From: a virus
Length of the DNA: 64,000 nucleotides
Direction: 5' to 3' (one strand)
IMG/VR virus record: IMGVR_UViG_3300023184_000039
Coordinates: 64,001-128,000 of that record
In this document: in pieces, positions 1-64,000 of the stretch
Layout of the letters: every line of letters begins with the position of its first letter
Position numbering within the stretch: position 1 is the first letter of the stretch
Translations under genes and position numbers: made by a program
Notes under the pieces: model-generated
Told to the model about the DNA's origin: nothing
The model's input: the letters and a program-made list of their open reading frames with translations, nothing else
Databases searched by the model: none

Positions 1-3000
1 TCGTTGCCGGTATCGGGAACAAAGACAGCGTTGGCGACATTGTTATTAGTGGTGCTTTTGCAAAGAGTTTGACCCGAAGGAAGCCACGCGTTGTTTGGGG
101 ACACAGTTGGAACGACCCAATCGGCAAAGTTCTTGAGATGTACGAAGTTCCACCAAATGATTCTCGCCTACCAGCAAAAATGAAGGCGGCCGGAATTGGT
201 GGCTTGTATGCCCGTGTTCAATTTAACTTGCAGTCAGATAAGGGCAAAGAGGCATTTGCGAGCGTTGCCTTTTTCGGTACAGACCAAGAGTGGTCAATCG
301 GATACAAAACAATAGATGCAATTTTTGACCCTAATCTTCAGGCAAATGTTCTTAAAGAAGTTGAACTGTATGAAGTTTCTCCAGTCCTTCACGGTGCCAA
401 TCAATTAACTGGAACCATCTCGGTTAAGAACCACCCAGTCAGTTCGGCGATGCCAACGATGATGCCAATGACAATGGACCAAATGCCTCGGATAGTTATT
501 GTTAGTTCTGATTCGATTGGCGAACCACAAGAAGAGCGCGAAGAAGACGATGAGCAGGAGTTAAATCTTTTTGCCGAGGGATTAGCGCAACCATTGACCG
601 ATGAGCAAAAAGCAAAGATACAAAGCGAACTTTCGGAAAGAACTGGTTCAAAGGTAGAAATAACCCATGCAACCGAGGGTTCAATAGTATTCAAGAGGAC
701 GACAACAGACGGAAAAACTTCCATGTACCGAGTTGGGTATCACACCCCAGACGATTACAACACCTTCATGTTCGGTAAGCCAGAAATTTATGCTGATGGG
801 GAAAAGCCTCAAGCCGAAACAGAAATTCAGTCAAAGCCAAACCCAGACACACCAGTTGTACTTGCTGATGGCGGGGCTTCTTACCGTGACAACGAACAAC
901 AGATGTCATCATTCCTCGGTTCTGAAGAGAATGTAAACCCATGGGGCAAATCATTAGCAATGCATCTCATTCAATTGCCGGGATATTCAATGAAGGATGC
1001 ATCGCAAAAACTTTCTTCAATTTTTGAATACCACAAACTTGATGTTGTTGAAACAAATAACGGTCTACTTGTAACCAGTCAGTTGTCATCGGATGCAATG
1101 GATGCATTGCAAGTTGCCGTAAAGGGGATTGGTCAAGCACTTGGTCAATCTGCTGGAACATTGCGTTCAATGTCAGAGGGATTTAACCCACATGCAATTG
1201 ACGGTGACAATGATGGTTTTGCACAAGACAACACTGCATTCATGCGTCCCTATATTCCAATCGGAAGTCTTGATATAAACCTTCCAGACATTGGTGGAAA
1301 AAAACGTAACTCTTCTGATTTATTGGACATGCCATCGCTGGGGTCAAAGATTCCCGATGGTGACCCATCACTACTGTCTGGCACTGAGCGCGAAGCCGCA
1401 CTTGCTGCAGGAAAATTAACTCCTCGCACGCGCGAAGACATGATGTTCCTTGCTGACAGAAGACCAAATAATCCAGGTCTCGCCAAGTATTGGGACATGA
1501 ATGACAATGAACTCACACTTGCTGGACAGCGACTCAAGAGTCAGCGTGCTTCTGTTTCAAGTAACGAGCGCGGTCCAATTGATGCGGAACTATACAAAAT
1601 CTCACATGAGTTCACTCGTCGCCAATCGTACGAGCAACAGTTTGGCAAGAAATTCACTCCGTCAAAAGACGGTAAGAAGAAACCAGAAAAACTAAATGCC
1701 GCTGGTCGTACCGCCGAACAAGAAGCTCAACGGATGGAAAAATTTAGAGCCGATGCCGATACCGAGATTGTTGATGATGCAAGAGCACTCGGTTCGCGCT
1801 CTGGGGAGAAACCGAAGAAACCAAATACTGCTGGTCGTACTGCCGAACAAGAAGAATTGCGAACGGAAAAATTGCGCGACGGTGCAAACGACGACCTGAT
1901 TACAGATGCATATGACCGTGGCGAACTTGGTTCACGTTCAAATCCAGAACAGAGTGCGGCAGGACAGAAAATAATTGAAGACATGCTGGTTGCTCGTGGT
2001 TACGGCAGAGAAGAAGCCGGCAACATGCTTGACAACTGGAACGAAAACGACAACGGCACAGAAGAAATTCTTAAGTCAAATAAAAATGACCTTCTTGCTT
2101 CAATTGAAGAACATTGGTCAAATGCACTTGACAGAATGAATGACGATAAAGAGTCTCGCAGTCTTGGCTCACGCAGTGGCGAAAACCCAACACCAGACTA
2201 CCAAGACCAGTTTGATTCCGTTGTTGAAAAATGGTTTGACTCGCTACCAGACAGCAAGGAACGCGTTCAGGAATATCTTGACGAAGGTTTTGGTAAACAG
2301 AACGCTCGTGAAACAGCAATAGAAAAATGGATGGAATTAGAACAGAGTGAAAATCCAGAACTGTTCATGGACGAAATCCAGAACAGAATTGACGACTTAA
2401 ATGAAAACAGATGGGACGACTACCAGTCTCGTAATCTGGGTTCGCGTTCAAAGCCACTTGGTTCACGTGGTGACAAAGACGAATCAAACCGAGAAGAGAC
2501 ATTGGCTCAACGCCTAAAAGAAATTGATGGACTTTCTGCTGAGGAAGGATACATACCAAGACGCGGTCCACAACCTAGCGACCTTCAGCGTGACATGTAC
2601 GAGGAATTTGCAAGGTACGGTAACCAAAACGATGTTTGGGATTATCTGAACACTAGATACAGTGTTGAGAAATCTGATTACAGTGAGCCAGGATACTATA
2701 CAAATGAAAACAATTACAATCTCAGTGGCGCAATAAAAGACTCCATGTCCGAAGAGGACATGCGGAACTTTTTGAAAGCAGTAGCCGAATATGAGGCCAG
2801 CCCAGACTACGACGTATACAAAAAGGGAGGCCCCCTATACGACGAGTTGAACAAAAATCCGAAGCCACTCGGTTCACGTAGTTCTGACCCAATTGATGAG
2901 GCAATGAAGAAGCCTTCCAAGCCAGCAAAAATTCGTGAATACGGCGCCGAAGAGTATCAAGAATTTAATACCAGCAGGAACAACGACCCTCAGCAAGGTT

Positions 3001-6000
3001 TTGATGAACCAGTCTCTGATGATTTCAAATCTCACGAAGATGGCTCAAAATTTGTTGGACATACGGTTACCTTTTCCGATGGAAGAAGGGGCGTCATCGT
3101 CCAGGGTTATTGGCCAGAATATGAAATTATAGACAACGATGAATATCCCCCATCATTCATCTTTGACAGGGTTGGGAGTATTGATATTGCCGTCACACAC
3201 GACAAAGATGGCAATCGCCTAGATAAAATTCAATATGAAAAAGCAAAATTTGACCAAGAGTCAGACCTTGCGATTGCAAGCGAAGAATATCCATTTGAAT
3301 ATTACAATGACCCCGAACTCGCAGATGAGTTTAGTAGGTCATCCGTTCAGATTGACGACAACAAGGTAAGCCTTGAGGAGGTAGAAAAACTTAAACAACG
3401 CCCGAGCAAGCCACTCGGTTCACGTGGTGCACGCAAATCAACAGATGACTACAAAGATTTGGTTGATTGGTTGCCAGACCCAACCTCTGGCTCAACGAGG
3501 AAATACACAGATACCACCGATGGCGCCCTCAAGGTTGCCGAGGACAGGTATGCACTCATTCATGCTCGTCGTGAAATTGCCAAGGAAATGGCAGAAGCGA
3601 ACGGCGTAGAGTGGAAAAAGAACATCAGTATTTATGATGTATCAAAAGATGATGACGATATAGACATATTGGAAGACCTAACCAGCAGAATCAACAAACT
3701 CAATGATTATGTGACTGCACAAGACAAAGAATACAGACAAATTCGCAACCAAGAGAAAAAGGTCTACAAATCTGATTCGGAACTATCAGATATTAAGAAT
3801 TCAATAGACCTCGCTCTTGAAGGTTACGAAGGTACCGAGCGTGATATTGAGGAATATTCGGGCGACAATGCCGTGGACTGGTTCACTACAACACCAGAGG
3901 AAAATACAAAAGAACTAGCAGATAGTTTGAGGGATGACTTGGAAGAGTTGACCATTCACGAGGACGAGAATGGAAACGAGACACTCGCTAGAGAGTATTC
4001 CGAAGATATTGCCGAAGCAAAGACCCTGATAGATAAGGGCACACCAGAAGATTTGCAAAAAGCAATAGAGGTAATGCAAGGTGCTATTCGCAAGCAATCT
4101 GATGATTACGATACTGCTGCAAGAAATTACGAAGCTGAGGGTGACGAACTCCTTGGCCGTGGGTATAGACCAGTTGACTTGCTAGACGAAGATGTGGACT
4201 TTGCCGATGACACCTGGGAGTATGACGACGATTTAGACATAAAGGATGTTGGCGGCAAATACTCCATAATTCCCGACGAACTCTATGGCCCAGAACCAAC
4301 AGACAGTCCTTTCCATAGTGGCAAGGAGTCAGTTGACTATTACATGGGTCGGTCCAAGAATGCCCAGTACCTGAAACAGCAGGGCGTAGGACGATATGCT
4401 CTTGGCTCACGCTCGCAAGCGGATTCAGAGGGGCAAAAACCACCACGCAGAGCGGTTCTGATGTCGATGGACCCCAAGAATTCCAAACTTGCAAGACAGA
4501 TTGATTACGACCCACAAAATGGTGACCTCACTGTTTACCGCAAAGATGGCAAAAAAGAAACATTCAAAAATGTTTCTTATGACCGTGTTCGTGCGGCCGG
4601 AGTAAAAGACGACCCAGATACGCTCATTAATGCACTTCAGAAAGAGCAGAACAAGCCACGAAGTGGCTCGCTTGGTTCACGTCAAACATTGCAAAAGATT
4701 GATGTTGGCGACAGCCAGGCAATAGACGACATCCATTACGACGATATGCGCAAAGAACTGCATGTCGGTTTTACATCCCCAGATGGAGAGACTCGTCGGT
4801 ACACATATTTTGGTGTTTCGCAAGATGAGGCAGATGCCATTGATGCATCACCAAGCAAGGGTCGTGCAATCAACGACATCAAGAGAAACCACGATGTGGA
4901 GAAGATTGATTCGTCTGCCCTCAAGAGAGTGACTGGGACCAGCGACGAGCGCATGATTAGCCCCCTTACTGATTCTTCTGGAAAATATCCAGGTATCGGC
5001 GAACCAATTGATGTATCTGGAAGTTCTGCTTTAGAGGATGCTTTCTACGACCCTCGTAAGAGAGAGTTGGTTGTCAAATACAAAGATGGTGGCTCGTATG
5101 TCTACGAGCAAGTTCTTCCCGGAGAAGCAAGTACATTAAATTCTGCCCCAAGTAAAGGTCGTGCAATTAACGACATTAAAAAGAATCACTTTGTTCGCAA
5201 GTATGAAAAAGAAGCCGGCTCGTCAAAACTTGAATGGAGCGAGACAAGCGGAACCAGTTCGGAAACTTCTGGTCGCTCGGGTCTTGACTACACAATTGAA
5301 AAACAAGCAGATGGAACCTTTTCTGCTGAGGCTGGAAAATCCACATACTCCTACCAAGACGGTCCCGATTTTGAAACCGTTGACACAGCAGACGGATTTG
5401 AGACAGAAGATGCCGCAAAGACATGGGCAGCACAACACGATTTTGCTATTATTGAAAGAGAATCAGGATACGACAAAATTGACAGAGACAATGAGAGGGC
5501 TCGTAGGAACCAACCAGTAGATGTTGGTTACAGTTCAGCACTCGAATCTGCAAGTTGGGATGAAAGAAACAATGAATTAAGCATCACGTACAAGGGTGGA
5601 AAGAAATACATCTACTCAGACTTCACTCAAGACGACCTTGACAAATTTGAAGCCAACCCAAGTAAGGGCAGAGCAGCAAACGAAGTCAAAAAGAATCACC
5701 CAGTCCGCAAGGCAGACAGTGGCCCACTTGGTTCACGTTCCACCGGGAAGTCATCTCCATCAAGAGCGGTCATTCCAACAATGCCAGACATTGATGGAAT
5801 GGATGAACAAGATGCATCGGACGCATTAGAAAAATCCAATGAAGAGTTGCTTGATTTTATTGATGAAACAGAAAAACTGGCAAGAATGTCGCGTGGTGAC
5901 GATAACTACAACAAATATTTCGGTGGTGCAGTTCCATACATAGAAGAACTATCCAAGAACCATGACGGTTCAGTTGAAGAGCGTAGTATTGCTTTGGAAC

Positions 6001-9000
6001 AAGCAATTGACCAAGCAATGTTATATAGTCAGGATGTTGGTTCTTTGGGTGACGAGCGTGAGTCTCGCGAACTCGGTTCGCGTTCTGGTGCAGGTATCTA
6101 TCGCAGTCCTGGGCGCGGTGCTCCACGACCAATTCGCAGAGATGAAGGACTCCGTGAATTGACCCCATTTGACGAACTCCCGCCAAAGGTTCAAGAACGT
6201 GTCAACGAAAGTGTCATGGAATATCTCTATGACGAAAATCGCGGCATGTATTATGACGCCCAAGACGGCGGCGTTGACATGGATGAATTCCTTTCAGATA
6301 ATGCAGGATTCCATCCATATGGATATGTGGCTTTGACAGACAAGGAAAGAGCCCAAATTCGCGAACAAATGATGGATAGGTTTGCACCAAGAGAATACAT
6401 GGATGAGTATGGCGACGAAGTAGATGCAATGATTGCCAACTGGGACAAAGAAGTGGAAGTAAACCCAGACGAAATGGTTGATTTGCTGGACAAGAACAAG
6501 GATGACTATGTTGAGGCCATTCGCGATGCATGGGATATTGAGATGGATAGGCAACTCAATTCTCGTGAACTCGGTTCACGTAGTTCGGGCAACATTGACG
6601 ATGTTGATGTAAGTGGGTCAAGTGCTCTTGATTCTGCCTACTACCATGCGCCAACAGGTGAACTCGTAGTTGGTTATGCCAATGGAAGAAGTTATGTCTA
6701 CGAAGGAGTATCCAACGAAGAATTCCAAAACTTTAATGACAGCCCGAGCAAGGGCAGGGCTATCAACGAAATCAAGCGCACACATAGCTTCCGAGTTGCC
6801 AGTGATGAGGACAGAAATGACCGCATTGCAGGTGACAGAAGTGAAAGTGATGCAATGTCAAGAGGTGCTCTTGAGTCAAACTGGAAGAGAATCGGTTCAG
6901 CAGAACAACAACGATATCTTTCCCGTGAAACCAATAGTGCAATAAGTTCTGGTTCTGGTCAATCAACGGACGAACTTCTTAATGCAGCAAAAATGAGAGC
7001 CATGGATGACAGAAACATGGCCGACCTAGAAATGCAAGCAGAGTCGGTTGGTTCTGGTGGACGAAGCATTGATGTTTCTTCGAGTCAGGCACTCAACCGA
7101 GTGACATACGATAAAGAAAACGAATTACTCTCTGTTGAATATCGCGGCCGTGACGGTAAGGGTGCTGGAACGGTTTACGAATACCAAGGTGTCCCAGAAG
7201 ATGTTGTAGCAAGCCTAGAGTCGTCAGACAGCCGGGGTGCAGCACTTCGTCAAATCAGAGACGACTACGAATTCACTACTCGTGATGCACTGCCAGATTC
7301 TGCATATGACAAAACATCAAGCAAGCCACTCGGTTCAAGCAGCTCCAACAATACCCCTAATTTCAATCGTGAAGACATGGGTAAAATTCTTGACCGCGTT
7401 AGACAAACGCGAGAATTCCAAGACCTTGAAGAAGTCCAAAATACTCTTGACGGATACATGGAGCGTTCTCCAAGCAGAACCCGTGCAAGTTATCCAGAAC
7501 TTGATAAAGAAGAAGTAAGGGTAAGCAAACTGCTTGTTGAGAAGCGCAACGAGATAATTGCGGAGATGCTTGATGCTGGTGAAATAACAGACATTTCTGG
7601 TAAGCGTAAGCCACTCGGTTCGGGTGGGCGAATGGGGCCACGACCAGATGATTCTTCATATGCTCGTGACCTTGCAGACCAACGAAACAGAGATTATGCA
7701 GCAGGGGCCTACGCAACAAACCCAATAGGTAGATTTGCAGAAAACACAGATGGTGATAAGCCGTGGGTTTCGTATGAAGACCTAGACGCCGATGTTCGTG
7801 GCGAAATTGAGCAATCATATTATGAAAGCAATCCTGGGAGCCCACGTCCTGGAGCACGAGACTGGGACTCAGATTATGCACAAAACGACTTTGAAATGAA
7901 CCCAGGGAAGTATGGGTATGCGGACGAGGCAAGTTTTGAAGAAGATTTTTCTGCCGATATGGCAAGGTTTGAATCTAGGCGCAAGCGACTTGGTTCAAGT
8001 AGTGGCTCTTGGCCAACACCAAGTGGATATGAGCCAGACGAGTTCAACATGAACGAAGCAATGTCGCAGATTGGTCGTGGCAATATTGCTGCAATCTCTG
8101 GTGGCAGAGTTGTTAAGCGTGGCAATGAAATGGTTCTCCCAGTCAACAGGAATCAACAAGTAGTTGTTGGTTACAACGGCGGCTCGGATACCTATTACGT
8201 TCGAGCAGAACAAATAATCACAAGTGGCAAAGATAAAGGTAAACACAAAATCCTCGCACAATGGGGTGAGGTTTATGCAGAAAATGTTGGAGAAACGGCA
8301 TACAACGCATCTTTGAAACCATCAATGCACAGTGAAGAAAATGCAGATTTCTGGAAGACATCAGACCTTATTCCAAAGAACACGCTTGTTGACGGTGAAA
8401 CCGGAGAGAAGATATCAAACGCAGGACCACTCGGCTCACGTGGTTCACCCGGAAGCACTCGCCCAGGAATGGGTGTCTATACCGAAAACAGCGACGACAT
8501 GCTTTACGACGAAGCAAACGGACCAAGAAACTCAATTAGGCGTCGTGGCAACTATTCGCCACCAAACCAAAGACTGCTTGCAAGACAAGACAGAGCAGAA
8601 GCAATTGAAGAACTTGCTCAAAAAAATATTACACGGATGGATATTCTCAGAAAGACAAACCCTAAGAGATTTAGGGAAATGCTCAAGCGAGAAAATATAG
8701 ACCGTAGGGATTGGCGAGAACTTGCATACAGAGATGCAACAAATGCAATTGACCAACTTGCTAGGTATCAAGAACGCCGAGCCAGCGGTAACGGCATTAG
8801 AAGACCGCCTGGCGGCAACCTCCCAAAAGTTGACCCGTCACCACGGGGTGACGGACTCTCGCCGTTTGCAAACCTGAAAGACGGCGACATCGTCACTCTT
8901 GATAACGGAGCATTTAAGGTAAACGGAACTGAAGAATTGCGTGGAGCACTTGGTTCTCGCGCATTTAATTACGGACCAGAAACAGAAGTGAAGACAAAAG

Positions 9001-11879
9001 CAGAAGCAATGAAGATGCTTACCGACCAATTGATAAAATCAATTGAGTCAGCAGAAACTGGTGAATGGAAAATGCCATGGAGGGTTACAACCCTTCCGAC
9101 AAACCCAACAACTGGAAAAATGTATTCTGGTTCCAACTTTATGATGTTGTCCCTTATTGGTGAAGCGCGTGGATACACAAGTTCACAATGGGGTGGATAC
9201 GGACAATGGGCAGACAAGGGTGGACAGGTTCGCAAGGGAGCCAAAGGTGTTCCCGTATTTGTTCCGATGCCGTTCAAGGGGAAGTTGGACCCAATAACAA
9301 ATGAAGAAGACGGGGGCGGAATGTCATGGAAAGTCATTCGGGTATTTAACCGTGACGAAGTAGACGGACTGCCAGAAGATTTTGCAAACCCACCAGTTCT
9401 TCCAGAGGGAACAAGAATTGACAACCTGGAAAAAACAATTTTGGAAGTTGCGCCAAAAATAACCAATAGTGGAAGTAGGGCTTTCTACCGACCAAGCGAA
9501 GATTCAATTACCGTTCCAGAATTTAAAAATTTTAAAAGTGCACGCGATTACTACAGTACGGTTGCACACGAACTGATGCACTGGACTGGAAGTGAGTCGC
9601 GTCTCAACAGAAAAAAAATGAATGCTTTTGGTACACCAGAGTATGCATACGAAGAACTTGTCGCCGAAATTGCATCAGCAATGTTTATTGGGGCTCATGG
9701 ACTTGAGCCAAACATTCAAGAAAACCATGGACCATACCTGAAGAGTTGGCTCGCGGTGCTCAAAGATGACCCAACTGCATTACAACGAGCAATTAAGGAT
9801 GCCCAGGCCGCATTTGATTACGTCAATGGTGCTTCCCCAAACCTCAGGGGTTTGATGGGTTCCGAAGATAATGGCGGTCTAGAGGCTTCTGCAAAAACAG
9901 TTGAAAAATTGTCAACTCCATTGGGTTCCATGACATCGCGCCCCGGCATAGGGCTTACAGCCAATGATGTTAGGGATATGGATAGCGACCAACTTGATTC
10001 CATAATGAACCATTTCGGTCCACAAAATGTATACAACGCTCGTCCCGGTGAGATAACGCAGGAAGATTATGAAGATATTGCAAAATTCCTAAATAACCTT
10101 ACAGCCGAAGAGGTAATGGGATTCAGTAATCGTGATAGGGGCACATCTAGACCATTGGGTTCACGTTCCAGTTCTGGCGTGACAGACGGAAAACCCAAGA
10201 GTGCTAGAGCAAAACTTGAAGATGTCCCAGTACCCCCAATGCCACGCCAGTACGACGAAAACAGGACCAGTTCCGATGCATACGAAGATACTGAAATGGA
10301 AATTAGCAGTTACCTAGAGTCTCTTTCAAATGCCATGAAAGAGATTGTTGGCGATGATGAGTTTGAAAAGACATTCAAGCCAAGAGTGGACAGCATTATT
10401 GATGACATGCGAGACGAGCGTTCCCAATATGCAGAACCGCCAGACTGGGCTCTGAACAGGGCATGGAAACTTCACAAGGAAATGGTTTCTCGGTCACGCA
10501 TGCGTGAGCCGCTTGGTTCTAGTAGTGGCAATGGACCGCTTGGTTCTCGCATGAATCTTAGCCAAAGTGAGAAAAACGAAATAATCGCAATGGCACGACA
10601 AATGAGAAAGTCAAACTTTGCCAAAAGTGTTGTTGCACAATATGACACAAACGGCGGACAATTATCGGATGGTCAATGGGCGGCATTGAACCGAATGACC
10701 TTGCGAGGTGGTGGGAGAAATGCAATGGGTTCTCGTAGTGAACCAAAAAAGCCAAGAACACCCAAAGGTGGATGGTCGCCAGAAGATAGGCAGAGATTTG
10801 CCGACAGAGATATTCTCAAGTCACGAAAAGTTCCAGGTAAGCGTCTCCCGGGACCAAGTGCATCCGAGTATGGTGCACTGGGTTCAAGGTCGGCATTTGT
10901 TAATGGACGAACAGTTGACATGGAGCCCAGACAGGACACCAAACCACTACGAATTGGATTGAGCGACATTGTATTCGGAGATGACGGGAAGGGTAAATCC
11001 TGGGCTTTGGCCGACCTTGCTAGAAGTAGTTCTGAATTCAGAAATATAACCCCACAGGAATTAATGGGAAGATACGGAATTTCCGAACGTGCCGCTCTTG
11101 ACATGAAGAAACCAGGTGCAAAAATACGTGACCCATACCTAGCAGACGAACTGACTAATGCCTTTGGTTTTACCCCATCCGAAATTTGGGGACGAAACAA
11201 TCCAACTGCCTACCAAAATGCAGATGGAAGCCTAGTGGACCTATCGGACCTGTTTGAAAAGCCAGATAAAGACTTTGACCCAACACTTGATGGTTCGCTA
11301 CCCGTGGTGGAACTTCCAGATGCTGATGCAACATTGGAAGGAATTTCTTCTGCCGATGAAGCACGGAAGGTACGCAAGAGGGTGGGTGGTTCGCGCAGTG
11401 GAAAACTATCAACGGGTTATGATGCCCAGGTTCTTCTTGATGAGATTGGATACAACGGCTCCCGAAGTAGGCGCGCCCTTGAGCAGGCTTTCCCAGAAAT
11501 ATCAGAAAAGCGCTGGAGGTCAATTGCGGGCAAGGATTCAACGACTGGATTGACAGTAAACGAAGTCAATTCAATCCTAAAAAGATTAAAGTCAAACAAA
11601 AAGGGGACTGATATTTTTGGGGAATCATTTGAATCTGGAACCCAAACCCCCGTTGCCTCAATTTTCAGAAACCCACTCATTGTTGCAAACATTGAAAAAC
11701 GGGGTGGAATGAATGCAGTCGCCGAAGCCTACAAAAAGGCAACTGGTAGGAGTATCTCAAGAGCGCAGTCGTACAGATTGAGGGATAGCAAGGACTCCAT
11801 CACATCAACGGAACTACGAGTGATGCTGAATGAACTCGGTATTTCCGTGGAAGAGTTTGATGCACGAAATAAGGGGTAG
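1..11879 (+). CDS. Giant polyvalent protein (5'-truncated): N-terminal HK97-type prohead protease fused to ~24 LGS(R)-separated modules including 6 KTSC domains, ArdC-like ssDNA-binding + zincin, and C-terminal HTH-like units
   Basis: Frame is open from the window edge (VAGIGNKDSVGDIVISGAFAKSL-TRRKPRVVWGH...), so the true start is upstream of 69. Prohead protease motifs: D-x-V-x-x-GAF, WGH, GLYARVQF, EWSIGY, LKEVELYEVSPV. KTSC repeats S-x-A-[IL]...Y-D...L-x-V-x-[YF]...Y-x-Y-x-x-V...S-[KR]-G-R at ~4470-7280. ArdC-like block W-x-x-PW...Y-S-G-x-N...G-G-x-V-R-K-G...AHELMHWTG...YAYEELVAE at ~8990-9850. Confidence 0.9.
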   Translation, partial: VAGIGNKDSVGDIVISGAFAKSLTRRKPRVVWGHSWNDPIGKVLEMYEVPPNDSRLPAKMKAAGIGGLYARVQFNLQSDKGKEAFASVAFFGTDQEWSIGYKTIDAIFDPNLQANVLKEVELYEVSPVLHGANQLTGTISVKNHPVSSAMPTMMPMTMDQMPRIVIVSSDSIGEPQEEREEDDEQELNLFAEGLAQPLTDEQKAKIQSELSERTGSKVEITHATEGSIVFKRTTTDGKTSMYRVGYHTPDDYNTFMFGKPEIYADGEKPQAETEIQSKPNPDTPVVLADGGASYRDNEQQMSSFLGSEENVNPWGKSLAMHLIQLPGYSMKDASQKLSSIFEYHKLDVVETNNGLLVTSQLSSDAMDALQVAVKGIGQALGQSAGTLRSMSEGFNPHAIDGDNDGFAQDNTAFMRPYIPIGSLDINLPDIGGKKRNSSDLLDMPSLGSKIPDGDPSLLSGTEREAALAAGKLTPRTREDMMFLADRRPNNPGLAKYWDMNDNELTLAGQRLKSQRASVSSNERGPIDAELYKISHEFTRRQSYEQQFGKKFTPSKDGKKKPEKLNAAGRTAEQEAQRMEKFRADADTEIVDDARALGSRSGEKPKKPNTAGRTAEQEELRTEKLRDGANDDLITDAYDRGELGSRSNPEQSAAGQKIIEDMLVARGYGREEAGNMLDNWNENDNGTEEILKSNKNDLLASIEEHWSNALDRMNDDKESRSLGSRSGENPTPDYQDQFDSVVEKWFDSLPDSKERVQEYLDEGFGKQNARETAIEKWMELEQSENPELFMDEIQNRIDDLNENRWDDYQSRNLGSRSKPLGSRGDKDESNREETLAQRLKEIDGLSAEEGYIPRRGPQPSDLQRDMYEEFARYGNQNDVWDYLNTRYSVEKSDYSEPGYYTNENNYNLSGAIKDSMSEEDMRNFLKAVAEYEASPDYDVYKKGGPLYDELNKNPKPLGSRSSDPIDEAMKKPSKPAKIREYGAEEYQEFNTSRNNDPQQGFDEPVSDDFKSHEDGSKFVGHTVTFSDGRRGVIVQGYWPEYEIIDNDEYPPSFIFDRVGSIDIAVTHDKDGNRLDKIQYEKAKFDQESDLAIASEEYPFEYYNDPELADEFSRSSVQIDDNKVSLEEVEKLKQRPSKPLGSRGARKSTDDYKDLVDWLPDPTSGSTRKYTDTTDGALKVAEDRYALIHARREIAKEMAEANGVEWKKNISIYDVSKDDDDIDILEDLTSRINKLNDYVTAQDKEYRQIRNQEKKVYKSDSELSDIKNSIDLALEGYEGTERDIEEYSGDNAVDWFTTTPEENTKELADSLRDDLEELTIHEDENGNETLAREYSEDIAEAKTLIDKGTPEDLQKAIEVMQGAIRKQSDDYDTAARNYEAEGDELLGRGYRPVDLLDEDVDFADDTWEYDDDLDIKDVGGKYSIIPDELYGPEPTDSPFHSGKESVDYYMGRSKNAQYLKQQGVGRYALGSRSQADSEGQKPPRRAVLMSMDPKNSKLARQIDYDPQNGDLTVYRKDGKKETFKNVSYDRVRAAGVKDDPDTLINALQKEQNKPRSGSLGSRQTLQKIDVGDSQAIDDIHYDDMRKELHVGFTSPDGETRRYTYFGVSQDEADAIDASPSKGRAINDIKRNHDVEKIDSSALKRVTGTSDERMISPLTDSSGKYPGIGEPIDVSGSSALEDAFYDPRKRELVVKYKDGGSYVYEQVLPGEASTLNSAPSKGRAINDIKKNHFVRKYEKEAGSSKLEWSETSGTSSETSGRSGLDYTIEKQADGTFSAEAGKSTYSYQDGPDFETVDTADGFETEDAAKTWAAQHDFAIIERESGYDKIDRDNERARRNQPVDVGYSSALESASWDERNNELSITYKGGKKYIYSDFTQDDLDKFEANPSKGRAANEVKKNHPVRKADSGPLGSRSTGKSSPSRAVIPTMPDIDGMDEQDASDALEKSNEELLDFIDETEKLARMSRGDDNYNKYFGGAVPYIEELSKNHDGSVEERSIALEQAIDQAMLYSQDVGSLGDERESRELGSRSGAGIYRSPGRGAPRPIRRDEGLRELTPFDELPPKVQERVNESVMEYLYDENRGMYYDAQDGGVDMDEFLSDNAGFHPYGYVALTDKERAQIREQMMDRFAPREYMDEYGDEVDAMIANWDKEVEVNPDEMVDLLDKNKDDYVEAIRDAWDIEMDRQLNSRELGSRSSGNIDDVDVSGSSALDSAYYHAPTGELVVGYANGRSYVYEGVSNEEFQNFNDSPSKGRAINEIKRTHSFRVASDEDRNDRIAGDRSESDAMSRGALESNWKRIGSAEQQRYLSRETNSAISSGSGQSTDELLNAAKMRAMDDRNMADLEMQAESVGSGGRSIDVSSSQALNRVTYDKENELLSVEYRGRDGKGAGTVYEYQGVPEDVVASLESSDSRGAALRQIRDDYEFTTRDALPDSAYDKTSSKPLGSSSSNNTPNFNREDMGKILDRVRQTREFQDLEEVQNTLDGYMERSPSRTRASYPELDKEEVRVSKLLVEKRNEIIAEMLDAGEITDISGKRKPLGSGGRMGPRPDDSSYARDLADQRNRDYAAGAYATNPIGRFAENTDGDKPWVSYEDLDADVRGEIEQSYYESNPGSPRPGARDWDSDYAQNDFEMNPGKYGYADEASFEEDFSADMARFESRRKRLGSSSGSWPTPSGYEPDEFNMNEAMSQIGRGNIAAISGGRVVKRGNEMVLPVNRNQQVVVGYNGGSDTYYVRAEQIITSGKDKGKHKILAQWGEVYAENVGETAYNASLKPSMHSEENADFWKTSDLIPKNTLVDGETGEKISNAGPLGSRGSPGSTRPGMGVYTENSDDMLYDEANGPRNSIRRRGNYSPPNQRLLARQDRAEAIEELAQKNITRMDILRKTNPKRFREMLKRENIDRRDWRELAYRDATNAIDQLARYQERRASGNGIRRPPGGNLPKVDPSPRGDGLSPFANLKDGDIVTLDNGAFKVNGTEELRGALGSRAFNYGPETEVKTKAEAMKMLTDQLIKSIESAETGEWKMPWRVTTLPTNPTTGKMYSGSNFMMLSLIGEARGYTSSQWGGYGQWADKGGQVRKGAKGVPVFVPMPFKGKLDPITNEEDGGGMSWKVIRVFNRDEVDGLPEDFANPPVLPEGTRIDNLEKTILEVAPKITNSGSRAFYRPSEDSITVPEFKNFKSARDYYSTVAHELMHWTGSESRLNRKKMNAFGTPEYAYEELVAEIASAMFIGAHGLEPNIQENHGPYLKSWLAVLKDDPTALQRAIKDAQAAFDYVNGASPNLRGLMGSEDNGGLEASAKTVEKLSTPLGSMTSRPGIGLTANDVRDMDSDQLDSIMNHFGPQNVYNARPGEITQEDYEDIAKFLNNLTAEEVMGFSNRDRGTSRPLGSRSSSGVTDGKPKSARAKLEDVPVPPMPRQYDENRTSSDAYEDTEMEISSYLESLSNAMKEIVGDDEFEKTFKPRVDSIIDDMRDERSQYAEPPDWALNRAWKLHKEMVSRSRMREPLGSSSGNGPLGSRMNLSQSEKNEIIAMARQMRKSNFAKSVVAQYDTNGGQLSDGQWAALNRMTLRGGGRNAMGSRSEPKKPRTPKGGWSPEDRQRFADRDILKSRKVPGKRLPGPSASEYGALGSRSAFVNGRTVDMEPRQDTKPLRIGLSDIVFGDDGKGKSWALADLARSSSEFRNITPQELMGRYGISERAALDMKKPGAKIRDPYLADELTNAFGFTPSEIWGRNNPTAYQNADGSLVDLSDLFEKPDKDFDPTLDGSLPVVELPDADATLEGISSADEARKVRKRVGGSRSGKLSTGYDAQVLLDEIGYNGSRSRRALEQAFPEISEKRWRSIAGKDSTTGLTVNEVNSILKRLKSNKKGTDIFGESFESGTQTPVASIFRNPLIVANIEKRGGMNAVAEAYKKATGRSISRAQSYRLRDSKDSITSTELRVMLNELGISVEEFDARNKG

Positions 11880-11956
11880 ATACCCTTGCGAGCAAGTGAA
11901 GTATACTAGGCTTGTATAATTAGAAGTTAATAATTTTATTCTAAAGGATTGGTTTC

Positions 11957-13525
11957 ATGGACTCAAATAACCCTAACAATACTGTCTCTTTGAGCATTGA
12001 CTCAGAGGGAAGCGTCCTGAAGTGTACCAAGGGCCTAAATCCTGGTGAGTGTGGGTTCACACCAGGTTCAGCTGTCTGTGGTAAATGTGGAGCCATCCCA
12101 GTTGAGATGAAGGTTCTCTCTTCTGACATGTACAACGCTATTGAATCAGAACTCGAGCGATTGCGTTCACTGGTAAGTACCAAGCAAGAAGAAAAATCTG
12201 TAGGTCCTTGTTGGGAGGGTTACGAACAACTTGGAATGAAAAAGGGCAAGGGTGGGAAAATGGTTCCCAACTGCGTGCCGGTTAAAGGTAAGTCCGCCGA
12301 GGATGTTTCAATGGACGAAGAGGGCAACGGTGAAGAGTTGCCGAAAAAGAAGAAGCGTCAAATTCCCGTGGCAATGGAAGATGCCGGTACGGAAGATGAC
12401 TCCAGCATGGAATTGCCGTATGACATGAATGACGAGGGGGATGAATCAGACGAATCAAGTTTGAGTGCTGGAGATTTAGCCCAAGAAGAAAACAGCGAAG
12501 GCGAAATGGCCGACGAGGATACCGTTCCAACCTCAGTTCCTGCCAAGAAGAAACCAGCAGTTGCAACAGACGAAGAAGATGATTCTGGAGACGAAGATGT
12601 AGCAATGATGGACAAGTTTCGCAAGGCTCGCTTGGGTCAAATGGGCGTAAAGAGTCTGGAGATGCGAAATGATGGGTACAAGTGCGCCATTGATAGAAAA
12701 CTATACTCCTCAAAGGTCGATACATGCGCTGGTTGTGAGGGTGGCTGTCACGGAACCAAGGGTCAGGTAACACTTCTGCATGCAGAGGGATATGCACAAA
12801 CCCTTGTCAAGGGTAACATTATTGATTCTGGCTTTGTTCCTGAGGCAGATATGTTTGCGGTAACAATACGCCGCAAGGATGCAAAAGTATTTGATATTTT
12901 CATCAATGGTGCAACTGGACAAATTCAGGGTCATCGACTAAACGATGATTTCTCAATCAGTTCAAAGAATGACTTGCTTTTGGTGACATTTGACGAAGCC
13001 GGAGATATTGCTGTAAAGACAATACCTGGAACTGTTGTGAGTATTGAGCCAGATTCATTTGAAGGCGTTGACTCCTATGCTGTAGAAGTAGAAACAAAAG
13101 ATGGAAAATCATACGATGTATTTGTTTCACTTGATGGCAACATTCTTGGCTACGACAAGTACGAAGAAGAAGATATTGAGATGATTGAGGCCGAAGCCGC
13201 CGAGATAGCACTAAAGCGCGCCTTCAGCGAAGAAACTCGTCAGGAGATGGCCGAAAGCGGTGGGGCATTACCAGACGGTTCGTTTCCAATCAAAACCGAA
13301 TCCGACCTTAGAAATGCAGTATCTGCATATGGAAGAGCATCGGACAAGGCGGCCGCAAAAGCACACATTATCAAGCGAGCAAGAGAATTAGGCAAAGAAA
13401 ACCTCATACCAGCAAATTGGGTAATGGGAGAGAAGTCAGAATTCATTGATGCCCTTGATGATGATTTCAAAAAACAACTACTTGAATTCCAACTTCTTAG
13501 CGAAGAGACATCGTCCAATAGTTAA
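11957..13525 (+). CDS. Probable head-associated protein with Cys clusters, acidic linker, two PepSY-like domains and a C-terminal ALPDGSFPI domain
   Basis: PCWEGY...GKMVPNCVP motif; two PepSY-like repeats (e.g. TFDEAGDIAVKTIPGTVVSIE...YAVEVETKDGKSYDVFVSLDGNIL); GGALPDGSFPI...AYGRA domain common in phage head genes. Confidence 0.6.
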   Translation: MDSNNPNNTVSLSIDSEGSVLKCTKGLNPGECGFTPGSAVCGKCGAIPVEMKVLSSDMYNAIESELERLRSLVSTKQEEKSVGPCWEGYEQLGMKKGKGGKMVPNCVPVKGKSAEDVSMDEEGNGEELPKKKKRQIPVAMEDAGTEDDSSMELPYDMNDEGDESDESSLSAGDLAQEENSEGEMADEDTVPTSVPAKKKPAVATDEEDDSGDEDVAMMDKFRKARLGQMGVKSLEMRNDGYKCAIDRKLYSSKVDTCAGCEGGCHGTKGQVTLLHAEGYAQTLVKGNIIDSGFVPEADMFAVTIRRKDAKVFDIFINGATGQIQGHRLNDDFSISSKNDLLLVTFDEAGDIAVKTIPGTVVSIEPDSFEGVDSYAVEVETKDGKSYDVFVSLDGNILGYDKYEEEDIEMIEAEAAEIALKRAFSEETRQEMAESGGALPDGSFPIKTESDLRNAVSAYGRASDKAAAKAHIIKRARELGKENLIPANWVMGEKSEFIDALDDDFKKQLLEFQLLSEETSSNS

Positions 13526-13542
13526 CGATAAAGCGAGTTCCC

Positions 13543-16500
13543 ATGAAGGGTAAGAAAATAAAATCAACTCGTTTCATTCTTTCGTTCAAGGCTCTTGGAC
13601 ACTCACAGGAACGCATTGAGGAAATCACACATGACTTCCTTGATGGTGTTCGTCTATCAACCAAGGCTATTTCTAGGGGTGACGAAATACTGGTTAAGGG
13701 AATATCTGTTGGAAAAACCATAGGAGGGACTGGGGATGTTCCCAAAAAACAAGAGAACGAACTTCCTGGTGTAACAAATATCAACGGGTGGAAGTTTGAA
13801 AAGGCGGCAAAATATGCCCCTGGTAAAAAACTTCAGTTATTTCCAACACAGCAACAAAGAAACTCCCCTTCCAAAAAACCAAACTTTGGCTGGATTGACG
13901 ACGACACTCAAACATTCGGTTCCCCAGAAGAACTTGTCAACGATTTGCTCGCTAAGCCAAAAGTAGAAAAAAAAATATACAACGTTGATAAAGACGGTAA
14001 CCCAACATCTGTATTTTGGGAAGAAGATAAAAAGGAAATAGAAGAAAAATCACTTGGTCGTTCAATACGAGAAATGAACCCCCGTGGTGGTTTGGCTCAA
14101 CAGGCGGCGAGTCGCCTGAGAATAGTTGTTGATGACTTGGGAAAATTTAGGTGCCCACCTGGGACACCGCAGGCAAATCAATTTACCGACAAATTGGGAA
14201 CAACATGTTTTGCTGTCAGCGTAGACGAACTTGTTGGATTGGTCGAAGGGGCAATACAAAAGTTCCAAATGACTCCTAGTGGTCCAAAATTTGGAAATGT
14301 TTTAGAATCTCTTTCATCAAGGGGAACACAGGGAACTGGAAGAATGGGGGAGTCACGAAGACTTGCCGAAGGTGCAAGCAGGTGGTTTTCTGGTGCCGTA
14401 AAACGAGTGGCAACTAGGCACAACAAAATTGATGCCAATGTCAAACATCTTGAAGACACATTGGGAATTGGTTCAACGGATTTAGAGAGAGCAACCAATG
14501 CTGACCTAACCAAGATATTTCATACGCTCAAATCAAATGGACATTGGGATATTGAATATAGGGGTGGCATAAGCGATAAAAAACTTCAACCCCTTTTAGA
14601 CCAAATGGGTCTTAGTCTTCAAGATTATAGAAAAACAGAACGGGCTTTTTTGTCTCGACTATTGATGGAATATTCGGAAAACCCAGAATTGGCAAAAAGA
14701 GTTGCAAGAATTTATCATGTTGGAGTCGGAACTTACAGAAACAACAGTGGTCTAGAAGCAGCCACCGATTTACTCCTACCCCCCGTTGGGGCAAAAGATG
14801 TCAGGAGGGGAATGGAAGATGCAATAGATGCCAAATTTGAAATCATGCTTGATGTAGGGCAAATGACTGGAGAGGCAACTAGGTTCAAGGGTCCAGAAGT
14901 GGTTTCCAAAAAACATCGCTGGGGTTTAACCGTATCTGGTGGTGCAACAGAAGAAGAGCGACAGGCTGCATTGCTTGACTATGTAAACAAACAAAACGAT
15001 TTTTCAAATCGCGCATCGCATTTTGTTATGTTTGCCAGCAAAGACAAACATGTGGGAAAAGGTTCCAATACCGCATCGCACGAATTAAATCATGTTCGTC
15101 AAGCAATGGCTGTTTTGCATAAAGCGCAAGAAAGTGACAAATTAAAAGGAAAGAAGTTATCCGAAATGACTTCTGGAGATTTGTGGGATGTACTTGTGGA
15201 TTTAAATGACGATATTGATATGAGGGACTGGGAAAAAGTACGTAAAAATAAGGGATTGATTGATGTGCTTGGTGGTGACTACCCGCGTGAATATGATGAA
15301 AGGAGGAACGATGTTGGAACCCTTGAGTTATTGGCAGAAGTTGGTGCATTGCATGACTCTGGGGTAATTTCTGGTCAGGAAATTGAAGACTTTCTTGATG
15401 TGCACTCCGCTTGGCAGCGTCAAGACAGTTCCGTAAAAAGAGATGTTTCTAGAAAAAAAACAATGCAGGCAACACGAAAAAGGGTAAGTCAACCAAGTCG
15501 CAACAGTGAGGGTGTTCTTGATGTCCCCGTTTTTCCAGAATCCGATGGTGCAACACGGCGTCGCCCCCCAAGAAGGAGCGGAAAAACATTTTTTGATAGT
15601 GATGGAACAAAAAAATATGCAGAAGAGCATAGAAAATGGGTGCTTAGCAAACTTACCGAAAGCGAACAAAAAGCAATAGAGCGTCTTGGAAGACCAGAAT
15701 ACGAAGATAGGGATATTGTAAAAATTACAAGGCTTTCATCAGTTGAGGACAGTATTAAAAGAATGGAACGAAGGCACAGAGAACTTGTTGATGTCGGTCT
15801 TGAACCAGACGGTCTTAGTGTCCACGAAGCATCGGTTTCACAACAACTAGAACGAACACTCATACCCACCCTGACGGCACTTGACAAAAGTGACCTTCCA
15901 GACAGAATACAAATCGTTATTCCATCAGGCGAAAAATGGGACCAATATGGTCATGCTGGTGCAATGTTAATGCCAGAATCGGTATCGTCGCACAACATCC
16001 TTGATAACGAAATGGCGATTGAGCCCGGAATGGTCATTCTTGACACAAGCCCTGGAACGCGCGGTATATTCCATGCAGAAAAAAATGGCGGGTCTGTAAT
16101 TCTTCCACCTTCAAAAATTAGACTTACACACCTAGATGCCGACAATGTTTGGCATGCCGAAATTGTTGACCAAGAATCAAGCATGGATACCATCAATAGG
16201 CTTGAGGGATTACTCCCAACAAAAGCAAACGACAAAAGGAATGACAAACTCATTGCTCGGGAGGTTGATTCCATCCGACAGGTAATTGACACCCATCGTA
16301 GTAATGCCGCAACTAGTAATTCCGGGATTCTTGGAGATGGCTTAAGCCATCCAGTTTTGGCTAGTCGGATACGAAAGAATAATACCGATGTGGTCAATTC
16401 AATACTTGATTCTGGTGGGAAACCGTTTGACGGACCCGAACAAATAGGTTCGGATTTACCAGACTGGCTAAAAAAGCAACTGTTTGACAAAAGCAAATTT

Positions 16501-17673
16501 CAAGAATTAATAGATGGCTATTCAGATGACGATGTTTCCAGTGCCCTTGATAATGCCGCACTTGACCTCCACGAAGGATTTGACCGTCGCGTTCGTGTCA
16601 GAATGGGTGACGATGGCTTGAACTCACTGTTGTCTGGAAATACAGTTGCTGCCCCAAAACTAACAGGCTCTCGAGCGATGATGCAAAGGAGATTCTTGGC
16701 ATCAAACGGAATCACCGAAGATGCAAAACCAGACACACATCCAGTTCGTGGATATGTAGCGCATGACGTGCACGAGGATAAAGTTTCTGAGTTACTCAAG
16801 ATGCAAGGAATTGTCACTGGTGATGCTCCAATAGAGTTTGATTCATCCAACCACCCCTATGGCTCCGTTGGTGCCGATGGGGATATAGAGGTATTGTTGC
16901 GACCAGAAGTTTCTGGAAGAACTGCGTACTCGCTTGGCAGAGGTATTGATAATGACAAAAAACCAGTGTGGATGAATTCCGATGATATGTCAGCCATATC
17001 GGAAGCATTGCTTCCAGTAGCAGAAAACAGAAAAGACAACACTGCTGGTATTTCAAATGCACTAACAGCACATCTTGATAATGACCTAAGTGCAATGAAT
17101 AACATGAAGGTCGTAAAACCAAATGCCAAGAAACCTTCCTACCAGGAAGAGATGGCAGATGCCAATTTCTCTGGTGGACAACCATACGGGGCGCACATTT
17201 TGGGTGGTTTTAATAGGGATGATGTTGCAGAAATTAGACACCCTTGGAGCAAAATTGAGAAGTCGTCAACAGATGTTGATATTAGTGATGTTGCTCAAAA
17301 AGAACCAATTTCGGAAAAATTAACTCGTCTTGGTTACTCGGAAGAAGAGATTAATTACTTCTACTCACTCAATGGTCGGAATGGAACAAGTGGGATAAAT
17401 ACTTCTGCCATGAAGCAATTGCGAAATTATAGAAAAAGCCAGACCGTAAAAAGCGACTACGAAAAAATGGGTGTTCCGAGTGTTTCTTTCCCACAGAAGC
17501 ATGGGCTTGACATGCACTCCCCTAGTTCTTATTCCACCAACCCATCTGACCGAGGGAAAACAGTGGAGGCAGTACTGTCAAAACGCATTGAGCAAGAAAT
17601 GGATGCCGAACTTGATGCAACAATGAAAAAGATACAAAAAGCAAGAGCTGAAATGGTTGGGGTTGGTTCGTGA
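13543..17673 (+). CDS. Large probable virion-internal protein with an HExxH zincin motif and degenerate ADP-ribosyltransferase/DUF3626-like regions
   Basis: 1376-aa ORF in the head module; RCPPG...QFTD...C motif; SHELNH...ELLAE; C-terminal HPVRGY...GDIEVLLRPEVSGRTAYSLG...AHILGG resembles DUF3626-type domains. Confidence 0.5.
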   Translation: MKGKKIKSTRFILSFKALGHSQERIEEITHDFLDGVRLSTKAISRGDEILVKGISVGKTIGGTGDVPKKQENELPGVTNINGWKFEKAAKYAPGKKLQLFPTQQQRNSPSKKPNFGWIDDDTQTFGSPEELVNDLLAKPKVEKKIYNVDKDGNPTSVFWEEDKKEIEEKSLGRSIREMNPRGGLAQQAASRLRIVVDDLGKFRCPPGTPQANQFTDKLGTTCFAVSVDELVGLVEGAIQKFQMTPSGPKFGNVLESLSSRGTQGTGRMGESRRLAEGASRWFSGAVKRVATRHNKIDANVKHLEDTLGIGSTDLERATNADLTKIFHTLKSNGHWDIEYRGGISDKKLQPLLDQMGLSLQDYRKTERAFLSRLLMEYSENPELAKRVARIYHVGVGTYRNNSGLEAATDLLLPPVGAKDVRRGMEDAIDAKFEIMLDVGQMTGEATRFKGPEVVSKKHRWGLTVSGGATEEERQAALLDYVNKQNDFSNRASHFVMFASKDKHVGKGSNTASHELNHVRQAMAVLHKAQESDKLKGKKLSEMTSGDLWDVLVDLNDDIDMRDWEKVRKNKGLIDVLGGDYPREYDERRNDVGTLELLAEVGALHDSGVISGQEIEDFLDVHSAWQRQDSSVKRDVSRKKTMQATRKRVSQPSRNSEGVLDVPVFPESDGATRRRPPRRSGKTFFDSDGTKKYAEEHRKWVLSKLTESEQKAIERLGRPEYEDRDIVKITRLSSVEDSIKRMERRHRELVDVGLEPDGLSVHEASVSQQLERTLIPTLTALDKSDLPDRIQIVIPSGEKWDQYGHAGAMLMPESVSSHNILDNEMAIEPGMVILDTSPGTRGIFHAEKNGGSVILPPSKIRLTHLDADNVWHAEIVDQESSMDTINRLEGLLPTKANDKRNDKLIAREVDSIRQVIDTHRSNAATSNSGILGDGLSHPVLASRIRKNNTDVVNSILDSGGKPFDGPEQIGSDLPDWLKKQLFDKSKFQELIDGYSDDDVSSALDNAALDLHEGFDRRVRVRMGDDGLNSLLSGNTVAAPKLTGSRAMMQRRFLASNGITEDAKPDTHPVRGYVAHDVHEDKVSELLKMQGIVTGDAPIEFDSSNHPYGSVGADGDIEVLLRPEVSGRTAYSLGRGIDNDKKPVWMNSDDMSAISEALLPVAENRKDNTAGISNALTAHLDNDLSAMNNMKVVKPNAKKPSYQEEMADANFSGGQPYGAHILGGFNRDDVAEIRHPWSKIEKSSTDVDISDVAQKEPISEKLTRLGYSEEEINYFYSLNGRNGTSGINTSAMKQLRNYRKSQTVKSDYEKMGVPSVSFPQKHGLDMHSPSSYSTNPSDRGKTVEAVLSKRIEQEMDAELDATMKKIQKARAEMVGVGS

Positions 17674-18077
17674 ACGGTGTTCTTGTTGCCAAATCTGGGG
17701 GAAGTTCTGTCTACTTTATTGTTGACCAAAATATAGGTAGAGATGAGACTGGTGCTGTTATTGGGTCGGATGGGATTGTTTATTCTGTTCCATTCTGGGA
17801 CTGGGTTAATTCAAAACACGACCTTACCGAGTTGAAGGGGAGCGAATTCCTTCAATTGCTTTGGGGGGAACCGTCTGCCAAAGATGAGAAACTATGGCTT
17901 GATATTTTTGTCAATGGGGCAGTTCCAATAACACAAGACATACTCGGTGACACTGAAATCATGCCACTACAGGGAAAAAATGTGAAACAAAAACCCAAAG
18001 AAATCCTAAAGAAGCAGCGTGATACTATTAATATTCAAACGAAAATAGCCAAATTAATACTGAGCATAGGAGAATAG
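17670..18077 (+). CDS. Hypothetical protein
   Basis: GTGA overlap with the upstream stop; co-oriented in the head operon. Confidence 0.6.
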   Translation: MNGVLVAKSGGSSVYFIVDQNIGRDETGAVIGSDGIVYSVPFWDWVNSKHDLTELKGSEFLQLLWGEPSAKDEKLWLDIFVNGAVPITQDILGDTEIMPLQGKNVKQKPKEILKKQRDTINIQTKIAKLILSIGE

Positions 18078-18080
18078 ATT

Positions 18081-18722
18081 ATGTCTGAATACGAGGTAAA
18101 ACTTGACCCATTGGGCGGGTTGCTCCCACAGGAACTAATTAGCGGCGATGTATTGCACGGACATGGCCCACGTCGAGGAAACCTTGAGAGACTTCTTCGT
18201 TACTGGAGACCAATTATGAGAAAGGAGGGTGGTTTCCGTCGCTGTCGAGTCATCCTTGCTAATCACCCCGAACTTTATCCATTGGAAAGAATCTGTGCAT
18301 GGCTTCACCATGAAACAACTGGGCTATGGCCGAATGAGGGTTGTCATCATCCAGGCATGAAAAATTGCAGGGGCAAATTACGCAAGCACAACCTATCTGG
18401 TGCCGCACTTGCTAGAGCACTAACACCAGGAAACAAAAAGAAATCACTACTTGATTCTGATGTTTTTTTTGCTGAATGGTTGGGCGATAGCTACGAGGAT
18501 ACACCAATGGTTACTGTTTCTGACTTCATGCATGCAACAGATGTTCTTGCAGAATTTATGGAAATGGAATCCGAATTTATTAAGGAATTACGCAATTACG
18601 AAAATTGGGAGATGGACGGAGAAACGATTGATGGGGTAAAAGTTAAGTCGCTTCCCTACGAATCGCAATACGACCTTGATTGCTGTGGTGGATTAGATTT
18701 ACTTGGCGGGAGATATGAGTAA
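18081..18722 (+). CDS. Head-module protein with L-x-x-YW...GF-x-RC...C-A-x-L-H...G-x-WP domain
   Basis: SD (AGGAG) upstream; the motif resembles a small domain seen in actinophage head-maturation genes. Confidence 0.6.
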   Translation: MSEYEVKLDPLGGLLPQELISGDVLHGHGPRRGNLERLLRYWRPIMRKEGGFRRCRVILANHPELYPLERICAWLHHETTGLWPNEGCHHPGMKNCRGKLRKHNLSGAALARALTPGNKKKSLLDSDVFFAEWLGDSYEDTPMVTVSDFMHATDVLAEFMEMESEFIKELRNYENWEMDGETIDGVKVKSLPYESQYDLDCCGGLDLLGGRYE

Positions 18723-20703
18723 AGACAACAGAAAAGCACTAACTAGAACCAGAATCATTCTAGGGAAAGCAGACCACAATACCCCCAACAATATTCTTCG
18801 TTTATATGCTCCCAATAAAAAAGAAATTATGCAATTTAAAGCCATATCTTTAGTCACCGGGTACAGCAGAAAGAATAGAAATGAGTATCAGAAAAAAGTT
18901 CTAGGACAGACATTGCTGACTCGTGCAATACCAGGAGATTCGGATAGGTTTCGTTCCCCAATTCGTTCTGCTGCATGGCGTGCCGCGACTCCCGGAAAGC
19001 CTGGTGTTGGTGGCTCGCTACCAGGAGAGAATCGGGCCAGCAGATGCCCTGAGGGATATCAGTACGGGGGTCGTTTTACAAATTCCCAACTATCAACATG
19101 TGGTGCAAAATTGTTTGATATCCCAAGCGCTATTGGTCTAAGTATTTCTGCCCTTAAGAAAATAGGAAGAAGTTTAACGACAAAACCGCAGGTAGCAAAA
19201 CCATTAACACCAGGCGAGTATGGGGAAATACAACAGGGGAGACAGCCAGTTATTCTGATTCCCAAGGTTGCTGGTGTGAGTCGTGCTGTTCGTACTGCTA
19301 AAGCGGCATCGCTGGTTACCGAAATGGGAAATTCAAATGGCAGATTTACAAGAATGGTTCGCAGGGATGGATTTACTCTACAGCCAGTTGTCCCTGCTTC
19401 GGTACTAAGAACCATTCCCGACAACAGGGACATGGAAGGCGCTCACTATATTCAATCGGTAATGGGGCAATCAGAAATGGGTGGAGAAGAACTTGGTCTT
19501 TTGTCAAACACGGGAATACAAAAATTAACATATGTTTTGCCTGGTGGTTCAAATATCTCCCTTGAAAAAGTTAGAGAGTTGACAGTTGGTGAAAGAAGAA
19601 AGCTTGGAAGAACGGTTAATACGGCAAACTCAATTTCAATAGCAAATGACCCAGCAGCACGACTGAAGTATGTTGCCAATGAAACTGGTGACGGCATGGG
19701 TTATACGGAAAATTTTGTCAACATCAGAAATCCTCACCAAATTGTTGGGGATGGCGCAAAGACACGCGAGAAATGGGTTAATGAGGTTTTTGGTGTAAGG
19801 GGAAATCGCCGAATGAAGCCAATGAACTCATCAAATATGTCAACACGTGAAACGGCATCAAATGCTCAATCTGGACAAAAGATAACATCAATTGATGCCG
19901 CAATGAATCACCTAAATGAAGGTGGGACGCTATCCGACATAAGTCCAAAACTCCTTGCACAGATTCTTTCCGAGGGCGCATTTTCAAAAGAGAACAAAAT
20001 AAGCGCATCTTCGTCCATTGTTGAATTAGGAAACAGAAAATATATCTATAACAAGAAACCAGGAAAATTTGAGGCGATTTCAGAACGGTTCTCTGAAGAT
20101 ATGCAACAATTTCTTGGCTTGGAATCACCAGACATTTACCTTGTTGGGAACGGCGATAATCGCAAGTACCTGAGAGAGGATGTGGAGAGTGCACTGATTG
20201 GGGCACGAATACAGAGAGATGCAACATGGTCATCCTTTGCTCCAGGCGATATTGCCAAGTTGCTTGTGGCCGACCTTGTAACTGACCAGCGAGTAAGGAC
20301 TCCGGATTCTGTCGTTGCAATGAAGATTGGTGACAGAACAGTACCAATGGCATCAATGAATATCTCTGGGTCGCTCATGGATTTGGATAAAATAGAAATT
20401 TCCAAACGTCAAAAATTGGTCATAGATAAACTTCTTTCGTCAACCCTAATGACTGAATACTCTCGTTATTATCAGCAACTAAAAATTAACGATAGAGTGC
20501 TGATGAGAAAGCAAATCTCCACACTTCTTGCACGCGCCAAAAAATTCAATACAGAACAATACCGTCAACGCCTATTCGCCGATGGTCTTAGCGAAGGTGA
20601 AAAAATCCATGTAAATATGTTGGCAAAACTATTTGAAGCCAGAATAAACACGCTTGAAAGAAGCGGTCAACTTATTAAAAAGTATCTTGAGGGTGCACAA
20701 TAA
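18715..20703 (+). CDS. Probable virion-internal protein; C-terminal region resembles a degenerate HipA/PI3K-like kinase fold
   Basis: ATG at 18715 after GGGAG; RCPEG...GRFT...C motif; LLVADLVTDQRVRTPDSV resembles the D-x-L-x-x-N-x-D-R-x-x-x-N catalytic segment but is degenerate. Confidence 0.5.
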   Translation: MSKDNRKALTRTRIILGKADHNTPNNILRLYAPNKKEIMQFKAISLVTGYSRKNRNEYQKKVLGQTLLTRAIPGDSDRFRSPIRSAAWRAATPGKPGVGGSLPGENRASRCPEGYQYGGRFTNSQLSTCGAKLFDIPSAIGLSISALKKIGRSLTTKPQVAKPLTPGEYGEIQQGRQPVILIPKVAGVSRAVRTAKAASLVTEMGNSNGRFTRMVRRDGFTLQPVVPASVLRTIPDNRDMEGAHYIQSVMGQSEMGGEELGLLSNTGIQKLTYVLPGGSNISLEKVRELTVGERRKLGRTVNTANSISIANDPAARLKYVANETGDGMGYTENFVNIRNPHQIVGDGAKTREKWVNEVFGVRGNRRMKPMNSSNMSTRETASNAQSGQKITSIDAAMNHLNEGGTLSDISPKLLAQILSEGAFSKENKISASSSIVELGNRKYIYNKKPGKFEAISERFSEDMQQFLGLESPDIYLVGNGDNRKYLREDVESALIGARIQRDATWSSFAPGDIAKLLVADLVTDQRVRTPDSVVAMKIGDRTVPMASMNISGSLMDLDKIEISKRQKLVIDKLLSSTLMTEYSRYYQQLKINDRVLMRKQISTLLARAKKFNTEQYRQRLFADGLSEGEKIHVNMLAKLFEARINTLERSGQLIKKYLEGAQ

Positions 20704-21551
20704 TGAAGTATTCAGTTGTCTATGATGTTGTGAGAAACGAACCCTATGCCGTCATCATTGATGTCAAAGGCAAGAAAATTGCATACGGAATCAATGCCCA
20801 TTCAAAATCATGGGCGATGAACGTGAATGCCTATTCAAATAAAGATATACCCCTCCCAATTGGGATGAATTTCAGTAAATCAATATTACTAAATAGTGAA
20901 ATGCAAAAACAATTTACCGAAGCCTTTGGCGAGATGCCACAGCAGAGCAGACGACTCTCAAGACGTGTCAAAATGTTATTGCGAGAAGAATCAGAAATAC
21001 CACAACCCACCGAATTTATTTTTGGAGTTAGTCCAGACAATCTGAACAGAAAGTCTCGTGACAAGAAACAAAACCGTGGTAAGGCTACGGAAAGAAAGGT
21101 TTATCCGATTCTTGCAGCAAAACAAAAACAACTCTTTCACAATGCCTATCTAAAAAAAGCCATCGGATTTGATTCAATTCAAGAAGAAAAATCCGTTACT
21201 TCAATTGAGACCAAATCGGCCAAGCCAATCAGGAACCCAAAGGGTGGACTGACTGCTGCTGGTAGGGCACATTTCAAACGCACAGAGGGTGCGAACTTGA
21301 AACCAGGTGTTAAGGGTGCCGCTGATACACCAGAAAAGATGAGAAGAAAGGGTTCTTTCCTTACCCGTTTTTTCACCAATCCATCTGGACCAATGCAGGA
21401 CGAAAAAGGAAATCCAACACGACTTGCCCTAAGTGCAAATGCATGGGGTGAACCAGTTCCCAAGAATGCATCTGATGCTGCGCGCTTGGCAGAAAAGGGA
21501 CGCAATCTTCTAAAAAGATACGAAAATTCAAAAAAGAAATCAAAAGACTAG
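20703..21551 (+). CDS. Head-module protein with a C-terminal DUF6321-like domain
   Basis: NPKGGLTAAGR...NLKP...RKGSF-x-x-R...DEKG-x-PTRLALS-x-x-AW. Confidence 0.6.
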   Translation: MKYSVVYDVVRNEPYAVIIDVKGKKIAYGINAHSKSWAMNVNAYSNKDIPLPIGMNFSKSILLNSEMQKQFTEAFGEMPQQSRRLSRRVKMLLREESEIPQPTEFIFGVSPDNLNRKSRDKKQNRGKATERKVYPILAAKQKQLFHNAYLKKAIGFDSIQEEKSVTSIETKSAKPIRNPKGGLTAAGRAHFKRTEGANLKPGVKGAADTPEKMRRKGSFLTRFFTNPSGPMQDEKGNPTRLALSANAWGEPVPKNASDAARLAEKGRNLLKRYENSKKKSKD

Positions 21552-21558
21552 GTAAATT

Positions 21559-22197
21559 ATGAAAAAAGAAACAGAAGAACAGGCATATGCACTGAGAATG
21601 GCAATCCAACTTGGGTGTGCTGGTGCCCATAAGGGTCCAGATGGCAAATGGATGCCGTGTAAAGACATGTCCGAAATGGAGCGACTGTCAAATGCCGCCG
21701 AGGAATCGTCATGGACTAATGACAACTCAATTTCTTCCCTAAGACGCAGGGAGCAAAGTGCGAGACTTTACGGGAAATCGGCTCTCATGGAATCAATTGA
21801 AAAAGGGAAAAAGCGCAAACCAAAAAAGAAGGGATGGGAAAAACTTACCGAGAAACCACTTCCCGTTGGGGGCATTGGAACACTCCCCAGTGGGGGCTTG
21901 TATGGCATGACATCAAAGGGTTTGGCTGTACCCATCTCGGCGCCACGTGATGCCGACCCAGATGTTTTTTCTGACCCTGATTCGGCACGGATGCGAGCCA
22001 GACAACTTGACTGCATCGGCATAAGTCGAAGGGTTTCAAGGAGCGGGAAAACGATATGGACACCCTGCACCAATATGAGCGACTATGCAAGGTCTGCCGG
22101 AACAACGGCATTGGGCAAAAAAAACAAGAAAGAAAAAGAGCGCAGGGTGGTCAGAACAATCGTTAATGAGGAACTAAAAAAACGTACAAAACGGTAG
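21559..22197 (+). CDS. Head-module protein with two A-x-x-L-[GD]-C-x-G...W-x-P-C repeats
   Basis: AIQLGCAGAH...WMPC and ARQLDCIG...WTPC; directly upstream of the capsid gene. Confidence 0.6.
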   Translation: MKKETEEQAYALRMAIQLGCAGAHKGPDGKWMPCKDMSEMERLSNAAEESSWTNDNSISSLRRREQSARLYGKSALMESIEKGKKRKPKKKGWEKLTEKPLPVGGIGTLPSGGLYGMTSKGLAVPISAPRDADPDVFSDPDSARMRARQLDCIGISRRVSRSGKTIWTPCTNMSDYARSAGTTALGKKNKKEKERRVVRTIVNEELKKRTKR

Positions 22198-22227
22198 TTT
22201 GCATTAGTTCCCCTGCGAATGGCAAAT

Positions 22228-22240
22228 CATCTGCTATTTT
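22228..22240 (+). promoter_or_regulatory. Candidate extended -10 promoter (CATCTG-C-TATTTT) of the major capsid gene
   Basis: The same CATCTGnTAnnnT occurs at 33499 and 53101; followed by a leader hairpin and an AAGGA SD. Confidence 0.45.
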
Positions 22241-22313
22241 TGATATACATCGGTTGGGTGCTTACCTGAGCTGACTCTAATAACCAACATTCCAACAACT
22301 AAGGAAAAATATC

Positions 22314-23615
22314 ATGGCACAGGAAAATTTGAAGGAGCTCCAAGGAGCACTTCGTCAAAAAATGGCAGACAATAAGTCAATCGCCGACTCGTTCAAGGTC
22401 GAAGAGGGCACAGTTGTCATTAACCAAAAGCAGAAGTCAGCTTTTGATGCAAACATGAAAGACATCAAAGAACTCAAGGGTTTGATTGATGGCATGGAAG
22501 CAATGGAGCAAGTTCAGCAGTGGGGCGCACAAGCATCAGACACATCTGTTGCAGCAGCCGCAGCCGCTGGTTACTCAATCCCTAAGCAACAACTTGAATC
22601 AATCGGCGAGTCATTCTTGGCTTCAGCTGAATTCAAGGCTCTTGCTGGTGGTCGTAACGGCGCAAACATGCCAGCACCATTCCAGTACAACGGAAGATTT
22701 GATACCCCTGGTGGTTACAGCCAAAAGGACGCTTACACAGCAATGCCAAGCGGCTTTCCAACACAGTTCGGTTCAGTTCAACGTGACCCAATCGTTATCC
22801 CACCACGTCGCACAAAGCGAGTTCGTGACCTATTCCCAGTTCGTACGACCACATCGGCAATCATTGAGTATTTCCGCATGACTGGTTTCACCAACAACGC
22901 AGGCATGGTTCCAGAGCGCAACGGCGATACATTTGCCGCGAAGCCACAATCAAGCATGACGTTTGAAGGTGTTCAGACATCGACACGGACAATGGCACAC
23001 TGGGAAGCAGCACACAGAAATGTTCTTGCTGACGAACCACAGTTGCGTTCAATCATTGACAACGAGTTGATGTACGGTCTTCGTCTCCAAGAGGATTACC
23101 AAATCCTTAACGGTGACGGCAGTGGAGAAAACCTTCAGGGCATTTTGACCACTCCTGGCATTCAGACCTACAACTGGTCAATGGGTGCAACCTTGCCAGT
23201 CAAGGACACCAAGGCCGATGCAATCCGTCGTGCTGCAACCCTCTCCTTCTTGGCTTACTACGAGCCATCTGGTGTTGTCTTGCATCCAAACGATTGGGAA
23301 GACATCGAAATGACCAAGGACAGCAACGGTCAGTACCTGATTGCAGTTTCGGTTGCATTGGGTGGAGAACCAAAGGTATGGCGCTTGCCAATCGTTGAGA
23401 CTCCAGCAATGACTGAAGGAGTTGCTCTTATCGGTTCATTCGGTCAGGGTGCACAAATCTACGACCGTGAGCAGGCCAGCATTCGCATTAGCGAACAACA
23501 TGCTGACTTCTTCATTCGCAACGCAATCGTCATCTTGGCCGAGCAACGTCTCGCCCTTGCTGTCAAGCGTCCAGAGTCGTTTGTGAAACTAACCTTCAAT
23601 AACGCACCTGCTTGA
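22314..23615 (+). CDS. Major capsid protein, HK97 fold, with N-terminal coiled-coil delta domain
   Basis: VRDLFPV-x-T-T-S-x-x-I-E-Y, AKPQS, LAD-x-PQLRSIID-x-EL, ILNGDG-x-G-x-NL-x-GI, F-x-RN-x-I-x-ILAE-x-RLALAV-x-RPESF; strong SD; terminator follows. Confidence 0.95.
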   Translation: MAQENLKELQGALRQKMADNKSIADSFKVEEGTVVINQKQKSAFDANMKDIKELKGLIDGMEAMEQVQQWGAQASDTSVAAAAAAGYSIPKQQLESIGESFLASAEFKALAGGRNGANMPAPFQYNGRFDTPGGYSQKDAYTAMPSGFPTQFGSVQRDPIVIPPRRTKRVRDLFPVRTTTSAIIEYFRMTGFTNNAGMVPERNGDTFAAKPQSSMTFEGVQTSTRTMAHWEAAHRNVLADEPQLRSIIDNELMYGLRLQEDYQILNGDGSGENLQGILTTPGIQTYNWSMGATLPVKDTKADAIRRAATLSFLAYYEPSGVVLHPNDWEDIEMTKDSNGQYLIAVSVALGGEPKVWRLPIVETPAMTEGVALIGSFGQGAQIYDREQASIRISEQHADFFIRNAIVILAEQRLALAVKRPESFVKLTFNNAPA

Positions 23616-23632
23616 TAATTAGATAACAGGTT

Positions 23633-23678
23633 ACAAAACCCCCGTGTCACACGTTGTGGCATGGGGGTTTTGTTGTTT
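23633..23678 (+). terminator. Intrinsic terminator after the capsid gene
   Basis: ACAAAACCCCCGTGTCAC-loop-GTGGCATGGGGGTTTTGT followed by a T-rich tail. Confidence 0.85.
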
Positions 23679-23740
23679 ACCCACTTCCTCCATTCTCAAC
23701 TTAGATGTGGGAGACTGTAGTTACCTAAAAAGGAACAAAT

Positions 23741-24397
23741 ATGACCGACACAAACTTATTCAACGAACTCATGCAACTTCAATCACGGTTGGGCAATATC
23801 AACCAATCCGAAGGTGAATCGGAAAGCCAATATGACGATGACGAAGGGGGCGACGATGATGGCGATGTGCTTGAGGAACAACAAGACATTACCGATTTGG
23901 TCGGCGCACTGGGTGTATTCCTAGCAAATACCTATTCCGTGTACCACGAAGCCCATGGATTTCACTGGAATGTAAAAGGTCCAGATTTTGCTCAATACCA
24001 TGCTCTTTTTTCTGGAATATACGAAGACCTTATTGAATCAGTTGATGCCATTGCAGAAAATATTTTGAAACTTGGTTACGACTCCCCCTTTAGAATGTCA
24101 GACATGATGGCGATGACGACAATCCCAGAATCAGAAAATTATGATGATGACGAAGAAGAAGACACACCGCTTGATATGGCTGTTGACCTTCTTGCAAGTG
24201 TGTCCGCGCTAGAAGGCGAAGCAAAAGAATTGTTTGAACTTGCAAACGATGCGGACGAGCAGGGTGTTGCAAACTTTGTGGCCGAAAGAATTGATGCATT
24301 GCAAAAGACAATGTGGCAACTGAGAGCTTCTGCGAACATGCAAAAACCAGCAATGATTAAGAAGAAGATAGTCAGGATTTCCCTTGGCAACGAATGA
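23741..24397 (+). CDS. dps: Dps-family ferritin-like protein with acidic extensions
   Basis: HGFHWNVKGPDF-x-x-YH-x-LF-x-x-IYE...D-x-IAE signature. Confidence 0.88.
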   Translation: MTDTNLFNELMQLQSRLGNINQSEGESESQYDDDEGGDDDGDVLEEQQDITDLVGALGVFLANTYSVYHEAHGFHWNVKGPDFAQYHALFSGIYEDLIESVDAIAENILKLGYDSPFRMSDMMAMTTIPESENYDDDEEEDTPLDMAVDLLASVSALEGEAKELFELANDADEQGVANFVAERIDALQKTMWQLRASANMQKPAMIKKKIVRISLGNE

Positions 24398-24803
24398 AAG
24401 ATTCTGGTACGGAGCAACTCTCCTGAAGGTAATTGATGGTGACACCATTGAACTAATGATTGACTTGGGTTTCAACATCCACCACAAAATACGAGTTCGT
24501 CTGTATGGAGTAAACACTCCAGAATCAAGAACAAAAGACCTTGCAGAAAAAGAGATGGGTCTTAAGGCAAAGCATTACACCGAAGAATGGTTAACCAACC
24601 ACCAGTGGGTTTATGTAAACACAATCCCAGACAAGAACGATAAATACGGTCGCATCCTTGCCAGAATTTTTAGTTCAGACCAAACCGACGACCCAACCAC
24701 TGCATGTCTCAATAAGGACATAATTCAGGCTGGGTATGCACGGGAATACTTCGGCATTGGCGACAAGACATGGGCAGAGTTCAAACACGAGGATACAAAA
24801 TGA
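24384..24803 (+). CDS. Thermonuclease (SNase-like)
   Basis: VIDGDT, VRLYGVNTPE, DKYGRILA motifs. Confidence 0.88.
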   Translation: MATNERFWYGATLLKVIDGDTIELMIDLGFNIHHKIRVRLYGVNTPESRTKDLAEKEMGLKAKHYTEEWLTNHQWVYVNTIPDKNDKYGRILARIFSSDQTDDPTTACLNKDIIQAGYAREYFGIGDKTWAEFKHEDTK

Positions 24804-25252
24804 CGACATTGGGTAATTATCAGGGAAGAATAACCGGCATATACGTGCAAACAAAAGCCGATGAAGAAAACTGTCCTCCAGCGACTCAGGACATCGGACT
24901 AAACATTAAGAATCGACAGAAGGCAATTGACACAGCGGCTTACGGCCCACTAAACCCAAATGAACCAAATGATGATTTTTGGAAGAAAAAAGGTGACAGA
25001 TGGAATGTAAGTATTGATGAAGCAAAAAAGCAAAGATGTGGGAACTGTATTATGTTTGTTCGCTCACCAAGGATGATTGCATGTATCGAAGGTGCATTGG
25101 GTAATGAGACAGGGAATACCGCTATGGACATAGTTGATGCCGGTCAACTTGGGTATTGCGAAGCTTTTGATTTTAAGTGCGCAGCTAAAAGAACGTGTGA
25201 TGCTTGGGTCGTAGGTGGACCAACCACGACAGATGGCAAGGAAAAGTCTTAA
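24800..25252 (+). CDS. Cys-rich phage protein (CPPATQD...CGNC...GYC...FKC...TC-x-AW)
   Basis: ATGA overlap with the upstream gene; recognisable phage-type Cys motif of unknown function. Confidence 0.6.
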   Translation: MTTLGNYQGRITGIYVQTKADEENCPPATQDIGLNIKNRQKAIDTAAYGPLNPNEPNDDFWKKKGDRWNVSIDEAKKQRCGNCIMFVRSPRMIACIEGALGNETGNTAMDIVDAGQLGYCEAFDFKCAAKRTCDAWVVGGPTTTDGKEKS

Positions 25253-25258
25253 TAGGTA

Positions 25259-25504
25259 ATGAGAGTCTGGATTGACCAAGACCTATGCACTGGAGATGGT
25301 CTATGCGCAGAGATAGCCCCAGATGTTTTTCATATGATGCCAGACGGTCTTGCGTATGTAAAAGAAGGAGACAAGATTTATGCGGCCGCTGTGGGGAACC
25401 CAGAAGGCGCAGCTGGTTTAGCATCCTTTTCGGACGACAGGCTTGATGACGTAATTGAGTCAGCAGAAGAATGCCCTGGTGAATGTATCTTTATTGAGCC
25501 TTAG
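25259..25504 (+). CDS. Single-cluster ferredoxin, actinobacterial type
   Basis: DQDLCTGDGLCAEIAPDVF...AEECPGECI (C-x2-D-x2-C...CP). Confidence 0.92.
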   Translation: MRVWIDQDLCTGDGLCAEIAPDVFHMMPDGLAYVKEGDKIYAAAVGNPEGAAGLASFSDDRLDDVIESAEECPGECIFIEP

Positions 25505-25914
25505 GGTTGACGGTTTTTAAGATGGTCAACAACTGAATACCTAACAAGATGTGGTGTGGTTTGTGCAAATTCTGGATTAAGAATTTTCCTCCACCCATAC
25601 GGTGATTGCATTAAGACACCAGGCAATCCTGTTGCCTCGCACGTTGTGGCAGCAATCGCCTCATATTTCTTAACGACGGCATTCATCTTTGAGAGAGCCT
25701 CTCCATCGTAAACATCTGATTGCTCAAAGTAGTAACGCAATCCAGCAAACTTTTGTTTAATCTGAACGACAATGTAATTGGAGTCTATTTCGGTTAACTC
25801 TTTGTCGCAATCAATAACAATCCGATACCAACCCTCGTCAACATCTATGGATTTATAAAACGGTGGGGATATCTTTTCCTTTAACTTCTCAACGGCAACC
25901 TGCAACTCATTCAC
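25501..25914 (-). CDS. Conserved phage hypothetical protein
   Basis: GW...QIKQKFAGLRYY...CE-x-TG-x-PG motif. Confidence 0.6.
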   Translation of the reverse strand: MNELQVAVEKLKEKISPPFYKSIDVDEGWYRIVIDCDKELTEIDSNYIVVQIKQKFAGLRYYFEQSDVYDGEALSKMNAVVKKYEAIAATTCEATGLPGVLMQSPYGWRKILNPEFAQTTPHLVRYSVVDHLKNRQP

Positions 25915-26173
25915 TGATTGGTTCCATGTTCTTCTTTAATAGGTCCTCGTATGCCTCATTCGGGGTATTTCCGATACCAATAAGTTTTGACTCATCGGAA
26001 TCCATCCAGAAGTCAACAGCGCTGCCATCATCACCAAATACATAGTCCATATAGTTGTTGCTAATGTTTTCATCGTCCCAACTCCCAATTGCATGCCACT
26101 TACCACCCTCGTAGGTGCCTCCGTAGCGAGATTGACGAATCACAATTGGGTACAAATTTATTTTTTTGTCCAT
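25907..26173 (-). CDS. Hypothetical protein
   Basis: Fits the minus-strand operon packing. Confidence 0.55.
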   Translation of the reverse strand: MDKKINLYPIVIRQSRYGGTYEGGKWHAIGSWDDENISNNYMDYVFGDDGSAVDFWMDSDESKLIGIGNTPNEAYEDLLKKNMEPISE

Positions 26174-26181
26174 ACGATATG

Positions 26182-27009
26182 TTATCGCATTACAAGGAAC
26201 ATGTCGCCCTCTAATGCGTGTGCGAATATCCCATCAAATATTCGCTCTTCTGAGGAAAATCCCCCCGTGACAGCATGATATAGGCGTGATAGGTCAGCAA
26301 AAACAACATCGTATTGTTGCCACCGATGTTCAAATTGAACCGATGCGTCATACTTGATGGTGTTGGCAATTTTGCACATAATCGTTTCAAATCTTTGACG
26401 TTCTTTTTCGCCCCATTGGCGTCCCTGGTCGCAACAAAGTTTATCACCGTATGGAATATTCGTATTTGGTGGCATATATACCATTTCATTACCCGTAAGG
26501 TAATGTTTTTTTATCGGACAATAAATAGGGTGGTTGGAATCCACCGCACCATGTGCTTGCTCAACATAGAGGGACTTTTTCAAGAATTCAGCATCATCTT
26601 GTGAAAGATTTTGATACAACTGGATTCCATCAACAAAAAATGTTTTACCAGAATTAGGGGAGCAGGTAAATGTCCTCATGTTCCACGATGCACCAACGGC
26701 TGGATTTGGAAAGCCGATATGCTCCATATGCCAAACAACCAAAATATCATCCGTGCCAGTTGTAGCATTTTCCAAATTCCTCATATCAATGGTATGAGAG
26801 TGATTTTCCCTGTATGGAGTGTAATGCCCAGAGTCTCTCTGATTATTTGGGAACCATTTTGTAATATCCCCGAATGATTTCATAAGACTCAATTGCTCAT
26901 CGCGAGACATGTCATATCCACGCAAAACGAAACAACCAGATGCCATGTATTCTTCAAAGCACAAAGCAATATCAATTTCTTGAAATGATGATATTTCGTA
27001 AGTTTTCAT
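26182..27009 (-). CDS. TauD/TfdA-like Fe(II)/2-oxoglutarate dioxygenase
   Basis: WHMEH (H-x-E), G-x-T-x-F-x-D, H-x-W-x-x-x-D-VV-x-x-D...H...R; start moved to the ATG at 27009 because the upstream frame is a tRNA. Confidence 0.75.
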   Translation of the reverse strand: MKTYEISSFQEIDIALCFEEYMASGCFVLRGYDMSRDEQLSLMKSFGDITKWFPNNQRDSGHYTPYRENHSHTIDMRNLENATTGTDDILVVWHMEHIGFPNPAVGASWNMRTFTCSPNSGKTFFVDGIQLYQNLSQDDAEFLKKSLYVEQAHGAVDSNHPIYCPIKKHYLTGNEMVYMPPNTNIPYGDKLCCDQGRQWGEKERQRFETIMCKIANTIKYDASVQFEHRWQQYDVVFADLSRLYHAVTGGFSSEERIFDGIFAHALEGDMFLVMR

Positions 27010-27084
27010 GGCTGACGAGGTAGGGGTCGAACCTACGACAAGCGGATTAACAGTCCGCTGCTCTGCCAACTGAGCTACTCGTCA
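27009..27084 (-). tRNA. tRNA-Asn (GTT) with encoded CCA
   Basis: Reverse complement TGACGAG TA GCTC AGTTGGCA GAGC A GCGGA CT GTT AA TCCGC TTGTC GTAGG TTCGACC CCTAC CTCGTCA G CCA folds as a cloverleaf. Confidence 0.95.
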
Positions 27085-27113
27085 TTGATTTATTGAAGAC
27101 TAGTTCATCTTTG

Positions 27114-27185
27114 TATCCCATGGAGGAATCGAACTTCCATCGATTGCTTAGAAGGCAATTGCTTTATCCATTAAGCTAATGGGAT
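27114..27185 (-). tRNA. tRNA-Arg (TCT), no encoded CCA
   Basis: Reverse complement ATCCCAT TA GCTT AATGGATA AAGC A ATTGC CT TCT AA GCAAT CGAT GGAAG TTCGATT CCTCC ATGGGAT A; one A-C mismatch in the T stem. Confidence 0.85.
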
Positions 27186-27682
27186 TAGATTTTCTTCTCT
27201 TTCTTTTGCTTCCGCCTGCGCTCACTGCGCTCTTGATTCCACCTTTTGTGACACGTCTTGCAATCACGCATTTTGAAGCCGGTATGTTTGCTGATTTTCC
27301 AATAGGTATTTCCTTCGTCGTAAAGATGGCCGTGTTTGCAGTGGGTTTTCCGGCTCTCCTTGTGATTTCCATGCAAGACAGAGTAACGCTGGTTATGTGA
27401 ACGAGTTCCAACTTCTAGGTGGTCTGGGCGAACGCATGGCGGATGATTGCAGAGATGACAAACTTCCATCCCATCCGGAACAGGACCGTTTAGTTTTTCC
27501 CAAATATATTTATGCGTCTGAATGTTTCCGCTTATTCCATTTCGTTTGCACGAAAACATGCCATATGTTTTTACTGTGTTCGCAGTCCATTCCCAACAAT
27601 CTGGTTTATCTGGATTACGTCCAGATTTATCTACCTTCTCCCAAAAACGTTCTTCTTCTGGTATTGGTTTTCTTCCTGCCAT
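27185..27682 (-). CDS. Free-standing HNH homing endonuclease
   Basis: RFW-x-KV...CWEW...YG...H-x-C-x-x-P-x-CV-x-P-x-HL-x-x-GT-x-x-x-N plus C-terminal KTHC-x-x-GH...C-x-x-C. Confidence 0.88.
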   Translation of the reverse strand: MAGRKPIPEEERFWEKVDKSGRNPDKPDCWEWTANTVKTYGMFSCKRNGISGNIQTHKYIWEKLNGPVPDGMEVCHLCNHPPCVRPDHLEVGTRSHNQRYSVLHGNHKESRKTHCKHGHLYDEGNTYWKISKHTGFKMRDCKTCHKRWNQERSERRRKQKKEKKI

Positions 27683-27686
27683 GCCT

Positions 27687-29606
27687 CTACTTTATCGGAC
27701 ATGCCCCTGTGGCACAATCATCTAAGGTAATTTCAATATCATGCGAGCGTTGAACCAATGGGATTGAGTGGTTGATTTTGGCAACAGATTTTTCGTATTC
27801 TGCTTGGGTTATTTCCTCGTATGGGGGCAATTGGAAGTTGTGGTCAGCATGCAACAAGAAAGATACGGATTTGACATTCTTGTCATAGTTCTTTGATAGC
27901 CACAATTTGATTTCTTCCAATTCTTCCTTGCGATAATACACTGTTACCGAAACAGCATTATCTGCCCACATGGTTTGCATTTTTTTGACCCATTCAAGTT
28001 GCTCAAGTGCGGTCATGTTCTTTGCAAGCATTGAACCTTCTGGTGACATGCATGGAAACTCAACAACAAAACGGGTGTGGTCTTCTCTGCCGTCAATGCC
28101 AACATCGTATTGAACCTTGTATCCGCGCTTCCTGCATGAATCAACAAGTGGGTCAGAGGAGCCGAAGCGGACTCTACGGATGTAGTAGGGAGCGAATGCT
28201 GGATGGATTCCGGGGGTAACACCCGGAAGCAGGGACAGGGTTCCCGATGGTTGCACGGTTGTGAGTCGAACCGATACTGGGAGATTATTCGCTTCGGAAT
28301 ACTCCTTATCAAATTTCTCAAGTTCCTTATACGCAGCATCAAGCCATGAAACCTGTTCATCCGAACATTGCAAAACACCAGTAACAGATTGACCCAAACG
28401 TGCATTCTTCCTCACGATTGTCGTTGTTTTCTCGTAAGGGTAGGACATTTGGGTGATTTGCTTCTGCACCTTATAGAGCAATCGGGAAACCTCAAGTAAT
28501 TGTTCAAGAGATTCAATGTTTGGTAAGAAGATTGTTGCTAGGTTGCACGATTCTCCATTACCCAAGGCAATCTCTGCACACGGATTAAAGCCCTCCACAG
28601 AGGAGTCAGGCTTTGATTCTCCCAATCTCCCGTACTTCCTTGCAAGTTTCCTATTCAAGAGGCCGTAGGGCTCTCCAGAGCCGTCGTAGCCCCTCCAGAG
28701 TTCTGGTTGTATCTCCTCATAAGAGTCTGCATAGATACTGTTGTTTGAATTGGCGCGCCAACCCGGAACAGAACCAGATGACCAGTTTTTTGCACGCAGG
28801 AACAGAACATCGTCTGGGTCACCCATTGCTATTTGTGCTGAACGACGAGACGAACCAGAAACAACAATGCGACCGATGATGTTGCAGATGTCTAGGACAT
28901 CAATTGAGCGAAGCTTCTTGCCGACACGGTTGTCCATCACTAGGCAAATGTCTTTTATCCCATCAATCAATGCACCAGGTCCAGATGCCGTACCACCAAA
29001 TGTCTTGAGTTCTGCGCCATATTCACGAATGAGGACAGTGGAGTACGAAAATGATTTTCCTGTGTAGAAATATGACTTAAGAACGGCATGAAGCAATCTC
29101 TTCCATCCATGACGAGAATCTGGAACGATGATGTCTGCATCATTGCTTCTTTCCTGAGTAACCACAACACCACCAAGAACTTTAGGCAAATCGTGAATTT
29201 TGGAACGCTCTACCGAAAAGCCAACACCACCACCGAGCATTAGGTATTCAAAAATCATTTCAAAGTCTTCAATTTTTTCAATGTTTGTAAAATAGCAATT
29301 ATTTAAAGATGCAGCATTTAGTTTTTTTACTAATGGTGTTCCCAACTGCCATAGTGAACGACCCGAAAAAGTACATCGTAAATTAAACATGTGGTCAAAG
29401 AGTGTTTGCGCCTCTTCTGTTGAATAAGGGACACCAACCTCAATTGCTCCGTTGATTGTTCTTTGAATTGTCTCTGACCATGTCTCAAGTTCGCCATTGC
29501 TTTTCTTGCGCGAGTATGTGCGAAGGTAAACAATTTCACCGAGTCCATTAAATCCCCATGGTGGTGTTTTTGTTTCATACGTCGCAACAAAACTATCGTC
29601 AATCAT
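27687..29606 (-). CDS. nrdJ: Class II (adenosylcobalamin-dependent) ribonucleotide reductase, monomeric RTPR type
   Basis: RTYSR, LNNC, GGGVG, NPCAEI, TTVQPSGTLSLL, C-terminal CATGACPIK. Confidence 0.93.
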   Translation of the reverse strand: MIDDSFVATYETKTPPWGFNGLGEIVYLRTYSRKKSNGELETWSETIQRTINGAIEVGVPYSTEEAQTLFDHMFNLRCTFSGRSLWQLGTPLVKKLNAASLNNCYFTNIEKIEDFEMIFEYLMLGGGVGFSVERSKIHDLPKVLGGVVVTQERSNDADIIVPDSRHGWKRLLHAVLKSYFYTGKSFSYSTVLIREYGAELKTFGGTASGPGALIDGIKDICLVMDNRVGKKLRSIDVLDICNIIGRIVVSGSSRRSAQIAMGDPDDVLFLRAKNWSSGSVPGWRANSNNSIYADSYEEIQPELWRGYDGSGEPYGLLNRKLARKYGRLGESKPDSSVEGFNPCAEIALGNGESCNLATIFLPNIESLEQLLEVSRLLYKVQKQITQMSYPYEKTTTIVRKNARLGQSVTGVLQCSDEQVSWLDAAYKELEKFDKEYSEANNLPVSVRLTTVQPSGTLSLLPGVTPGIHPAFAPYYIRRVRFGSSDPLVDSCRKRGYKVQYDVGIDGREDHTRFVVEFPCMSPEGSMLAKNMTALEQLEWVKKMQTMWADNAVSVTVYYRKEELEEIKLWLSKNYDKNVKSVSFLLHADHNFQLPPYEEITQAEYEKSVAKINHSIPLVQRSHDIEITLDDCATGACPIK

Positions 29607-29677
29607 TTGATGTGCCCCTCAATGTGGTCGTTTGGTTCCTGAAAGATACCAGTTTACATCACCAAAAAATAGTGAAA

Positions 29678-30013
29678 TTAAGAAATTAGACCTAATTCTT
29701 TTGCCTTCACAAGTGGGATGTAGTCACCCTTCCTGTGGATAAGTACGCGTATTGTTGCGAACTGAGTTAATTGACGATTTTCGTAGATATCTTCTTCAAC
29801 AAGAACTGTTTGTGTTTCTTTGAGCAATTCAATCTGATTGAATCCAGCAATGTGTTTTGGTGGAACCTGACTACCAGCACAATCTCCGGTTGGGTGACCA
29901 CAAACTGGGCACGGTCTTCTGTCGGCAGGAAATACTTCTGCTCCAGCAATTGAATATTTGCCGTTGAATCCGAGTCCGCCACCTGCCCTGAATGGTTCTG
30001 GGTAACTTTCCAT
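29678..30013 (-). CDS. Hypothetical protein (CPVCGHPTGDC)
   Basis: ORF with a Cys/His cluster. Confidence 0.55.
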   Translation of the reverse strand: MESYPEPFRAGGGLGFNGKYSIAGAEVFPADRRPCPVCGHPTGDCAGSQVPPKHIAGFNQIELLKETQTVLVEEDIYENRQLTQFATIRVLIHRKGDYIPLVKAKELGLIS

Positions 30014-30025
30014 ATATAAAGTTTA

Positions 30026-30673
30026 TCAGTAATCTAATTCGCTAAATTCAAAAACCTCAAAGCCATCTCTATACATTTGCTTGACAATGGCATGTCGACT
30101 TGCTTCATCTGCATTCATGTCAATTTTTTCGCCGAGAATGGATACCATCATTGAGGGAAACATGCTCTCCCTGAGGATTTTGGTTGCATCGTCTGGAGCG
30201 GCCAACATTTTCTTCCACTTAACGGAACGGTTTGTCCCATATGAATACGGTATGGCAACAAGGCTCACAACGGGCTTTTCTGATTCTTTGGAAACACATG
30301 CATGCGTAATCGTAAGGCATTCCTTGATTTTCTCCGTGTTGGCAAACATTTGTTTTAAGTCTTTGCCGCGACTGGCGAGTGGGTCTAGTGAAACAAACCC
30401 CTCTGCGACCATGGTGATGTCTGTGACATGCCAGTACTTCCTCATTGCAAGACAAACATTGAACGATTGCTGAAATCTATTTGCTGGAATTTGCTTCATG
30501 CTCTCTTTGCCCATCTGGCAGATTATCCGAAGCCTGGGGCCGTCCCAGCCAAAAAAGTTAAAACTGAGGTCTTCCCCAATTCCGTCTCTCTTAACCCCAT
30601 CCTCTTTCGCCAACTGTGACGATGTGGAAATTAGAGCCATTTTGTTTATGTCGTCAGAGTAGTCATCAATCAT
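30026..30673 (-). CDS. Hypothetical protein
   Basis: 215-aa ORF with GGGAG SD. Confidence 0.6.
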   Translation of the reverse strand: MIDDYSDDINKMALISTSSQLAKEDGVKRDGIGEDLSFNFFGWDGPRLRIICQMGKESMKQIPANRFQQSFNVCLAMRKYWHVTDITMVAEGFVSLDPLASRGKDLKQMFANTEKIKECLTITHACVSKESEKPVVSLVAIPYSYGTNRSVKWKKMLAAPDDATKILRESMFPSMMVSILGEKIDMNADEASRHAIVKQMYRDGFEVFEFSELDY

Positions 30674-30762
30674 CTCCCAACCCTAATACAAAACCCCTAG
30701 AAATCAGGGTATGGGTGGAGTTCCACTACGGACGGCAATCGTGTGACTAGAATCTACATTCT

Positions 30763-30987
30763 ATGACAAACTCAAAAACCCCAAAAAAGAAGACCCCAGC
30801 AAAAAAGGCTCCAGCAAAAAAAGTTGCAGCGAAAACTGCCACCCCAGTTGCAAAAACGGAATCCTCTTCGGCTACGACCGGAACAGCAACTCCAACTTCT
30901 GCCTCATCGGCACAAATGGTAAAGATTGCCGTTCAAGTCGCGCCAAAAAAGAAATCGTTTTTACGTCGCCTTTTCGGCGCAAAGTAA
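30763..30987 (+). CDS. Small Lys/Ala/Pro-rich histone-like protein
   Basis: KKKTPAKKAPAKKVAAK repeats; TAGAAT just upstream. Confidence 0.55.
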   Translation: MTNSKTPKKKTPAKKAPAKKVAAKTATPVAKTESSSATTGTATPTSASSAQMVKIAVQVAPKKKSFLRRLFGAK

Positions 30988-31203
30988 TTACTTTTTGCGT
31001 TGGTCTCGCTTCATCTGGCGAAACTCTTCTTCAACCTGCGCGTCAAATTCTGCTTGGTGCTTACGGCTAATGACAATCATTGCTCGTCGGCGTGATTCTG
31101 CGCGCATTGCTACTACTTCTTTGCGTTGCATGCGCTCGTCTTCTGCCAAACGTGGACGACCACGCTTCATACCACTTGATTTGAGTTTTGTGTATTCGCT
31201 CAT
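30988..31203 (-). CDS. Small basic protein with an AT-hook-like KRGRPR
   Basis: AGGAG SD; KRGRPR motif. Confidence 0.55.
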   Translation of the reverse strand: MSEYTKLKSSGMKRGRPRLAEDERMQRKEVVAMRAESRRRAMIVISRKHQAEFDAQVEEEFRQMKRDQRKK

Positions 31204-31258
31204 TTTTGCTCCTTGGTTTAATATGGCTTTTTATTAGAGTAATAAAGGTAATCAAACT

Positions 31259-31462
31259 ATGACAAAACAACAACCCCAAATAGAAGTTTTTTTGCCGAAT
31301 TTTAGAAATGCAATATCCGATTATTTGTCAGAGCTGGTAAAGGTTTCCTCGGATTTTGTAGAAAAATCAGAAGTCATTGACAAACTTCTTGACATACTTG
31401 GCAACGACGAGGGATACCCCATTGACGGGGACGAGATGGCTAGATATTGGTCTAGGCGTTAG
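31259..31462 (+). CDS. Hypothetical protein
   Basis: ORF fills the gap between neighbours. Confidence 0.45.
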   Translation: MTKQQPQIEVFLPNFRNAISDYLSELVKVSSDFVEKSEVIDKLLDILGNDEGYPIDGDEMARYWSRR

Positions 31463-31928
31463 GTAAATCGTAGTCTTTCTTGCTTAACATATTTATTGTT
31501 TCTGATTTTTGAACAACATATGCCAGTGCAGGATTTTCTGAATTTGGAGCCATCACACGCTTTGTATTTTCGTTGTAGAGATTCGGCAATGACCTGAGGT
31601 ATCTCTTAATTCTGTCAACTTTAAACATGACAAAAGATTCATCAACTGCAAATATGTAAACCCACCAAACGGCTTTCGTTACATTTAATCCAGATGGAAC
31701 CCATATTTGATTCCCCTCTGCATCTTTCCTGTTTCCTGGGCTTTGGTGTGTTTCAATGACCATATTGCCATTTTTGTATCTATCTGTTTTTACCTCAACC
31801 GCGCCAGAACCGATAAGTTTTGCAAATTCAACTATGGACACTTCACCGGATTGACCAAACTCTAAATCTTTCTTGAAATCAATCTGATTGCCAAGTGCGC
31901 TGATGTCATAATCGGATAGTCGAGACAT
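31452..31928 (-). CDS. PD-(D/E)xK-like phage protein
   Basis: F-x-x-DL-x-x-G-x-x-GE...VEVKTD...GN-x-x-IE...PSGL-x-x-TKA-x-WW; start at ATG 31928. Confidence 0.6.
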   Translation of the reverse strand: MSRLSDYDISALGNQIDFKKDLEFGQSGEVSIVEFAKLIGSGAVEVKTDRYKNGNMVIETHQSPGNRKDAEGNQIWVPSGLNVTKAVWWVYIFAVDESFVMFKVDRIKRYLRSLPNLYNENTKRVMAPNSENPALAYVVQKSETINMLSKKDYDLPNA

Positions 31929-31946
31929 ATGGACTATCCTATAGGT

Positions 31947-32969
31947 ATGGCACACGAGATTGAAACGACCAACGGACAAGCGAGAATGGCTTACTCTGGG
32001 CCTTCCGTGCCATGGCACAAACTTGGAACATCAGTACGAGACTTGCAGACCATACCCGAAATGCTTCGTGCGGCTAATGCTGATTTTGATGTTGTAACCG
32101 CAGATGTGGCTGCCGTTGATGCTCACGGAAGATTCATTTTAAATGCTAATGGAACTCCGGTTATTGTCCCTAAAACCCGTGCCACAATTCGTGTAAACGA
32201 TGATGGCTCATTTGATGGACTCGGAACAGTTGGTACCAGATACGTCGTACAGCAAAATAGGGAAGTTCTAGAACTTGCACTTGCTGTGTGTGGCGTATCA
32301 AAGGGGCAGGCGGTTCTTGATACATGCGGCGTACTCAACGGGGGGCAAGAATTCTTTGCCACGATTGACCTGGGACAAGTAGTAATTGACCCAAACGGTC
32401 TCAAGGACGTGGTTAAGCAATATATTGTTGTACACAATGGGCATGATGGAAAAACACCAATTTCATTTGCGAACACACCAATACGTGCAGTCTGTAAGAA
32501 CACAGTTTTCGCAGCAATGCAGTCGTCGGCAAAGGTGAGTGCTCGACACACAAAGAATGCCGACCTCATTGTCACGAACGCGCGCGAAGTTTTACAATTA
32601 TCAAGCCAGTCCTCTGATTCAATTCTTAGTTCGGCGACCAAATTGTCAAAAATAGAAATCCCTAACAGGTCAAATGCCTTCATGAATGCCGTGAACAATG
32701 TTTTTATCCAAAATAAAAACGAAACAAAACTTCAGCAGAAAAACAGAGAAAACATCATTGACGAAATCATCACCCTTTATTCGGCACCCAATAATGCTGG
32801 CGGTTATGGGTATACGGGGTGGTCGCTTTACAATACGATTGCCGAATACCTTGACCACCACAGGAATGCCACCGCTCAAGAAAAAGCAATGGCATCAATG
32901 GACGCCTATTCGTGGGTAAACAAGAAGAAATCACTTGCCCACGAAGCAATCCTTTCCCTAGCAAACTAG
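31947..32969 (+). CDS. DUF932-family phage/plasmid protein
   Basis: MAHEIE...PWH-x-LG...Y-x-x-x-QN...N-x-HDG...TP-x-R-x-VC-x-NT...RHT...T-x-W-x-x-YN-x-x-x-EY-x-DH. Confidence 0.85.
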   Translation: MAHEIETTNGQARMAYSGPSVPWHKLGTSVRDLQTIPEMLRAANADFDVVTADVAAVDAHGRFILNANGTPVIVPKTRATIRVNDDGSFDGLGTVGTRYVVQQNREVLELALAVCGVSKGQAVLDTCGVLNGGQEFFATIDLGQVVIDPNGLKDVVKQYIVVHNGHDGKTPISFANTPIRAVCKNTVFAAMQSSAKVSARHTKNADLIVTNAREVLQLSSQSSDSILSSATKLSKIEIPNRSNAFMNAVNNVFIQNKNETKLQQKNRENIIDEIITLYSAPNNAGGYGYTGWSLYNTIAEYLDHHRNATAQEKAMASMDAYSWVNKKKSLAHEAILSLAN

Positions 32970-33032
32970 GAAACATGGGAACATTGGAGAGAACATCATC
33001 TAAGGGGAAACCCAGAATACGGTGGGCAGCAA

Positions 33033-33473
33033 ATGAGTGATTTCCAACAAGGTGACGATGAGTGGATTGAGTATGAACCACTCATCCCTATTGACAAGGA
33101 AGATGTCGTTAGTTTTCTGGCCGATTTTGTCTCTGGTGCCGTAACTTCGGAGAGCATGTACCGGGACAATTTTTGCGCCATCGCCGCGGGCAAGGCATAC
33201 CACGAATTTGGGCCAGAAGGGTTATGTCAGTTAATGCTGGCGATTGACGACAGGGCAAACTGGATAAGCGACATCATTATTGACGCTGCGGACATTGATG
33301 ATATTTTATACAAAAAGTACGGAGTATTTGGGGGCGATGTTGTGTTTAAGGCAAGGCAGACCAATGCCATGCAGGAAATGAACCAAAAGATGTGGGCATT
33401 AAGGCGAAAATATACAAAGAAAATCGCCGACGAGATATATCAGGTTGATGCAATTCCAACCGAAAGCGAATAG
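33033..33473 (+). CDS. Hypothetical protein
   Basis: 146-aa acidic ORF. Confidence 0.55.
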   Translation: MSDFQQGDDEWIEYEPLIPIDKEDVVSFLADFVSGAVTSESMYRDNFCAIAAGKAYHEFGPEGLCQLMLAIDDRANWISDIIIDAADIDDILYKKYGVFGGDVVFKARQTNAMQEMNQKMWALRRKYTKKIADEIYQVDAIPTESE

Positions 33474-33572
33474 TTGACCTTTCATTCCGTACGCCGTACA
33501 TCTGATAAAATTGTGAGTACTGAAGAACTCACAATCTAGAGGAGTTCTCGGACCTAACTAAGGAGTAATAAA

Positions 33573-34004
33573 ATGTCAGCTTACGTACAACAAACACTCG
33601 CAATGACCGTAAATGGTGTAGTTGCCACAACTAGCACGGTAGTCGTTCGGGTTCCATTTTATGCTCGCGTTCGCGGCATCACTGCGGCCGTGGGAACTGC
33701 TCCTGTAGGTGCGGCACTCAACGGAACTGTTCGCAAGGCATCCGCATCAGGAACTGTTGTTGGAACTTGGTCAATCGCAGCCGGAGCAACTTCAGCTGTA
33801 GCAACAATGTCAAGCGTGGATGGTGCAGACCAACTCGCAGCAGATGACTTGCTCGTTCTTGTTGTAGCCGCTGTTGGTTCAAGCACTGCAGGTTCAAACT
33901 TGACAGCACTTATTCAATGGGATGCTTCGGCAGACCAAGACGGAGTAAACGTCCACTCGAACACGGTTCACCGTGGTGGTCATGCTGGAAGCGTTGTTTC
34001 CTGA
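33573..34004 (+). CDS. Probable virion structural (decoration-like, beta-rich) protein
   Basis: Ala/Val/Thr/Gly-rich; own CATCTGATAAAAT promoter (33499), capsid-gene-like leader (ACTAAGGA) and own terminator. Confidence 0.5.
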   Translation: MSAYVQQTLAMTVNGVVATTSTVVVRVPFYARVRGITAAVGTAPVGAALNGTVRKASASGTVVGTWSIAAGATSAVATMSSVDGADQLAADDLLVLVVAAVGSSTAGSNLTALIQWDASADQDGVNVHSNTVHRGGHAGSVVS

Positions 34005-34040
34005 TAATTAAAAATTTCTAGTAGTAATTTAGGACATCCG

Positions 34041-34078
34041 AAAATACCAGTGGAGTTAAATCCACTGGTATTTTTGTT
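34041..34078 (+). terminator. Intrinsic (likely bidirectional) terminator
   Basis: AAAATACCAGTGGA-GTTAAA-TCCACTGGTATTTTT perfect stem. Confidence 0.85.
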
Positions 34079-34097
34079 TATATGGGATAATTATTAA

Positions 34098-34391
34098 ATG
34101 ACAATAAATAAAAACACAAAAACGGTTGTCAGATTCCTTGCCATTGGAATAATGCTGTCTGGGATGCTTTCCTGTGGGGACTCCTATCGGTATAAATGCC
34201 AAGACCCAGACAATTTTGGCAAGCCAGAATGCGTCCCACCAGGTTGCCTAGCAGATAACTCATGCACCTCAACCGTTCTTGGTTTTGACCCATTGCTTCC
34301 AGAACAAACGAATCAAACAGAATTGGTTCCAAACCAATCGCAGGACACTATTCCGTGCCCTTGCCCAACACAGGAGACTACAGCGCCATGA
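34098..34391 (+). CDS. Cys-rich lipoprotein
   Basis: Signal peptide ending MLSC; YRY-x-CQDP-x-N...EC-x-PP-x-C...C. Confidence 0.65.
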   Translation: MTINKNTKTVVRFLAIGIMLSGMLSCGDSYRYKCQDPDNFGKPECVPPGCLADNSCTSTVLGFDPLLPEQTNQTELVPNQSQDTIPCPCPTQETTAP

Positions 34392-34696
34392 GTAAACGAT
34401 TTACACCAGCAGAACTTGATGCACGCCTAAAGTTTATTATTGGATGCCTACTGGGGGCAGTGCTCCTTATGACGACTGGGGCAATACTCTATGCACTCGT
34501 ATTCGTGACTCAGCCAATTGGAGCGCAAGCCGAGAACGACAAGATGTTCTTTGGTGTTCTTTCAAGCGTTGCAACATTCATCACTGGCACACTTGCTGGA
34601 TTGATGATTTCTACTGGCAAAGGTACCGGCGATGATGATGGCAATGGAATCCCAGATGCAGAAGAAAAACAATTAGGGAAACCTAACAAGTCGTAA
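34388..34696 (+). CDS. Two-TM membrane protein (holin-like size and topology)
   Basis: Two hydrophobic helices; ATGA coupling to the lipoprotein gene. Confidence 0.6.
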   Translation: MSKRFTPAELDARLKFIIGCLLGAVLLMTTGAILYALVFVTQPIGAQAENDKMFFGVLSSVATFITGTLAGLMISTGKGTGDDDGNGIPDAEEKQLGKPNKS

Positions 34697-35070
34697 TTAA
34701 TGGCAGCGATAGTAAGTCCTAGACTCAAAACTTACAATTAGGACCTGTGAATATATAGTCTGCTATCGGTTAAGCCCGTAAGCAACAATAAAATTTGCCT
34801 TACTGCTAATTCAGTCGTTCTCTTTCAAAGTGCACAAAGTTGCGCTTCTCTTCGGTTCCATACGTGTGTTGGTCTACGACACGCATAAGTCCGGCATGTG
34901 CGGAGATGACCAATGTGGCTGATATTAAGCAGAAAATAAGCATCCCAGTATTATGGCATTGCATTCTATATAGTGATGAAACTAACCCCAGTATCACTGA
35001 ATAAGATACCCCTCATCTCCCATTTTGCCATGTGTCCGCTTGCGAGTTCTTTATGGGCTAATGTGTCGCT

Positions 35071-37185
35071 ATGAACATTTTGAGTCTTTTCTCTGGCGTT
35101 GGTGGTTTTGACATGGGTCTTGAGGCCGCTGGATGGAAAACTATCTTTCAATGTGAAATAGATAAACATTGTCAAACTGTTCTTGCCAAACACTGGCCAG
35201 ATGTTCCAAAGTGGGGAGATGTTTCGACACTCACTGGTAAACATATTATTGAAATGGCTGGACCGCCAGATGTTGTTGCATGGGGAAGTCCGTGCCAAGA
35301 CCTCTCCGTCGCTGGAAAGCGCGCAGGATTGGAAGGAATGAAATCCGGCTTATTCCATGAAGGAATCAGAATCATCAAAGAAATAAGGGAGTTAACAAAC
35401 AATGAATATCCAAGAATCTCTATATGGGAAAATGTCCCAGGAGCCCTCTCTTCCAACAACGGAGCTGACTTCGGGGTCGTCCTCGACGAAATGGCTAAGG
35501 CAGGGGGCTTGGCGCTTGAATGGGCCGTGCTGGATGCACAGTACTTCGGAGTGCCCCAAAGACGACGCCGCATCTTCCTGTCTACTCTCTTCCATTCTGG
35601 AGATGCCAAACGAAGTGGAATCAAAATTTTTCCTGTCGCCGAAAGCTTGCCAGGGCATATTACGCCGCGCCCAAAGAAGGGGAAAAGAGTTGCCGCCAAT
35701 TCTTCGGAGAGCACTCAACAGAGTGGCGAGTCAAATGCCTTCAGAATGACCGCATTCGGCGAATATGCCGATGATGAAACAGCATCAGCAATGAAGGCGC
35801 GCGATTACAAAGATGCAACAGATTTGGTTGTAGAGCGAACGGAATATGCTCAAAGCGTATTTGCAAAATCACGACATGCGAAAGATAAAGACGATTTTGA
35901 AACATGGGTTGACGGCACTGTGTCGCCAACACTGAACACATTTGAAAACCATGTTGATACTCGTTCAACCGTTGCCATTGTTAATACAAACCCATTAATC
36001 ATTGATGGAACGCGCGTGGACGATGTTCGTGTTTATGACGATGGAACTACACCAACACTCACCCACCGAATGGGCACTGGTGGCAATAACACACCGATGG
36101 TTTTTGATGACAGAACACCAAGTACGCCAGCCACCCCGATTGTTCTAGATAGAGCTTCTTTTAATCAGGGTCCAAATGCACTATGGGAACCACTGATGGA
36201 GGAGGCACAATCAGTTCCGGCTCTTGTTGCGCGTGGTCCACACGCAGTTCTTGATACATCAACACAACCAATCGTATTTGAGCCTGGTGCGATGTCTCGC
36301 ATGAAGAGTGACTACTACTCAGACCATGTTGCACCAACCTTGCGCGCGCAGATGGGCGACAATCAGCCAGCAGTAGTACAACCCGACAATGGAACAATCG
36401 TATTTAACGATGACCGTAGAATTGGGCCGACCATACACGGTGATACCGTGTCCACGCTTCAAGCATTCATGGGAACGGGTGGAAACAACACTCCAATGGT
36501 TGCACAAATCCCAACTATCCCGATTCAAGATGGTCGTGACATTGAGAAAAACCAAAACGGCTTTGGTGTAGGGGAAAATGGCGACCCTTCGTACACCATT
36601 GACACAACCGGAGCACAAGCAGTCGTACAGACAGTTGTAGATGGACCAATGCTTTCATTTGACACTCAGTTTGGGTCAAATGCCAATGTCACCGAGAATG
36701 TCGCGCCCACCCTTAAGGCTAGTCAGCAATCCCCAAGTGTTGCATACTCAATTCGTGAGGATGCCAAGGCAAACAACTTCTCAGCAACCGAAATCAATGT
36801 TGCAAATTCACTATCAGCACTACAGCCAGCAATAACGTCTCATCACGCACAAACGATTATCACCGATGAGATATTGCAGTACGACGGATACAACCAAAAA
36901 CTTGAAGGCGACGGTTCATACAGGTCGTTGCGAGTTGGGCGAGATGCAAGCGACTTCGTATCACAAGGAGAAATGGTGGTCAGGCGTTTGACGCCCCTAG
37001 AGTGCGAAAGACTGATGGGATGGGGCGATTTTCACACTAAATTTCGTGCTGACGGTTCAATCGTTCCAGATACTCAACGTTACAAAATGTGCGGCAATGG
37101 AGTTGCCAGTCCATGCGCTGAATGGGTAGCGAAACAACTTATCGCCTACCTGCAGGACAGCACGGACGCTGGGCAATCGGTGTGA
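35071..37185 (+). CDS. DNA (cytosine-5) methyltransferase with a greatly expanded, repetitive variable region
   Basis: Motifs I LSLFSGVGG, IV GSPCQD, VI ENV, VIII Q-R-R-R-R-IF, IX RRLTPLECERLMG, X RYKMCGNGV. Confidence 0.93.
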   Translation: MNILSLFSGVGGFDMGLEAAGWKTIFQCEIDKHCQTVLAKHWPDVPKWGDVSTLTGKHIIEMAGPPDVVAWGSPCQDLSVAGKRAGLEGMKSGLFHEGIRIIKEIRELTNNEYPRISIWENVPGALSSNNGADFGVVLDEMAKAGGLALEWAVLDAQYFGVPQRRRRIFLSTLFHSGDAKRSGIKIFPVAESLPGHITPRPKKGKRVAANSSESTQQSGESNAFRMTAFGEYADDETASAMKARDYKDATDLVVERTEYAQSVFAKSRHAKDKDDFETWVDGTVSPTLNTFENHVDTRSTVAIVNTNPLIIDGTRVDDVRVYDDGTTPTLTHRMGTGGNNTPMVFDDRTPSTPATPIVLDRASFNQGPNALWEPLMEEAQSVPALVARGPHAVLDTSTQPIVFEPGAMSRMKSDYYSDHVAPTLRAQMGDNQPAVVQPDNGTIVFNDDRRIGPTIHGDTVSTLQAFMGTGGNNTPMVAQIPTIPIQDGRDIEKNQNGFGVGENGDPSYTIDTTGAQAVVQTVVDGPMLSFDTQFGSNANVTENVAPTLKASQQSPSVAYSIREDAKANNFSATEINVANSLSALQPAITSHHAQTIITDEILQYDGYNQKLEGDGSYRSLRVGRDASDFVSQGEMVVRRLTPLECERLMGWGDFHTKFRADGSIVPDTQRYKMCGNGVASPCAEWVAKQLIAYLQDSTDAGQSV
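35402..35749 (+). CDS. Nested out-of-frame ORF inside the methyltransferase (EcoHK31I beta-like accessory subunit candidate)
   Basis: 115-aa +1-frame ORF with GGGAG upstream; LSSILE...KFFLSPKACQGILRRAQRRGKELP protein-like motif. Confidence 0.55.
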   Translation: MNIQESLYGKMSQEPSLPTTELTSGSSSTKWLRQGAWRLNGPCWMHSTSECPKDDAASSCLLSSILEMPNEVESKFFLSPKACQGILRRAQRRGKELPPILRRALNRVASQMPSE

Positions 37186-37342
37186 TGAATCTTGGGCCTG
37201 GCTCTGCTGGTTCTTCCACAGGCAAAACCGGCGCTTCCTCTTCGTTTTCTTCCATCTAAACATCATATAACAAAAAAATATTTTTTATGAACATCAAAAA
37301 ACAGATAAATCTAACCAGAGATGAAGTCTGTATATTATTTAT

Positions 37343-38113
37343 ATGGTGGCACCAGTGAGCATCTGCGTAATTCCCAATATTGACATCAACGAGATGCCCC
37401 CAACCCCGTCATCTGGAAATGAAATCAAATTACCAGAAGTAGAAAAAGTGCTGCGCGCGTATGCGAATCATTATGGTCATCCGTTTGGATACGTGCAAGA
37501 ACAGGGCTACGAGGTATTCCAACAGATAGTTCCTATCAAGAGACTGGCATCTGTACAGATATCTTCTTCATCAACCACCGAACTTGACTTACATACAGAA
37601 ACGGCCTTCCATCCATATAGGCCAGATTTCGTATTATTGTTGTGTCTTCGAGGCGACGCGGCGGCATTCACTACATATGCCAACCTGGAAACAATTCTCA
37701 GAAACCTAGGGGAGACAACACAAAGAGTATTACATCAACCTTGGTACACAACCCGGATAGATGAATCGTTTTTGCTCAATGGTCAAGAAGATAAGACGTT
37801 TACTCTGCCCGTGCTCCAGGGAGAGGGAAAAGATACCAGCATCGTCTATGACCGTGCATTTATGAAAGGCACTACAACGGCATCTCGTAATGCCCTAATT
37901 GAACTTGAAGAAGCAATCAAGAAAAGCACACGCAAGGTTGCCTTAAAAACCGGTGAATTGATGGTGATTGACAATAAGACAACCGTTCATGGTCGATTAC
38001 CGTTCACCCCTAGGTACGACGGCACCGACAGATGGATAATGCGCTCGCTTGTGACGAAGACTCTCCCACCAAGCGACCAGATGCACAAGGAAACCATCAT
38101 CACGGTTCTGTGA
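37343..38113 (+). CDS. Clavaminate synthase-like Fe(II)/2OG oxygenase (AsnO/VioC/CAS type)
   Basis: LHTETAFHP-x-RPD-x-x-x-LLCLR...IDN-x-x-x-VHGR-x-x-F-x-PRYDG-x-DRW-x-x-R. Confidence 0.88.
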   Translation: MVAPVSICVIPNIDINEMPPTPSSGNEIKLPEVEKVLRAYANHYGHPFGYVQEQGYEVFQQIVPIKRLASVQISSSSTTELDLHTETAFHPYRPDFVLLLCLRGDAAAFTTYANLETILRNLGETTQRVLHQPWYTTRIDESFLLNGQEDKTFTLPVLQGEGKDTSIVYDRAFMKGTTTASRNALIELEEAIKKSTRKVALKTGELMVIDNKTTVHGRLPFTPRYDGTDRWIMRSLVTKTLPPSDQMHKETIITVL

Positions 38114-38524
38114 GCTGGATAAATCTAATCAGGTTTGGTGAACTCAAAATAGTTTCACATGTGCCCCCACCACCACAGAGGGGTTGGCGAAAGTCCCGAT
38201 ACGTGCCCCGTAGAAGGGGGTGTAAGGCATACCTAACAGCACTTCTTTTGATGTTACTTTCTGGTAACTTATCATTACCCTGTGGTAACTTGATGATATA
38301 CCACCCACATATCAGATACACACATCATATGTAGGTATTTGACACACAACGATATTTGTATTAGTATTCTATCCAGGATATTCGTTCACTATACAAATCA
38401 TTGTTCACTATAACGACCATTGTGTCTTATCTCAGATGATTGTTCCTTCTCATACACATCAGATACACCACACATACACATCGTTCCCTTGTGATGTCTC
38501 GTTCTAACTTACAATAGACAGATA
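38114..38524. other. Largest non-coding gap, with short direct repeats; candidate genome terminus/packaging or origin region
   Basis: GTGCCCC x2, G-runs, TGGTAACTT x2, GTTCACTATA x2, ATCAGATACAC x2; coincides with a composition switch. Confidence 0.4.
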
Positions 38525-41500
38525 ATGAATAACCTTGAGATACTGCTTGATGTCAAAGAACTAGGTCGTTACCAACGTAAGGTAATGACCCCATTAGATG
38601 AAGCATTTGACCCTGATGCTATTGATGGTGATGGTGATGGATTAGTTCAAGATAGAACTCCATTTGAGAGACCTGCCATTATCACTGCGATAACAGAGAC
38701 AGCACAAAGGATAAGTCAAGGTATCCGTGATGCTGGTCGTCTCAATCAGAAGCGCTCACACAATGTACATCGTGAGAGGCTAAGGGGTAAGAGCCATAGT
38801 GAGATAGCAGAGACACTAGTACCTAATGACTATGCCTCACTAGCATCATCCCTTACAGAGATGGCTATACAAGACCTAGGTGTTGATGCCTCACCTGCTG
38901 CCATACAAACTTGGATACAGGGGAAAGTATTTGACCTCACGGGTGATGCTACGGGTGATGTATTTGACTTCACACCTAAGCACATACGTAAGTTGCGTAA
39001 GACAGTAGAGAAGCACCTTGATGAACTACCTATGTTCAGACGACTAGTAGATGACTATGGTATGCCCCCCTTCTTCATACTAAAGAAAGGTGACTTCTCT
39101 GGTATCACATCACACGGCTTTGGTATAGGTGTGACTACTGGTGGTATGGGGTGGACAGATGGTAAGGGCAATCGCATACCCATACTTCGTTCCATATCAC
39201 TCAAACTTGGCTACTTTGATAAGTCTGGTGGTAGCAATAAGACAAAGAGATGGCTTACTGATACTGGTGTTAGGGGTACTGTGCTACACGAGTATGGTCA
39301 CTACCTAGCAGGTGTGCTGTATGACGACATTGTGAGTAACAAGTACGGTAAGTGGGAGGGTAGTCCTGATGTAGTGGACTTTGCTAGGTACATCAATATG
39401 GACTCCTTCAGTATCTCTACTCAGAACAGATTTCCCAATGTAGATGGCAAGGTAGGTAAGTCAATACCCGATGTGTTCTCTGCTATGTTCCATAAGCCTG
39501 AGTGGGATGAGGCTTGGAGTAAAGGCGACCTTCCTGATGAACTACCTCACGTACTTTCTTTCTATTCAGAAACAAACCCTTCAGAACAGTTTGCTGAAGG
39601 AATGGCGGCCCTTCTTTCTACCGACCCCAAACAACACAAACTTGTGTCACCCGGATTTGAGGATATGGTTAAACAACTTGTTGGATTAGAGACTGATGTA
39701 CCCTTTCAGTCTCAAGGTAGTAAATACAATGTAGACACCCTTGACTTACCACAAGTGACACAAGCACTTGGTTCTAGAGGTAGAGACTTCACAACACCTT
39801 CAGGAAACAAAGAGTTATGGCATCCAATCACCAAAGATATGGATGCTACAGAACTAGCAGAACGAATACATCCATCTAGTGCTGAAGAACTCATCTCAAT
39901 AATGGCTGAAGAAAACCACAGAATAACACCCACCTCATCCATCGAAGACCACAAGGCTTTGGTAGGACAAGTTCTTATGGAACTGTTTGAGGTCAAGTCA
40001 GTAAAAGAACTTGACTCAATGATGGATTTGTCAAAGAGGGGAGACAGGGTTGGGGCAATGGAACAACTCCTTCTAGACAACCCATCTTTGATGCTCCTAC
40101 ACAATCAGTATGGAGCGCCACCCCTCATACACCTCACACCAGAAGCATATGATGATGCTGCCAGAAGCCTAGAAGGAGAGTTTGCTGGAATACACGTCAT
40201 AGACCCACGACTCAATATTGGAACAATACTCCTATCACCCAACACCACCGACCTATTAGATAATTACAACACACCACTCCCACTAACTGGTGAAACTTTT
40301 CAGGAACTGCTTGACAACCGGCCATTGGGACAACGACTTGTTCTCTCTTATGCTAAGTGGAGAGGAAAGTATCCCAAGTCAGTGACATATATGTCTATTG
40401 GTAATAATGTTGAGCAACTCTACGCACACGAATATGCTCACTACCTACACGAACAAATGACGGCATCTCTCCCAATGGAGGGAAACCGTGAAAGACGAGC
40501 ATTACTCAGGGCATACTTGAGCGCAACTTGGGAGGAATTCTTTGCTGCTGTTGACAGACCAGATTGGGCTGAAGCATACACAAACAGAAGGAAAAAGGAT
40601 TTACCAGACGACTATCCGTTTGTTGACAGCGCATATGCCTTCTCAAACCCGTTAGAAATGTTCGCTGAGTCTTTCGCTGCTGCTACGGCTAGTGACCCAG
40701 CAATAAGGGGCGCAGTCAGTCCAGAAATGAACAGACAGATGGCGATGATGCTTGGACTTGACCCAGAACAAGCACTATATGAGCAATTAGTAGCCAATGA
40801 TGATGTAGTTAGCGCCTCACTTGACATATCAAGACCACTCGGCTCTAGGAGTAAGAAAAAGGACCGAGAGTTCTGGGAAAAAATGTATCCAGACAGAACC
40901 GCAGCAGAGTGGAAAGCGATTGAGGAAAAAATACAGCAAGAAAGAGATAATACCTATCTAGGTAGACCACTCGGGTCTGCCCCAAGTTTGACTGCTTCAG
41001 AGGCTATTCGTTCGCTTGATGAGGTAGCAAAGATAGAAGAACGTGACCTCATCACTACTGATGACCCAACACTACGACCCGGAGTACGAAAACTTGACAC
41101 AAAGGCTTGGGATGGCAAGGACATCTATCAAACAGCAGATGCTGGTGATGCGCTTGCCCTCATAGCAAACGGTCATTACGTTGAGATGACACACGAAGAA
41201 GGATTGTGGCTCGCCCTCGCAGACATAGGCAAGAGATGGAAAGAAATACAGAAGAGCAGCGGCAAGGAAATAAAAACACTCAATGCTTGTTTGTTTATGA
41301 CCGTTGATGCCAATGGTAAGTCAAACAACCTGTTCTGTCGAGGACACCACGATATTGCTCGATTGTCAATGCCACAAGTTGGTGGATATATGACAAAAGA
41401 AAATCAGGTCTTGCTACAAGCCTGGAGGTCAGGACTTACCGAGAACAGAGGTGGTGCTCACGATGCCTTCATTGGCGGCAATAAAGCCGTAGAAGCAATG

Positions 41501-44500
41501 AAGGAACTTGGAAAAGGAATTGTTGAGGCAACCATCACCGAAGATGAGTGGAAGGTACTTGATAAAAAGTGGAGAAAGAAAATAGAAACACCAGAAGAAC
41601 GAGCATTGTACTTTGCTAATACATATATGCCATTGGTGGAGGCTGACTCAACACCAGAATTCATACGCTTTCTAAAACAAAAAGGAATAGGCACGGGTGA
41701 TGTAGAGCTTGTAGATGTATTTGATGATGTCAACTCCACACAAAACGAATTAGTTCTTGACAAGATTTCTGGTATTGGTGGGGCAATGTTGTCCAAGTAT
41801 AGGGAGTTTCAAACCAGACGCGAACAGATACTTAGTGATATATCCCTATCTCAAACAGAAAAAGATACTGCTATTGCTGCGGCTCTCAAAGATTTCCAGA
41901 CCATCCCGCAGATGTTGCCAATTATCATATCCAAAGACGGATACATATTTGACGGTCACCACAGAGCATTTGGTAGACGTATATTTGAGTCTCAACTAAA
42001 CGAAGAGGAACTCAAAGAAGTAAAAGCAATGGGGTTCCAGGTCAGAAGAAGCGAAGCAAACATCTCCGAACTGTTGGGTATTGGAAAAGCATATCAAGAC
42101 CATATGGGTGTCGCAGCGGCACCGGGTGGCCCAAAGAAGGTTGACCTATATGTTGACCACACAGAAGACATTGGTGACATATCAAACGAAGAGTGGGTAC
42201 AACATCAGAAAGAAATCTTTGATGGTCTTGATGACATCGTTGCTGGTTACCATCCAGCAGACTATTGGAAACCAGCAGGTGTTGAGGAACTTGATGTCGA
42301 AGGAAATGTAATAAAAAGAACTGCTGACTCGCCAGCAATTCAAACTGGAACTCAATCAAACGAACCAATAAGAAAAATGTATAGAGGAGAAGCAAGAAAT
42401 ATATTTGAGGAAGGCGATAGACAAGGGGCAATGGCACTTGGCTCTCAATCAGAGCAACCAAGTGAACCATCATCGTGGATGATGTCAATTATGGGTTCTG
42501 GACCCAACGGCCCATTGGTTGATGTAAAACCACCAAAGCCAGATACGAGAACAAGTGGGTTCAATAAGAAATTACCAAGATGGGTAAGTACATTACTTTC
42601 CCTACATCCGTTTATTGACCCAGAGGTGCTTCAGTCGGTTCGTGACCGCACACCAAAACCAGTCATACCTTCGTCATATCCACAGGTAATGAAGATGACA
42701 GGCAAAGAAAGACGACTACATAACACCAATCTCAAAAAGATACTTGACACAATAGAACTATCGGATGATGTAGTGAAGAACTTGTCTTTAATGGGCAGGA
42801 ACAACACAAATGCACGTGACAATGCTGCCAATGTTTATCTACACTCACTTGGTGTTGACCTCAATGACTCAAAAGCAGTTGAGAAAGCCCTCAATGGTGG
42901 TTTTGCTGATTGGATGTCCACTAAACCCTATAGCGAAATAGAAACATTGAGTGAAATAACCCCGAGAGAGTGGAATAAGTATATAGATGGAACGCCAAGT
43001 CGTGGTGGCGAATCAGATATGAAAGAATTGGTTGCCACATTGTCTCCAATGGAAGCCAGAGAGATAGCCACATCACTCCGTGACTACACAAGGGGCTTGG
43101 AACGACCACTTACTGATGATGAATCAAAGAAACTCAATCAAATAATTGAGACACCTGTATTTAGAGCGGCACTCGGTGTCAATGATGGTGAAGATTCAGC
43201 ATCTGTTGTTAGAAGTTTCCTCTGGGATGATGCCGACAAAGCAGAACGAGGGCCGCTTGGTTCTATGTCTGAAGCCAAGCCCGTTGTTGATTACAATGAA
43301 GCACGCAAGGCCGGTAGAAGCAAGATATTCAGAAAGAAGTACAAGTCCCGTGCCGAGATGTATGACGGCGCATCAACCGAACAACAAGTACGACTGTCTG
43401 TTCCAAGAACGGCTGAAGAACATCACACAATGATGATGGATGCCACAGTTGACCGGCTCAACTTGCAACTCAAACTCAAAAATGCTGGAATAAGTGAAGA
43501 ACCAGTTGATGTACGACGGTTCATAGATATGTCCGACCCACTCAATCCACGGGCAAAGATTGCCGCAGTGCAGCCGCTTGTTGACCACGTCATCAAGACA
43601 GCAAAAGAGTATGAACCAGACTTCTCCCCAGAAGCAATCAAGCAAGCAGAAGCAATGGTCACCCAGACACTCAACTCATCTCCCGCCTTGCGCCACTTCG
43701 CTAGTGAGTACGGGTTACCCCCAGTGGTTATTGGCTCACAAAATGCCCTTGACAGACAGATGGTTGTGTATGCATTAAAGATATCCAAGCCAAATCAAGA
43801 AATGAACACCATCTTAGATAAATATCAAGGCATCAGGCAGATGATGGATGAAACACGTATTCAGGAAATACTTGATGACCCAGTCGCAATGGAGAAGATA
43901 CGCAAAGCATATGACAACGGGACTAACCCAATCGCAGGCGCATACATCAACGCCGCAAATATGTTGGTTATCTATCCCGGCTCAAGCAGCCATAAGGCGT
44001 TCCTTGACGGCAAGCCAATTGACCCGGCTTACGTCCCAAAACCAGGCGACCACACCGTACTTGACAACAGTATTGAGGCTACATTGTTACACGAATACGG
44101 GCATTACTTTGACCAACGTGTAGGTATGTTGTTGAGTGAGGGCGGCCTTGACCCAGAGAGTGATATGGCAAAAGCATATACTCGACTTCATCACAGCAAC
44201 ACTCTTGATGCGCTGACATCCAAGCGCGGCAACCCATTGTTCACATCAAAGGACAATCCAGTTATTGAAACAACGTACGGGCAAACAAATACGCAAGAAA
44301 TGGCCGCAGAAGCAATGAGCGCCGTCTTCTCAAACAACCCGCACGCTATGGAAATGCTCAACAAGCCGCTACTTGACGATGTATATACGCTACTTGGTAT
44401 CAAGTCAAGCGAACGTAATGGCATTACCGAACGGGACTTGCCGTGGCTCAAGGATGCAAAAGATAAGCGCAGCGAACTTGTTGGGGATGGCGCGCCATCA

Positions 44501-46606
44501 ACGTGGATGCAATCAGTTATGGGTTCCGGGCCGCTTGGCTCTCGACCAGCCCGGGATGCGCGGCCGCCTCGACCAACGCTAAAAAAACTCAAAAAAGACA
44601 AGCGTTACAAGAAGCTCCCGGATGAAACGGTGAAGCTGTCTGGCAAGGATTACACATTTCATCACGAATCGATTGCGTCTGATACATTTGTCGTCAAACA
44701 CAACGGGACAACAGTGGGAATACTCAACGTCGGAGAAGGTTTAGCCGGAGAGCCGCGAATAAGCAGCCTCACCGTACACGGCAATCACAAGACAAGCGGC
44801 CTCGAACAAGGACTTGTCGAGTTCGCACACGGGTATTATCCATCACTTCGTAGCGGTAAGCGTACGTCTGAAGCATTTGCGGCGCGTCAGTTCCCAGATG
44901 CCTTTGAGGATTTGCCAGATGGTCATTCAATAATCGAACTTCCTGATGGAGTTCCCGGTTCACCAGAGTACGTTACATCTCTTTCTGAACAGCTGAAGCG
45001 CGCTAAACGGGACAAAACCGTTGCTGTGTTTGAGTACAACAATGAAATACGGCGCGTTACTGTTGATGATGTGTACGAACAGAACGGCCAGACGTATATG
45101 AAGGGCTTTGACTCCACTCGAAACGACGGCCGCACATTCCGAGTCGACCGCATCTTTCGACCAAAAACAACAAATGTTGTTACAGAGGACGGCACAAAGA
45201 CAGCCGTCGCAAAGAAGCCAAAAGCCCCACGTAAGCCCGTTGCTCCATACACGGGTAAAGCAGAGGAGTTATTCAAGGGTGCTACAAGTTACCGTGAGGT
45301 ACACGACCGACTCACTACGGGTGAACTGTACTTCTATGACTTTGAGACAACCGGGATAGTCAACCATCCAAACGGTGAAATGAAATCACCCGGTGCGCCA
45401 GTGCAAATTGGGGTAATCAGGGTTGTTGATGGAAAGGTGACCGACCGCCACGATGTCTATATGAACCCAGGAGTCCCGTTAAGTCAGTGGTCTAAAGACA
45501 ACCTCAAGCGAACCGACCCAGACGGAACACAACACCCGCTTACAGATGAGTGGCTTGCAAAGCAGCCCTCAATAGCCGACCAAATCAAGGGAGCTCTTGA
45601 CTTTGTGGGCGGCGAAGGCAAAACATTTGGCGGTCAATACCAGATATTTGACCAAGATGTAATGAGGGAAAATCTTTCACCAGAAGAATTTGCTCGATGG
45701 CAACGTGTTGCAACCGGGTTTATTGATAGCAAGGGTGTTGTTGACCATCTATTCCCTCGATTTGATAAAGATGCGCCGCAAGACAATCGACTTGGAACAA
45801 TGACTAAACACTTCGGAGTCCCGTTGAGCAACTGGCACGACGCATCAGCTGATGCTGAAGCATCTTGGGCTGTAATCGAAGCGGCCGTACGTCGAGCCGC
45901 AGAACGTGAAGAACGCGGGGAGCCGCTACAACAAGGGCTGCGTGACATCGCGGCGACTCGAGCAGCGCACTCTGATTTGATGAAAAAGTACGATAATCAA
46001 CTTAGTGAGTTCCATCAATCTGTCGAACAGATAAAGAAAGAAACAGAGCAAGCATCAAAGGCTCTTGGTTCTCGCTCATCTGATGAAAAGATAACAACCG
46101 GAACACCAAAACTCAAGTACGTTGGCAAGAACACCGGCTCAAATGACTTCGTCAATGAGAACAGCCGCATCGTACAGTTCGGGACTGGCAAGAACACACG
46201 CAACTACTTGCTCTATAACGACCGGGACTCGATATATGTTATTGATTATGATAAATCTGGGCCGCTTGATGGGTTTGAGCCCAGAAAGATGCCAAAAGCT
46301 TGGATTGTTGGAGTTATGACTACCTGGGACAATCCGAGCGATGAAAAGAAACACGAAATATCCAACATTGAGGTAAAGAAATCCCATCAACGCCGCGGAT
46401 TAGCTACAGCAATGATGACTTTCTATCAAGAAGCATTCCCGGAGCGTAACTTGCAGCACTCAGACGTCCTTTCAGAGGACGGTAAGGCATTTAGGGCTGC
46501 AACAGAGGCCGCTGATATTGAAGATGCAGCCATATCCGGTAGAAAATCTGTAGCAAAAGCCGGCAAGGAAGCAGCCCAATCCCTAGCGTCTGCGGGTGCT
46601 AGATAA
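38525..46606 (+). CDS. Second giant polyvalent protein: 3 zincin metallopeptidase domains, ParB-like, WYL-like, DEDDh exonuclease and GNAT domains separated by LGS motifs
   Basis: HEYGH/HEYAH/HEYGH each followed by Y-x-x-x-N-x-x-E-x-x-AE; PIIISKDGYIFDGHHR; F-x-Y...R-x-V...Y-x-x-G...RTFRVDRI; YDFETTG...FD...ID...WHDASAD; ISNIEV-x-x-x-HQRRGLAT-x-M. Confidence 0.88.
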   Translation: MNNLEILLDVKELGRYQRKVMTPLDEAFDPDAIDGDGDGLVQDRTPFERPAIITAITETAQRISQGIRDAGRLNQKRSHNVHRERLRGKSHSEIAETLVPNDYASLASSLTEMAIQDLGVDASPAAIQTWIQGKVFDLTGDATGDVFDFTPKHIRKLRKTVEKHLDELPMFRRLVDDYGMPPFFILKKGDFSGITSHGFGIGVTTGGMGWTDGKGNRIPILRSISLKLGYFDKSGGSNKTKRWLTDTGVRGTVLHEYGHYLAGVLYDDIVSNKYGKWEGSPDVVDFARYINMDSFSISTQNRFPNVDGKVGKSIPDVFSAMFHKPEWDEAWSKGDLPDELPHVLSFYSETNPSEQFAEGMAALLSTDPKQHKLVSPGFEDMVKQLVGLETDVPFQSQGSKYNVDTLDLPQVTQALGSRGRDFTTPSGNKELWHPITKDMDATELAERIHPSSAEELISIMAEENHRITPTSSIEDHKALVGQVLMELFEVKSVKELDSMMDLSKRGDRVGAMEQLLLDNPSLMLLHNQYGAPPLIHLTPEAYDDAARSLEGEFAGIHVIDPRLNIGTILLSPNTTDLLDNYNTPLPLTGETFQELLDNRPLGQRLVLSYAKWRGKYPKSVTYMSIGNNVEQLYAHEYAHYLHEQMTASLPMEGNRERRALLRAYLSATWEEFFAAVDRPDWAEAYTNRRKKDLPDDYPFVDSAYAFSNPLEMFAESFAAATASDPAIRGAVSPEMNRQMAMMLGLDPEQALYEQLVANDDVVSASLDISRPLGSRSKKKDREFWEKMYPDRTAAEWKAIEEKIQQERDNTYLGRPLGSAPSLTASEAIRSLDEVAKIEERDLITTDDPTLRPGVRKLDTKAWDGKDIYQTADAGDALALIANGHYVEMTHEEGLWLALADIGKRWKEIQKSSGKEIKTLNACLFMTVDANGKSNNLFCRGHHDIARLSMPQVGGYMTKENQVLLQAWRSGLTENRGGAHDAFIGGNKAVEAMKELGKGIVEATITEDEWKVLDKKWRKKIETPEERALYFANTYMPLVEADSTPEFIRFLKQKGIGTGDVELVDVFDDVNSTQNELVLDKISGIGGAMLSKYREFQTRREQILSDISLSQTEKDTAIAAALKDFQTIPQMLPIIISKDGYIFDGHHRAFGRRIFESQLNEEELKEVKAMGFQVRRSEANISELLGIGKAYQDHMGVAAAPGGPKKVDLYVDHTEDIGDISNEEWVQHQKEIFDGLDDIVAGYHPADYWKPAGVEELDVEGNVIKRTADSPAIQTGTQSNEPIRKMYRGEARNIFEEGDRQGAMALGSQSEQPSEPSSWMMSIMGSGPNGPLVDVKPPKPDTRTSGFNKKLPRWVSTLLSLHPFIDPEVLQSVRDRTPKPVIPSSYPQVMKMTGKERRLHNTNLKKILDTIELSDDVVKNLSLMGRNNTNARDNAANVYLHSLGVDLNDSKAVEKALNGGFADWMSTKPYSEIETLSEITPREWNKYIDGTPSRGGESDMKELVATLSPMEAREIATSLRDYTRGLERPLTDDESKKLNQIIETPVFRAALGVNDGEDSASVVRSFLWDDADKAERGPLGSMSEAKPVVDYNEARKAGRSKIFRKKYKSRAEMYDGASTEQQVRLSVPRTAEEHHTMMMDATVDRLNLQLKLKNAGISEEPVDVRRFIDMSDPLNPRAKIAAVQPLVDHVIKTAKEYEPDFSPEAIKQAEAMVTQTLNSSPALRHFASEYGLPPVVIGSQNALDRQMVVYALKISKPNQEMNTILDKYQGIRQMMDETRIQEILDDPVAMEKIRKAYDNGTNPIAGAYINAANMLVIYPGSSSHKAFLDGKPIDPAYVPKPGDHTVLDNSIEATLLHEYGHYFDQRVGMLLSEGGLDPESDMAKAYTRLHHSNTLDALTSKRGNPLFTSKDNPVIETTYGQTNTQEMAAEAMSAVFSNNPHAMEMLNKPLLDDVYTLLGIKSSERNGITERDLPWLKDAKDKRSELVGDGAPSTWMQSVMGSGPLGSRPARDARPPRPTLKKLKKDKRYKKLPDETVKLSGKDYTFHHESIASDTFVVKHNGTTVGILNVGEGLAGEPRISSLTVHGNHKTSGLEQGLVEFAHGYYPSLRSGKRTSEAFAARQFPDAFEDLPDGHSIIELPDGVPGSPEYVTSLSEQLKRAKRDKTVAVFEYNNEIRRVTVDDVYEQNGQTYMKGFDSTRNDGRTFRVDRIFRPKTTNVVTEDGTKTAVAKKPKAPRKPVAPYTGKAEELFKGATSYREVHDRLTTGELYFYDFETTGIVNHPNGEMKSPGAPVQIGVIRVVDGKVTDRHDVYMNPGVPLSQWSKDNLKRTDPDGTQHPLTDEWLAKQPSIADQIKGALDFVGGEGKTFGGQYQIFDQDVMRENLSPEEFARWQRVATGFIDSKGVVDHLFPRFDKDAPQDNRLGTMTKHFGVPLSNWHDASADAEASWAVIEAAVRRAAEREERGEPLQQGLRDIAATRAAHSDLMKKYDNQLSEFHQSVEQIKKETEQASKALGSRSSDEKITTGTPKLKYVGKNTGSNDFVNENSRIVQFGTGKNTRNYLLYNDRDSIYVIDYDKSGPLDGFEPRKMPKAWIVGVMTTWDNPSDEKKHEISNIEVKKSHQRRGLATAMMTFYQEAFPERNLQHSDVLSEDGKAFRAATEAADIEDAAISGRKSVAKAGKEAAQSLASAGAR

Positions 46607-46785
46607 TGCCTTCCTACCAGCGTGATGATGATGATATATCATTATGGGGAGAGTATCAAGCGTATTGTCGTTCCCATCTGGGCGTACCAGACGAGTATGA
46701 TGACTGGGTGGCCGATAACCACCTCGAAAAACGTAAGAAACGACGCAGAAAGAACGTAACGTACGATGAGACCAGCGAGTTTTGA
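46606..46785 (+). CDS. Small hypothetical protein (59 aa, below the ORF track cutoff)
   Basis: TAATG overlap with the stop of the giant ORF; MPSYQRDDDDISLWGEY...DETSEF. Confidence 0.45.
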   Translation: MPSYQRDDDDISLWGEYQAYCRSHLGVPDEYDDWVADNHLEKRKKRRRKNVTYDETSEF

Positions 46786-46913
46786 TGACCCAGAAGCTGT
46801 CATAAGGATGGCCAATGCATACGCAAAACGTTTCACACAATCAGTAACAGGCAAAACCCCAGTAGTCCCGAATAGTAAGCCAAACGAGCAAGAACAACCA
46901 AAGGAATCTGACA

Positions 46914-47642
46914 ATGAGAACCAATAGCAACGACCCACAGGACCAAGACGCAACTGCAGCGTGGTATCAGTCAGAGAGTGAAAAGCAACTTGACGAACTT
47001 CTTGCCCTACAAGGAAAGATGGCGCGCGCCTTGCGCAAAGAAGGTGTTCCAGCCGGCGATGATGAGGAAGAAGAAGACGCGGCCATTCAGGGTTCTGGAG
47101 CAAAGAAACGAAAGCCAGCAATTGAGGGCGATGAGGAAGAAGGCGAACAATCATCAGATGACTACAACGAAGCTGATGAAGAGGAAAAAGGAATGATGGG
47201 TATTATTACCAAACCAATCAAAAAGATGATGGGCAAGGCTGCAATGAATCCAGCAGATGAAGAGATGGATGGCGAAATGTCGTCAGATGACTACAACGAA
47301 GACGAAGAAGCAATCGAGCCGACAGATGAAGAACTTGCCGCATCAGCACGCAATCGTGCTCGCAAGGGTGGTTCACAACAAGGTATGGGACGTCCGGGCG
47401 AAAAAGGTATGCCAATGGCACGCAACAAGCGCAACATCATTGAAGGCGGCCGGAGTGGCGATATGGGTGGCGACAATGGGAAACACCCAGATGAGCCAAT
47501 GTCCCGTGATGAGTTGATGAAGCGAATGTTTGGCGGTCGTACAAAGCCTATGAAGGGTCAAGTATCACGAGGCAACAACGGCAACAACGGTCGTGGCGGT
47601 ATGAAGCCGGATGTAAAGCGTCCAAAACCAATGGGTTACTAA
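46914..47642 (+). CDS. Low-complexity acidic/Gly-Met-rich protein
   Basis: AAGGA SD; internal repeat SSDDYNE x2; looks disordered. Confidence 0.6.
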   Translation: MRTNSNDPQDQDATAAWYQSESEKQLDELLALQGKMARALRKEGVPAGDDEEEEDAAIQGSGAKKRKPAIEGDEEEGEQSSDDYNEADEEEKGMMGIITKPIKKMMGKAAMNPADEEMDGEMSSDDYNEDEEAIEPTDEELAASARNRARKGGSQQGMGRPGEKGMPMARNKRNIIEGGRSGDMGGDNGKHPDEPMSRDELMKRMFGGRTKPMKGQVSRGNNGNNGRGGMKPDVKRPKPMGY

Positions 47643-47646
47643 ACCC

Positions 47647-47676
47647 TGTCTCATTAGCGTCCCACCCCACTAAGAT
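47647..47676 (+). promoter_or_regulatory. Tandem-heptamer promoter copy 1
   Basis: TGTCTCATTAGCGTCCCA-N6-TAAGAT. Confidence 0.8.
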
Positions 47677-47721
47677 TGCGTTGCCGCAAGGCACACGACA
47701 TCTACGAAGGGGGTGAACAAA

Positions 47722-47934
47722 ATGGAAACTTGGGAAAAGGAAGGTTTTGCTTCAGAAGAGGCGTACTTGGAAGAGGCATATGCGAGTATAGAAGCCGAGC
47801 AAGAAGCGGAGTTCTGCATGAGCTTCGTCAACGGTGGGGGTCATTCCTCGGATTGGCGAGAGGCTTATCGCCAGTCGCAGATGACCGAGGAGGAGTTCTT
47901 CTTGTACCTCCACGCTCAATTCGGCGAAGTGTGA
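47722..47934 (+). CDS. Small acidic hypothetical protein
   Basis: Downstream of promoter copy 1; GGGGGTG SD. Confidence 0.6.
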   Translation: METWEKEGFASEEAYLEEAYASIEAEQEAEFCMSFVNGGGHSSDWREAYRQSQMTEEEFFLYLHAQFGEV

Positions 47935-47973
47935 CATAACGGGATGCTGGCAGATGGTTGCTAGTATCTCGTT

Positions 47974-48219
47974 ATGAACATATCCACCGAAGAACCAACC
48001 GTCGCCGACCTTCTTGTCGAGCATTATTACACCCTTTCGACTACCGGGGCCAATGCAATCGCTGCAATCTGGGGTGATTTAGCTGATGGCAACTTCAGTG
48101 ACAACCTTGTCGAGTGGGGTATGACTGAGTATCAGTTCATTGCCGCTGTAAATGATTTAGCACTCAACATTGCACATTCTGGGATGCTGTTCCGGGAACG
48201 AGCGGACAAACGTATCTAG
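47974..48219 (+). CDS. Hypothetical protein (leaderless)
   Basis: TG-C-TAGTAT-N6-ATG. Confidence 0.55.
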   Translation: MNISTEEPTVADLLVEHYYTLSTTGANAIAAIWGDLADGNFSDNLVEWGMTEYQFIAAVNDLALNIAHSGMLFRERADKRI

Positions 48220-48536
48220 CCGCGTATTCGGCTGTTACATTCGAGACAAAACTCGGCCCACGGGTAAAATCTACGCATATTCGCTGGATGCTGACAATAC
48301 AGAAGCTCACGCGCGCGAGCGTTCAGGATGTCCCGTATAAACGAAGACACGGTGATATTGAGCTTCTCTGCGGCCTTGCGCCACTCCTCTTTTTCTTCTG
48401 ACGTTACGCGTATCATCACCTGGTTGTCAGCCGGGACATTCCCGGTGTTTGTTTCAGCTACGGGCTTTACGGCCATATCTGCTGTTTTCATACTTTTTGC
48501 CACGTCACTCATTGCTTGCTTTAGTGATTTGTCCAT
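48216..48536 (-). CDS. Ribbon-helix-helix-like DNA-binding protein
   Basis: QVMIRVTSEEKEEWRKAAEKLNITVSSFIRDIL; C-terminal Cys/His. Confidence 0.6.
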   Translation of the reverse strand: MDKSLKQAMSDVAKSMKTADMAVKPVAETNTGNVPADNQVMIRVTSEEKEEWRKAAEKLNITVSSFIRDILNARARELLYCQHPANMRRFYPWAEFCLECNSRIRG

Positions 48537-49140
48537 CTTCGACCATTTCTGCGTCAATTATTTCCTTATCCGATGAACCAGATAGTAGTTCCTTGAACAT
48601 ACCGTGAGGTAGAACTCCAGATGATGTCATCAACTCAATAAGTTTGCGGGCATCTTCTTCGGGACTAAAGCTGTTTACCGGGGCCGACATACCATCCTGG
48701 CCAGCCAATGTAGCTTTGATTACGTTCCCCGCGCCGCTTGATACATCCATCGAAACATTTACGTTCACATTATCCATACCCAGGAGCTTCGTACGTCTGT
48801 CCATTATCGAAAGAACTGCGGTAACCGCCTTTAGGTCTGGCTCTAATTGAAGTTCAGTCCCGTCAGCATCGGTCTGCTTTCGATTTTGCGTCATAGCCCA
48901 GATAGCGGACTGCAGCGCATCAAGCCGCTCAAGCTCAAGCCGCAGCACGTTTGAGTAATCGAGTTGCATTTCCTGGTTCATTTTCGTAAGTTGCCGCTGC
49001 ACGGCCTTGTTGACCGCAATGGTTGTCATATCAAAACGTTTGGCTATTTCTCGAACGCCAAGTCCGGCCTTCTTCATAGCGAATATGCGATAATCACGTT
49101 CGGCAAGGAACTCTCGATTAGTGGCCGGCTTGTTGCTCAT
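48505..49140 (-). CDS. HTH protein, terminase small subunit-like
   Basis: N-terminal HTH (G-x-x-x-REIA-x-x-F); LELERLD-x-L-x-x-x-x-W...D-x-x-AV...I-x-x-RR-x-KLLG-x-D typical of actinophage TerS-like proteins. Confidence 0.6.
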   Translation of the reverse strand: MSNKPATNREFLAERDYRIFAMKKAGLGVREIAKRFDMTTIAVNKAVQRQLTKMNQEMQLDYSNVLRLELERLDALQSAIWAMTQNRKQTDADGTELQLEPDLKAVTAVLSIMDRRTKLLGMDNVNVNVSMDVSSGAGNVIKATLAGQDGMSAPVNSFSPEEDARKLIELMTSSGVLPHGMFKELLSGSSDKEIIDAEMVEDGQITKASNE

Positions 49141-49279
49141 TTTCTGTCAGACCTAATCATCAACACGGCCCAAATCAGCGTGAGAAATAATACGAAATAG
49201 AACATCTTGCTCACGCTCTCGCCTCCGAGTGGTTATGAATCAATACATAAATCATAACACCATTGAGATAGCGAGATAA

Positions 49280-49465
49280 CTAGACGATTTCTTCCCAATC
49301 GTCAATGACCCAATCAAGATAGGTCTGGCCTTGGGCAATCTGCTCTTGTAAAGCGTTCATTACATCTAAGTCAGAGACCTGGTCCGCCATATCAACCTCG
49401 TCTTTGGCCTGAACACGAACGGTCACGGACGTAGTCATTGTGAGAAATACCTCGTAAGTTTTCAT
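49280..49465 (-). CDS. Small hypothetical protein
   Basis: MKTYEVFLT...; GAGG SD within the upstream gene. Confidence 0.5.
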   Translation of the reverse strand: MKTYEVFLTMTTSVTVRVQAKDEVDMADQVSDLDVMNALQEQIAQGQTYLDWVIDDWEEIV

Positions 49466-49466
49466 A

Positions 49467-49610
49467 CTAGATTTCCTCTGCGATTTCGGATACAATTCCC
49501 ATACGCTTTTTGTAAGCCTCATCGGCCAACTCTTGTGCGTGGTAGTAAGCCTCTGCGGCTTCCCAGCCAATGAGATTGTCGCTAAATACTGGTTCTGTGT
49601 GGTTGTTCAT
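49467..49610 (-). CDS. Small leaderless hypothetical protein
   Basis: ATG exactly 6 nt after the -10 of promoter copy 2. Confidence 0.55.
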   Translation of the reverse strand: MNNHTEPVFSDNLIGWEAAEAYYHAQELADEAYKKRMGIVSEIAEEI

Positions 49611-49616
49611 ACTCAA

Positions 49617-49646
49617 ATCATACTCACTTGGGACGCTAGTGAGACA
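49617..49646 (-). promoter_or_regulatory. Tandem-heptamer promoter copy 2
   Basis: TGTCTCACTAGCGTCCCA-N6-TATGAT-N6-ATG. Confidence 0.85.
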
Positions 49647-49647
49647 G

Positions 49648-51429
49648 TTAGTCGTACTCCAGATACTCCAGCACCGTGAAAGCGAAACGTTCAGACTTAT
49701 CGGCCCGACGCAGTAAGGTCGGCCACTTGCGCTGGTCTCTAGCTCCCCTGAAATGTCGAACTTCATAGGTAAATGGAGCTCCTGTTGGGACCGGAGACAT
49801 CGAGATGCCAAACTCCGGCCAACGTGACCACACGCTGCTTCCAAATGGCCGTAAATCGCGTGTTGCCATCGTAGTCCCGAGTGGTGCGTGATGCTCAAAC
49901 CACATTGCGCACTTATACGTGACACGCAGCGAGTCTAAATATCGAGCTATCTCGACAGCAATGGCATCAGACGTGCGGCCGCCTGGGTCTATGTATGCCT
50001 TGTACAGCGGCCCCATACATATAAGTTCAGGCTGCACAATTTCTATCTGTTTTTCGAGCAGCGCGCGGTCAGCGGCTTTGAGTAAATCAAGGCCGCCTGG
50101 CTTTGCATACAAACGTGCAAGATTATGCGGCTGCTTTCCGGTCCGCGCCCCATCAGAAATCATCTTTTTTGACATACGTCGAATGATTGTCTCTGGGTTC
50201 TCCAAGTCAACCGTAAGCGTTACAACGGGACGAATGGGTTGATACGTGAACGGGTGTATTCCAGCTCCGGCCGTGATGGCTATTTGCCGCATAAGCATAG
50301 TTTTACCAACGCCTTCGGCCGCCACAACAATCACACGTTCTCCGCGCTCAAGAAGACCGGGTATAACCCAGTCGTAATCATCATTTTCTGCTTCTTTTAC
50401 AAAATCTTCCCAAACAACTAAGCGGCCCGCATCGAGCGGCTCTTCAGCTGTAGCTGAGTTCGTAATCATCGACATTTTTGCTATTTTTTGCTGCGACGTC
50501 AGGTCCTCTCGACTAAATACTTCTCCAAGTCGAGTGAGTGCGCGGGTGAACGCATCTTCTGTTTCCACAACCACTTGTTCCATCGGGACTTCATCAGTAT
50601 CTACGTGCAGCGTAAAATCGAGCGCAAGCGGCACAAGCTCTTCCATCTTCCCGCCCGCCGCTAAGTGGTCAGAAATATCCTTATTTTTGGGACAAATCCA
50701 AACAGCTACGTCGCAGCCCGCTTCTGTTAGCTGCGTGAATACGTTAAGTGCGTGTTGCTTTCCAGCATCATCATTATCAGCAATGATGTCAATCGTTCCA
50801 CCACCAGTAAGCGTCTCTGTATGAATATCAAGCCATTTTCCGGGACCAGCGCCGCCCGGCATCGTCGTAGCCACAATCCCCATAGATATTAATGTTTCTG
50901 CGTCTTTTTCTCCTTCGACAACAAAGATGCTTGACCCGGCGGCAACAGCGGCCGCGACTGCGGGTAAGTTATACAACACTTTTGGCGTATCTCCGAGTGA
51001 ATACTCCCAACCGCCACTTCCATCGGGACGGCGTTGACGAAACGTCTTGCGGCCATCCTGGTCAACGTATCGAATCTTCTCAAACAGCAACTCTCCGAGC
51101 GCATCCTGGTACTCGTACGTAGCAACTTTTGTCAGTTTCTGTTCTTTTTTCACCGGCACCGCGGGCGTGTTTACGGGCTGCATACTCACCTGACGTGATA
51201 AATCATCCGGGAACAAATCATTCATCTTTATTCCTAATGTTTCACATATTTTGTCCGCACTGCAGCCGCCTGTGCCGCGAAAACAATGGAAAACGATGTG
51301 TTCGTCCCGTATCCCAACAGCCAATGATGGACTGTTGTCATCAAGGCGGCACGGGCAACGCGCTTGCCATTGGCCGTTACTTCCAGTTACGCCGTCAAGC
51401 CGCGCAAGTACGTCGTCAATGTGAATCAA
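49648..51429 (-). CDS. Primase-helicase (Zn finger + TOPRIM + RecA-like AAA_25)
   Basis: CPC...D-x-x-PSL...HCF; VVEGEKDA; ADNDDAG; Walker A AAEGVGKT; FGSS-x-W. Confidence 0.88.
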   Translation of the reverse strand: MIHIDDVLARLDGVTGSNGQWQARCPCRLDDNSPSLAVGIRDEHIVFHCFRGTGGCSADKICETLGIKMNDLFPDDLSRQVSMQPVNTPAVPVKKEQKLTKVATYEYQDALGELLFEKIRYVDQDGRKTFRQRRPDGSGGWEYSLGDTPKVLYNLPAVAAAVAAGSSIFVVEGEKDAETLISMGIVATTMPGGAGPGKWLDIHTETLTGGGTIDIIADNDDAGKQHALNVFTQLTEAGCDVAVWICPKNKDISDHLAAGGKMEELVPLALDFTLHVDTDEVPMEQVVVETEDAFTRALTRLGEVFSREDLTSQQKIAKMSMITNSATAEEPLDAGRLVVWEDFVKEAENDDYDWVIPGLLERGERVIVVAAEGVGKTMLMRQIAITAGAGIHPFTYQPIRPVVTLTVDLENPETIIRRMSKKMISDGARTGKQPHNLARLYAKPGGLDLLKAADRALLEKQIEIVQPELICMGPLYKAYIDPGGRTSDAIAVEIARYLDSLRVTYKCAMWFEHHAPLGTTMATRDLRPFGSSVWSRWPEFGISMSPVPTGAPFTYEVRHFRGARDQRKWPTLLRRADKSERFAFTVLEYLEYD

Positions 51430-51764
51430 CGGGACTCTGGCTTTCCACTCATATCACGACGATAACTCGTACGCACACCAGGAAGCAAATCACGCTCAAA
51501 TGTTTGTATTTTGATGCCGCGTTCTCTCCGGGTATAAAAACGCTCACGTTCATCTTGCCCGCCCCAAACTCCAAGCGGCTCGTGTACGAGTGAATATTCT
51601 AAACAATTACTTACAACAGAACATCCAGAACAAATCAATTTAGCGGCAGTAACTTTTTGTCGGTCTTCTCGTATTTTCACATTTTGTGGAAAGAACAACG
51701 TTGTGTCTTGTCCTTTACAGGCCGCCTGGTTCATAAACGAAACATTAACTTCAGTAATAATCAT
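51426..51764 (-). CDS. whiB: WhiB-family transcription factor
   Basis: AAC...FFP...AK-x-IC-x-x-C-x-V-x-x-x-CL...GVWGG...ER. Confidence 0.9.
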   Translation of the reverse strand: MIITEVNVSFMNQAACKGQDTTLFFPQNVKIREDRQKVTAAKLICSGCSVVSNCLEYSLVHEPLGVWGGQDERERFYTRRERGIKIQTFERDLLPGVRTSYRRDMSGKPESR

Positions 51765-51778
51765 TTCCCCCTCTTTCG

Positions 51779-52183
51779 TTACTGTCCCGTCATTTTACTC
51801 ACATCCCCACGAGAAAGAAAAATCGTTACTACTCTCTGCCCAGTTGGTTCATTGATTGTTACATCAATTGCATCCAAAGGCAACCCCAATCGTTTAGATA
51901 TTTCAGCTTTTACTTTTGCTTGAGCTTCCAGCGACGCAATGATGTCTTCGTCAATATTTTCTAAATCATTTGCGGGTGCCGGGTTGAGGGCTAACAAATC
52001 TCGACGTTTATCGACAACTCGCAAACACCACGCGCACGCAAGCTTGGGCGCTGTGGACTTTCTCTCTCGAATCTCAACGTGCCCGCACTCGAGCGTGTGT
52101 TGATACTTTACTGCCCCCCACGTACCAACGCGGCTAATCATCGTGATTTTGCGGCGCGGGGCTTTCCTGTGTTCTGTGGTCAT
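51779..52183 (-). CDS. Hypothetical protein (LECGH...CAWC)
   Basis: Leaderless TAATGT-N6-ATG; Zn-ribbon-like residues. Confidence 0.55.
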   Translation of the reverse strand: MTTEHRKAPRRKITMISRVGTWGAVKYQHTLECGHVEIRERKSTAPKLACAWCLRVVDKRRDLLALNPAPANDLENIDEDIIASLEAQAKVKAEISKRLGLPLDAIDVTINEPTGQRVVTIFLSRGDVSKMTGQ

Positions 52184-52195
52184 ACTTAGACATTA

Positions 52196-52233
52196 GTCCC
52201 GTTGGTGGAGGTGAAAATCCACACCAACGGGAC
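52196..52233 (-). terminator. Hairpin downstream of ssb
   Basis: GTCCCGTTGGTG...CACCAACGGGAC 12-bp stem; no clear U-tract. Confidence 0.5.
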
Positions 52234-52262
52234 CTTTGTCTTCTAGTTCTTACGCTAGATGG

Positions 52263-52718
52263 TTAGAAAGGTTCTGATTCAGTCTCAACTCCGACGCCAG
52301 CCATTGCTCGTTGACGTTGTGGTTGTGCTGCTTGTTTTGGTGCCGCTGCACCATCGGTATTTGATGCTTTACGTCGCTCGATGGACTCGATGCTACGGGT
52401 CAAGATGGCAATATCTTCGGCTACAAGCTCAGTCACGCTGCGCTTGTTTCCTTCTTTGTCATCGTATGAACGTTGTTCCAAACGTCCGTAAACCATTACG
52501 CCAATGCCCTTTTCGGCAACGCGCGCAAAGTTTTCTGCTACCCAACGCCAGGCTACAACGTTAATGAACGAAACTTTTTCTTGTTTCGCATTTTTGTCGT
52601 CGTACCAGACGTAGTTGACCGCAACCGAAAAGGTTGCTTTTGGTGTCCCGCTTGGTAAGAATACCAATTCCGGGTCGGCTGTAATATTGCCGATGATTAC
52701 TGTCGGTGACAGATTCAT
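52263..52718 (-). CDS. ssb: Single-stranded DNA-binding protein
   Basis: GN-x-T-x-DPEL-x-F-x-PSG...F-x-VAVN...W...AEN...KG...GRL-x-QR; acidic EPF tail; AAGGAG SD. Confidence 0.93.
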   Translation of the reverse strand: MNLSPTVIIGNITADPELVFLPSGTPKATFSVAVNYVWYDDKNAKQEKVSFINVVAWRWVAENFARVAEKGIGVMVYGRLEQRSYDDKEGNKRSVTELVAEDIAILTRSIESIERRKASNTDGAAAPKQAAQPQRQRAMAGVGVETESEPF

Positions 52719-52790
52719 TTATTTCTCCTTGTCTCGTGTGTTTCTTGCTAGGCTATTACCATACCACCACCTAGTGACAAAGGACAACAC

Positions 52791-53066
52791 GTGACACCAA
52801 TCGAACAAGCAGAAGCAAAATTGGTTATTCTGGAACATCTTGAGGAACTCCTGGCTGACCTCACAATGGGTGACGATGAGGAAGATATGTCTGACAAGGA
52901 GATGGGTGAATATCTTGACGCAATGATGAAACTCGGTGCGGCCATACTTGAATCTCTTTCATTTGAGATTATTTCAGTAAATGACGGGACTTACACAGTA
53001 AGCATCAAACCCCTTGATATCCCTACGTTTGTTGATGAATACACATCTCGGCCTATCGTTAAATAA
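52791..53066 (+). CDS. Acidic hypothetical protein
   Basis: AAGGA SD, GTG start. Confidence 0.55.
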   Translation: MTPIEQAEAKLVILEHLEELLADLTMGDDEEDMSDKEMGEYLDAMMKLGAAILESLSFEIISVNDGTYTVSIKPLDIPTFVDEYTSRPIVK

Positions 53067-53193
53067 TCGCACAGTTAATTAAAAGTGTGGTTCGGGTGAA
53101 CATCTGCTAACATTGTTGTAGCGATTACTGAACTTACATAGGCAGGAATTATTAGAACCTGTTGCCCTATTCACCTACTTCAGGAGTATCACA

Positions 53194-53757
53194 TTGAAAA
53201 CAATCACAGGCTGGGTTATATCTATTCTTATATTGAGCATCGGGTTGGCAATTCCGGTCCAAGCTCAGAAGGTTGATGCGCCCTCTGTGTCAGTCGTTCC
53301 ACTAGTTGTTCCGGAACGGGTTGTTGAGACCGTTCCTAAAGCCATTGTGTTCAGTCACGGCGATATCTCTTGGTTGCCTGAATTAGCAATACAAGCGGGT
53401 TGGAAGCCAAAACAGATTGCTCGGCTTGGTCAAATCATCTTACGTGAGTCGGGCGGTTGCCCTAATCGTAAGGGCGGCGACATTGTGGACAAGAACTGTA
53501 ATGTCACGGGTATATCTGACCTTTCCCATCGCTCTGACTCAGGTCTACTCCAAATCAACGGGGTAAATTACGATGTTTCTCGCAATAAGTGGGCAACAGT
53601 TTGTAGAGCAGGCATCGCCTGTTCACAAGAACCACTTCTTGATGCCCTCACAAACCTTCGTGCCGGATACGAGATGTTCAAAGTGTCCGGTTGGGGGCCT
53701 TGGGACCCGTGCCAATGGGGTCCAGAGTATGCCGCTCGTTGTAAGGCTGGCAACTAA
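53194..53757 (+). CDS. Secreted lytic transglycosylase (SLT/lysozyme-like)
   Basis: Signal peptide; ILRESG (catalytic E), DSGLLQIN, L-x-D-x-x-x-N, GW-x-PW; AGGAG SD. Confidence 0.8.
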   Translation: MKTITGWVISILILSIGLAIPVQAQKVDAPSVSVVPLVVPERVVETVPKAIVFSHGDISWLPELAIQAGWKPKQIARLGQIILRESGGCPNRKGGDIVDKNCNVTGISDLSHRSDSGLLQINGVNYDVSRNKWATVCRAGIACSQEPLLDALTNLRAGYEMFKVSGWGPWDPCQWGPEYAARCKAGN

Positions 53758-54248
53758 CTCTTGTCTAGTGACCTGTCTGAGGCAGGGTCACGTACTTCCC
53801 ACAAACCCTTCTTGACCTTCCTGAAGTAAGGACTGTCCTGAACGAACTTCAGGGTTGTTTGGTAAGAGAACCCACCAATCTCCACTAGTTCTTCCGTTGT
53901 CTTTTGGACAAAGATATTCTGTTTTGCCCAAGACACAAGTTTGTCGTACTTGTCTACTCGTTTCTCTTTGGGGGCGATAACTACTTCGTCAATGTCCTCG
54001 CCGCAATACTCCTGGACGAGTGAAATGATTGTCCTCTCGCTAACTGAATAACTCCCAAGAAGTCGGGCCGCAGAACCCTTGCCGTCCCAACCTTTGAGGA
54101 TATAAAGTCCACGTGTACGGTCACTAATTGACTGAGCGACATCACCTGGAACGGCAAACTTGTCTCCGTATTCTTGTGCAGCGTCGCGCCAAAGTGCCTG
54201 GTGTTCTGCCTCTATTTCATTGTCTGTGATTGTTCTGGTAAGTGCCAT
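53754..54248 (-). CDS. Hypothetical protein (leaderless), possible C-terminal winged helix
   Basis: ATG 6 nt after the -10 of promoter copy 3. Confidence 0.6.
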   Translation of the reverse strand: MALTRTITDNEIEAEHQALWRDAAQEYGDKFAVPGDVAQSISDRTRGLYILKGWDGKGSAARLLGSYSVSERTIISLVQEYCGEDIDEVVIAPKEKRVDKYDKLVSWAKQNIFVQKTTEELVEIGGFSYQTTLKFVQDSPYFRKVKKGLWEVRDPASDRSLDKS

Positions 54249-54250
54249 AA

Positions 54251-54715
54251 CTACATCATATCCAGATGGGACGCTAGTGAGACGCCTCTTGTTTCAGCGA
54301 GAAGTATCAGGTCTTTTGCGTTCTCAATGGCCGCATCAAGGTCATCACAAATATAGTCAATGTGTTCACCGTCATTGGACAAGTCATACAAATCAAACCA
54401 AGAGTTATTGACCCACTCTGTTCGAGGGCCGGCATCAAAGACTTGTTTATCTGTAATGAAGTGTTCTTCTAAATCATCGCAGTACCGGACAACACTAAAG
54501 TTGCTATCTTTGTGTTTTGCTGCCGCATCTTCCCAGATATGGACGCGCATTTCACCATCGGCATAAATACCAATGAGATATTCACCCTTTCCTACAGAGC
54601 CAACGAGCTGATGACATTGATTATCCCAAGTCCACCACATCGAATCTAATCGGTCCGGATTGCGAGGTTCCTCTAAATCAATAGTAAAACCATCGGCGTC
54701 AATGTACGGGTTCAT
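54251..54715 (-). CDS. Hypothetical protein
   Basis: TAATG-coupled acidic ORF. Confidence 0.6.
   Translation of the reverse strand: MNPYIDADGFTIDLEEPRNPDRLDSMWWTWDNQCHQLVGSVGKGEYLIGIYADGEMRVHIWEDAAAKHKDSNFSVVRYCDDLEEHFITDKQVFDAGPRTEWVNNSWFDLYDLSNDGEHIDYICDDLDAAIENAKDLILLAETRGVSLASHLDMM
54255..54284 (-). promoter_or_regulatory. Tandem-heptamer promoter copy 3
   Basis: CGTCTCACTAGCGTCCCA-N6-TATGAT-N6-ATG, inside the 3' end of the upstream CDS. Confidence 0.85.
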
Positions 54716-54939
54716 TACTTCTCGTCGCCAAATCTGCTCATAAAATCGTAATTGACAGATAGCCGTTCGTGAATAGAACAGACATCTCTCGTATTGAATC
54801 GACTAAGAACAGTCGTGCAGGCTTCGTGCGAACAACGTCTCTCGCCCTCTACTGGCCGAGTATGAATACGCTGCCGCCTCTCCCTTATTTTCTGATTACG
54901 ACTGTCTCGTTGCTGTCTTGTCATTTCTCTGTATGGCAC
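54715..54939 (-). CDS. Small Zn-ribbon-like protein
   Basis: RRC-x4-C-x-T-x-LS-x-FN-x4-C-x2-H. Confidence 0.55.
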   Translation of the reverse strand: MPYREMTRQQRDSRNQKIRERRQRIHTRPVEGERRCSHEACTTVLSRFNTRDVCSIHERLSVNYDFMSRFGDEK

Positions 54940-55166
54940 TAAAGTTCCTCTCCGTCCTCGTCTGTGTAGATAAGACGGTGAAGACTACCAAAAATCTCTT
55001 GTGCTTCGGCATCAACCACTTCCATAATGTCATCAAGTGACGGGTCATTGTTCCCACCCTTGACTGCAAGTGTCTCGCAGATATCGGCCACATCAAACAT
55101 AAAGAGTTTGCTGACATTTATGTATTTAGGAAGTGTTCCGTCCGATAGGTGTTCCGTTGTCGTCAT
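54939..55166 (-). CDS. Small acidic hypothetical protein
   Basis: Coupled in the operon. Confidence 0.55.
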   Translation of the reverse strand: MTTTEHLSDGTLPKYINVSKLFMFDVADICETLAVKGGNNDPSLDDIMEVVDAEAQEIFGSLHRLIYTDEDGEEL

Positions 55167-55441
55167 TAGCCAACCAACTCATCGGAATAGAACTCTGACA
55201 ATGGGTTCTCGGCAACATGCTTGCTTGCCGAGAGTGGCGAATTGTTTGCAAAATAATTGGCAGCAAATCCGTCATTGTAGTAAACGTGTTGAACTGGCTT
55301 CATTGACATATCAACGATTAGTAGTTGCCCACCAACCTGTATGTATGCCTGTCCACCGTTGAAGTGGTACAGCCTGTTCTCACGGGCTGCTTGGTCTATT
55401 TCTTTTGCCCACTCGCTGTGGGTTACTGGTGCTGTTTTCAT
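55166..55441 (-). CDS. Hypothetical protein
   Basis: AAGGAG SD downstream of promoter copy 4; start at ATG 55441. Confidence 0.55.
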   Translation of the reverse strand: MKTAPVTHSEWAKEIDQAARENRLYHFNGGQAYIQVGGQLLIVDMSMKPVQHVYYNDGFAANYFANNSPLSASKHVAENPLSEFYSDELVG

Positions 55442-55469
55442 AACTTCTCCTTGTGTAGTAGGTGTATTC

Positions 55470-55499
55470 ATCTTACTTACTTGGGACGCTGATGAGACA
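55470..55499 (-). promoter_or_regulatory. Tandem-heptamer promoter copy 4
   Basis: TGTCTCATCAGCGTCCCA-N6-TAAGAT. Confidence 0.85.
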
Positions 55500-55500
55500 G

Positions 55501-55737
55501 TCATAATGCGAAGGTCACCCCATCTGTGTCAATTCCGAATAGAACACCACCACCGTTGCCCTCGTAATCCTGTGAAGGATAAAGTCGGACACCGTTACTC
55601 AACACCATTACAAGTGGTGTTCCGTTTCCGTATCTGACTTCCCAACCCTCTGCCTCAATTTCGGCAGGTGTCATTGGGCGAAGCTCGGTAATGGTCATAC
55701 CCTCAATCGCTACTAAGTTTTCTGTTGTGTTTGTCAT
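55501..55737 (-). CDS. Small leaderless hypothetical protein
   Basis: ATG 6 nt after the -10 of copy 5; PSQDYEGNGGG motif. Confidence 0.6.
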   Translation of the reverse strand: MTNTTENLVAIEGMTITELRPMTPAEIEAEGWEVRYGNGTPLVMVLSNGVRLYPSQDYEGNGGGVLFGIDTDGVTFAL

Positions 55738-55743
55738 AAATAC

Positions 55744-55773
55744 ATAGTACCTAGTTGGGACGCTTGTGAGACA
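55744..55773 (-). promoter_or_regulatory. Tandem-heptamer promoter copy 5
   Basis: TGTCTCACAAGCGTCCCA-N6-TACTAT-N6-ATG. Confidence 0.85.
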
Positions 55774-55802
55774 ATTCGACCTCGCAAGCTCTCCGGCCCA
55801 GT

Positions 55803-55832
55803 TGTCTCATCTGCGTCCCAAGTTGTTATAGT
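55803..55832 (+). promoter_or_regulatory. Tandem-heptamer promoter copy 6 (divergent from copy 5)
   Basis: TGTCTCATCTGCGTCCCA-N6-TATAGT. Confidence 0.85.
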
Positions 55833-55862
55833 TGTATCACCTACTAGACAAAGGAGCCCACT

Positions 55863-56321
55863 ATGGGTTTAGACCAATACCTTTACGCAAAGCAATACAC
55901 ATCTGAAAGCGATTACGCACGACCTGACAAGTTTGCTGTTCTCAAAGATGTAGTTGGCAGCGACATCAAGTTTCTTGTCAAAGAAAGTCCAAGCATCTCT
56001 GTTGAGATGAAAGTCGGTCAATGGCGCAAAGCCAACGCAATTCACGCATACTTCGTGGACAACTGCCAAAACGGCGAGGACGATTGCCGTGAGAGTTATG
56101 TGGACAGAGAGAAACTTGTAGAACTGCTTGACTTGTGTAAGCAAGTTATTGCTGACCACTCAAAGGCAGATGAATTGTTGTCCACTCAATCAGGTTTCTT
56201 TTTTGGCTCAACGGAATACGGCGAGTGGTACTTCCAAGACTTAGAGGACACCGTGAGTATCTTGGAGAATTGCCTCACAATGGAAGACACTTGGGAGTTC
56301 TACTACCAATCATCTTGGTAG
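55863..56321 (+). CDS. Conserved phage hypothetical protein
   Basis: MGLD-x-YL...WRKAN-x-IH-x-x-FV...GFFFGS...YY-x-SSW; AAGGAG SD. Confidence 0.75.
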   Translation: MGLDQYLYAKQYTSESDYARPDKFAVLKDVVGSDIKFLVKESPSISVEMKVGQWRKANAIHAYFVDNCQNGEDDCRESYVDREKLVELLDLCKQVIADHSKADELLSTQSGFFFGSTEYGEWYFQDLEDTVSILENCLTMEDTWEFYYQSSW

Positions 56322-56332
56322 AGAGCCAACCA

Positions 56333-56527
56333 ATGACCAAACCAATGACCAAACAGGAACGTGTTCTCCACGATATTCTCCACGACATTCGACTATGGGC
56401 ATATTATGGAAAACAAGCTGATGCTGGTGCTGTTGAGCGTAGAAAAATCCTGCGGCATATAGAGAAGTTAGCCAAGTCTGCCCTAGATGTCTCACCTGCG
56501 TCCCAGCGAGGTAAAGTGAAAGTATGA
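56333..56527 (+). CDS. Small hypothetical protein
   Basis: MTKPMTKQERV...; reads through promoter copy 7. Confidence 0.45.
   Translation: MTKPMTKQERVLHDILHDIRLWAYYGKQADAGAVERRKILRHIEKLAKSALDVSPASQRGKVKV
56488..56517 (+). promoter_or_regulatory. Tandem-heptamer promoter copy 7
   Basis: TGTCTCACCTGCGTCCCA-N6-TAAAGT-N6-ATG. Confidence 0.85.
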
Positions 56528-57147
56528 ACCCGACAGAATTACACCCCGACTTACAGGCGCACTCATACGAACACCCGGAATTGGGTTTCGCTATCGCGCA
56601 CCCACTCTTACACACGATTGCTTGGGCCGATGCCGCGACTATCAACAAGAATTATCTACAAAAAGTTGATGCTGTTGCGAGTGCGCTAGAGGAACAACGT
56701 TGGAGTTCGTACATCTATCTCCACGAAAAGCCATATCGGGTTGACGCCTTCATTGAGGTCGCTGATGAGTTGGGCAACAAGGATTATTGGGAACTACTCG
56801 CAAGTGTTTGGACTGGCTCTGAAAACATTTGGCAAAACATTGACAGTTGGGTATCTCTTTGGAACTCGACCCGGCCTAACCGTGAACTGGCGATGACAGA
56901 GAACGACAGAGATGAACTGGCCGCATACCCGGACACGTTCACCGTTTATCGTGGCGCACTATTTGACGAGAACGAGCAAGGTATGTCTTGGACTAGCGAC
57001 TACGACAAGGCTAAATGGTTCTCCACACGCTTCGCAGGAGAGGGGGATGTACCTGTAGTCGTGGAACGTGTCATCAACAAGAGCGAAGTCCTTGCCTACC
57101 TAAGTGGGAGAGGCGAGAGCGAAGTCGTATTGGACTTGTCTCTCTAG
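56524..57147 (+). CDS. Putative R-S-E type ADP-ribosyltransferase-fold protein
   Basis: TVYRG...MSWT-x-D-x-x-x-A-x-x-F...GESEVV. Confidence 0.6.
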   Translation: MNPTELHPDLQAHSYEHPELGFAIAHPLLHTIAWADAATINKNYLQKVDAVASALEEQRWSSYIYLHEKPYRVDAFIEVADELGNKDYWELLASVWTGSENIWQNIDSWVSLWNSTRPNRELAMTENDRDELAAYPDTFTVYRGALFDENEQGMSWTSDYDKAKWFSTRFAGEGDVPVVVERVINKSEVLAYLSGRGESEVVLDLSL

Positions 57148-57166
57148 CGTCCCACTCGGATACGAT
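57137..57166 (+). promoter_or_regulatory. Tandem-heptamer promoter copy 8
   Basis: TGTCTCTCTAGCGTCCCA-N6-TACGAT. Confidence 0.8.
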
Positions 57167-57193
57167 GTAATCACTCAACAAGGGAGAAAACCG

Positions 57194-57433
57194 ATGCCAA
57201 TTTACAATGTCACCAATGTAGAAACCAGAGAAACCAAATCAAATCGCTACATCACCTACAACCTGACGAAAGAACTGCCGCTGGAGTGGGACAAGTGGAG
57301 TTTTGATGACCAGAGTGCTTGGCTAAACAATAATGCCGAGTTCATACGCGATGAGTTTGAGGAAACCGATGAAGAAGTGACCGATGAGGTCGGTGTTGCT
57401 GTTGAATTAGACGAACTGAACAAGGACATCTAA
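57194..57433 (+). CDS. Small acidic hypothetical protein
   Basis: AGGGAG SD; start at ATG 57194. Confidence 0.55.
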   Translation: MPIYNVTNVETRETKSNRYITYNLTKELPLEWDKWSFDDQSAWLNNNAEFIRDEFEETDEEVTDEVGVAVELDELNKDI

Positions 57434-57434
57434 T

Positions 57435-57755
57435 ATGGAATACGTCAAGGACGAATTAGAACTCTGGGAAGATAAATACAAGCCCGTACAAAACCACATC
57501 AACGGAGATGCGTCGTGGGACGGAGTAATGTATGAAACATACGGCGCAGAATACGATTATGTGACGAAAGTAGCGAGTTTGCAGCCACATAAAGTATGGA
57601 CTTGGGTCGATGGTGACAATGGAACGTACATCATCAACGGTTGGCATATGGTCAATCGCATTGGATACTTTATTACGCAAGTTCCGTGTGAGTTTGATGA
57701 CCAAATTGAGGTTCGCGTGGACACCTATGATGATTCGGGTATCTATTTAGTCTGA
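57435..57755 (+). CDS. Conserved phage hypothetical protein
   Basis: YETYG-x-E...VWT-x-x-D...G-x-H-x-VNRIGY-x-IT. Confidence 0.65.
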   Translation: MEYVKDELELWEDKYKPVQNHINGDASWDGVMYETYGAEYDYVTKVASLQPHKVWTWVDGDNGTYIINGWHMVNRIGYFITQVPCEFDDQIEVRVDTYDDSGIYLV

Positions 57756-58003
57756 TTCCTACGTCTCTGACGTTGTCTGAGAGTAGTCGCGCCCCATATG
57801 CCGTGAAGCTTCGGGTATGAATTAGCGAACTCGCCGCACTCAATGAGAACCGGACAAGTTTTGCATATTTCGACGGCCTTGCGGGTGCCGGTATTAGCTT
57901 CGCCACGTTCCGGGAACCACCAGCTCGTTGGGAGCCCTCTACAATCGCCATCAAATCGAGGAACCGGTATTTCATCTTCGAGTATCTCGATATCGTGAAA
58001 CAT
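57743..58003 (-). CDS. whiB: WhiB-family transcription factor (second copy)
   Basis: C...WFP...IC-x-x-CPV-x-x-EC...GIWG-x-T-x-x-x-QR. Confidence 0.85.
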   Translation of the reverse strand: MFHDIEILEDEIPVPRFDGDCRGLPTSWWFPERGEANTGTRKAVEICKTCPVLIECGEFANSYPKLHGIWGATTLRQRQRRRNQTK

Positions 58004-58031
58004 CTGGTCACCATATCGGGACTTGGGCGGT

Positions 58032-59888
58032 TTACAACCCTATTCTTTTCATAAACGCAGCCGCTACATCTTGCCCGGAAGCTCCTTCGATAGCTTCTGT
58101 TACAATCGAGAGCTTACGCTGCAGTAAATTGTAAATATCTTCATCAATCGAGTTCTCCATCAGCGCGTACGTGGCCGTAACTGACCCGGTTTGCCCAATT
58201 CGATGCAATCGACTAAATGTTTGCTGCACGTCGGCGGGCGTCCAGGGCAGTTCGACAAACAAAATGTCTTGCGCCGCTGTCAATGTGTGCCCGGTCTTCG
58301 CCGCTTGTATTGAAAGAACGATTACCGGAGCTTCTTCGACGCTTGATTCCTGGAATATCTTCTTATTTTCTTCGATTTGCTCGACAGTCATACCGCCTTG
58401 TATCTTCAGGCCGCCGAACCGCTGCGCTAAAGCATCAACAATGTCCCGATGGTGAGCCGCAACCACAACTTTCTTCCCGGCGTCTACACGTTCCTCAATC
58501 CACTCGATTACAGCCGGCATTTTGGCATATGCGGCCAGTCGACGCAGCACGCTTATCTTCGCAAGCTGAGTTGGCACGTCTAGGCCGCTGTTATCCCGCA
58601 AAAACGTAGAAACATCGTCTTCTGCGGCTTGATATTCCTTCTTTCCGGCTGTCGAGCCCTCAAATGTAACAATCGAGTGCATCACCGGGGGCAATTCTGT
58701 TAAAACTTGCGCCTTTGTACGCCGGATATAACACGTCGAGCGCAATAAATCGTTCAATTCATCAAGATTTGAGTTACCTTCGAGGTGCCATTGGCCCCAT
58801 TTGTCCTGGAACGCAGCGCAATAGCGGCGATAAAAGCCCCAGCGGCCGCCAAACTTGTTTAATTGGCCAAGAAGTTCAAGCTGCGGCGCATATTCTGCGG
58901 GTTTTGACGTTACCGGAGTGCCAGTTAGGCACAATATCGGGACTTCCGCACCAGAAGCGCGGGTCATTTTGAGTGCACTCTTTGTACGTTGAGCCGGAAA
59001 GCTCTTCAGATAGTGAGATTCATCAAAAATGTATGCATTTAGCCCGGTCAGCTGCCGCTCCCAGGCCGTAATGTTGGAATAACCGACAATAACTACGTCA
59101 AAGCTGCCGCGTTCCGGGAAGTTTTTTCGATTTTTTACAACTTTTACGCGTCTACTGGGAGCCCACTTTGCATATTCAGCGGCCCAGTTGATGGTTAAGT
59201 TGGCGGGGCACGTCACAACCGCTGGAAAACATTCGATTTTTTGAGAAATTACCTCGAGCGCAACGATGGCCTGGATGGTTTTACCCAATCCCATCTCATC
59301 AGCTATGAATGTTCTTCGCGCGCGAGCCGCATAATTGACTCCGGCCCGCTGATATGGCATCAGTCCCGTGAATCCTTCGATTATTTGCTCTGTTCCGGTA
59401 GCTCGACTTGCGTCTCGAAGCTCATTTAGTCGATTATCGACGTTTTTTGCAAGCTCCCGGAGCTCAACTGGGACGTGAATTTGGAATGTTTCGGCCCATT
59501 TTATGCACTGCTGCAGCGAAGTTACTGGGCTGCGCCAAGCTTTTGACTTGGAATGCCACGTTATTCCCGGTATTTGTTTAACGCTGCGCACTTTCACCGG
59601 GTCATACCCGAAAGAAAGGTAAATAAACTCGCCAGACTGCGTCAGTCCCGACATATTGGACATCGGCCGCTCGGGTAACGTCAGAATTAGGACATCCGAC
59701 TCGATTACGAAGCTATTTTTTTGGGCGAATACTCGAGCTTGTTCAAGACTTGATACTGGAACACTCCATAAATGGGCTACTTTATCCCACTTGCTACCCG
59801 GTATCGCTTTTATCTCGGCTACTTGCTTGACATCATACGGGAAGTCAAACACCAATACATTGTTCATCAGTATTAGGCGAGAAGTCAC
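58032..59888 (-). CDS. SNF2-family helicase with two N-terminal HARP-like domains (SMARCAL1-like)
   Basis: ADEMGLGKT, DESH, LTGTP, RRTK, Q-x-x-x-R-x-HRIGQ; duplicated F-x-YD...K-x-IPG-x-x-W...W-x-x-P. Confidence 0.88.
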   Translation of the reverse strand: MTSRLILMNNVLVFDFPYDVKQVAEIKAIPGSKWDKVAHLWSVPVSSLEQARVFAQKNSFVIESDVLILTLPERPMSNMSGLTQSGEFIYLSFGYDPVKVRSVKQIPGITWHSKSKAWRSPVTSLQQCIKWAETFQIHVPVELRELAKNVDNRLNELRDASRATGTEQIIEGFTGLMPYQRAGVNYAARARRTFIADEMGLGKTIQAIVALEVISQKIECFPAVVTCPANLTINWAAEYAKWAPSRRVKVVKNRKNFPERGSFDVVIVGYSNITAWERQLTGLNAYIFDESHYLKSFPAQRTKSALKMTRASGAEVPILCLTGTPVTSKPAEYAPQLELLGQLNKFGGRWGFYRRYCAAFQDKWGQWHLEGNSNLDELNDLLRSTCYIRRTKAQVLTELPPVMHSIVTFEGSTAGKKEYQAAEDDVSTFLRDNSGLDVPTQLAKISVLRRLAAYAKMPAVIEWIEERVDAGKKVVVAAHHRDIVDALAQRFGGLKIQGGMTVEQIEENKKIFQESSVEEAPVIVLSIQAAKTGHTLTAAQDILFVELPWTPADVQQTFSRLHRIGQTGSVTATYALMENSIDEDIYNLLQRKLSIVTEAIEGASGQDVAAAFMKRIGL

Positions 59889-59910
59889 CTACATAATGTA
59901 GCATTGTCCA

Positions 59911-60144
59911 ATGGAACAAGAAGACTTTGATGAACTATCCGCGCCGATTATCCAGGATGCGAACGTACTCAAGACCAAAATATCCCAACTTGAGACGAAG
60001 GTAAGCGAATTACAGAAACAACTTTCAGAAGTGCTGCGCTCTGCATCAGACGTTGGCCGACTTGACAAGAGTTGGATGTCCGACAATAGTTCTCTCGGAG
60101 CTAAGGCCGGCACTATCGCTGACAGGATGAACAAGAAGAAGTAA
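59911..60144 (+). CDS. Small coiled-coil protein
   Basis: Heptad pattern; TAGCAT-N6-ATG. Confidence 0.5.
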   Translation: MEQEDFDELSAPIIQDANVLKTKISQLETKVSELQKQLSEVLRSASDVGRLDKSWMSDNSSLGAKAGTIADRMNKKK

Positions 60145-60165
60145 TAAAGTGCTAGTATTGTTCTC

Positions 60166-60221
60166 GCACTCGTCTACCTGCTCCTTATCGTCGGGATTTG
60201 TGGTTAGCGCTAGGCGAGTGC
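60166..60221 (+). ncRNA. Candidate small structured RNA (or bidirectional terminator)
   Basis: TG-C-TAGTAT ends 7 nt upstream; 11-bp closing stem GCACTCGTCTA/TAGGCGAGTGC. Confidence 0.3.
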
Positions 60222-60222
60222 A

Positions 60223-60528
60223 CTATTCGTAATAACCGTCATTGTATCTATCATCGTTGATTGCATCAAGAAAGTCATTCTGCTTTGGTGGAAGTGGAAC
60301 AACCTCTTGTAAATAGAGAAATGCAAAATACAACAATGCGGCAAGAAACAATAGGAACATTCGAGTTAGTCCGATGTATCCAAGCAACATAAATATCGGC
60401 CTGAACATAAATCGTGGAACGATTGCAAATATCACAACCGACGAGATGACCGGGTGCTCTTTCATTCGCACAAGTGTGTTGGCCGCATAATCCCAACTCT
60501 TATTTTTGATGATATTCAGTTTGCTCAC
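60223..60528 (-). CDS. Membrane protein
   Basis: Long hydrophobic stretch. Confidence 0.5.
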   Translation of the reverse strand: MSKLNIIKNKSWDYAANTLVRMKEHPVISSVVIFAIVPRFMFRPIFMLLGYIGLTRMFLLFLAALLYFAFLYLQEVVPLPPKQNDFLDAINDDRYNDGYYE

Positions 60529-60532
60529 ACCT

Positions 60533-60802
60533 TTACTCTACAGACTCTAGGAAGTCATAGAGGTGAAGTGTGTCCAATACTTGCTCAATGAGTGCATAGT
60601 TCACACCGTGAAATGTAATTCCCTCTGGGAGTTGCATCTCATAACCCTCATCACCAAACTCGGCGTAGTGGTCAAGTGCCATCTCGGCAACTTTAACAAG
60701 TGAGATTGGCAGCGATGGATAATGATTGTAAATGAGATGGTCTACGAGGAGTTGGTGGCGATATTCCACCAACCCCTCGCTTGACAAGATTGAGTCAGTC
60801 AT
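60533..60802 (-). CDS. Hypothetical protein
   Basis: TAATG-coupled to the KTSC gene; HL-x-x-NHYP motif. Confidence 0.55.
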   Translation of the reverse strand: MTDSILSSEGLVEYRHQLLVDHLIYNHYPSLPISLVKVAEMALDHYAEFGDEGYEMQLPEGITFHGVNYALIEQVLDTLHLYDFLESVE

Positions 60803-61032
60803 TACTTGGACAACCTTGTGTATTCGTACGACTGGCTGATGACATTCGAGTGAAGTGCTGAACCGATTGACTCGGCTCCGATGACTGCCTTGACCGTTGC
60901 GAGCGAGACACCTGAATAGCAATAGGTGACACCACTTGTGAACGTTACGAACAACAATTCGTTCGCATACTGAAGGTCACGAACAGACGATGACTCGCCT
61001 GCGAGTGAGAAGGTGATTACTGGAGTTGCCAC
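60802..61032 (-). CDS. Stand-alone KTSC-domain protein
   Basis: SSSVRDLQY...L-x-V-x-F-x-SG-x-x-Y-x-Y-x-GV...AESIG; GTG start after GAGG (alternative leaderless GTG at 61065). Confidence 0.8.
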   Translation of the reverse strand: MATPVITFSLAGESSSVRDLQYANELLFVTFTSGVTYCYSGVSLATVKAVIGAESIGSALHSNVISQSYEYTRLSK

Positions 61033-61071
61033 AATGTCCTCTTTCCGTAGTTGGTTATTTGCCACAAAGAC

Positions 61072-61101
61072 ATCATAGCCAAGTGGGACGCTTATGAGAC
61101 A
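61072..61101 (-). promoter_or_regulatory. Tandem-heptamer promoter copy 9
   Basis: TGTCTCATAAGCGTCCCA-N6-TATGAT. Confidence 0.85.
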
Positions 61102-61120
61102 ATTCGACCCTATGGCCACT

Positions 61121-61150
61121 TGTCTCACGAGCGTCCCAAGTGGGTATTAT
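61121..61150 (+). promoter_or_regulatory. Tandem-heptamer promoter copy 10 (divergent from copy 9)
   Basis: TGTCTCACGAGCGTCCCA-N6-TATTAT-N6-ATG. Confidence 0.85.
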
Positions 61151-61156
61151 GTACCT

Positions 61157-61405
61157 ATGACAACACAAATAAACGACAACGAGGTAATCATCAACACTCG
61201 CTCCTGTATGCATTGTGGGCAGACTGGCGAACTTGTTGTTCGCTACGAGTCCGTAGAGATGCGACAGAGTGGTATGTCTGTCCAAGAAGCTTTTTGGTAT
61301 TTGGCAGCACCACAACGAGAGCAAATTATCTCGGGAACTCATCCTCATTGTTGGGAGCAGATGTTTGGGCAGGACTGCGATGACGATGACGATGACGATG
61401 AATAA
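61157..61405 (+). CDS. Small leaderless Zn-binding-like phage protein
   Basis: C-x-x-CG...QEAF-x-x-L...RE-x-IISG-x-H-x-x-CW. Confidence 0.65.
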   Translation: MTTQINDNEVIINTRSCMHCGQTGELVVRYESVEMRQSGMSVQEAFWYLAAPQREQIISGTHPHCWEQMFGQDCDDDDDDDE

Positions 61406-61406
61406 T

Positions 61407-61436
61407 TGTCTCACGAGCGTCCCAACTGGGTACACT
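61407..61436 (+). promoter_or_regulatory. Tandem-heptamer promoter copy 11
   Basis: TGTCTCACGAGCGTCCCA-N6-TACACT. Confidence 0.85.
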
Positions 61437-61465
61437 TACTTCACCTACTACGAAACGAGGAACTG

Positions 61466-61819
61466 ATGGCTACAACGACAATGCAAGATTGCTGGAGTGA
61501 TGTAGAATATGCACTCAATGATGCGAAACTCATCGCATTCGATGGCTGCCACAAGATTTATCTTGCGATGGATGACATTGAGGCGAAGTGGTTTGTGGAT
61601 AATTACAACGGTAAAGGTTGTGATGACCGAACCTTTCTCGGCTCGCCCGATGAGATGCTCGCAACTATTCGCACTTGGTGGGATGAGTCTTGTGGACTTC
61701 GCTTCATCAATGCCGTATCGCACAACGAGCAAGACCCCAATGCTGGCTTCGTCACTCTCATCCCACAAGGTGCAGAGGATGAAGTAGAGGTCGATGAGGA
61801 TGAGGATGACGATGAGTAA
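61466..61819 (+). CDS. Conserved phage hypothetical protein
   Basis: AFDGCHKIY...W-x-x-SC-x-LRFI; GAGG SD. Confidence 0.65.
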   Translation: MATTTMQDCWSDVEYALNDAKLIAFDGCHKIYLAMDDIEAKWFVDNYNGKGCDDRTFLGSPDEMLATIRTWWDESCGLRFINAVSHNEQDPNAGFVTLIPQGAEDEVEVDEDEDDDE

Positions 61820-61962
61820 TCCAATAGAAGTGGACCTAGATACAGGACTAACAACGTGTTGCCTCGCCTACACAACTTATATGGATGATGGCAACGATGG
61901 TTGGATTGAGTGTTGCAAGGCTTGCTATGCAGAGATATCTGGCTGGGCCGGAGTTGCCCACT

Positions 61963-61992
61963 AGTCTCACAAGCGTCCCATTGGGATACGAT
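61963..61992 (+). promoter_or_regulatory. Tandem-heptamer promoter copy 12
   Basis: AGTCTCACAAGCGTCCCA-N6-TACGAT. Confidence 0.8.
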
Positions 61993-62023
61993 TACTTCAC
62001 CTACTAAACAGAAACGAGCAATT

Positions 62024-62425
62024 ATGAAACTTACTGGAACTATCTCAACGAACTGCCAATGCGGCCACCTTGATGGCGATTGTGACGGGTATTGCTACGA
62101 GTGGAGTCTCGAAGACTTCGCCAATGTCACGGAGTCATTGTTTGACGGGGAGACATACAATAATTCCTACCCGTTCAAGGTTGAGGGAATCGGATTGTGG
62201 AATCGTACCGTTGGTGGAGTCGTGTTGGTCGATGACTCCAATGGATTGGTAAGAGCGATGTCCGTAAACGGAGACTTCACACTTCGTTGGGAGTTTGACG
62301 AGGACACAAAAACTCTTGGTGCTCTATTGAGTCACCACGATTGCCCGACAGGTAGTTGGGTAACAGTCACCACAATGAGCCGTGACGAGTATATGATTGA
62401 GACTGGAGATTACACCTATGCCTAA
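62024..62425 (+). CDS. Hypothetical protein
   Basis: Start at ATG 62024 after promoter copy 12; SHHD-x-PTG motif. Confidence 0.6.
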   Translation: MKLTGTISTNCQCGHLDGDCDGYCYEWSLEDFANVTESLFDGETYNNSYPFKVEGIGLWNRTVGGVVLVDDSNGLVRAMSVNGDFTLRWEFDEDTKTLGALLSHHDCPTGSWVTVTTMSRDEYMIETGDYTYA

Positions 62426-62639
62426 TGAATCACTCACTCGCCTACAAGAGAGTCTTATGCGCACCATAAATACTCTCTCGGCACTTGTATCAGACATTGA
62501 GCAAGGTCAATACACTCAAGACAAGGCGGCCTTTGATTACGACTGTATGATGAACAACGATGGCTTAGACTTTATGTCATCGTTAGAGTCGTATGCGTTT
62601 GATGCGACCGTACCCGACAAACCGGCTGGAGAGCAATAA
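62418..62639 (+). CDS. Hypothetical protein
   Basis: GGAG SD, overlap-coupled. Confidence 0.5.
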   Translation: MPNESLTRLQESLMRTINTLSALVSDIEQGQYTQDKAAFDYDCMMNNDGLDFMSSLESYAFDATVPDKPAGEQ

Positions 62640-62932
62640 TGCGCGAAACTGATAGAAAATTACTACCGGTCCAACTCACGTACGATGAGATTGAGACTAC
62701 ACTCATCGCTCTTATCCTTCGACAAGAGGAGATTATGAGTATTCCGTTTGATGAGCGAACAGATACGACGCTCTACGAGCTTGACCATATCTTTGAGGTG
62801 AGCGAACACCTAAATGACGTGCAGCACCGATACGAGGAACTTGGAATAAGCGAGATTGAGCAAGTGGTGTCGCAAATTGACAGAGCGCAGCGACCTAAGA
62901 AAAATTGGTTGTCTCGGCTACTCAAACAATGA
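62639..62932 (+). CDS. Hypothetical protein
   Basis: TAATG coupling. Confidence 0.5.
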   Translation: MRETDRKLLPVQLTYDEIETTLIALILRQEEIMSIPFDERTDTTLYELDHIFEVSEHLNDVQHRYEELGISEIEQVVSQIDRAQRPKKNWLSRLLKQ

Positions 62933-63126
62933 CATCGGCTTACACCTGCCGGGTATGTAATCATCAGCTTGACCCAGCATCATCCAATACAGTTCGCAAG
63001 GTAACAGCCTGGTTGCGAGGCTCGAGCAAGACGATATATCGCATTACCGATGAACACTACGAGTATGTCCACGACTTCTGCACAGACCATAACAAGGTGG
63101 CCCAAAACTCGCTATTTGATGACTAG
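62929..63126 (+). CDS. Small Zn-ribbon-like protein
   Basis: C-x-x-C...H-x-x-C; ATGA coupling. Confidence 0.45.
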   Translation: MTSAYTCRVCNHQLDPASSNTVRKVTAWLRGSSKTIYRITDEHYEYVHDFCTDHNKVAQNSLFDD

Positions 63127-63383
63127 TAAAGTGTTTTTGGCAACACTTTTACTAGATGCTTGAGTTCGCTCTCAAGACCTGCTCCCTCTACATTATTCAG
63201 TAGGTCAATGAGTTGGTCAAGGAATGATGCCGCGTAACTAGGTACGGGTGTTTTTGCGACATTGGCAAAAAAACCTGTAAGGACTTCGTCAATGTCTGAA
63301 ACAAGGCCGGCACCTTCACAATTCGTGATGATGTCTCGTATGTCCTCAAGGTATTTCTTGTAGTCAATTTTGGTTGTTGTCAT
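63123..63383 (-). CDS. Small leaderless protein with an internal duplication
   Basis: D-x-x-x-N-x-EGAGL-x-S x2; ATG 6 nt after the -10 of copy 13. Confidence 0.6.
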   Translation of the reverse strand: MTTTKIDYKKYLEDIRDIITNCEGAGLVSDIDEVLTGFFANVAKTPVPSYAASFLDQLIDLLNNVEGAGLESELKHLVKVLPKTLY

Positions 63384-63385
63384 AA

Positions 63386-63631
63386 CTACATCTTACCTAT
63401 TTGGGACGCTTGTGAGACAGGTCGCTTATGCTGCTGTCTCTTGGACAGGGCAACCTCTAAGTTGGCTCGTGTATGTGCCGTGTCGCACCTGTAGCACCTA
63501 ATATCGGCATTGTAGGCATTGAGTCGTGTATCGCAATCGTGGCAGACTCGAACTATCTTTGCTCGCTCAATCACAATTTTGTTCTTTTTTATCTGAACGT
63601 ACTCAGCTGATGTTCGCTGTGGAATACTCAT
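63386..63631 (-). CDS. Small Zn-ribbon-like protein (resembles 54715-54939)
   Basis: RVC-x2-C-x-T-x-L-x-x-YN-x4-C-x2-C. Confidence 0.5.
   Translation of the reverse strand: MSIPQRTSAEYVQIKKNKIVIERAKIVRVCHDCDTRLNAYNADIRCYRCDTAHTRANLEVALSKRQQHKRPVSQASQIGKM
63390..63419 (-). promoter_or_regulatory. Tandem-heptamer promoter copy 13
   Basis: TGTCTCACAAGCGTCCCA-N6-TAAGAT-N6-ATG. Confidence 0.85.
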
Positions 63632-63638
63632 TGGCTAC

Positions 63639-63944
63639 CTAACAATTTGTCCAACGCTCGCCGGGGACGGTCAATGTGAGTTGGCAATTTTGATTTGGGG
63701 CCAGGAATATGTGTTGTCCTATTTGTAGATTTGTTCCGTACACCTGAACGTGATAATCAAGTGCTTCTTGTTTGTTGCCGTGACAATTTGAGCGAACAAT
63801 ATCCCACAATGTATCTCCCGATACAACAATGACTTCCACATTGTCACAAGTGAACTCAAGACGATGTTTGTAATCACGAACAAGAAACGCACCGAACAAT
63901 AGTCCAGCCGTGACACAACTCAATGCGAATAATCTCCGTAGCAT
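63639..63944 (-). CDS. Membrane-anchored LysM-domain protein
   Basis: N-terminal TM; V-x-SGDTLW-x-I...L-x-IGQ-x-I-x-L. Confidence 0.7.
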   Translation of the reverse strand: MLRRLFALSCVTAGLLFGAFLVRDYKHRLEFTCDNVEVIVVSGDTLWDIVRSNCHGNKQEALDYHVQVYGTNLQIGQHIFLAPNQNCQLTLTVPGERWTNC

Positions 63945-64000
63945 TATTTACCTACCTTTATGAGTGGGCGAGTAAGTTGATTTCGTACATTGAGTGTATC

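Follow-up and report, generated by a model that had tools for sequence, protein, structure and literature searches.

A composite promoter that an uncultured lake phage carries in 24 copies was found once in the genomes of a freshwater bacterial genus, upstream of recC. The reading that I favor, with a probability of about 0.45, is that the phage copies are early hybrid promoters read by the host RNA polymerase via a sequence-specific adaptor. This adaptor would probably be a host protein devoted to recBCD.

The window analyzed here is a stretch of 64,000 nucleotides, bases 64001-128000 of the 140,645-bp phage record. It has 13 copies of TGTCTCAnnnGCGTCCCA-N6-TAnnnT, each with 0-1 mismatch, at the very coordinates and on the strands given by a sequence-only reading of this DNA. 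That reading had also correctly noted the gap of exactly 6 nt between the 18-mer and the TAnnnT hexamer (13/13 copies) and the lack of copies in the first 47 kb (zero in 1-47646). In dinucleotide-preserving shuffles, the mean was 1.45 matches at up to 3 mismatches, and 0/100 shuffles reached 13. A motif search of the full genome, which had been proposed as a check, gave 24 copies at 0-1 mismatch, dispersed in both orientations and all within 111,647-135,616, one arm of the phage genome. The N6-TAnnnT spacing is fixed in 24/24 copies. No intermediate matches exist in the whole genome; the next best have at least 3 mismatches and no hexamer. None of the other IMG/VR contigs searched carries the motif. 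The promoters of the window and the genes that they are predicted to drive are as follows.

P1, 47647..47676, plus strand: 18-mer, 6-nt spacer and TAAGAT; 30-nt leader to the GTG of a 73-aa ORF (47713-47934)
P2, 49617..49646, minus strand: leaderless, ATG at 49610; 47-aa ORF, 61-aa ORF and 211-aa HTH-like protein (48505-49140)
P3, 54255..54284, minus strand: 1 mismatch (C at -36), leaderless; 164-aa ORF (53754-54248)
P4, 55470..55499, minus strand: 22-nt CACCTACTA leader; 91-aa ORF (55166-55441) and more small ORFs to 54251
P5, 55744..55773, minus strand: leaderless; 78-aa ORF (55501-55737); back-to-back with P6; has an orthologue in the closest relative, G001
P6, 55803..55832, plus strand: 24-nt CACCTACTA leader; 152-aa ORF (55863-56321)
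P7, 56488..56517, plus strand: leaderless; 207-aa ORF (56524-57147; phrog_4776, function unknown)
P8, 57137..57166, plus strand: 1 mismatch, 21-nt leader; overlaps the end of the 207-aa ORF; 79-aa and 106-aa ORFs
P9, 61072..61101, minus strand: leaderless GTG; 87-aa KTSC protein (60802-61065) first, then leftward small ORFs, an SNF2 helicase (58032-59888) and WhiB3 (57743-58003); back-to-back with P10
P10, 61121..61150, plus strand: leaderless; 82-aa ORF (61157-61405)
P11, 61407..61436, plus strand: 23-nt CACCTACTA leader; 117-aa ORF (61466-61819)
P12, 61963..61992, plus strand: A at -36; 25-nt CACCTACTA leader; 133-aa ORF (62024-62425)
P13, 63390..63419, minus strand: leaderless; 86-aa ORF (63123-63383)
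Block without its own 18-mer, 49648..52718, minus strand: SSB (52263-52718), 81-aa ORF, WhiB2 (51426-51764) and Toprim/AAA_25 primase-helicase (49648-51429)

The genes right behind the promoters mostly encode small proteins without a Pfam family, with one KTSC protein, much as the sequence-only reading had described them. Its promoter-defined regulon is supported as a promoter class of small early-type genes. Gene order suggests that the P9 genes from KTSC to WhiB3 form one operon. A candidate promoter-like sequence, TTGTCC-18-TATGGT, was read by eye in 52719-52790, upstream of the SSB block.

Positions -35..-30 and -26..-19, T-12, A-11 and T-7 are invariant across the copies. In the information profile of the 24 copies, information is maximal at these positions, near zero at -28 and in the hexamer core, and flat beyond -37..-7; G-14 is enriched (17/24), A stands at +1 in 19/24, and C-29 and A-27 are semi-conserved. 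Together, positions -37..-7 carry about 37 bits, compared with the 13.5 bits needed to locate 24 sites in the genome. The profile points to position-specific selection rather than to recent duplication. The motif is under purifying selection within the species; in a strain contig 95.9% identical over 7.5 kb, 0 changes were found at 144 constrained promoter positions, compared with 3.9% overall. In natural variants of P6, a 1-nt spacer deletion at 55822 is balanced by a 1-nt insertion after 55826, which preserves the spacing. The 18-mer does contain two YGTCYCA heptamers (TGTCTCA and CGTCCCA) 11 bp apart, as had been pointed out; they are identical at 5/7 positions, their GTC triplets are separated by one helical turn, and they are unequal in the same manner in 24/24 phage copies and in the host copy.

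Seven copies in the window are leaderless, with the start codon 6 nt past the hexamer: the six ATG starts already recognized and one GTG. Genome-wide, 10 copies have the start codon at exactly this distance, while 12 have a leader of 21-26 nt bearing a Shine-Dalgarno sequence. I infer promoter activity and start sites; the predicted start lies 7 nt past the hexamer, and the mRNAs are predicted to be leaderless or to have a short A/C-rich leader opening with (C)ACCUACUA. The motif is very probably a promoter class, and by its sequence this class is of the actinobacterial sigma-A -10 type, with a bipartite element in the place of the -35 hexamer. The placement of the upstream element where an activator or adaptor associated with RNA polymerase would act is supported, and the 18-mer is likely to serve such a factor rather than a repressor.

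Relatives have the same promoter layout with different words. The closest relative, G001, has its own word at at least 10 orthologous promoters, TCGCCAAnAAG....TCyC in place of the TGTCTCA...GCGTCCCA of this phage, and the orthologue of P2 bears this word of G001. There, the proximal block is kept, and the distal word is a non-repeat at another offset. More distant relatives have a private word in the spacer and keep the canonical gGTTG at -36..-32, which is lost in this phage and G001, whose words span -36..-32. Since the loss of the -35 TTG is limited to lineages whose word covers that position, the word may be taken to replace the -35.

A search of candidate hosts, also proposed earlier, gave 12 exact matches to the composite promoter among 185,579 species genomes, and 5/12 are orthologous sites upstream of recC. 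The five genomes are of the freshwater Ilumatobacteraceae type and belong to one genus, in which about 0.01 exact matches are expected by chance. The site lies 53 nt before the recC ATG by one count and about 32 nt before recC by another, has the same spacing as in the phage, agrees with the semi-conserved C-29 and A-27, and shares the free position of the phage motif. Over RecC identities of 70-97%, this block is conserved while its flanks have diverged. It lies downstream of an older promoter-like block that is common to relatives without the 18-mer. The site is the predicted proximal promoter of recBCD, the operon of a DNA-end nuclease. The predicted host is one genus of Ilumatobacteraceae in Acidimicrobiia, an assignment based mainly on the promoter match.

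No second site was found in the host genomes, even with GTCnCA-N5-GTCnCA-N6-TAnnnT at up to 1 mismatch, and no degenerate regulon; there is one perfect copy only. The site is patchy in the genus, being present at 70% and 93-97% RecC identity and absent at 82% and 74%. No regulator-like gene was found near the host recBCD. The predicted hosts have two WYL genes side by side and encode 4-9 OmpR-type regulators, and neither the number of WYL genes nor that of OmpR-type genes tells genomes that have the site apart from genomes that lack it. The word of the closest relative was not found in 401 sampled genomes of the host family, and the phage-copies-host pattern was seen for one phage only. Because the composite promoter is single in the hosts and stands before recBCD, one dedicated reader of this promoter seems to be common to the phage and the host.

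In the favored reading, the motif copies would be early-class promoters of a freshwater Acidimicrobiia phage, each combining a normal sigma-A -10 (T-12, A-11, T-7, often G-14) with the bipartite element at -36..-30 and -26..-19. Since sigma region 4 alone cannot read a bipartite 18-bp element, an adaptor or activator would be needed, and, as happens in class II activation and sigma adaptation, it may sit between the DNA and sigma region 4. The identical and unique promoter before recBCD suggests that the reader is a host protein normally serving recBCD alone; whether it is host-encoded at all I would put at even odds. The phage proteome, in which neither sigma region 4 nor Trans_reg_C nor an integrase was found, fits this reading. 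By multiplying the host recBCD promoter 24-fold, the phage could have unmodified host machinery switch on its early genes, and its copies may also titrate the reader off recBCD. I infer that the promoters act early, that they require an adaptor and that this adaptor is of host origin. Among the activators that had been suggested from the sequence, a hijacked host factor is backed by the identical promoter before the host recC, while a tandem OmpR/PhoB/SARP or global response regulator is not supported (see below). The phage encodes three WhiB proteins, also a suggested activator; because two of them are encoded within the regulon region and WhiB3 seems to be transcribed from a motif promoter, they are more likely products than readers of the motif. 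Several results count against the favored reading: the lack of a regulator-like gene near the host recBCD, WYL and OmpR-type gene counts that do not follow the site, its patchy distribution, the pattern seen for one phage only and a host assignment based mainly on the promoter match. It would also be odd for 24 strong early promoters on a replicating genome to rely on a host activator with a single target.

The main alternative, though a rather unlikely one, is that the reader comes from the phage and co-evolves with the private word of each lineage; it would be injected along with the DNA or expressed from an earlier promoter. The host copy would then be an infection tripwire: the host fixed a phage early promoter before a DNA-end nuclease, so that the arrival of the phage factor raises RecBCD. 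This would explain why the word is on no other IMG/VR contig, why that of G001 changed in concert at orthologous promoters like the polymerase/promoter pairs of the T7 group, and why exactly one perfect host copy without a degenerate regulon precedes an anti-phage nuclease, behind the older promoter-like block. Gene content indicates two giant cargo polyproteins packaged in the virion, which makes protein delivery with the phage DNA plausible. However, a Pfam search of the two polyproteins found no HTH or other DNA-binding module, and their single WYL domain adjoins an exonuclease and a GNAT domain without an HTH. The host block is stable down to 70% RecC identity, a split probably older than that between the phage and its relative with a different word, and a host-side reader is the simpler account of this. 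Moreover, no distinct earlier promoter class that would make the activator first was defined.

It is improbable that a repressor (for early shut-off or immunity) uses the 18-mer as its operator, covering the upstream part of -10-only promoters, in the manner of the dispersed asymmetric operators of P1 C1 or mycobacteriophage L5 gp71. Many actinobacterial promoters function without a -35. The asymmetry of the site, its high conservation and its scattering in both orientations suit an operator, its information far above the locating need fits an additional binding protein, and a small Cro/CI-type HTH_3 protein is encoded within the regulon. However, the hexamer follows at 6 nt without exception in 24/24 phage copies and the host copy, which argues for stereospecific contact with RNA polymerase, whereas such sites of L5 or P1 have no fixed register to the -10. 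The -35 TTG is lost only where the word covers that position. An immunity system is unlikely since no integrase or resolvase was found in the phage genome, and the 140-kb phage is probably lytic.

Still less probable is that a regulator of the OmpR/PhoB/SARP type (MtrA-, PhoP- or GlnR-like, of host or phage) binds as a tandem homodimer and recruits RNA polymerase from the two heptamers. Their match and 11-bp period, a footprint of -36..-19 near the afs box at -40..-19 (PMC10936776) and the 4-9 OmpR-type regulators of the hosts fit it. On the other hand, Trans_reg_C was not found in the phage proteome, the proximal repeat ends 6 bp rather than 8 bp from the hexamer, and the proximal contacted bases lie 3-4 bp nearer the hexamer than in SARP sites. 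A homodimer is expected to select identical repeats, but the half-sites are unequal identically in every copy, and the distal heptamer is missing in the closest relative. A global regulator is excluded by the lack of any host regulon. The least credible account, in which the phage/host identity is a coincidence or by-product and the words are mainly recombination junctions of mobile promoter cassettes, homogenized per genome and without a dedicated reader beyond host RNA polymerase, draws on natural variants in which a promoter and its gene come or go as one unit, exactly at motif edges (variants lack 47644-47954, P1 and its gene, or skip 61405-61792, P11 and its gene), on the gene order shuffled at promoters relative to G001 and on the PeSL cassettes of T4-type phages (PMC2839356, PMC4122927), but homogenization would not free -28, the spacer and the hexamer core yet freeze 15 other positions, the conserved host block has the same free position and correct promoter geometry, against about 0.01 chance matches, and a word preferred by host polymerase alone should be borne by other host promoters, none of which has it.

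Several known systems resemble these promoters in part. The T7 group (T7, T3, SP6) also repeats a promoter of some 20 bp about 17-24 times, almost without variation, with words that differ between close relatives, change in concert and hold information far above the locating need; however, T-12, A-11 and T-7 with a free core indicate sigma-A recognition here, not a single-subunit phage polymerase. PeSL cassettes (Arbiol et al. 2010; Comeau et al. 2014) likewise place conserved early promoters beside small uncharacterized ORFs of a hyperplastic region, and promoter and gene are acquired, lost or rearranged as units at the promoter sequence. In contrast, no conserved stem-loop terminator half was found at the present promoters, nothing being conserved upstream of -37, the hosts are actinobacterial, and the word has 15 invariant bases private to one phage lineage. 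SARP and OmpR/PhoB class II sites share the 11-bp direct repeats, the two blocks separated by one helical turn and by uncontacted bases, and an element that stands in for a poor -35, and the SARP AfsR, acting on -19..-40, is a precedent in Actinobacteria (PMC10936776); they differ in the 8-bp distance to the hexamer, the half-sites, the relative without a distal repeat, and the lack of Trans_reg_C in the phage and of a multi-site regulon in the host. In T4 middle promoters (MotA box at -30, AsiA sigma appropriation), the host -10 is also kept and the -35 is swapped for a class-specific box, whose reader is an adaptor bound to sigma region 4. Their sequence differs, the element here is longer and far more conserved, and the presence of the same promoter in the host genome suggests a host reader.

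The PafBC -26 hybrid promoters (PMC8635444) and SiwR, a WYL activator of a single operon (PMC10693628), are further precedents in Actinobacteria. The sigma adaptation promoters of PafBC in mycobacteria (RecA-NDp; tGTCgg-N10-tAnnnT) also have a sigma-A -10, no -35 and a GTC-bearing factor element within -19..-28, in an actinobacterial host and with a DNA-repair gene as target. SiwR shows that one such activator can serve one operon, and the predicted hosts have the adjacent WYL gene pair, although WYL gene number does not follow the presence of the site. The GTC of PafBC promoters lies at -27..-25, 10 nt from the hexamer, whereas here it lies at -24..-22, 7 nt away. The phage motif differs further by a second conserved block at -36..-30, and its 18-bp element is nearly invariant and is used 24 times by the phage and once by the host.

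The sequence-only reading had described an 18-mer followed by a TAnnnT hexamer, and all 13 copies of TGTCTCAnnnGCGTCCCA that it placed in the window were recovered at one mismatch or fewer, with the same positions and strands:

47647, plus strand, 18-mer promoter
49646, minus strand, 18-mer promoter
54284, minus strand, 18-mer promoter
55499, minus strand, 18-mer promoter
55773, minus strand, 18-mer promoter
55803, plus strand, 18-mer promoter
56488, plus strand, 18-mer promoter
57137, plus strand, 18-mer promoter
61101, minus strand, 18-mer promoter
61121, plus strand, 18-mer promoter
61407, plus strand, 18-mer promoter
61963, plus strand, 18-mer promoter
63419, minus strand, 18-mer promoter

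Shuffled versions of the window gave a mean of 1.45 matches at up to three mismatches, and 13 was reached in 0 of 100 shuffles. The window covers bases 64001-128000 of the IMG/VR phage record (140,645 bp), and the ends of this record overlap by 127 bp, indicating a circular assembly. The motif scan of the full genome and candidate hosts that had been proposed as a check was run, and it yielded 24 phage copies and one host site per site genome. The phage copies have 0-1 mismatch and all lie within 111,647-135,616, so that the regulon is bigger than the 13 copies first claimed; the claimed spacing of exactly 6 nt between the 18-mer and TAnnnT is kept in every one of the 24. The next best matches in the genome have 3-4 mismatches, lack the hexamer and resemble noise. 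Four promoter pairs in the 24-copy set stand back-to-back.

The position profile of the 24 sites has no signal beyond -37 to -7. Its maxima are at -35 to -30 (GTCTCA), -26 to -19 (GCGTCCCA), T-12, A-11 and T-7, and it falls almost to zero at -28, across most of the 6-nt spacer and over the core of the hexamer (0.18-0.73 bits per position). T-12, A-11 and T-7 are each present in 24 of 24 copies, G-14 in 17, and an A at the seventh nucleotide past the hexamer in 19. This profile means selection on single positions, not recent copying. The information summed over -37 to -7 is about 37 bits, while about 13.5 bits would be enough to pick 24 sites in the phage genome. A metagenome contig of a sister strain (95.9% identity over 7.5 kb; 3.9% divergence overall) has 0 changes at 144 constrained promoter positions and 1 change at 96 free positions.

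Sigma-A (group 1) promoters have a purine start 6-8 nt past the hexamer, and leaderless mRNAs are common. The phage sites have a sigma-A -10 element, that is, TAnnnT in which T-12, A-11 and T-7 are invariant and the core is free; these bases, G-14 and the predicted start 7 nt downstream are the signature of a putative actinobacterial sigma-A promoter. Ten copies have an ATG or GTG 6-7 nt past the hexamer and are predicted to be leaderless, 12 have leaders of 21-26 nt that start with (C)ACCTACTA and contain AGGAG, and two have longer leaders; no stable structure was predicted by leader folding. A -35 hexamer (TTGnnn 16-18 bp upstream of the -10 hexamer) is not present in the phage sites, where -35 to -30 is occupied by GTCTCA, matching TTGACA at 3 of 6 bases. 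Because GTCTCA fills the -35 position, a consensus sigma-70 promoter scan did not pick up the 18-mer sites, and its total was no higher than in shuffles. A scan for intrinsic terminators gave no excess over shuffles either. The phage genome has 13 copies of the leader word ACCTACTA, nine of them at +1/+2 of 18-mer promoters. It lies at window 55536-55543, 55839-55846, 61443-61450 and 61999-62006 and in the phage genome section L012, and it is common to the closest relative phage, G001, despite the differing promoter word. It may act as a conserved 5′ signal for translation or for protein binding.

In the 18-mer region, short units on the two strands form a patchwork, and the genes directly downstream of the promoters are mostly small and family-less, with one KTSC protein. 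The early-type arm also encodes an SSB, a Toprim/AAA_25 primase-helicase, an SNF2 helicase, a MoxR-type ATPase, a Cro-type HTH_3 protein and an ion channel, along with two of the three WhiB genes of the phage. The 18-mer is one among several signal classes in the phage and is tied to this arm. Neither an integrase nor a resolvase was found in the phage, and nothing in the INPHARED phage records matches the region or the 2,693-aa protein. Another repeated word, (TTATTAT)TGACGGTGGnGGAA, is present outside the window in about 13 co-oriented copies at gene junctions (genome 133,420-140,645 and 1-1,505, sections L012 and L013). Within it lie a TGA stop and, 4-10 nt ahead of the next ATG, a Shine-Dalgarno-like GGnGGA run, and it may be a translational-coupling junction; one copy precedes the 18-mer promoter at 133,449 by 15 nt. 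Three protein features were also observed:

Window 8103-10802, in a protease-headed 3,984-aa polyprotein: an ArdC-N anti-restriction domain adjoining a polyvalent-protein zincin peptidase; the polyprotein has five KTSC modules, and stand-alone KTSC genes lie behind 18-mer promoters
Window 44987-45160, in the 2,693-aa ORF 38525-46606 (a cargo polyprotein): a WYL domain
L012:6958-7188 (genome 132,958-133,188): the 76-aa Cro/CI-type HTH_3 protein of the regulon

No other IMG/VR contig has the composite motif, and the bare 18-mer has 14 single matches only, which is chance level. Relatives were found via SNF2 helicase similarity, and they have the same promoter architecture with different words. 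G001 (93 kb, syntenic, SNF2 77% identical) has 16 copies of TCGCCAAnAAG....TCyCk-N6-TAnnnT, followed by the same ACCTACTA leader or by a leaderless ATG. Its proximal block, TRTCCCk at -25 to -19, resembles CGTCCCA of this phage, while its distal block at -38 to -32 is different and is no repeat of the proximal one. At no fewer than 10 orthologous genes, the promoter is in the same place in both phages, each with its own word. Gene order is shuffled between them at the promoters, and the promoters are retained. A more distant clade (about 56% SNF2 identity) has a canonical gGTTG at -36 to -32 with a 17-bp spacer, and has private words directly before the hexamer in up to 25 copies per 22 kb:

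Distant-clade private words, directly before the hexamer: CATAATAACCGA; CC.AATAACGGA; GACATAATAGGCT.; GGGGGCTG
Relatives' words with the hexamer: CATAATAACCGA-TAnnnT; AATAACGGA-TAnnnT; GACATAATAGGCTn-TAnnnT

The -35 TTG is missing exactly in the lineages whose word spans that position, which argues that the word replaces the -35 element. In variant contigs from four lake metagenomes, the promoter-plus-gene units 47644-47954 and 61405-61792 are missing, with breaks at the motif edges; in one case a compensated indel in the spacer leaves the 6-nt distance intact. The lake metagenome contigs without these units match the phage at 90-99% identity, and other cassettes are joined at motif copies. 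The missing units and other cassettes indicate natural polymorphism of the early arm at its promoter boundaries.

Is the composite promoter also present in cells? The pattern GTCTCAnnnGCGTCCCA-N6-TAnnnT was scanned against one genome for each of 185,579 species, and 12 matches were obtained, with about 69 expected for random sequence of uniform composition. Five of the 12 are orthologous and come from lake or river metagenome-assembled genomes labelled Ilumatobacteraceae, Acidimicrobium sp. or Actinobacteria (1.2-1.7 Mb, about 50% GC), all in one GTDB genus of 58 species. The host site reads TGTCTCAC[G/C/A]AGCGTCCCA-CTTCAC-TAA[A/G]GT. Next come a GGAGG-containing leader, about 17 nt long when counted from the predicted start, and the ATG of the gene for a 1,098-aa RecC, with recB and recD behind it. 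The host copies equal the phage consensus at the semi-conserved C-29 and A-27 and vary at -28, the free position of the phage. The block is the best-conserved part of the recC intergenic region; the sequence on either side of it diverges, and not even the upstream neighbour is the same. RecC identity is 93-97% among four of the site genomes and 70-72% to the fifth, and the site is absent from genomes at 82% and 74% RecC identity.

In the host genomes, no second site was found with the full pattern at up to three mismatches or with the generic GTCnCA-N5-GTCnCA-N6-TAnnnT at up to one mismatch. The proximal half with the hexamer gave 7 matches in the 58 genomes versus 20 control matches; there is no host regulon. 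About 0.01 chance matches are expected in the host genus. Given this low expectation, together with the conserved block, its geometry as a promoter and the habitat that phage and host share, I treat the match between phage and host promoters as real. The phage and the host recC loci have no similarity other than the promoter, and the ORFs adjoining the host site have no phage homologues. A search of 401 sampled host-family genomes did not find the G001 word, and none of the other phage words is present at 30 recC loci. In a weak test with guessed pattern positions, the word upstream of recC in a site-less host was not multi-copy in IMG/VR.

A second conserved promoter-like block, CACCCCGTGCG-TATCAT, was observed upstream of the 18-mer at host recC (about 1,625-1,660 of L108/L152, contig C134 of the host-genus genome G002; also the host stretches L100, L109, L120 and L121). 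It is common to genus members without the 18-mer, and more distant family members have [G/T]CACACCC-N6/7-TAnnnT before recC. The upstream block may be an older operon promoter, perhaps a damage-responsive one. Two host genomes have an extra family-less ORF of 133-167 aa between the ARPP-1 gene and recC, ending 5 nt before the 18-mer (L150:6211-6612 and L151:11300-11803). Thus, the neighbourhood of the host promoter is variable.

Which protein reads the promoter? The preferred answer, to which I give a probability of about one half, is a host protein that would be dedicated to the recBCD promoter. A host reader is preferred because the block is conserved in hosts at 70% RecC identity while the word already differs at 77% phage SNF2 identity, because promoters of the early-type arm must work with what the cell holds at injection, and because no DNA-binding module was found in the virion cargo. 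The phage would then multiply the host recBCD promoter for its early genes, and 24 sites per genome copy could titrate the reader away from recBCD. No regulator was recognised beside host recBCD. Of 10 host-genus genomes examined, 9 have two WYL genes side by side, irrespective of the site (none was found in G005), and OmpR-type regulators number 4-9 per host genome with one site only; neither gene count tracks the presence of the site. Homologues of the 76-aa HTH_3 protein (small XRE-type ORFs, about 42% identity, range 38-46%) occur in 8 of 10 host-genus genomes, with or without the site. A ninth has a fragmentary match cut by a contig end, and G178 has none. No host homologue was found for the 211-aa HTH-like protein of the phage.

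The main rival, a reader supplied by the phage and co-evolving with the word, would account well for words that are private and for a host site that is single and perfect, which would be a tripwire raising RecBCD on infection; it explains the long host conservation less well and appears unlikely. Similarly doubtful is that the host installed the private early promoter of a phage lineage before recBCD as such a tripwire. If so, a phage-delivered factor firing the 24 phage promoters would also induce the DNA-end nuclease of the host, and the fast concerted word change among related phages would be an escape from tripwires. Less credible is a repressor operator: the excess information would fit, but the fixed geometry, the loss of the -35 element and the missing lysogeny genes are at odds with it. 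A global host response regulator is excluded, since there is no host regulon. Of the sequence-only reading, a promoter regulon with an activator-type element, possibly a hijacked host factor, stands, while the tandem response-regulator form is not supported.

The cargo WYL domain scored 27 bits in a six-frame search and 21.9 bits, barely above the cut-off, in a protein scan. Its module lies between LGSR tags, with a GNAT-like stretch before it and an RNase_T/DnaQ-type exonuclease after it. Neither cargo polyprotein gave an HTH or DNA-binding module in Pfam scans, and the WYL domain was rejected as a transcription-factor module. As no HTH lies beside it, the module resembles a nuclease with a nucleic-acid sensor fused to it more than a transcription factor.

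Phage-specific repeated early promoters are a known kind of feature. Three aspects here are non-standard, most of all the unique host copy before recBCD: the host -10 element is kept in a hybrid promoter with 15 invariant upstream bases instead of a -35 element; the upstream word is rewritten in concert at orthologous promoters of related phages; and the exact composite promoter occurs once per genome before recBCD in a freshwater Acidimicrobiia genus. This genus is the predicted host of an abundant lake phage, a culture-independent prediction resting mainly on the promoter match. The host copy also points to one protein that would link phage early transcription to the control of the main linear-DNA nuclease. 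The 30-bp site can be used directly as bait for the reader protein in both cases: a phage that copies its host, or a host that senses its phage.

The 15 bases over -36 to -19 go beyond the reading by sigma region 4, which makes an adaptor or class II activator substituting for -35 recognition the most likely device. The fixed spacing to the hexamer in 24 phage copies and the host copy suggests a stereospecific contact with RNA polymerase. The adaptor mode of activation, newly described in Actinobacteria, would here extend to a phage regulon. Three precedents are documented in Actinobacteria. PafBC slots in between region 4 of sigma-A and a -26 element; the consensus is tGTCgg-N10-tAnnnT (PMC8635444). 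The PafBC element tGTCgg at -28 to -23, 10 nt before tAnnnT, is not found in the 18-mer, whose GTC triplets at -24 to -22 and -35 to -33 are 7 nt or 18 nt from the hexamer; compared with the PafBC triplet, the proximal one is 3 bp nearer and the distal one 8 bp farther. SiwR, a WYL activator, serves one adjacent operon and requires the -26 region (PMC10693628). The SARP AfsR binds as a side-by-side dimer to two 11-bp repeats at -40 to -19 (PMC10936776). The 11-bp period of OmpR, PhoB and SARP sites is present, with 5 of 7 bases identical between the repeats. However, the half-sites are consistently unequal, the distal repeat is missing in G001, and the proximal block ends 6 bp from the hexamer, while the SARP 3′ repeat lies 8 bp from the -10 element. 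No sigma region 4 (Sigma70_r4) or OmpR-type winged helix (Trans_reg_C) was found in the phage, and the hosts, with 4-9 such OmpR-type regulators, have one site each even with the generic pattern. Thus, the 18-mer element belongs to none of PafBC, SiwR and SARP AfsR. L5 stoperators and P1 C1 sites belong to temperate phages with a cognate repressor and are not locked to promoter geometry; here no integrase or resolvase was found in the phage, all copies keep the 6-nt spacing, and no repressor was identified. The PeSL mobile promoter cassettes are a precedent for a role at cassette junctions (PMC2839356, PMC4122927). In contrast to PeSL, no stem-loop terminator is joined to the 18-mer, nothing is conserved upstream of -37, and terminator-like sites are not enriched; as in PeSL, an early promoter lies at small-ORF boundaries, with indels and shuffling there. 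The cassette-junction role is real, and it is compatible with a host reader, a phage reader and a repressor.
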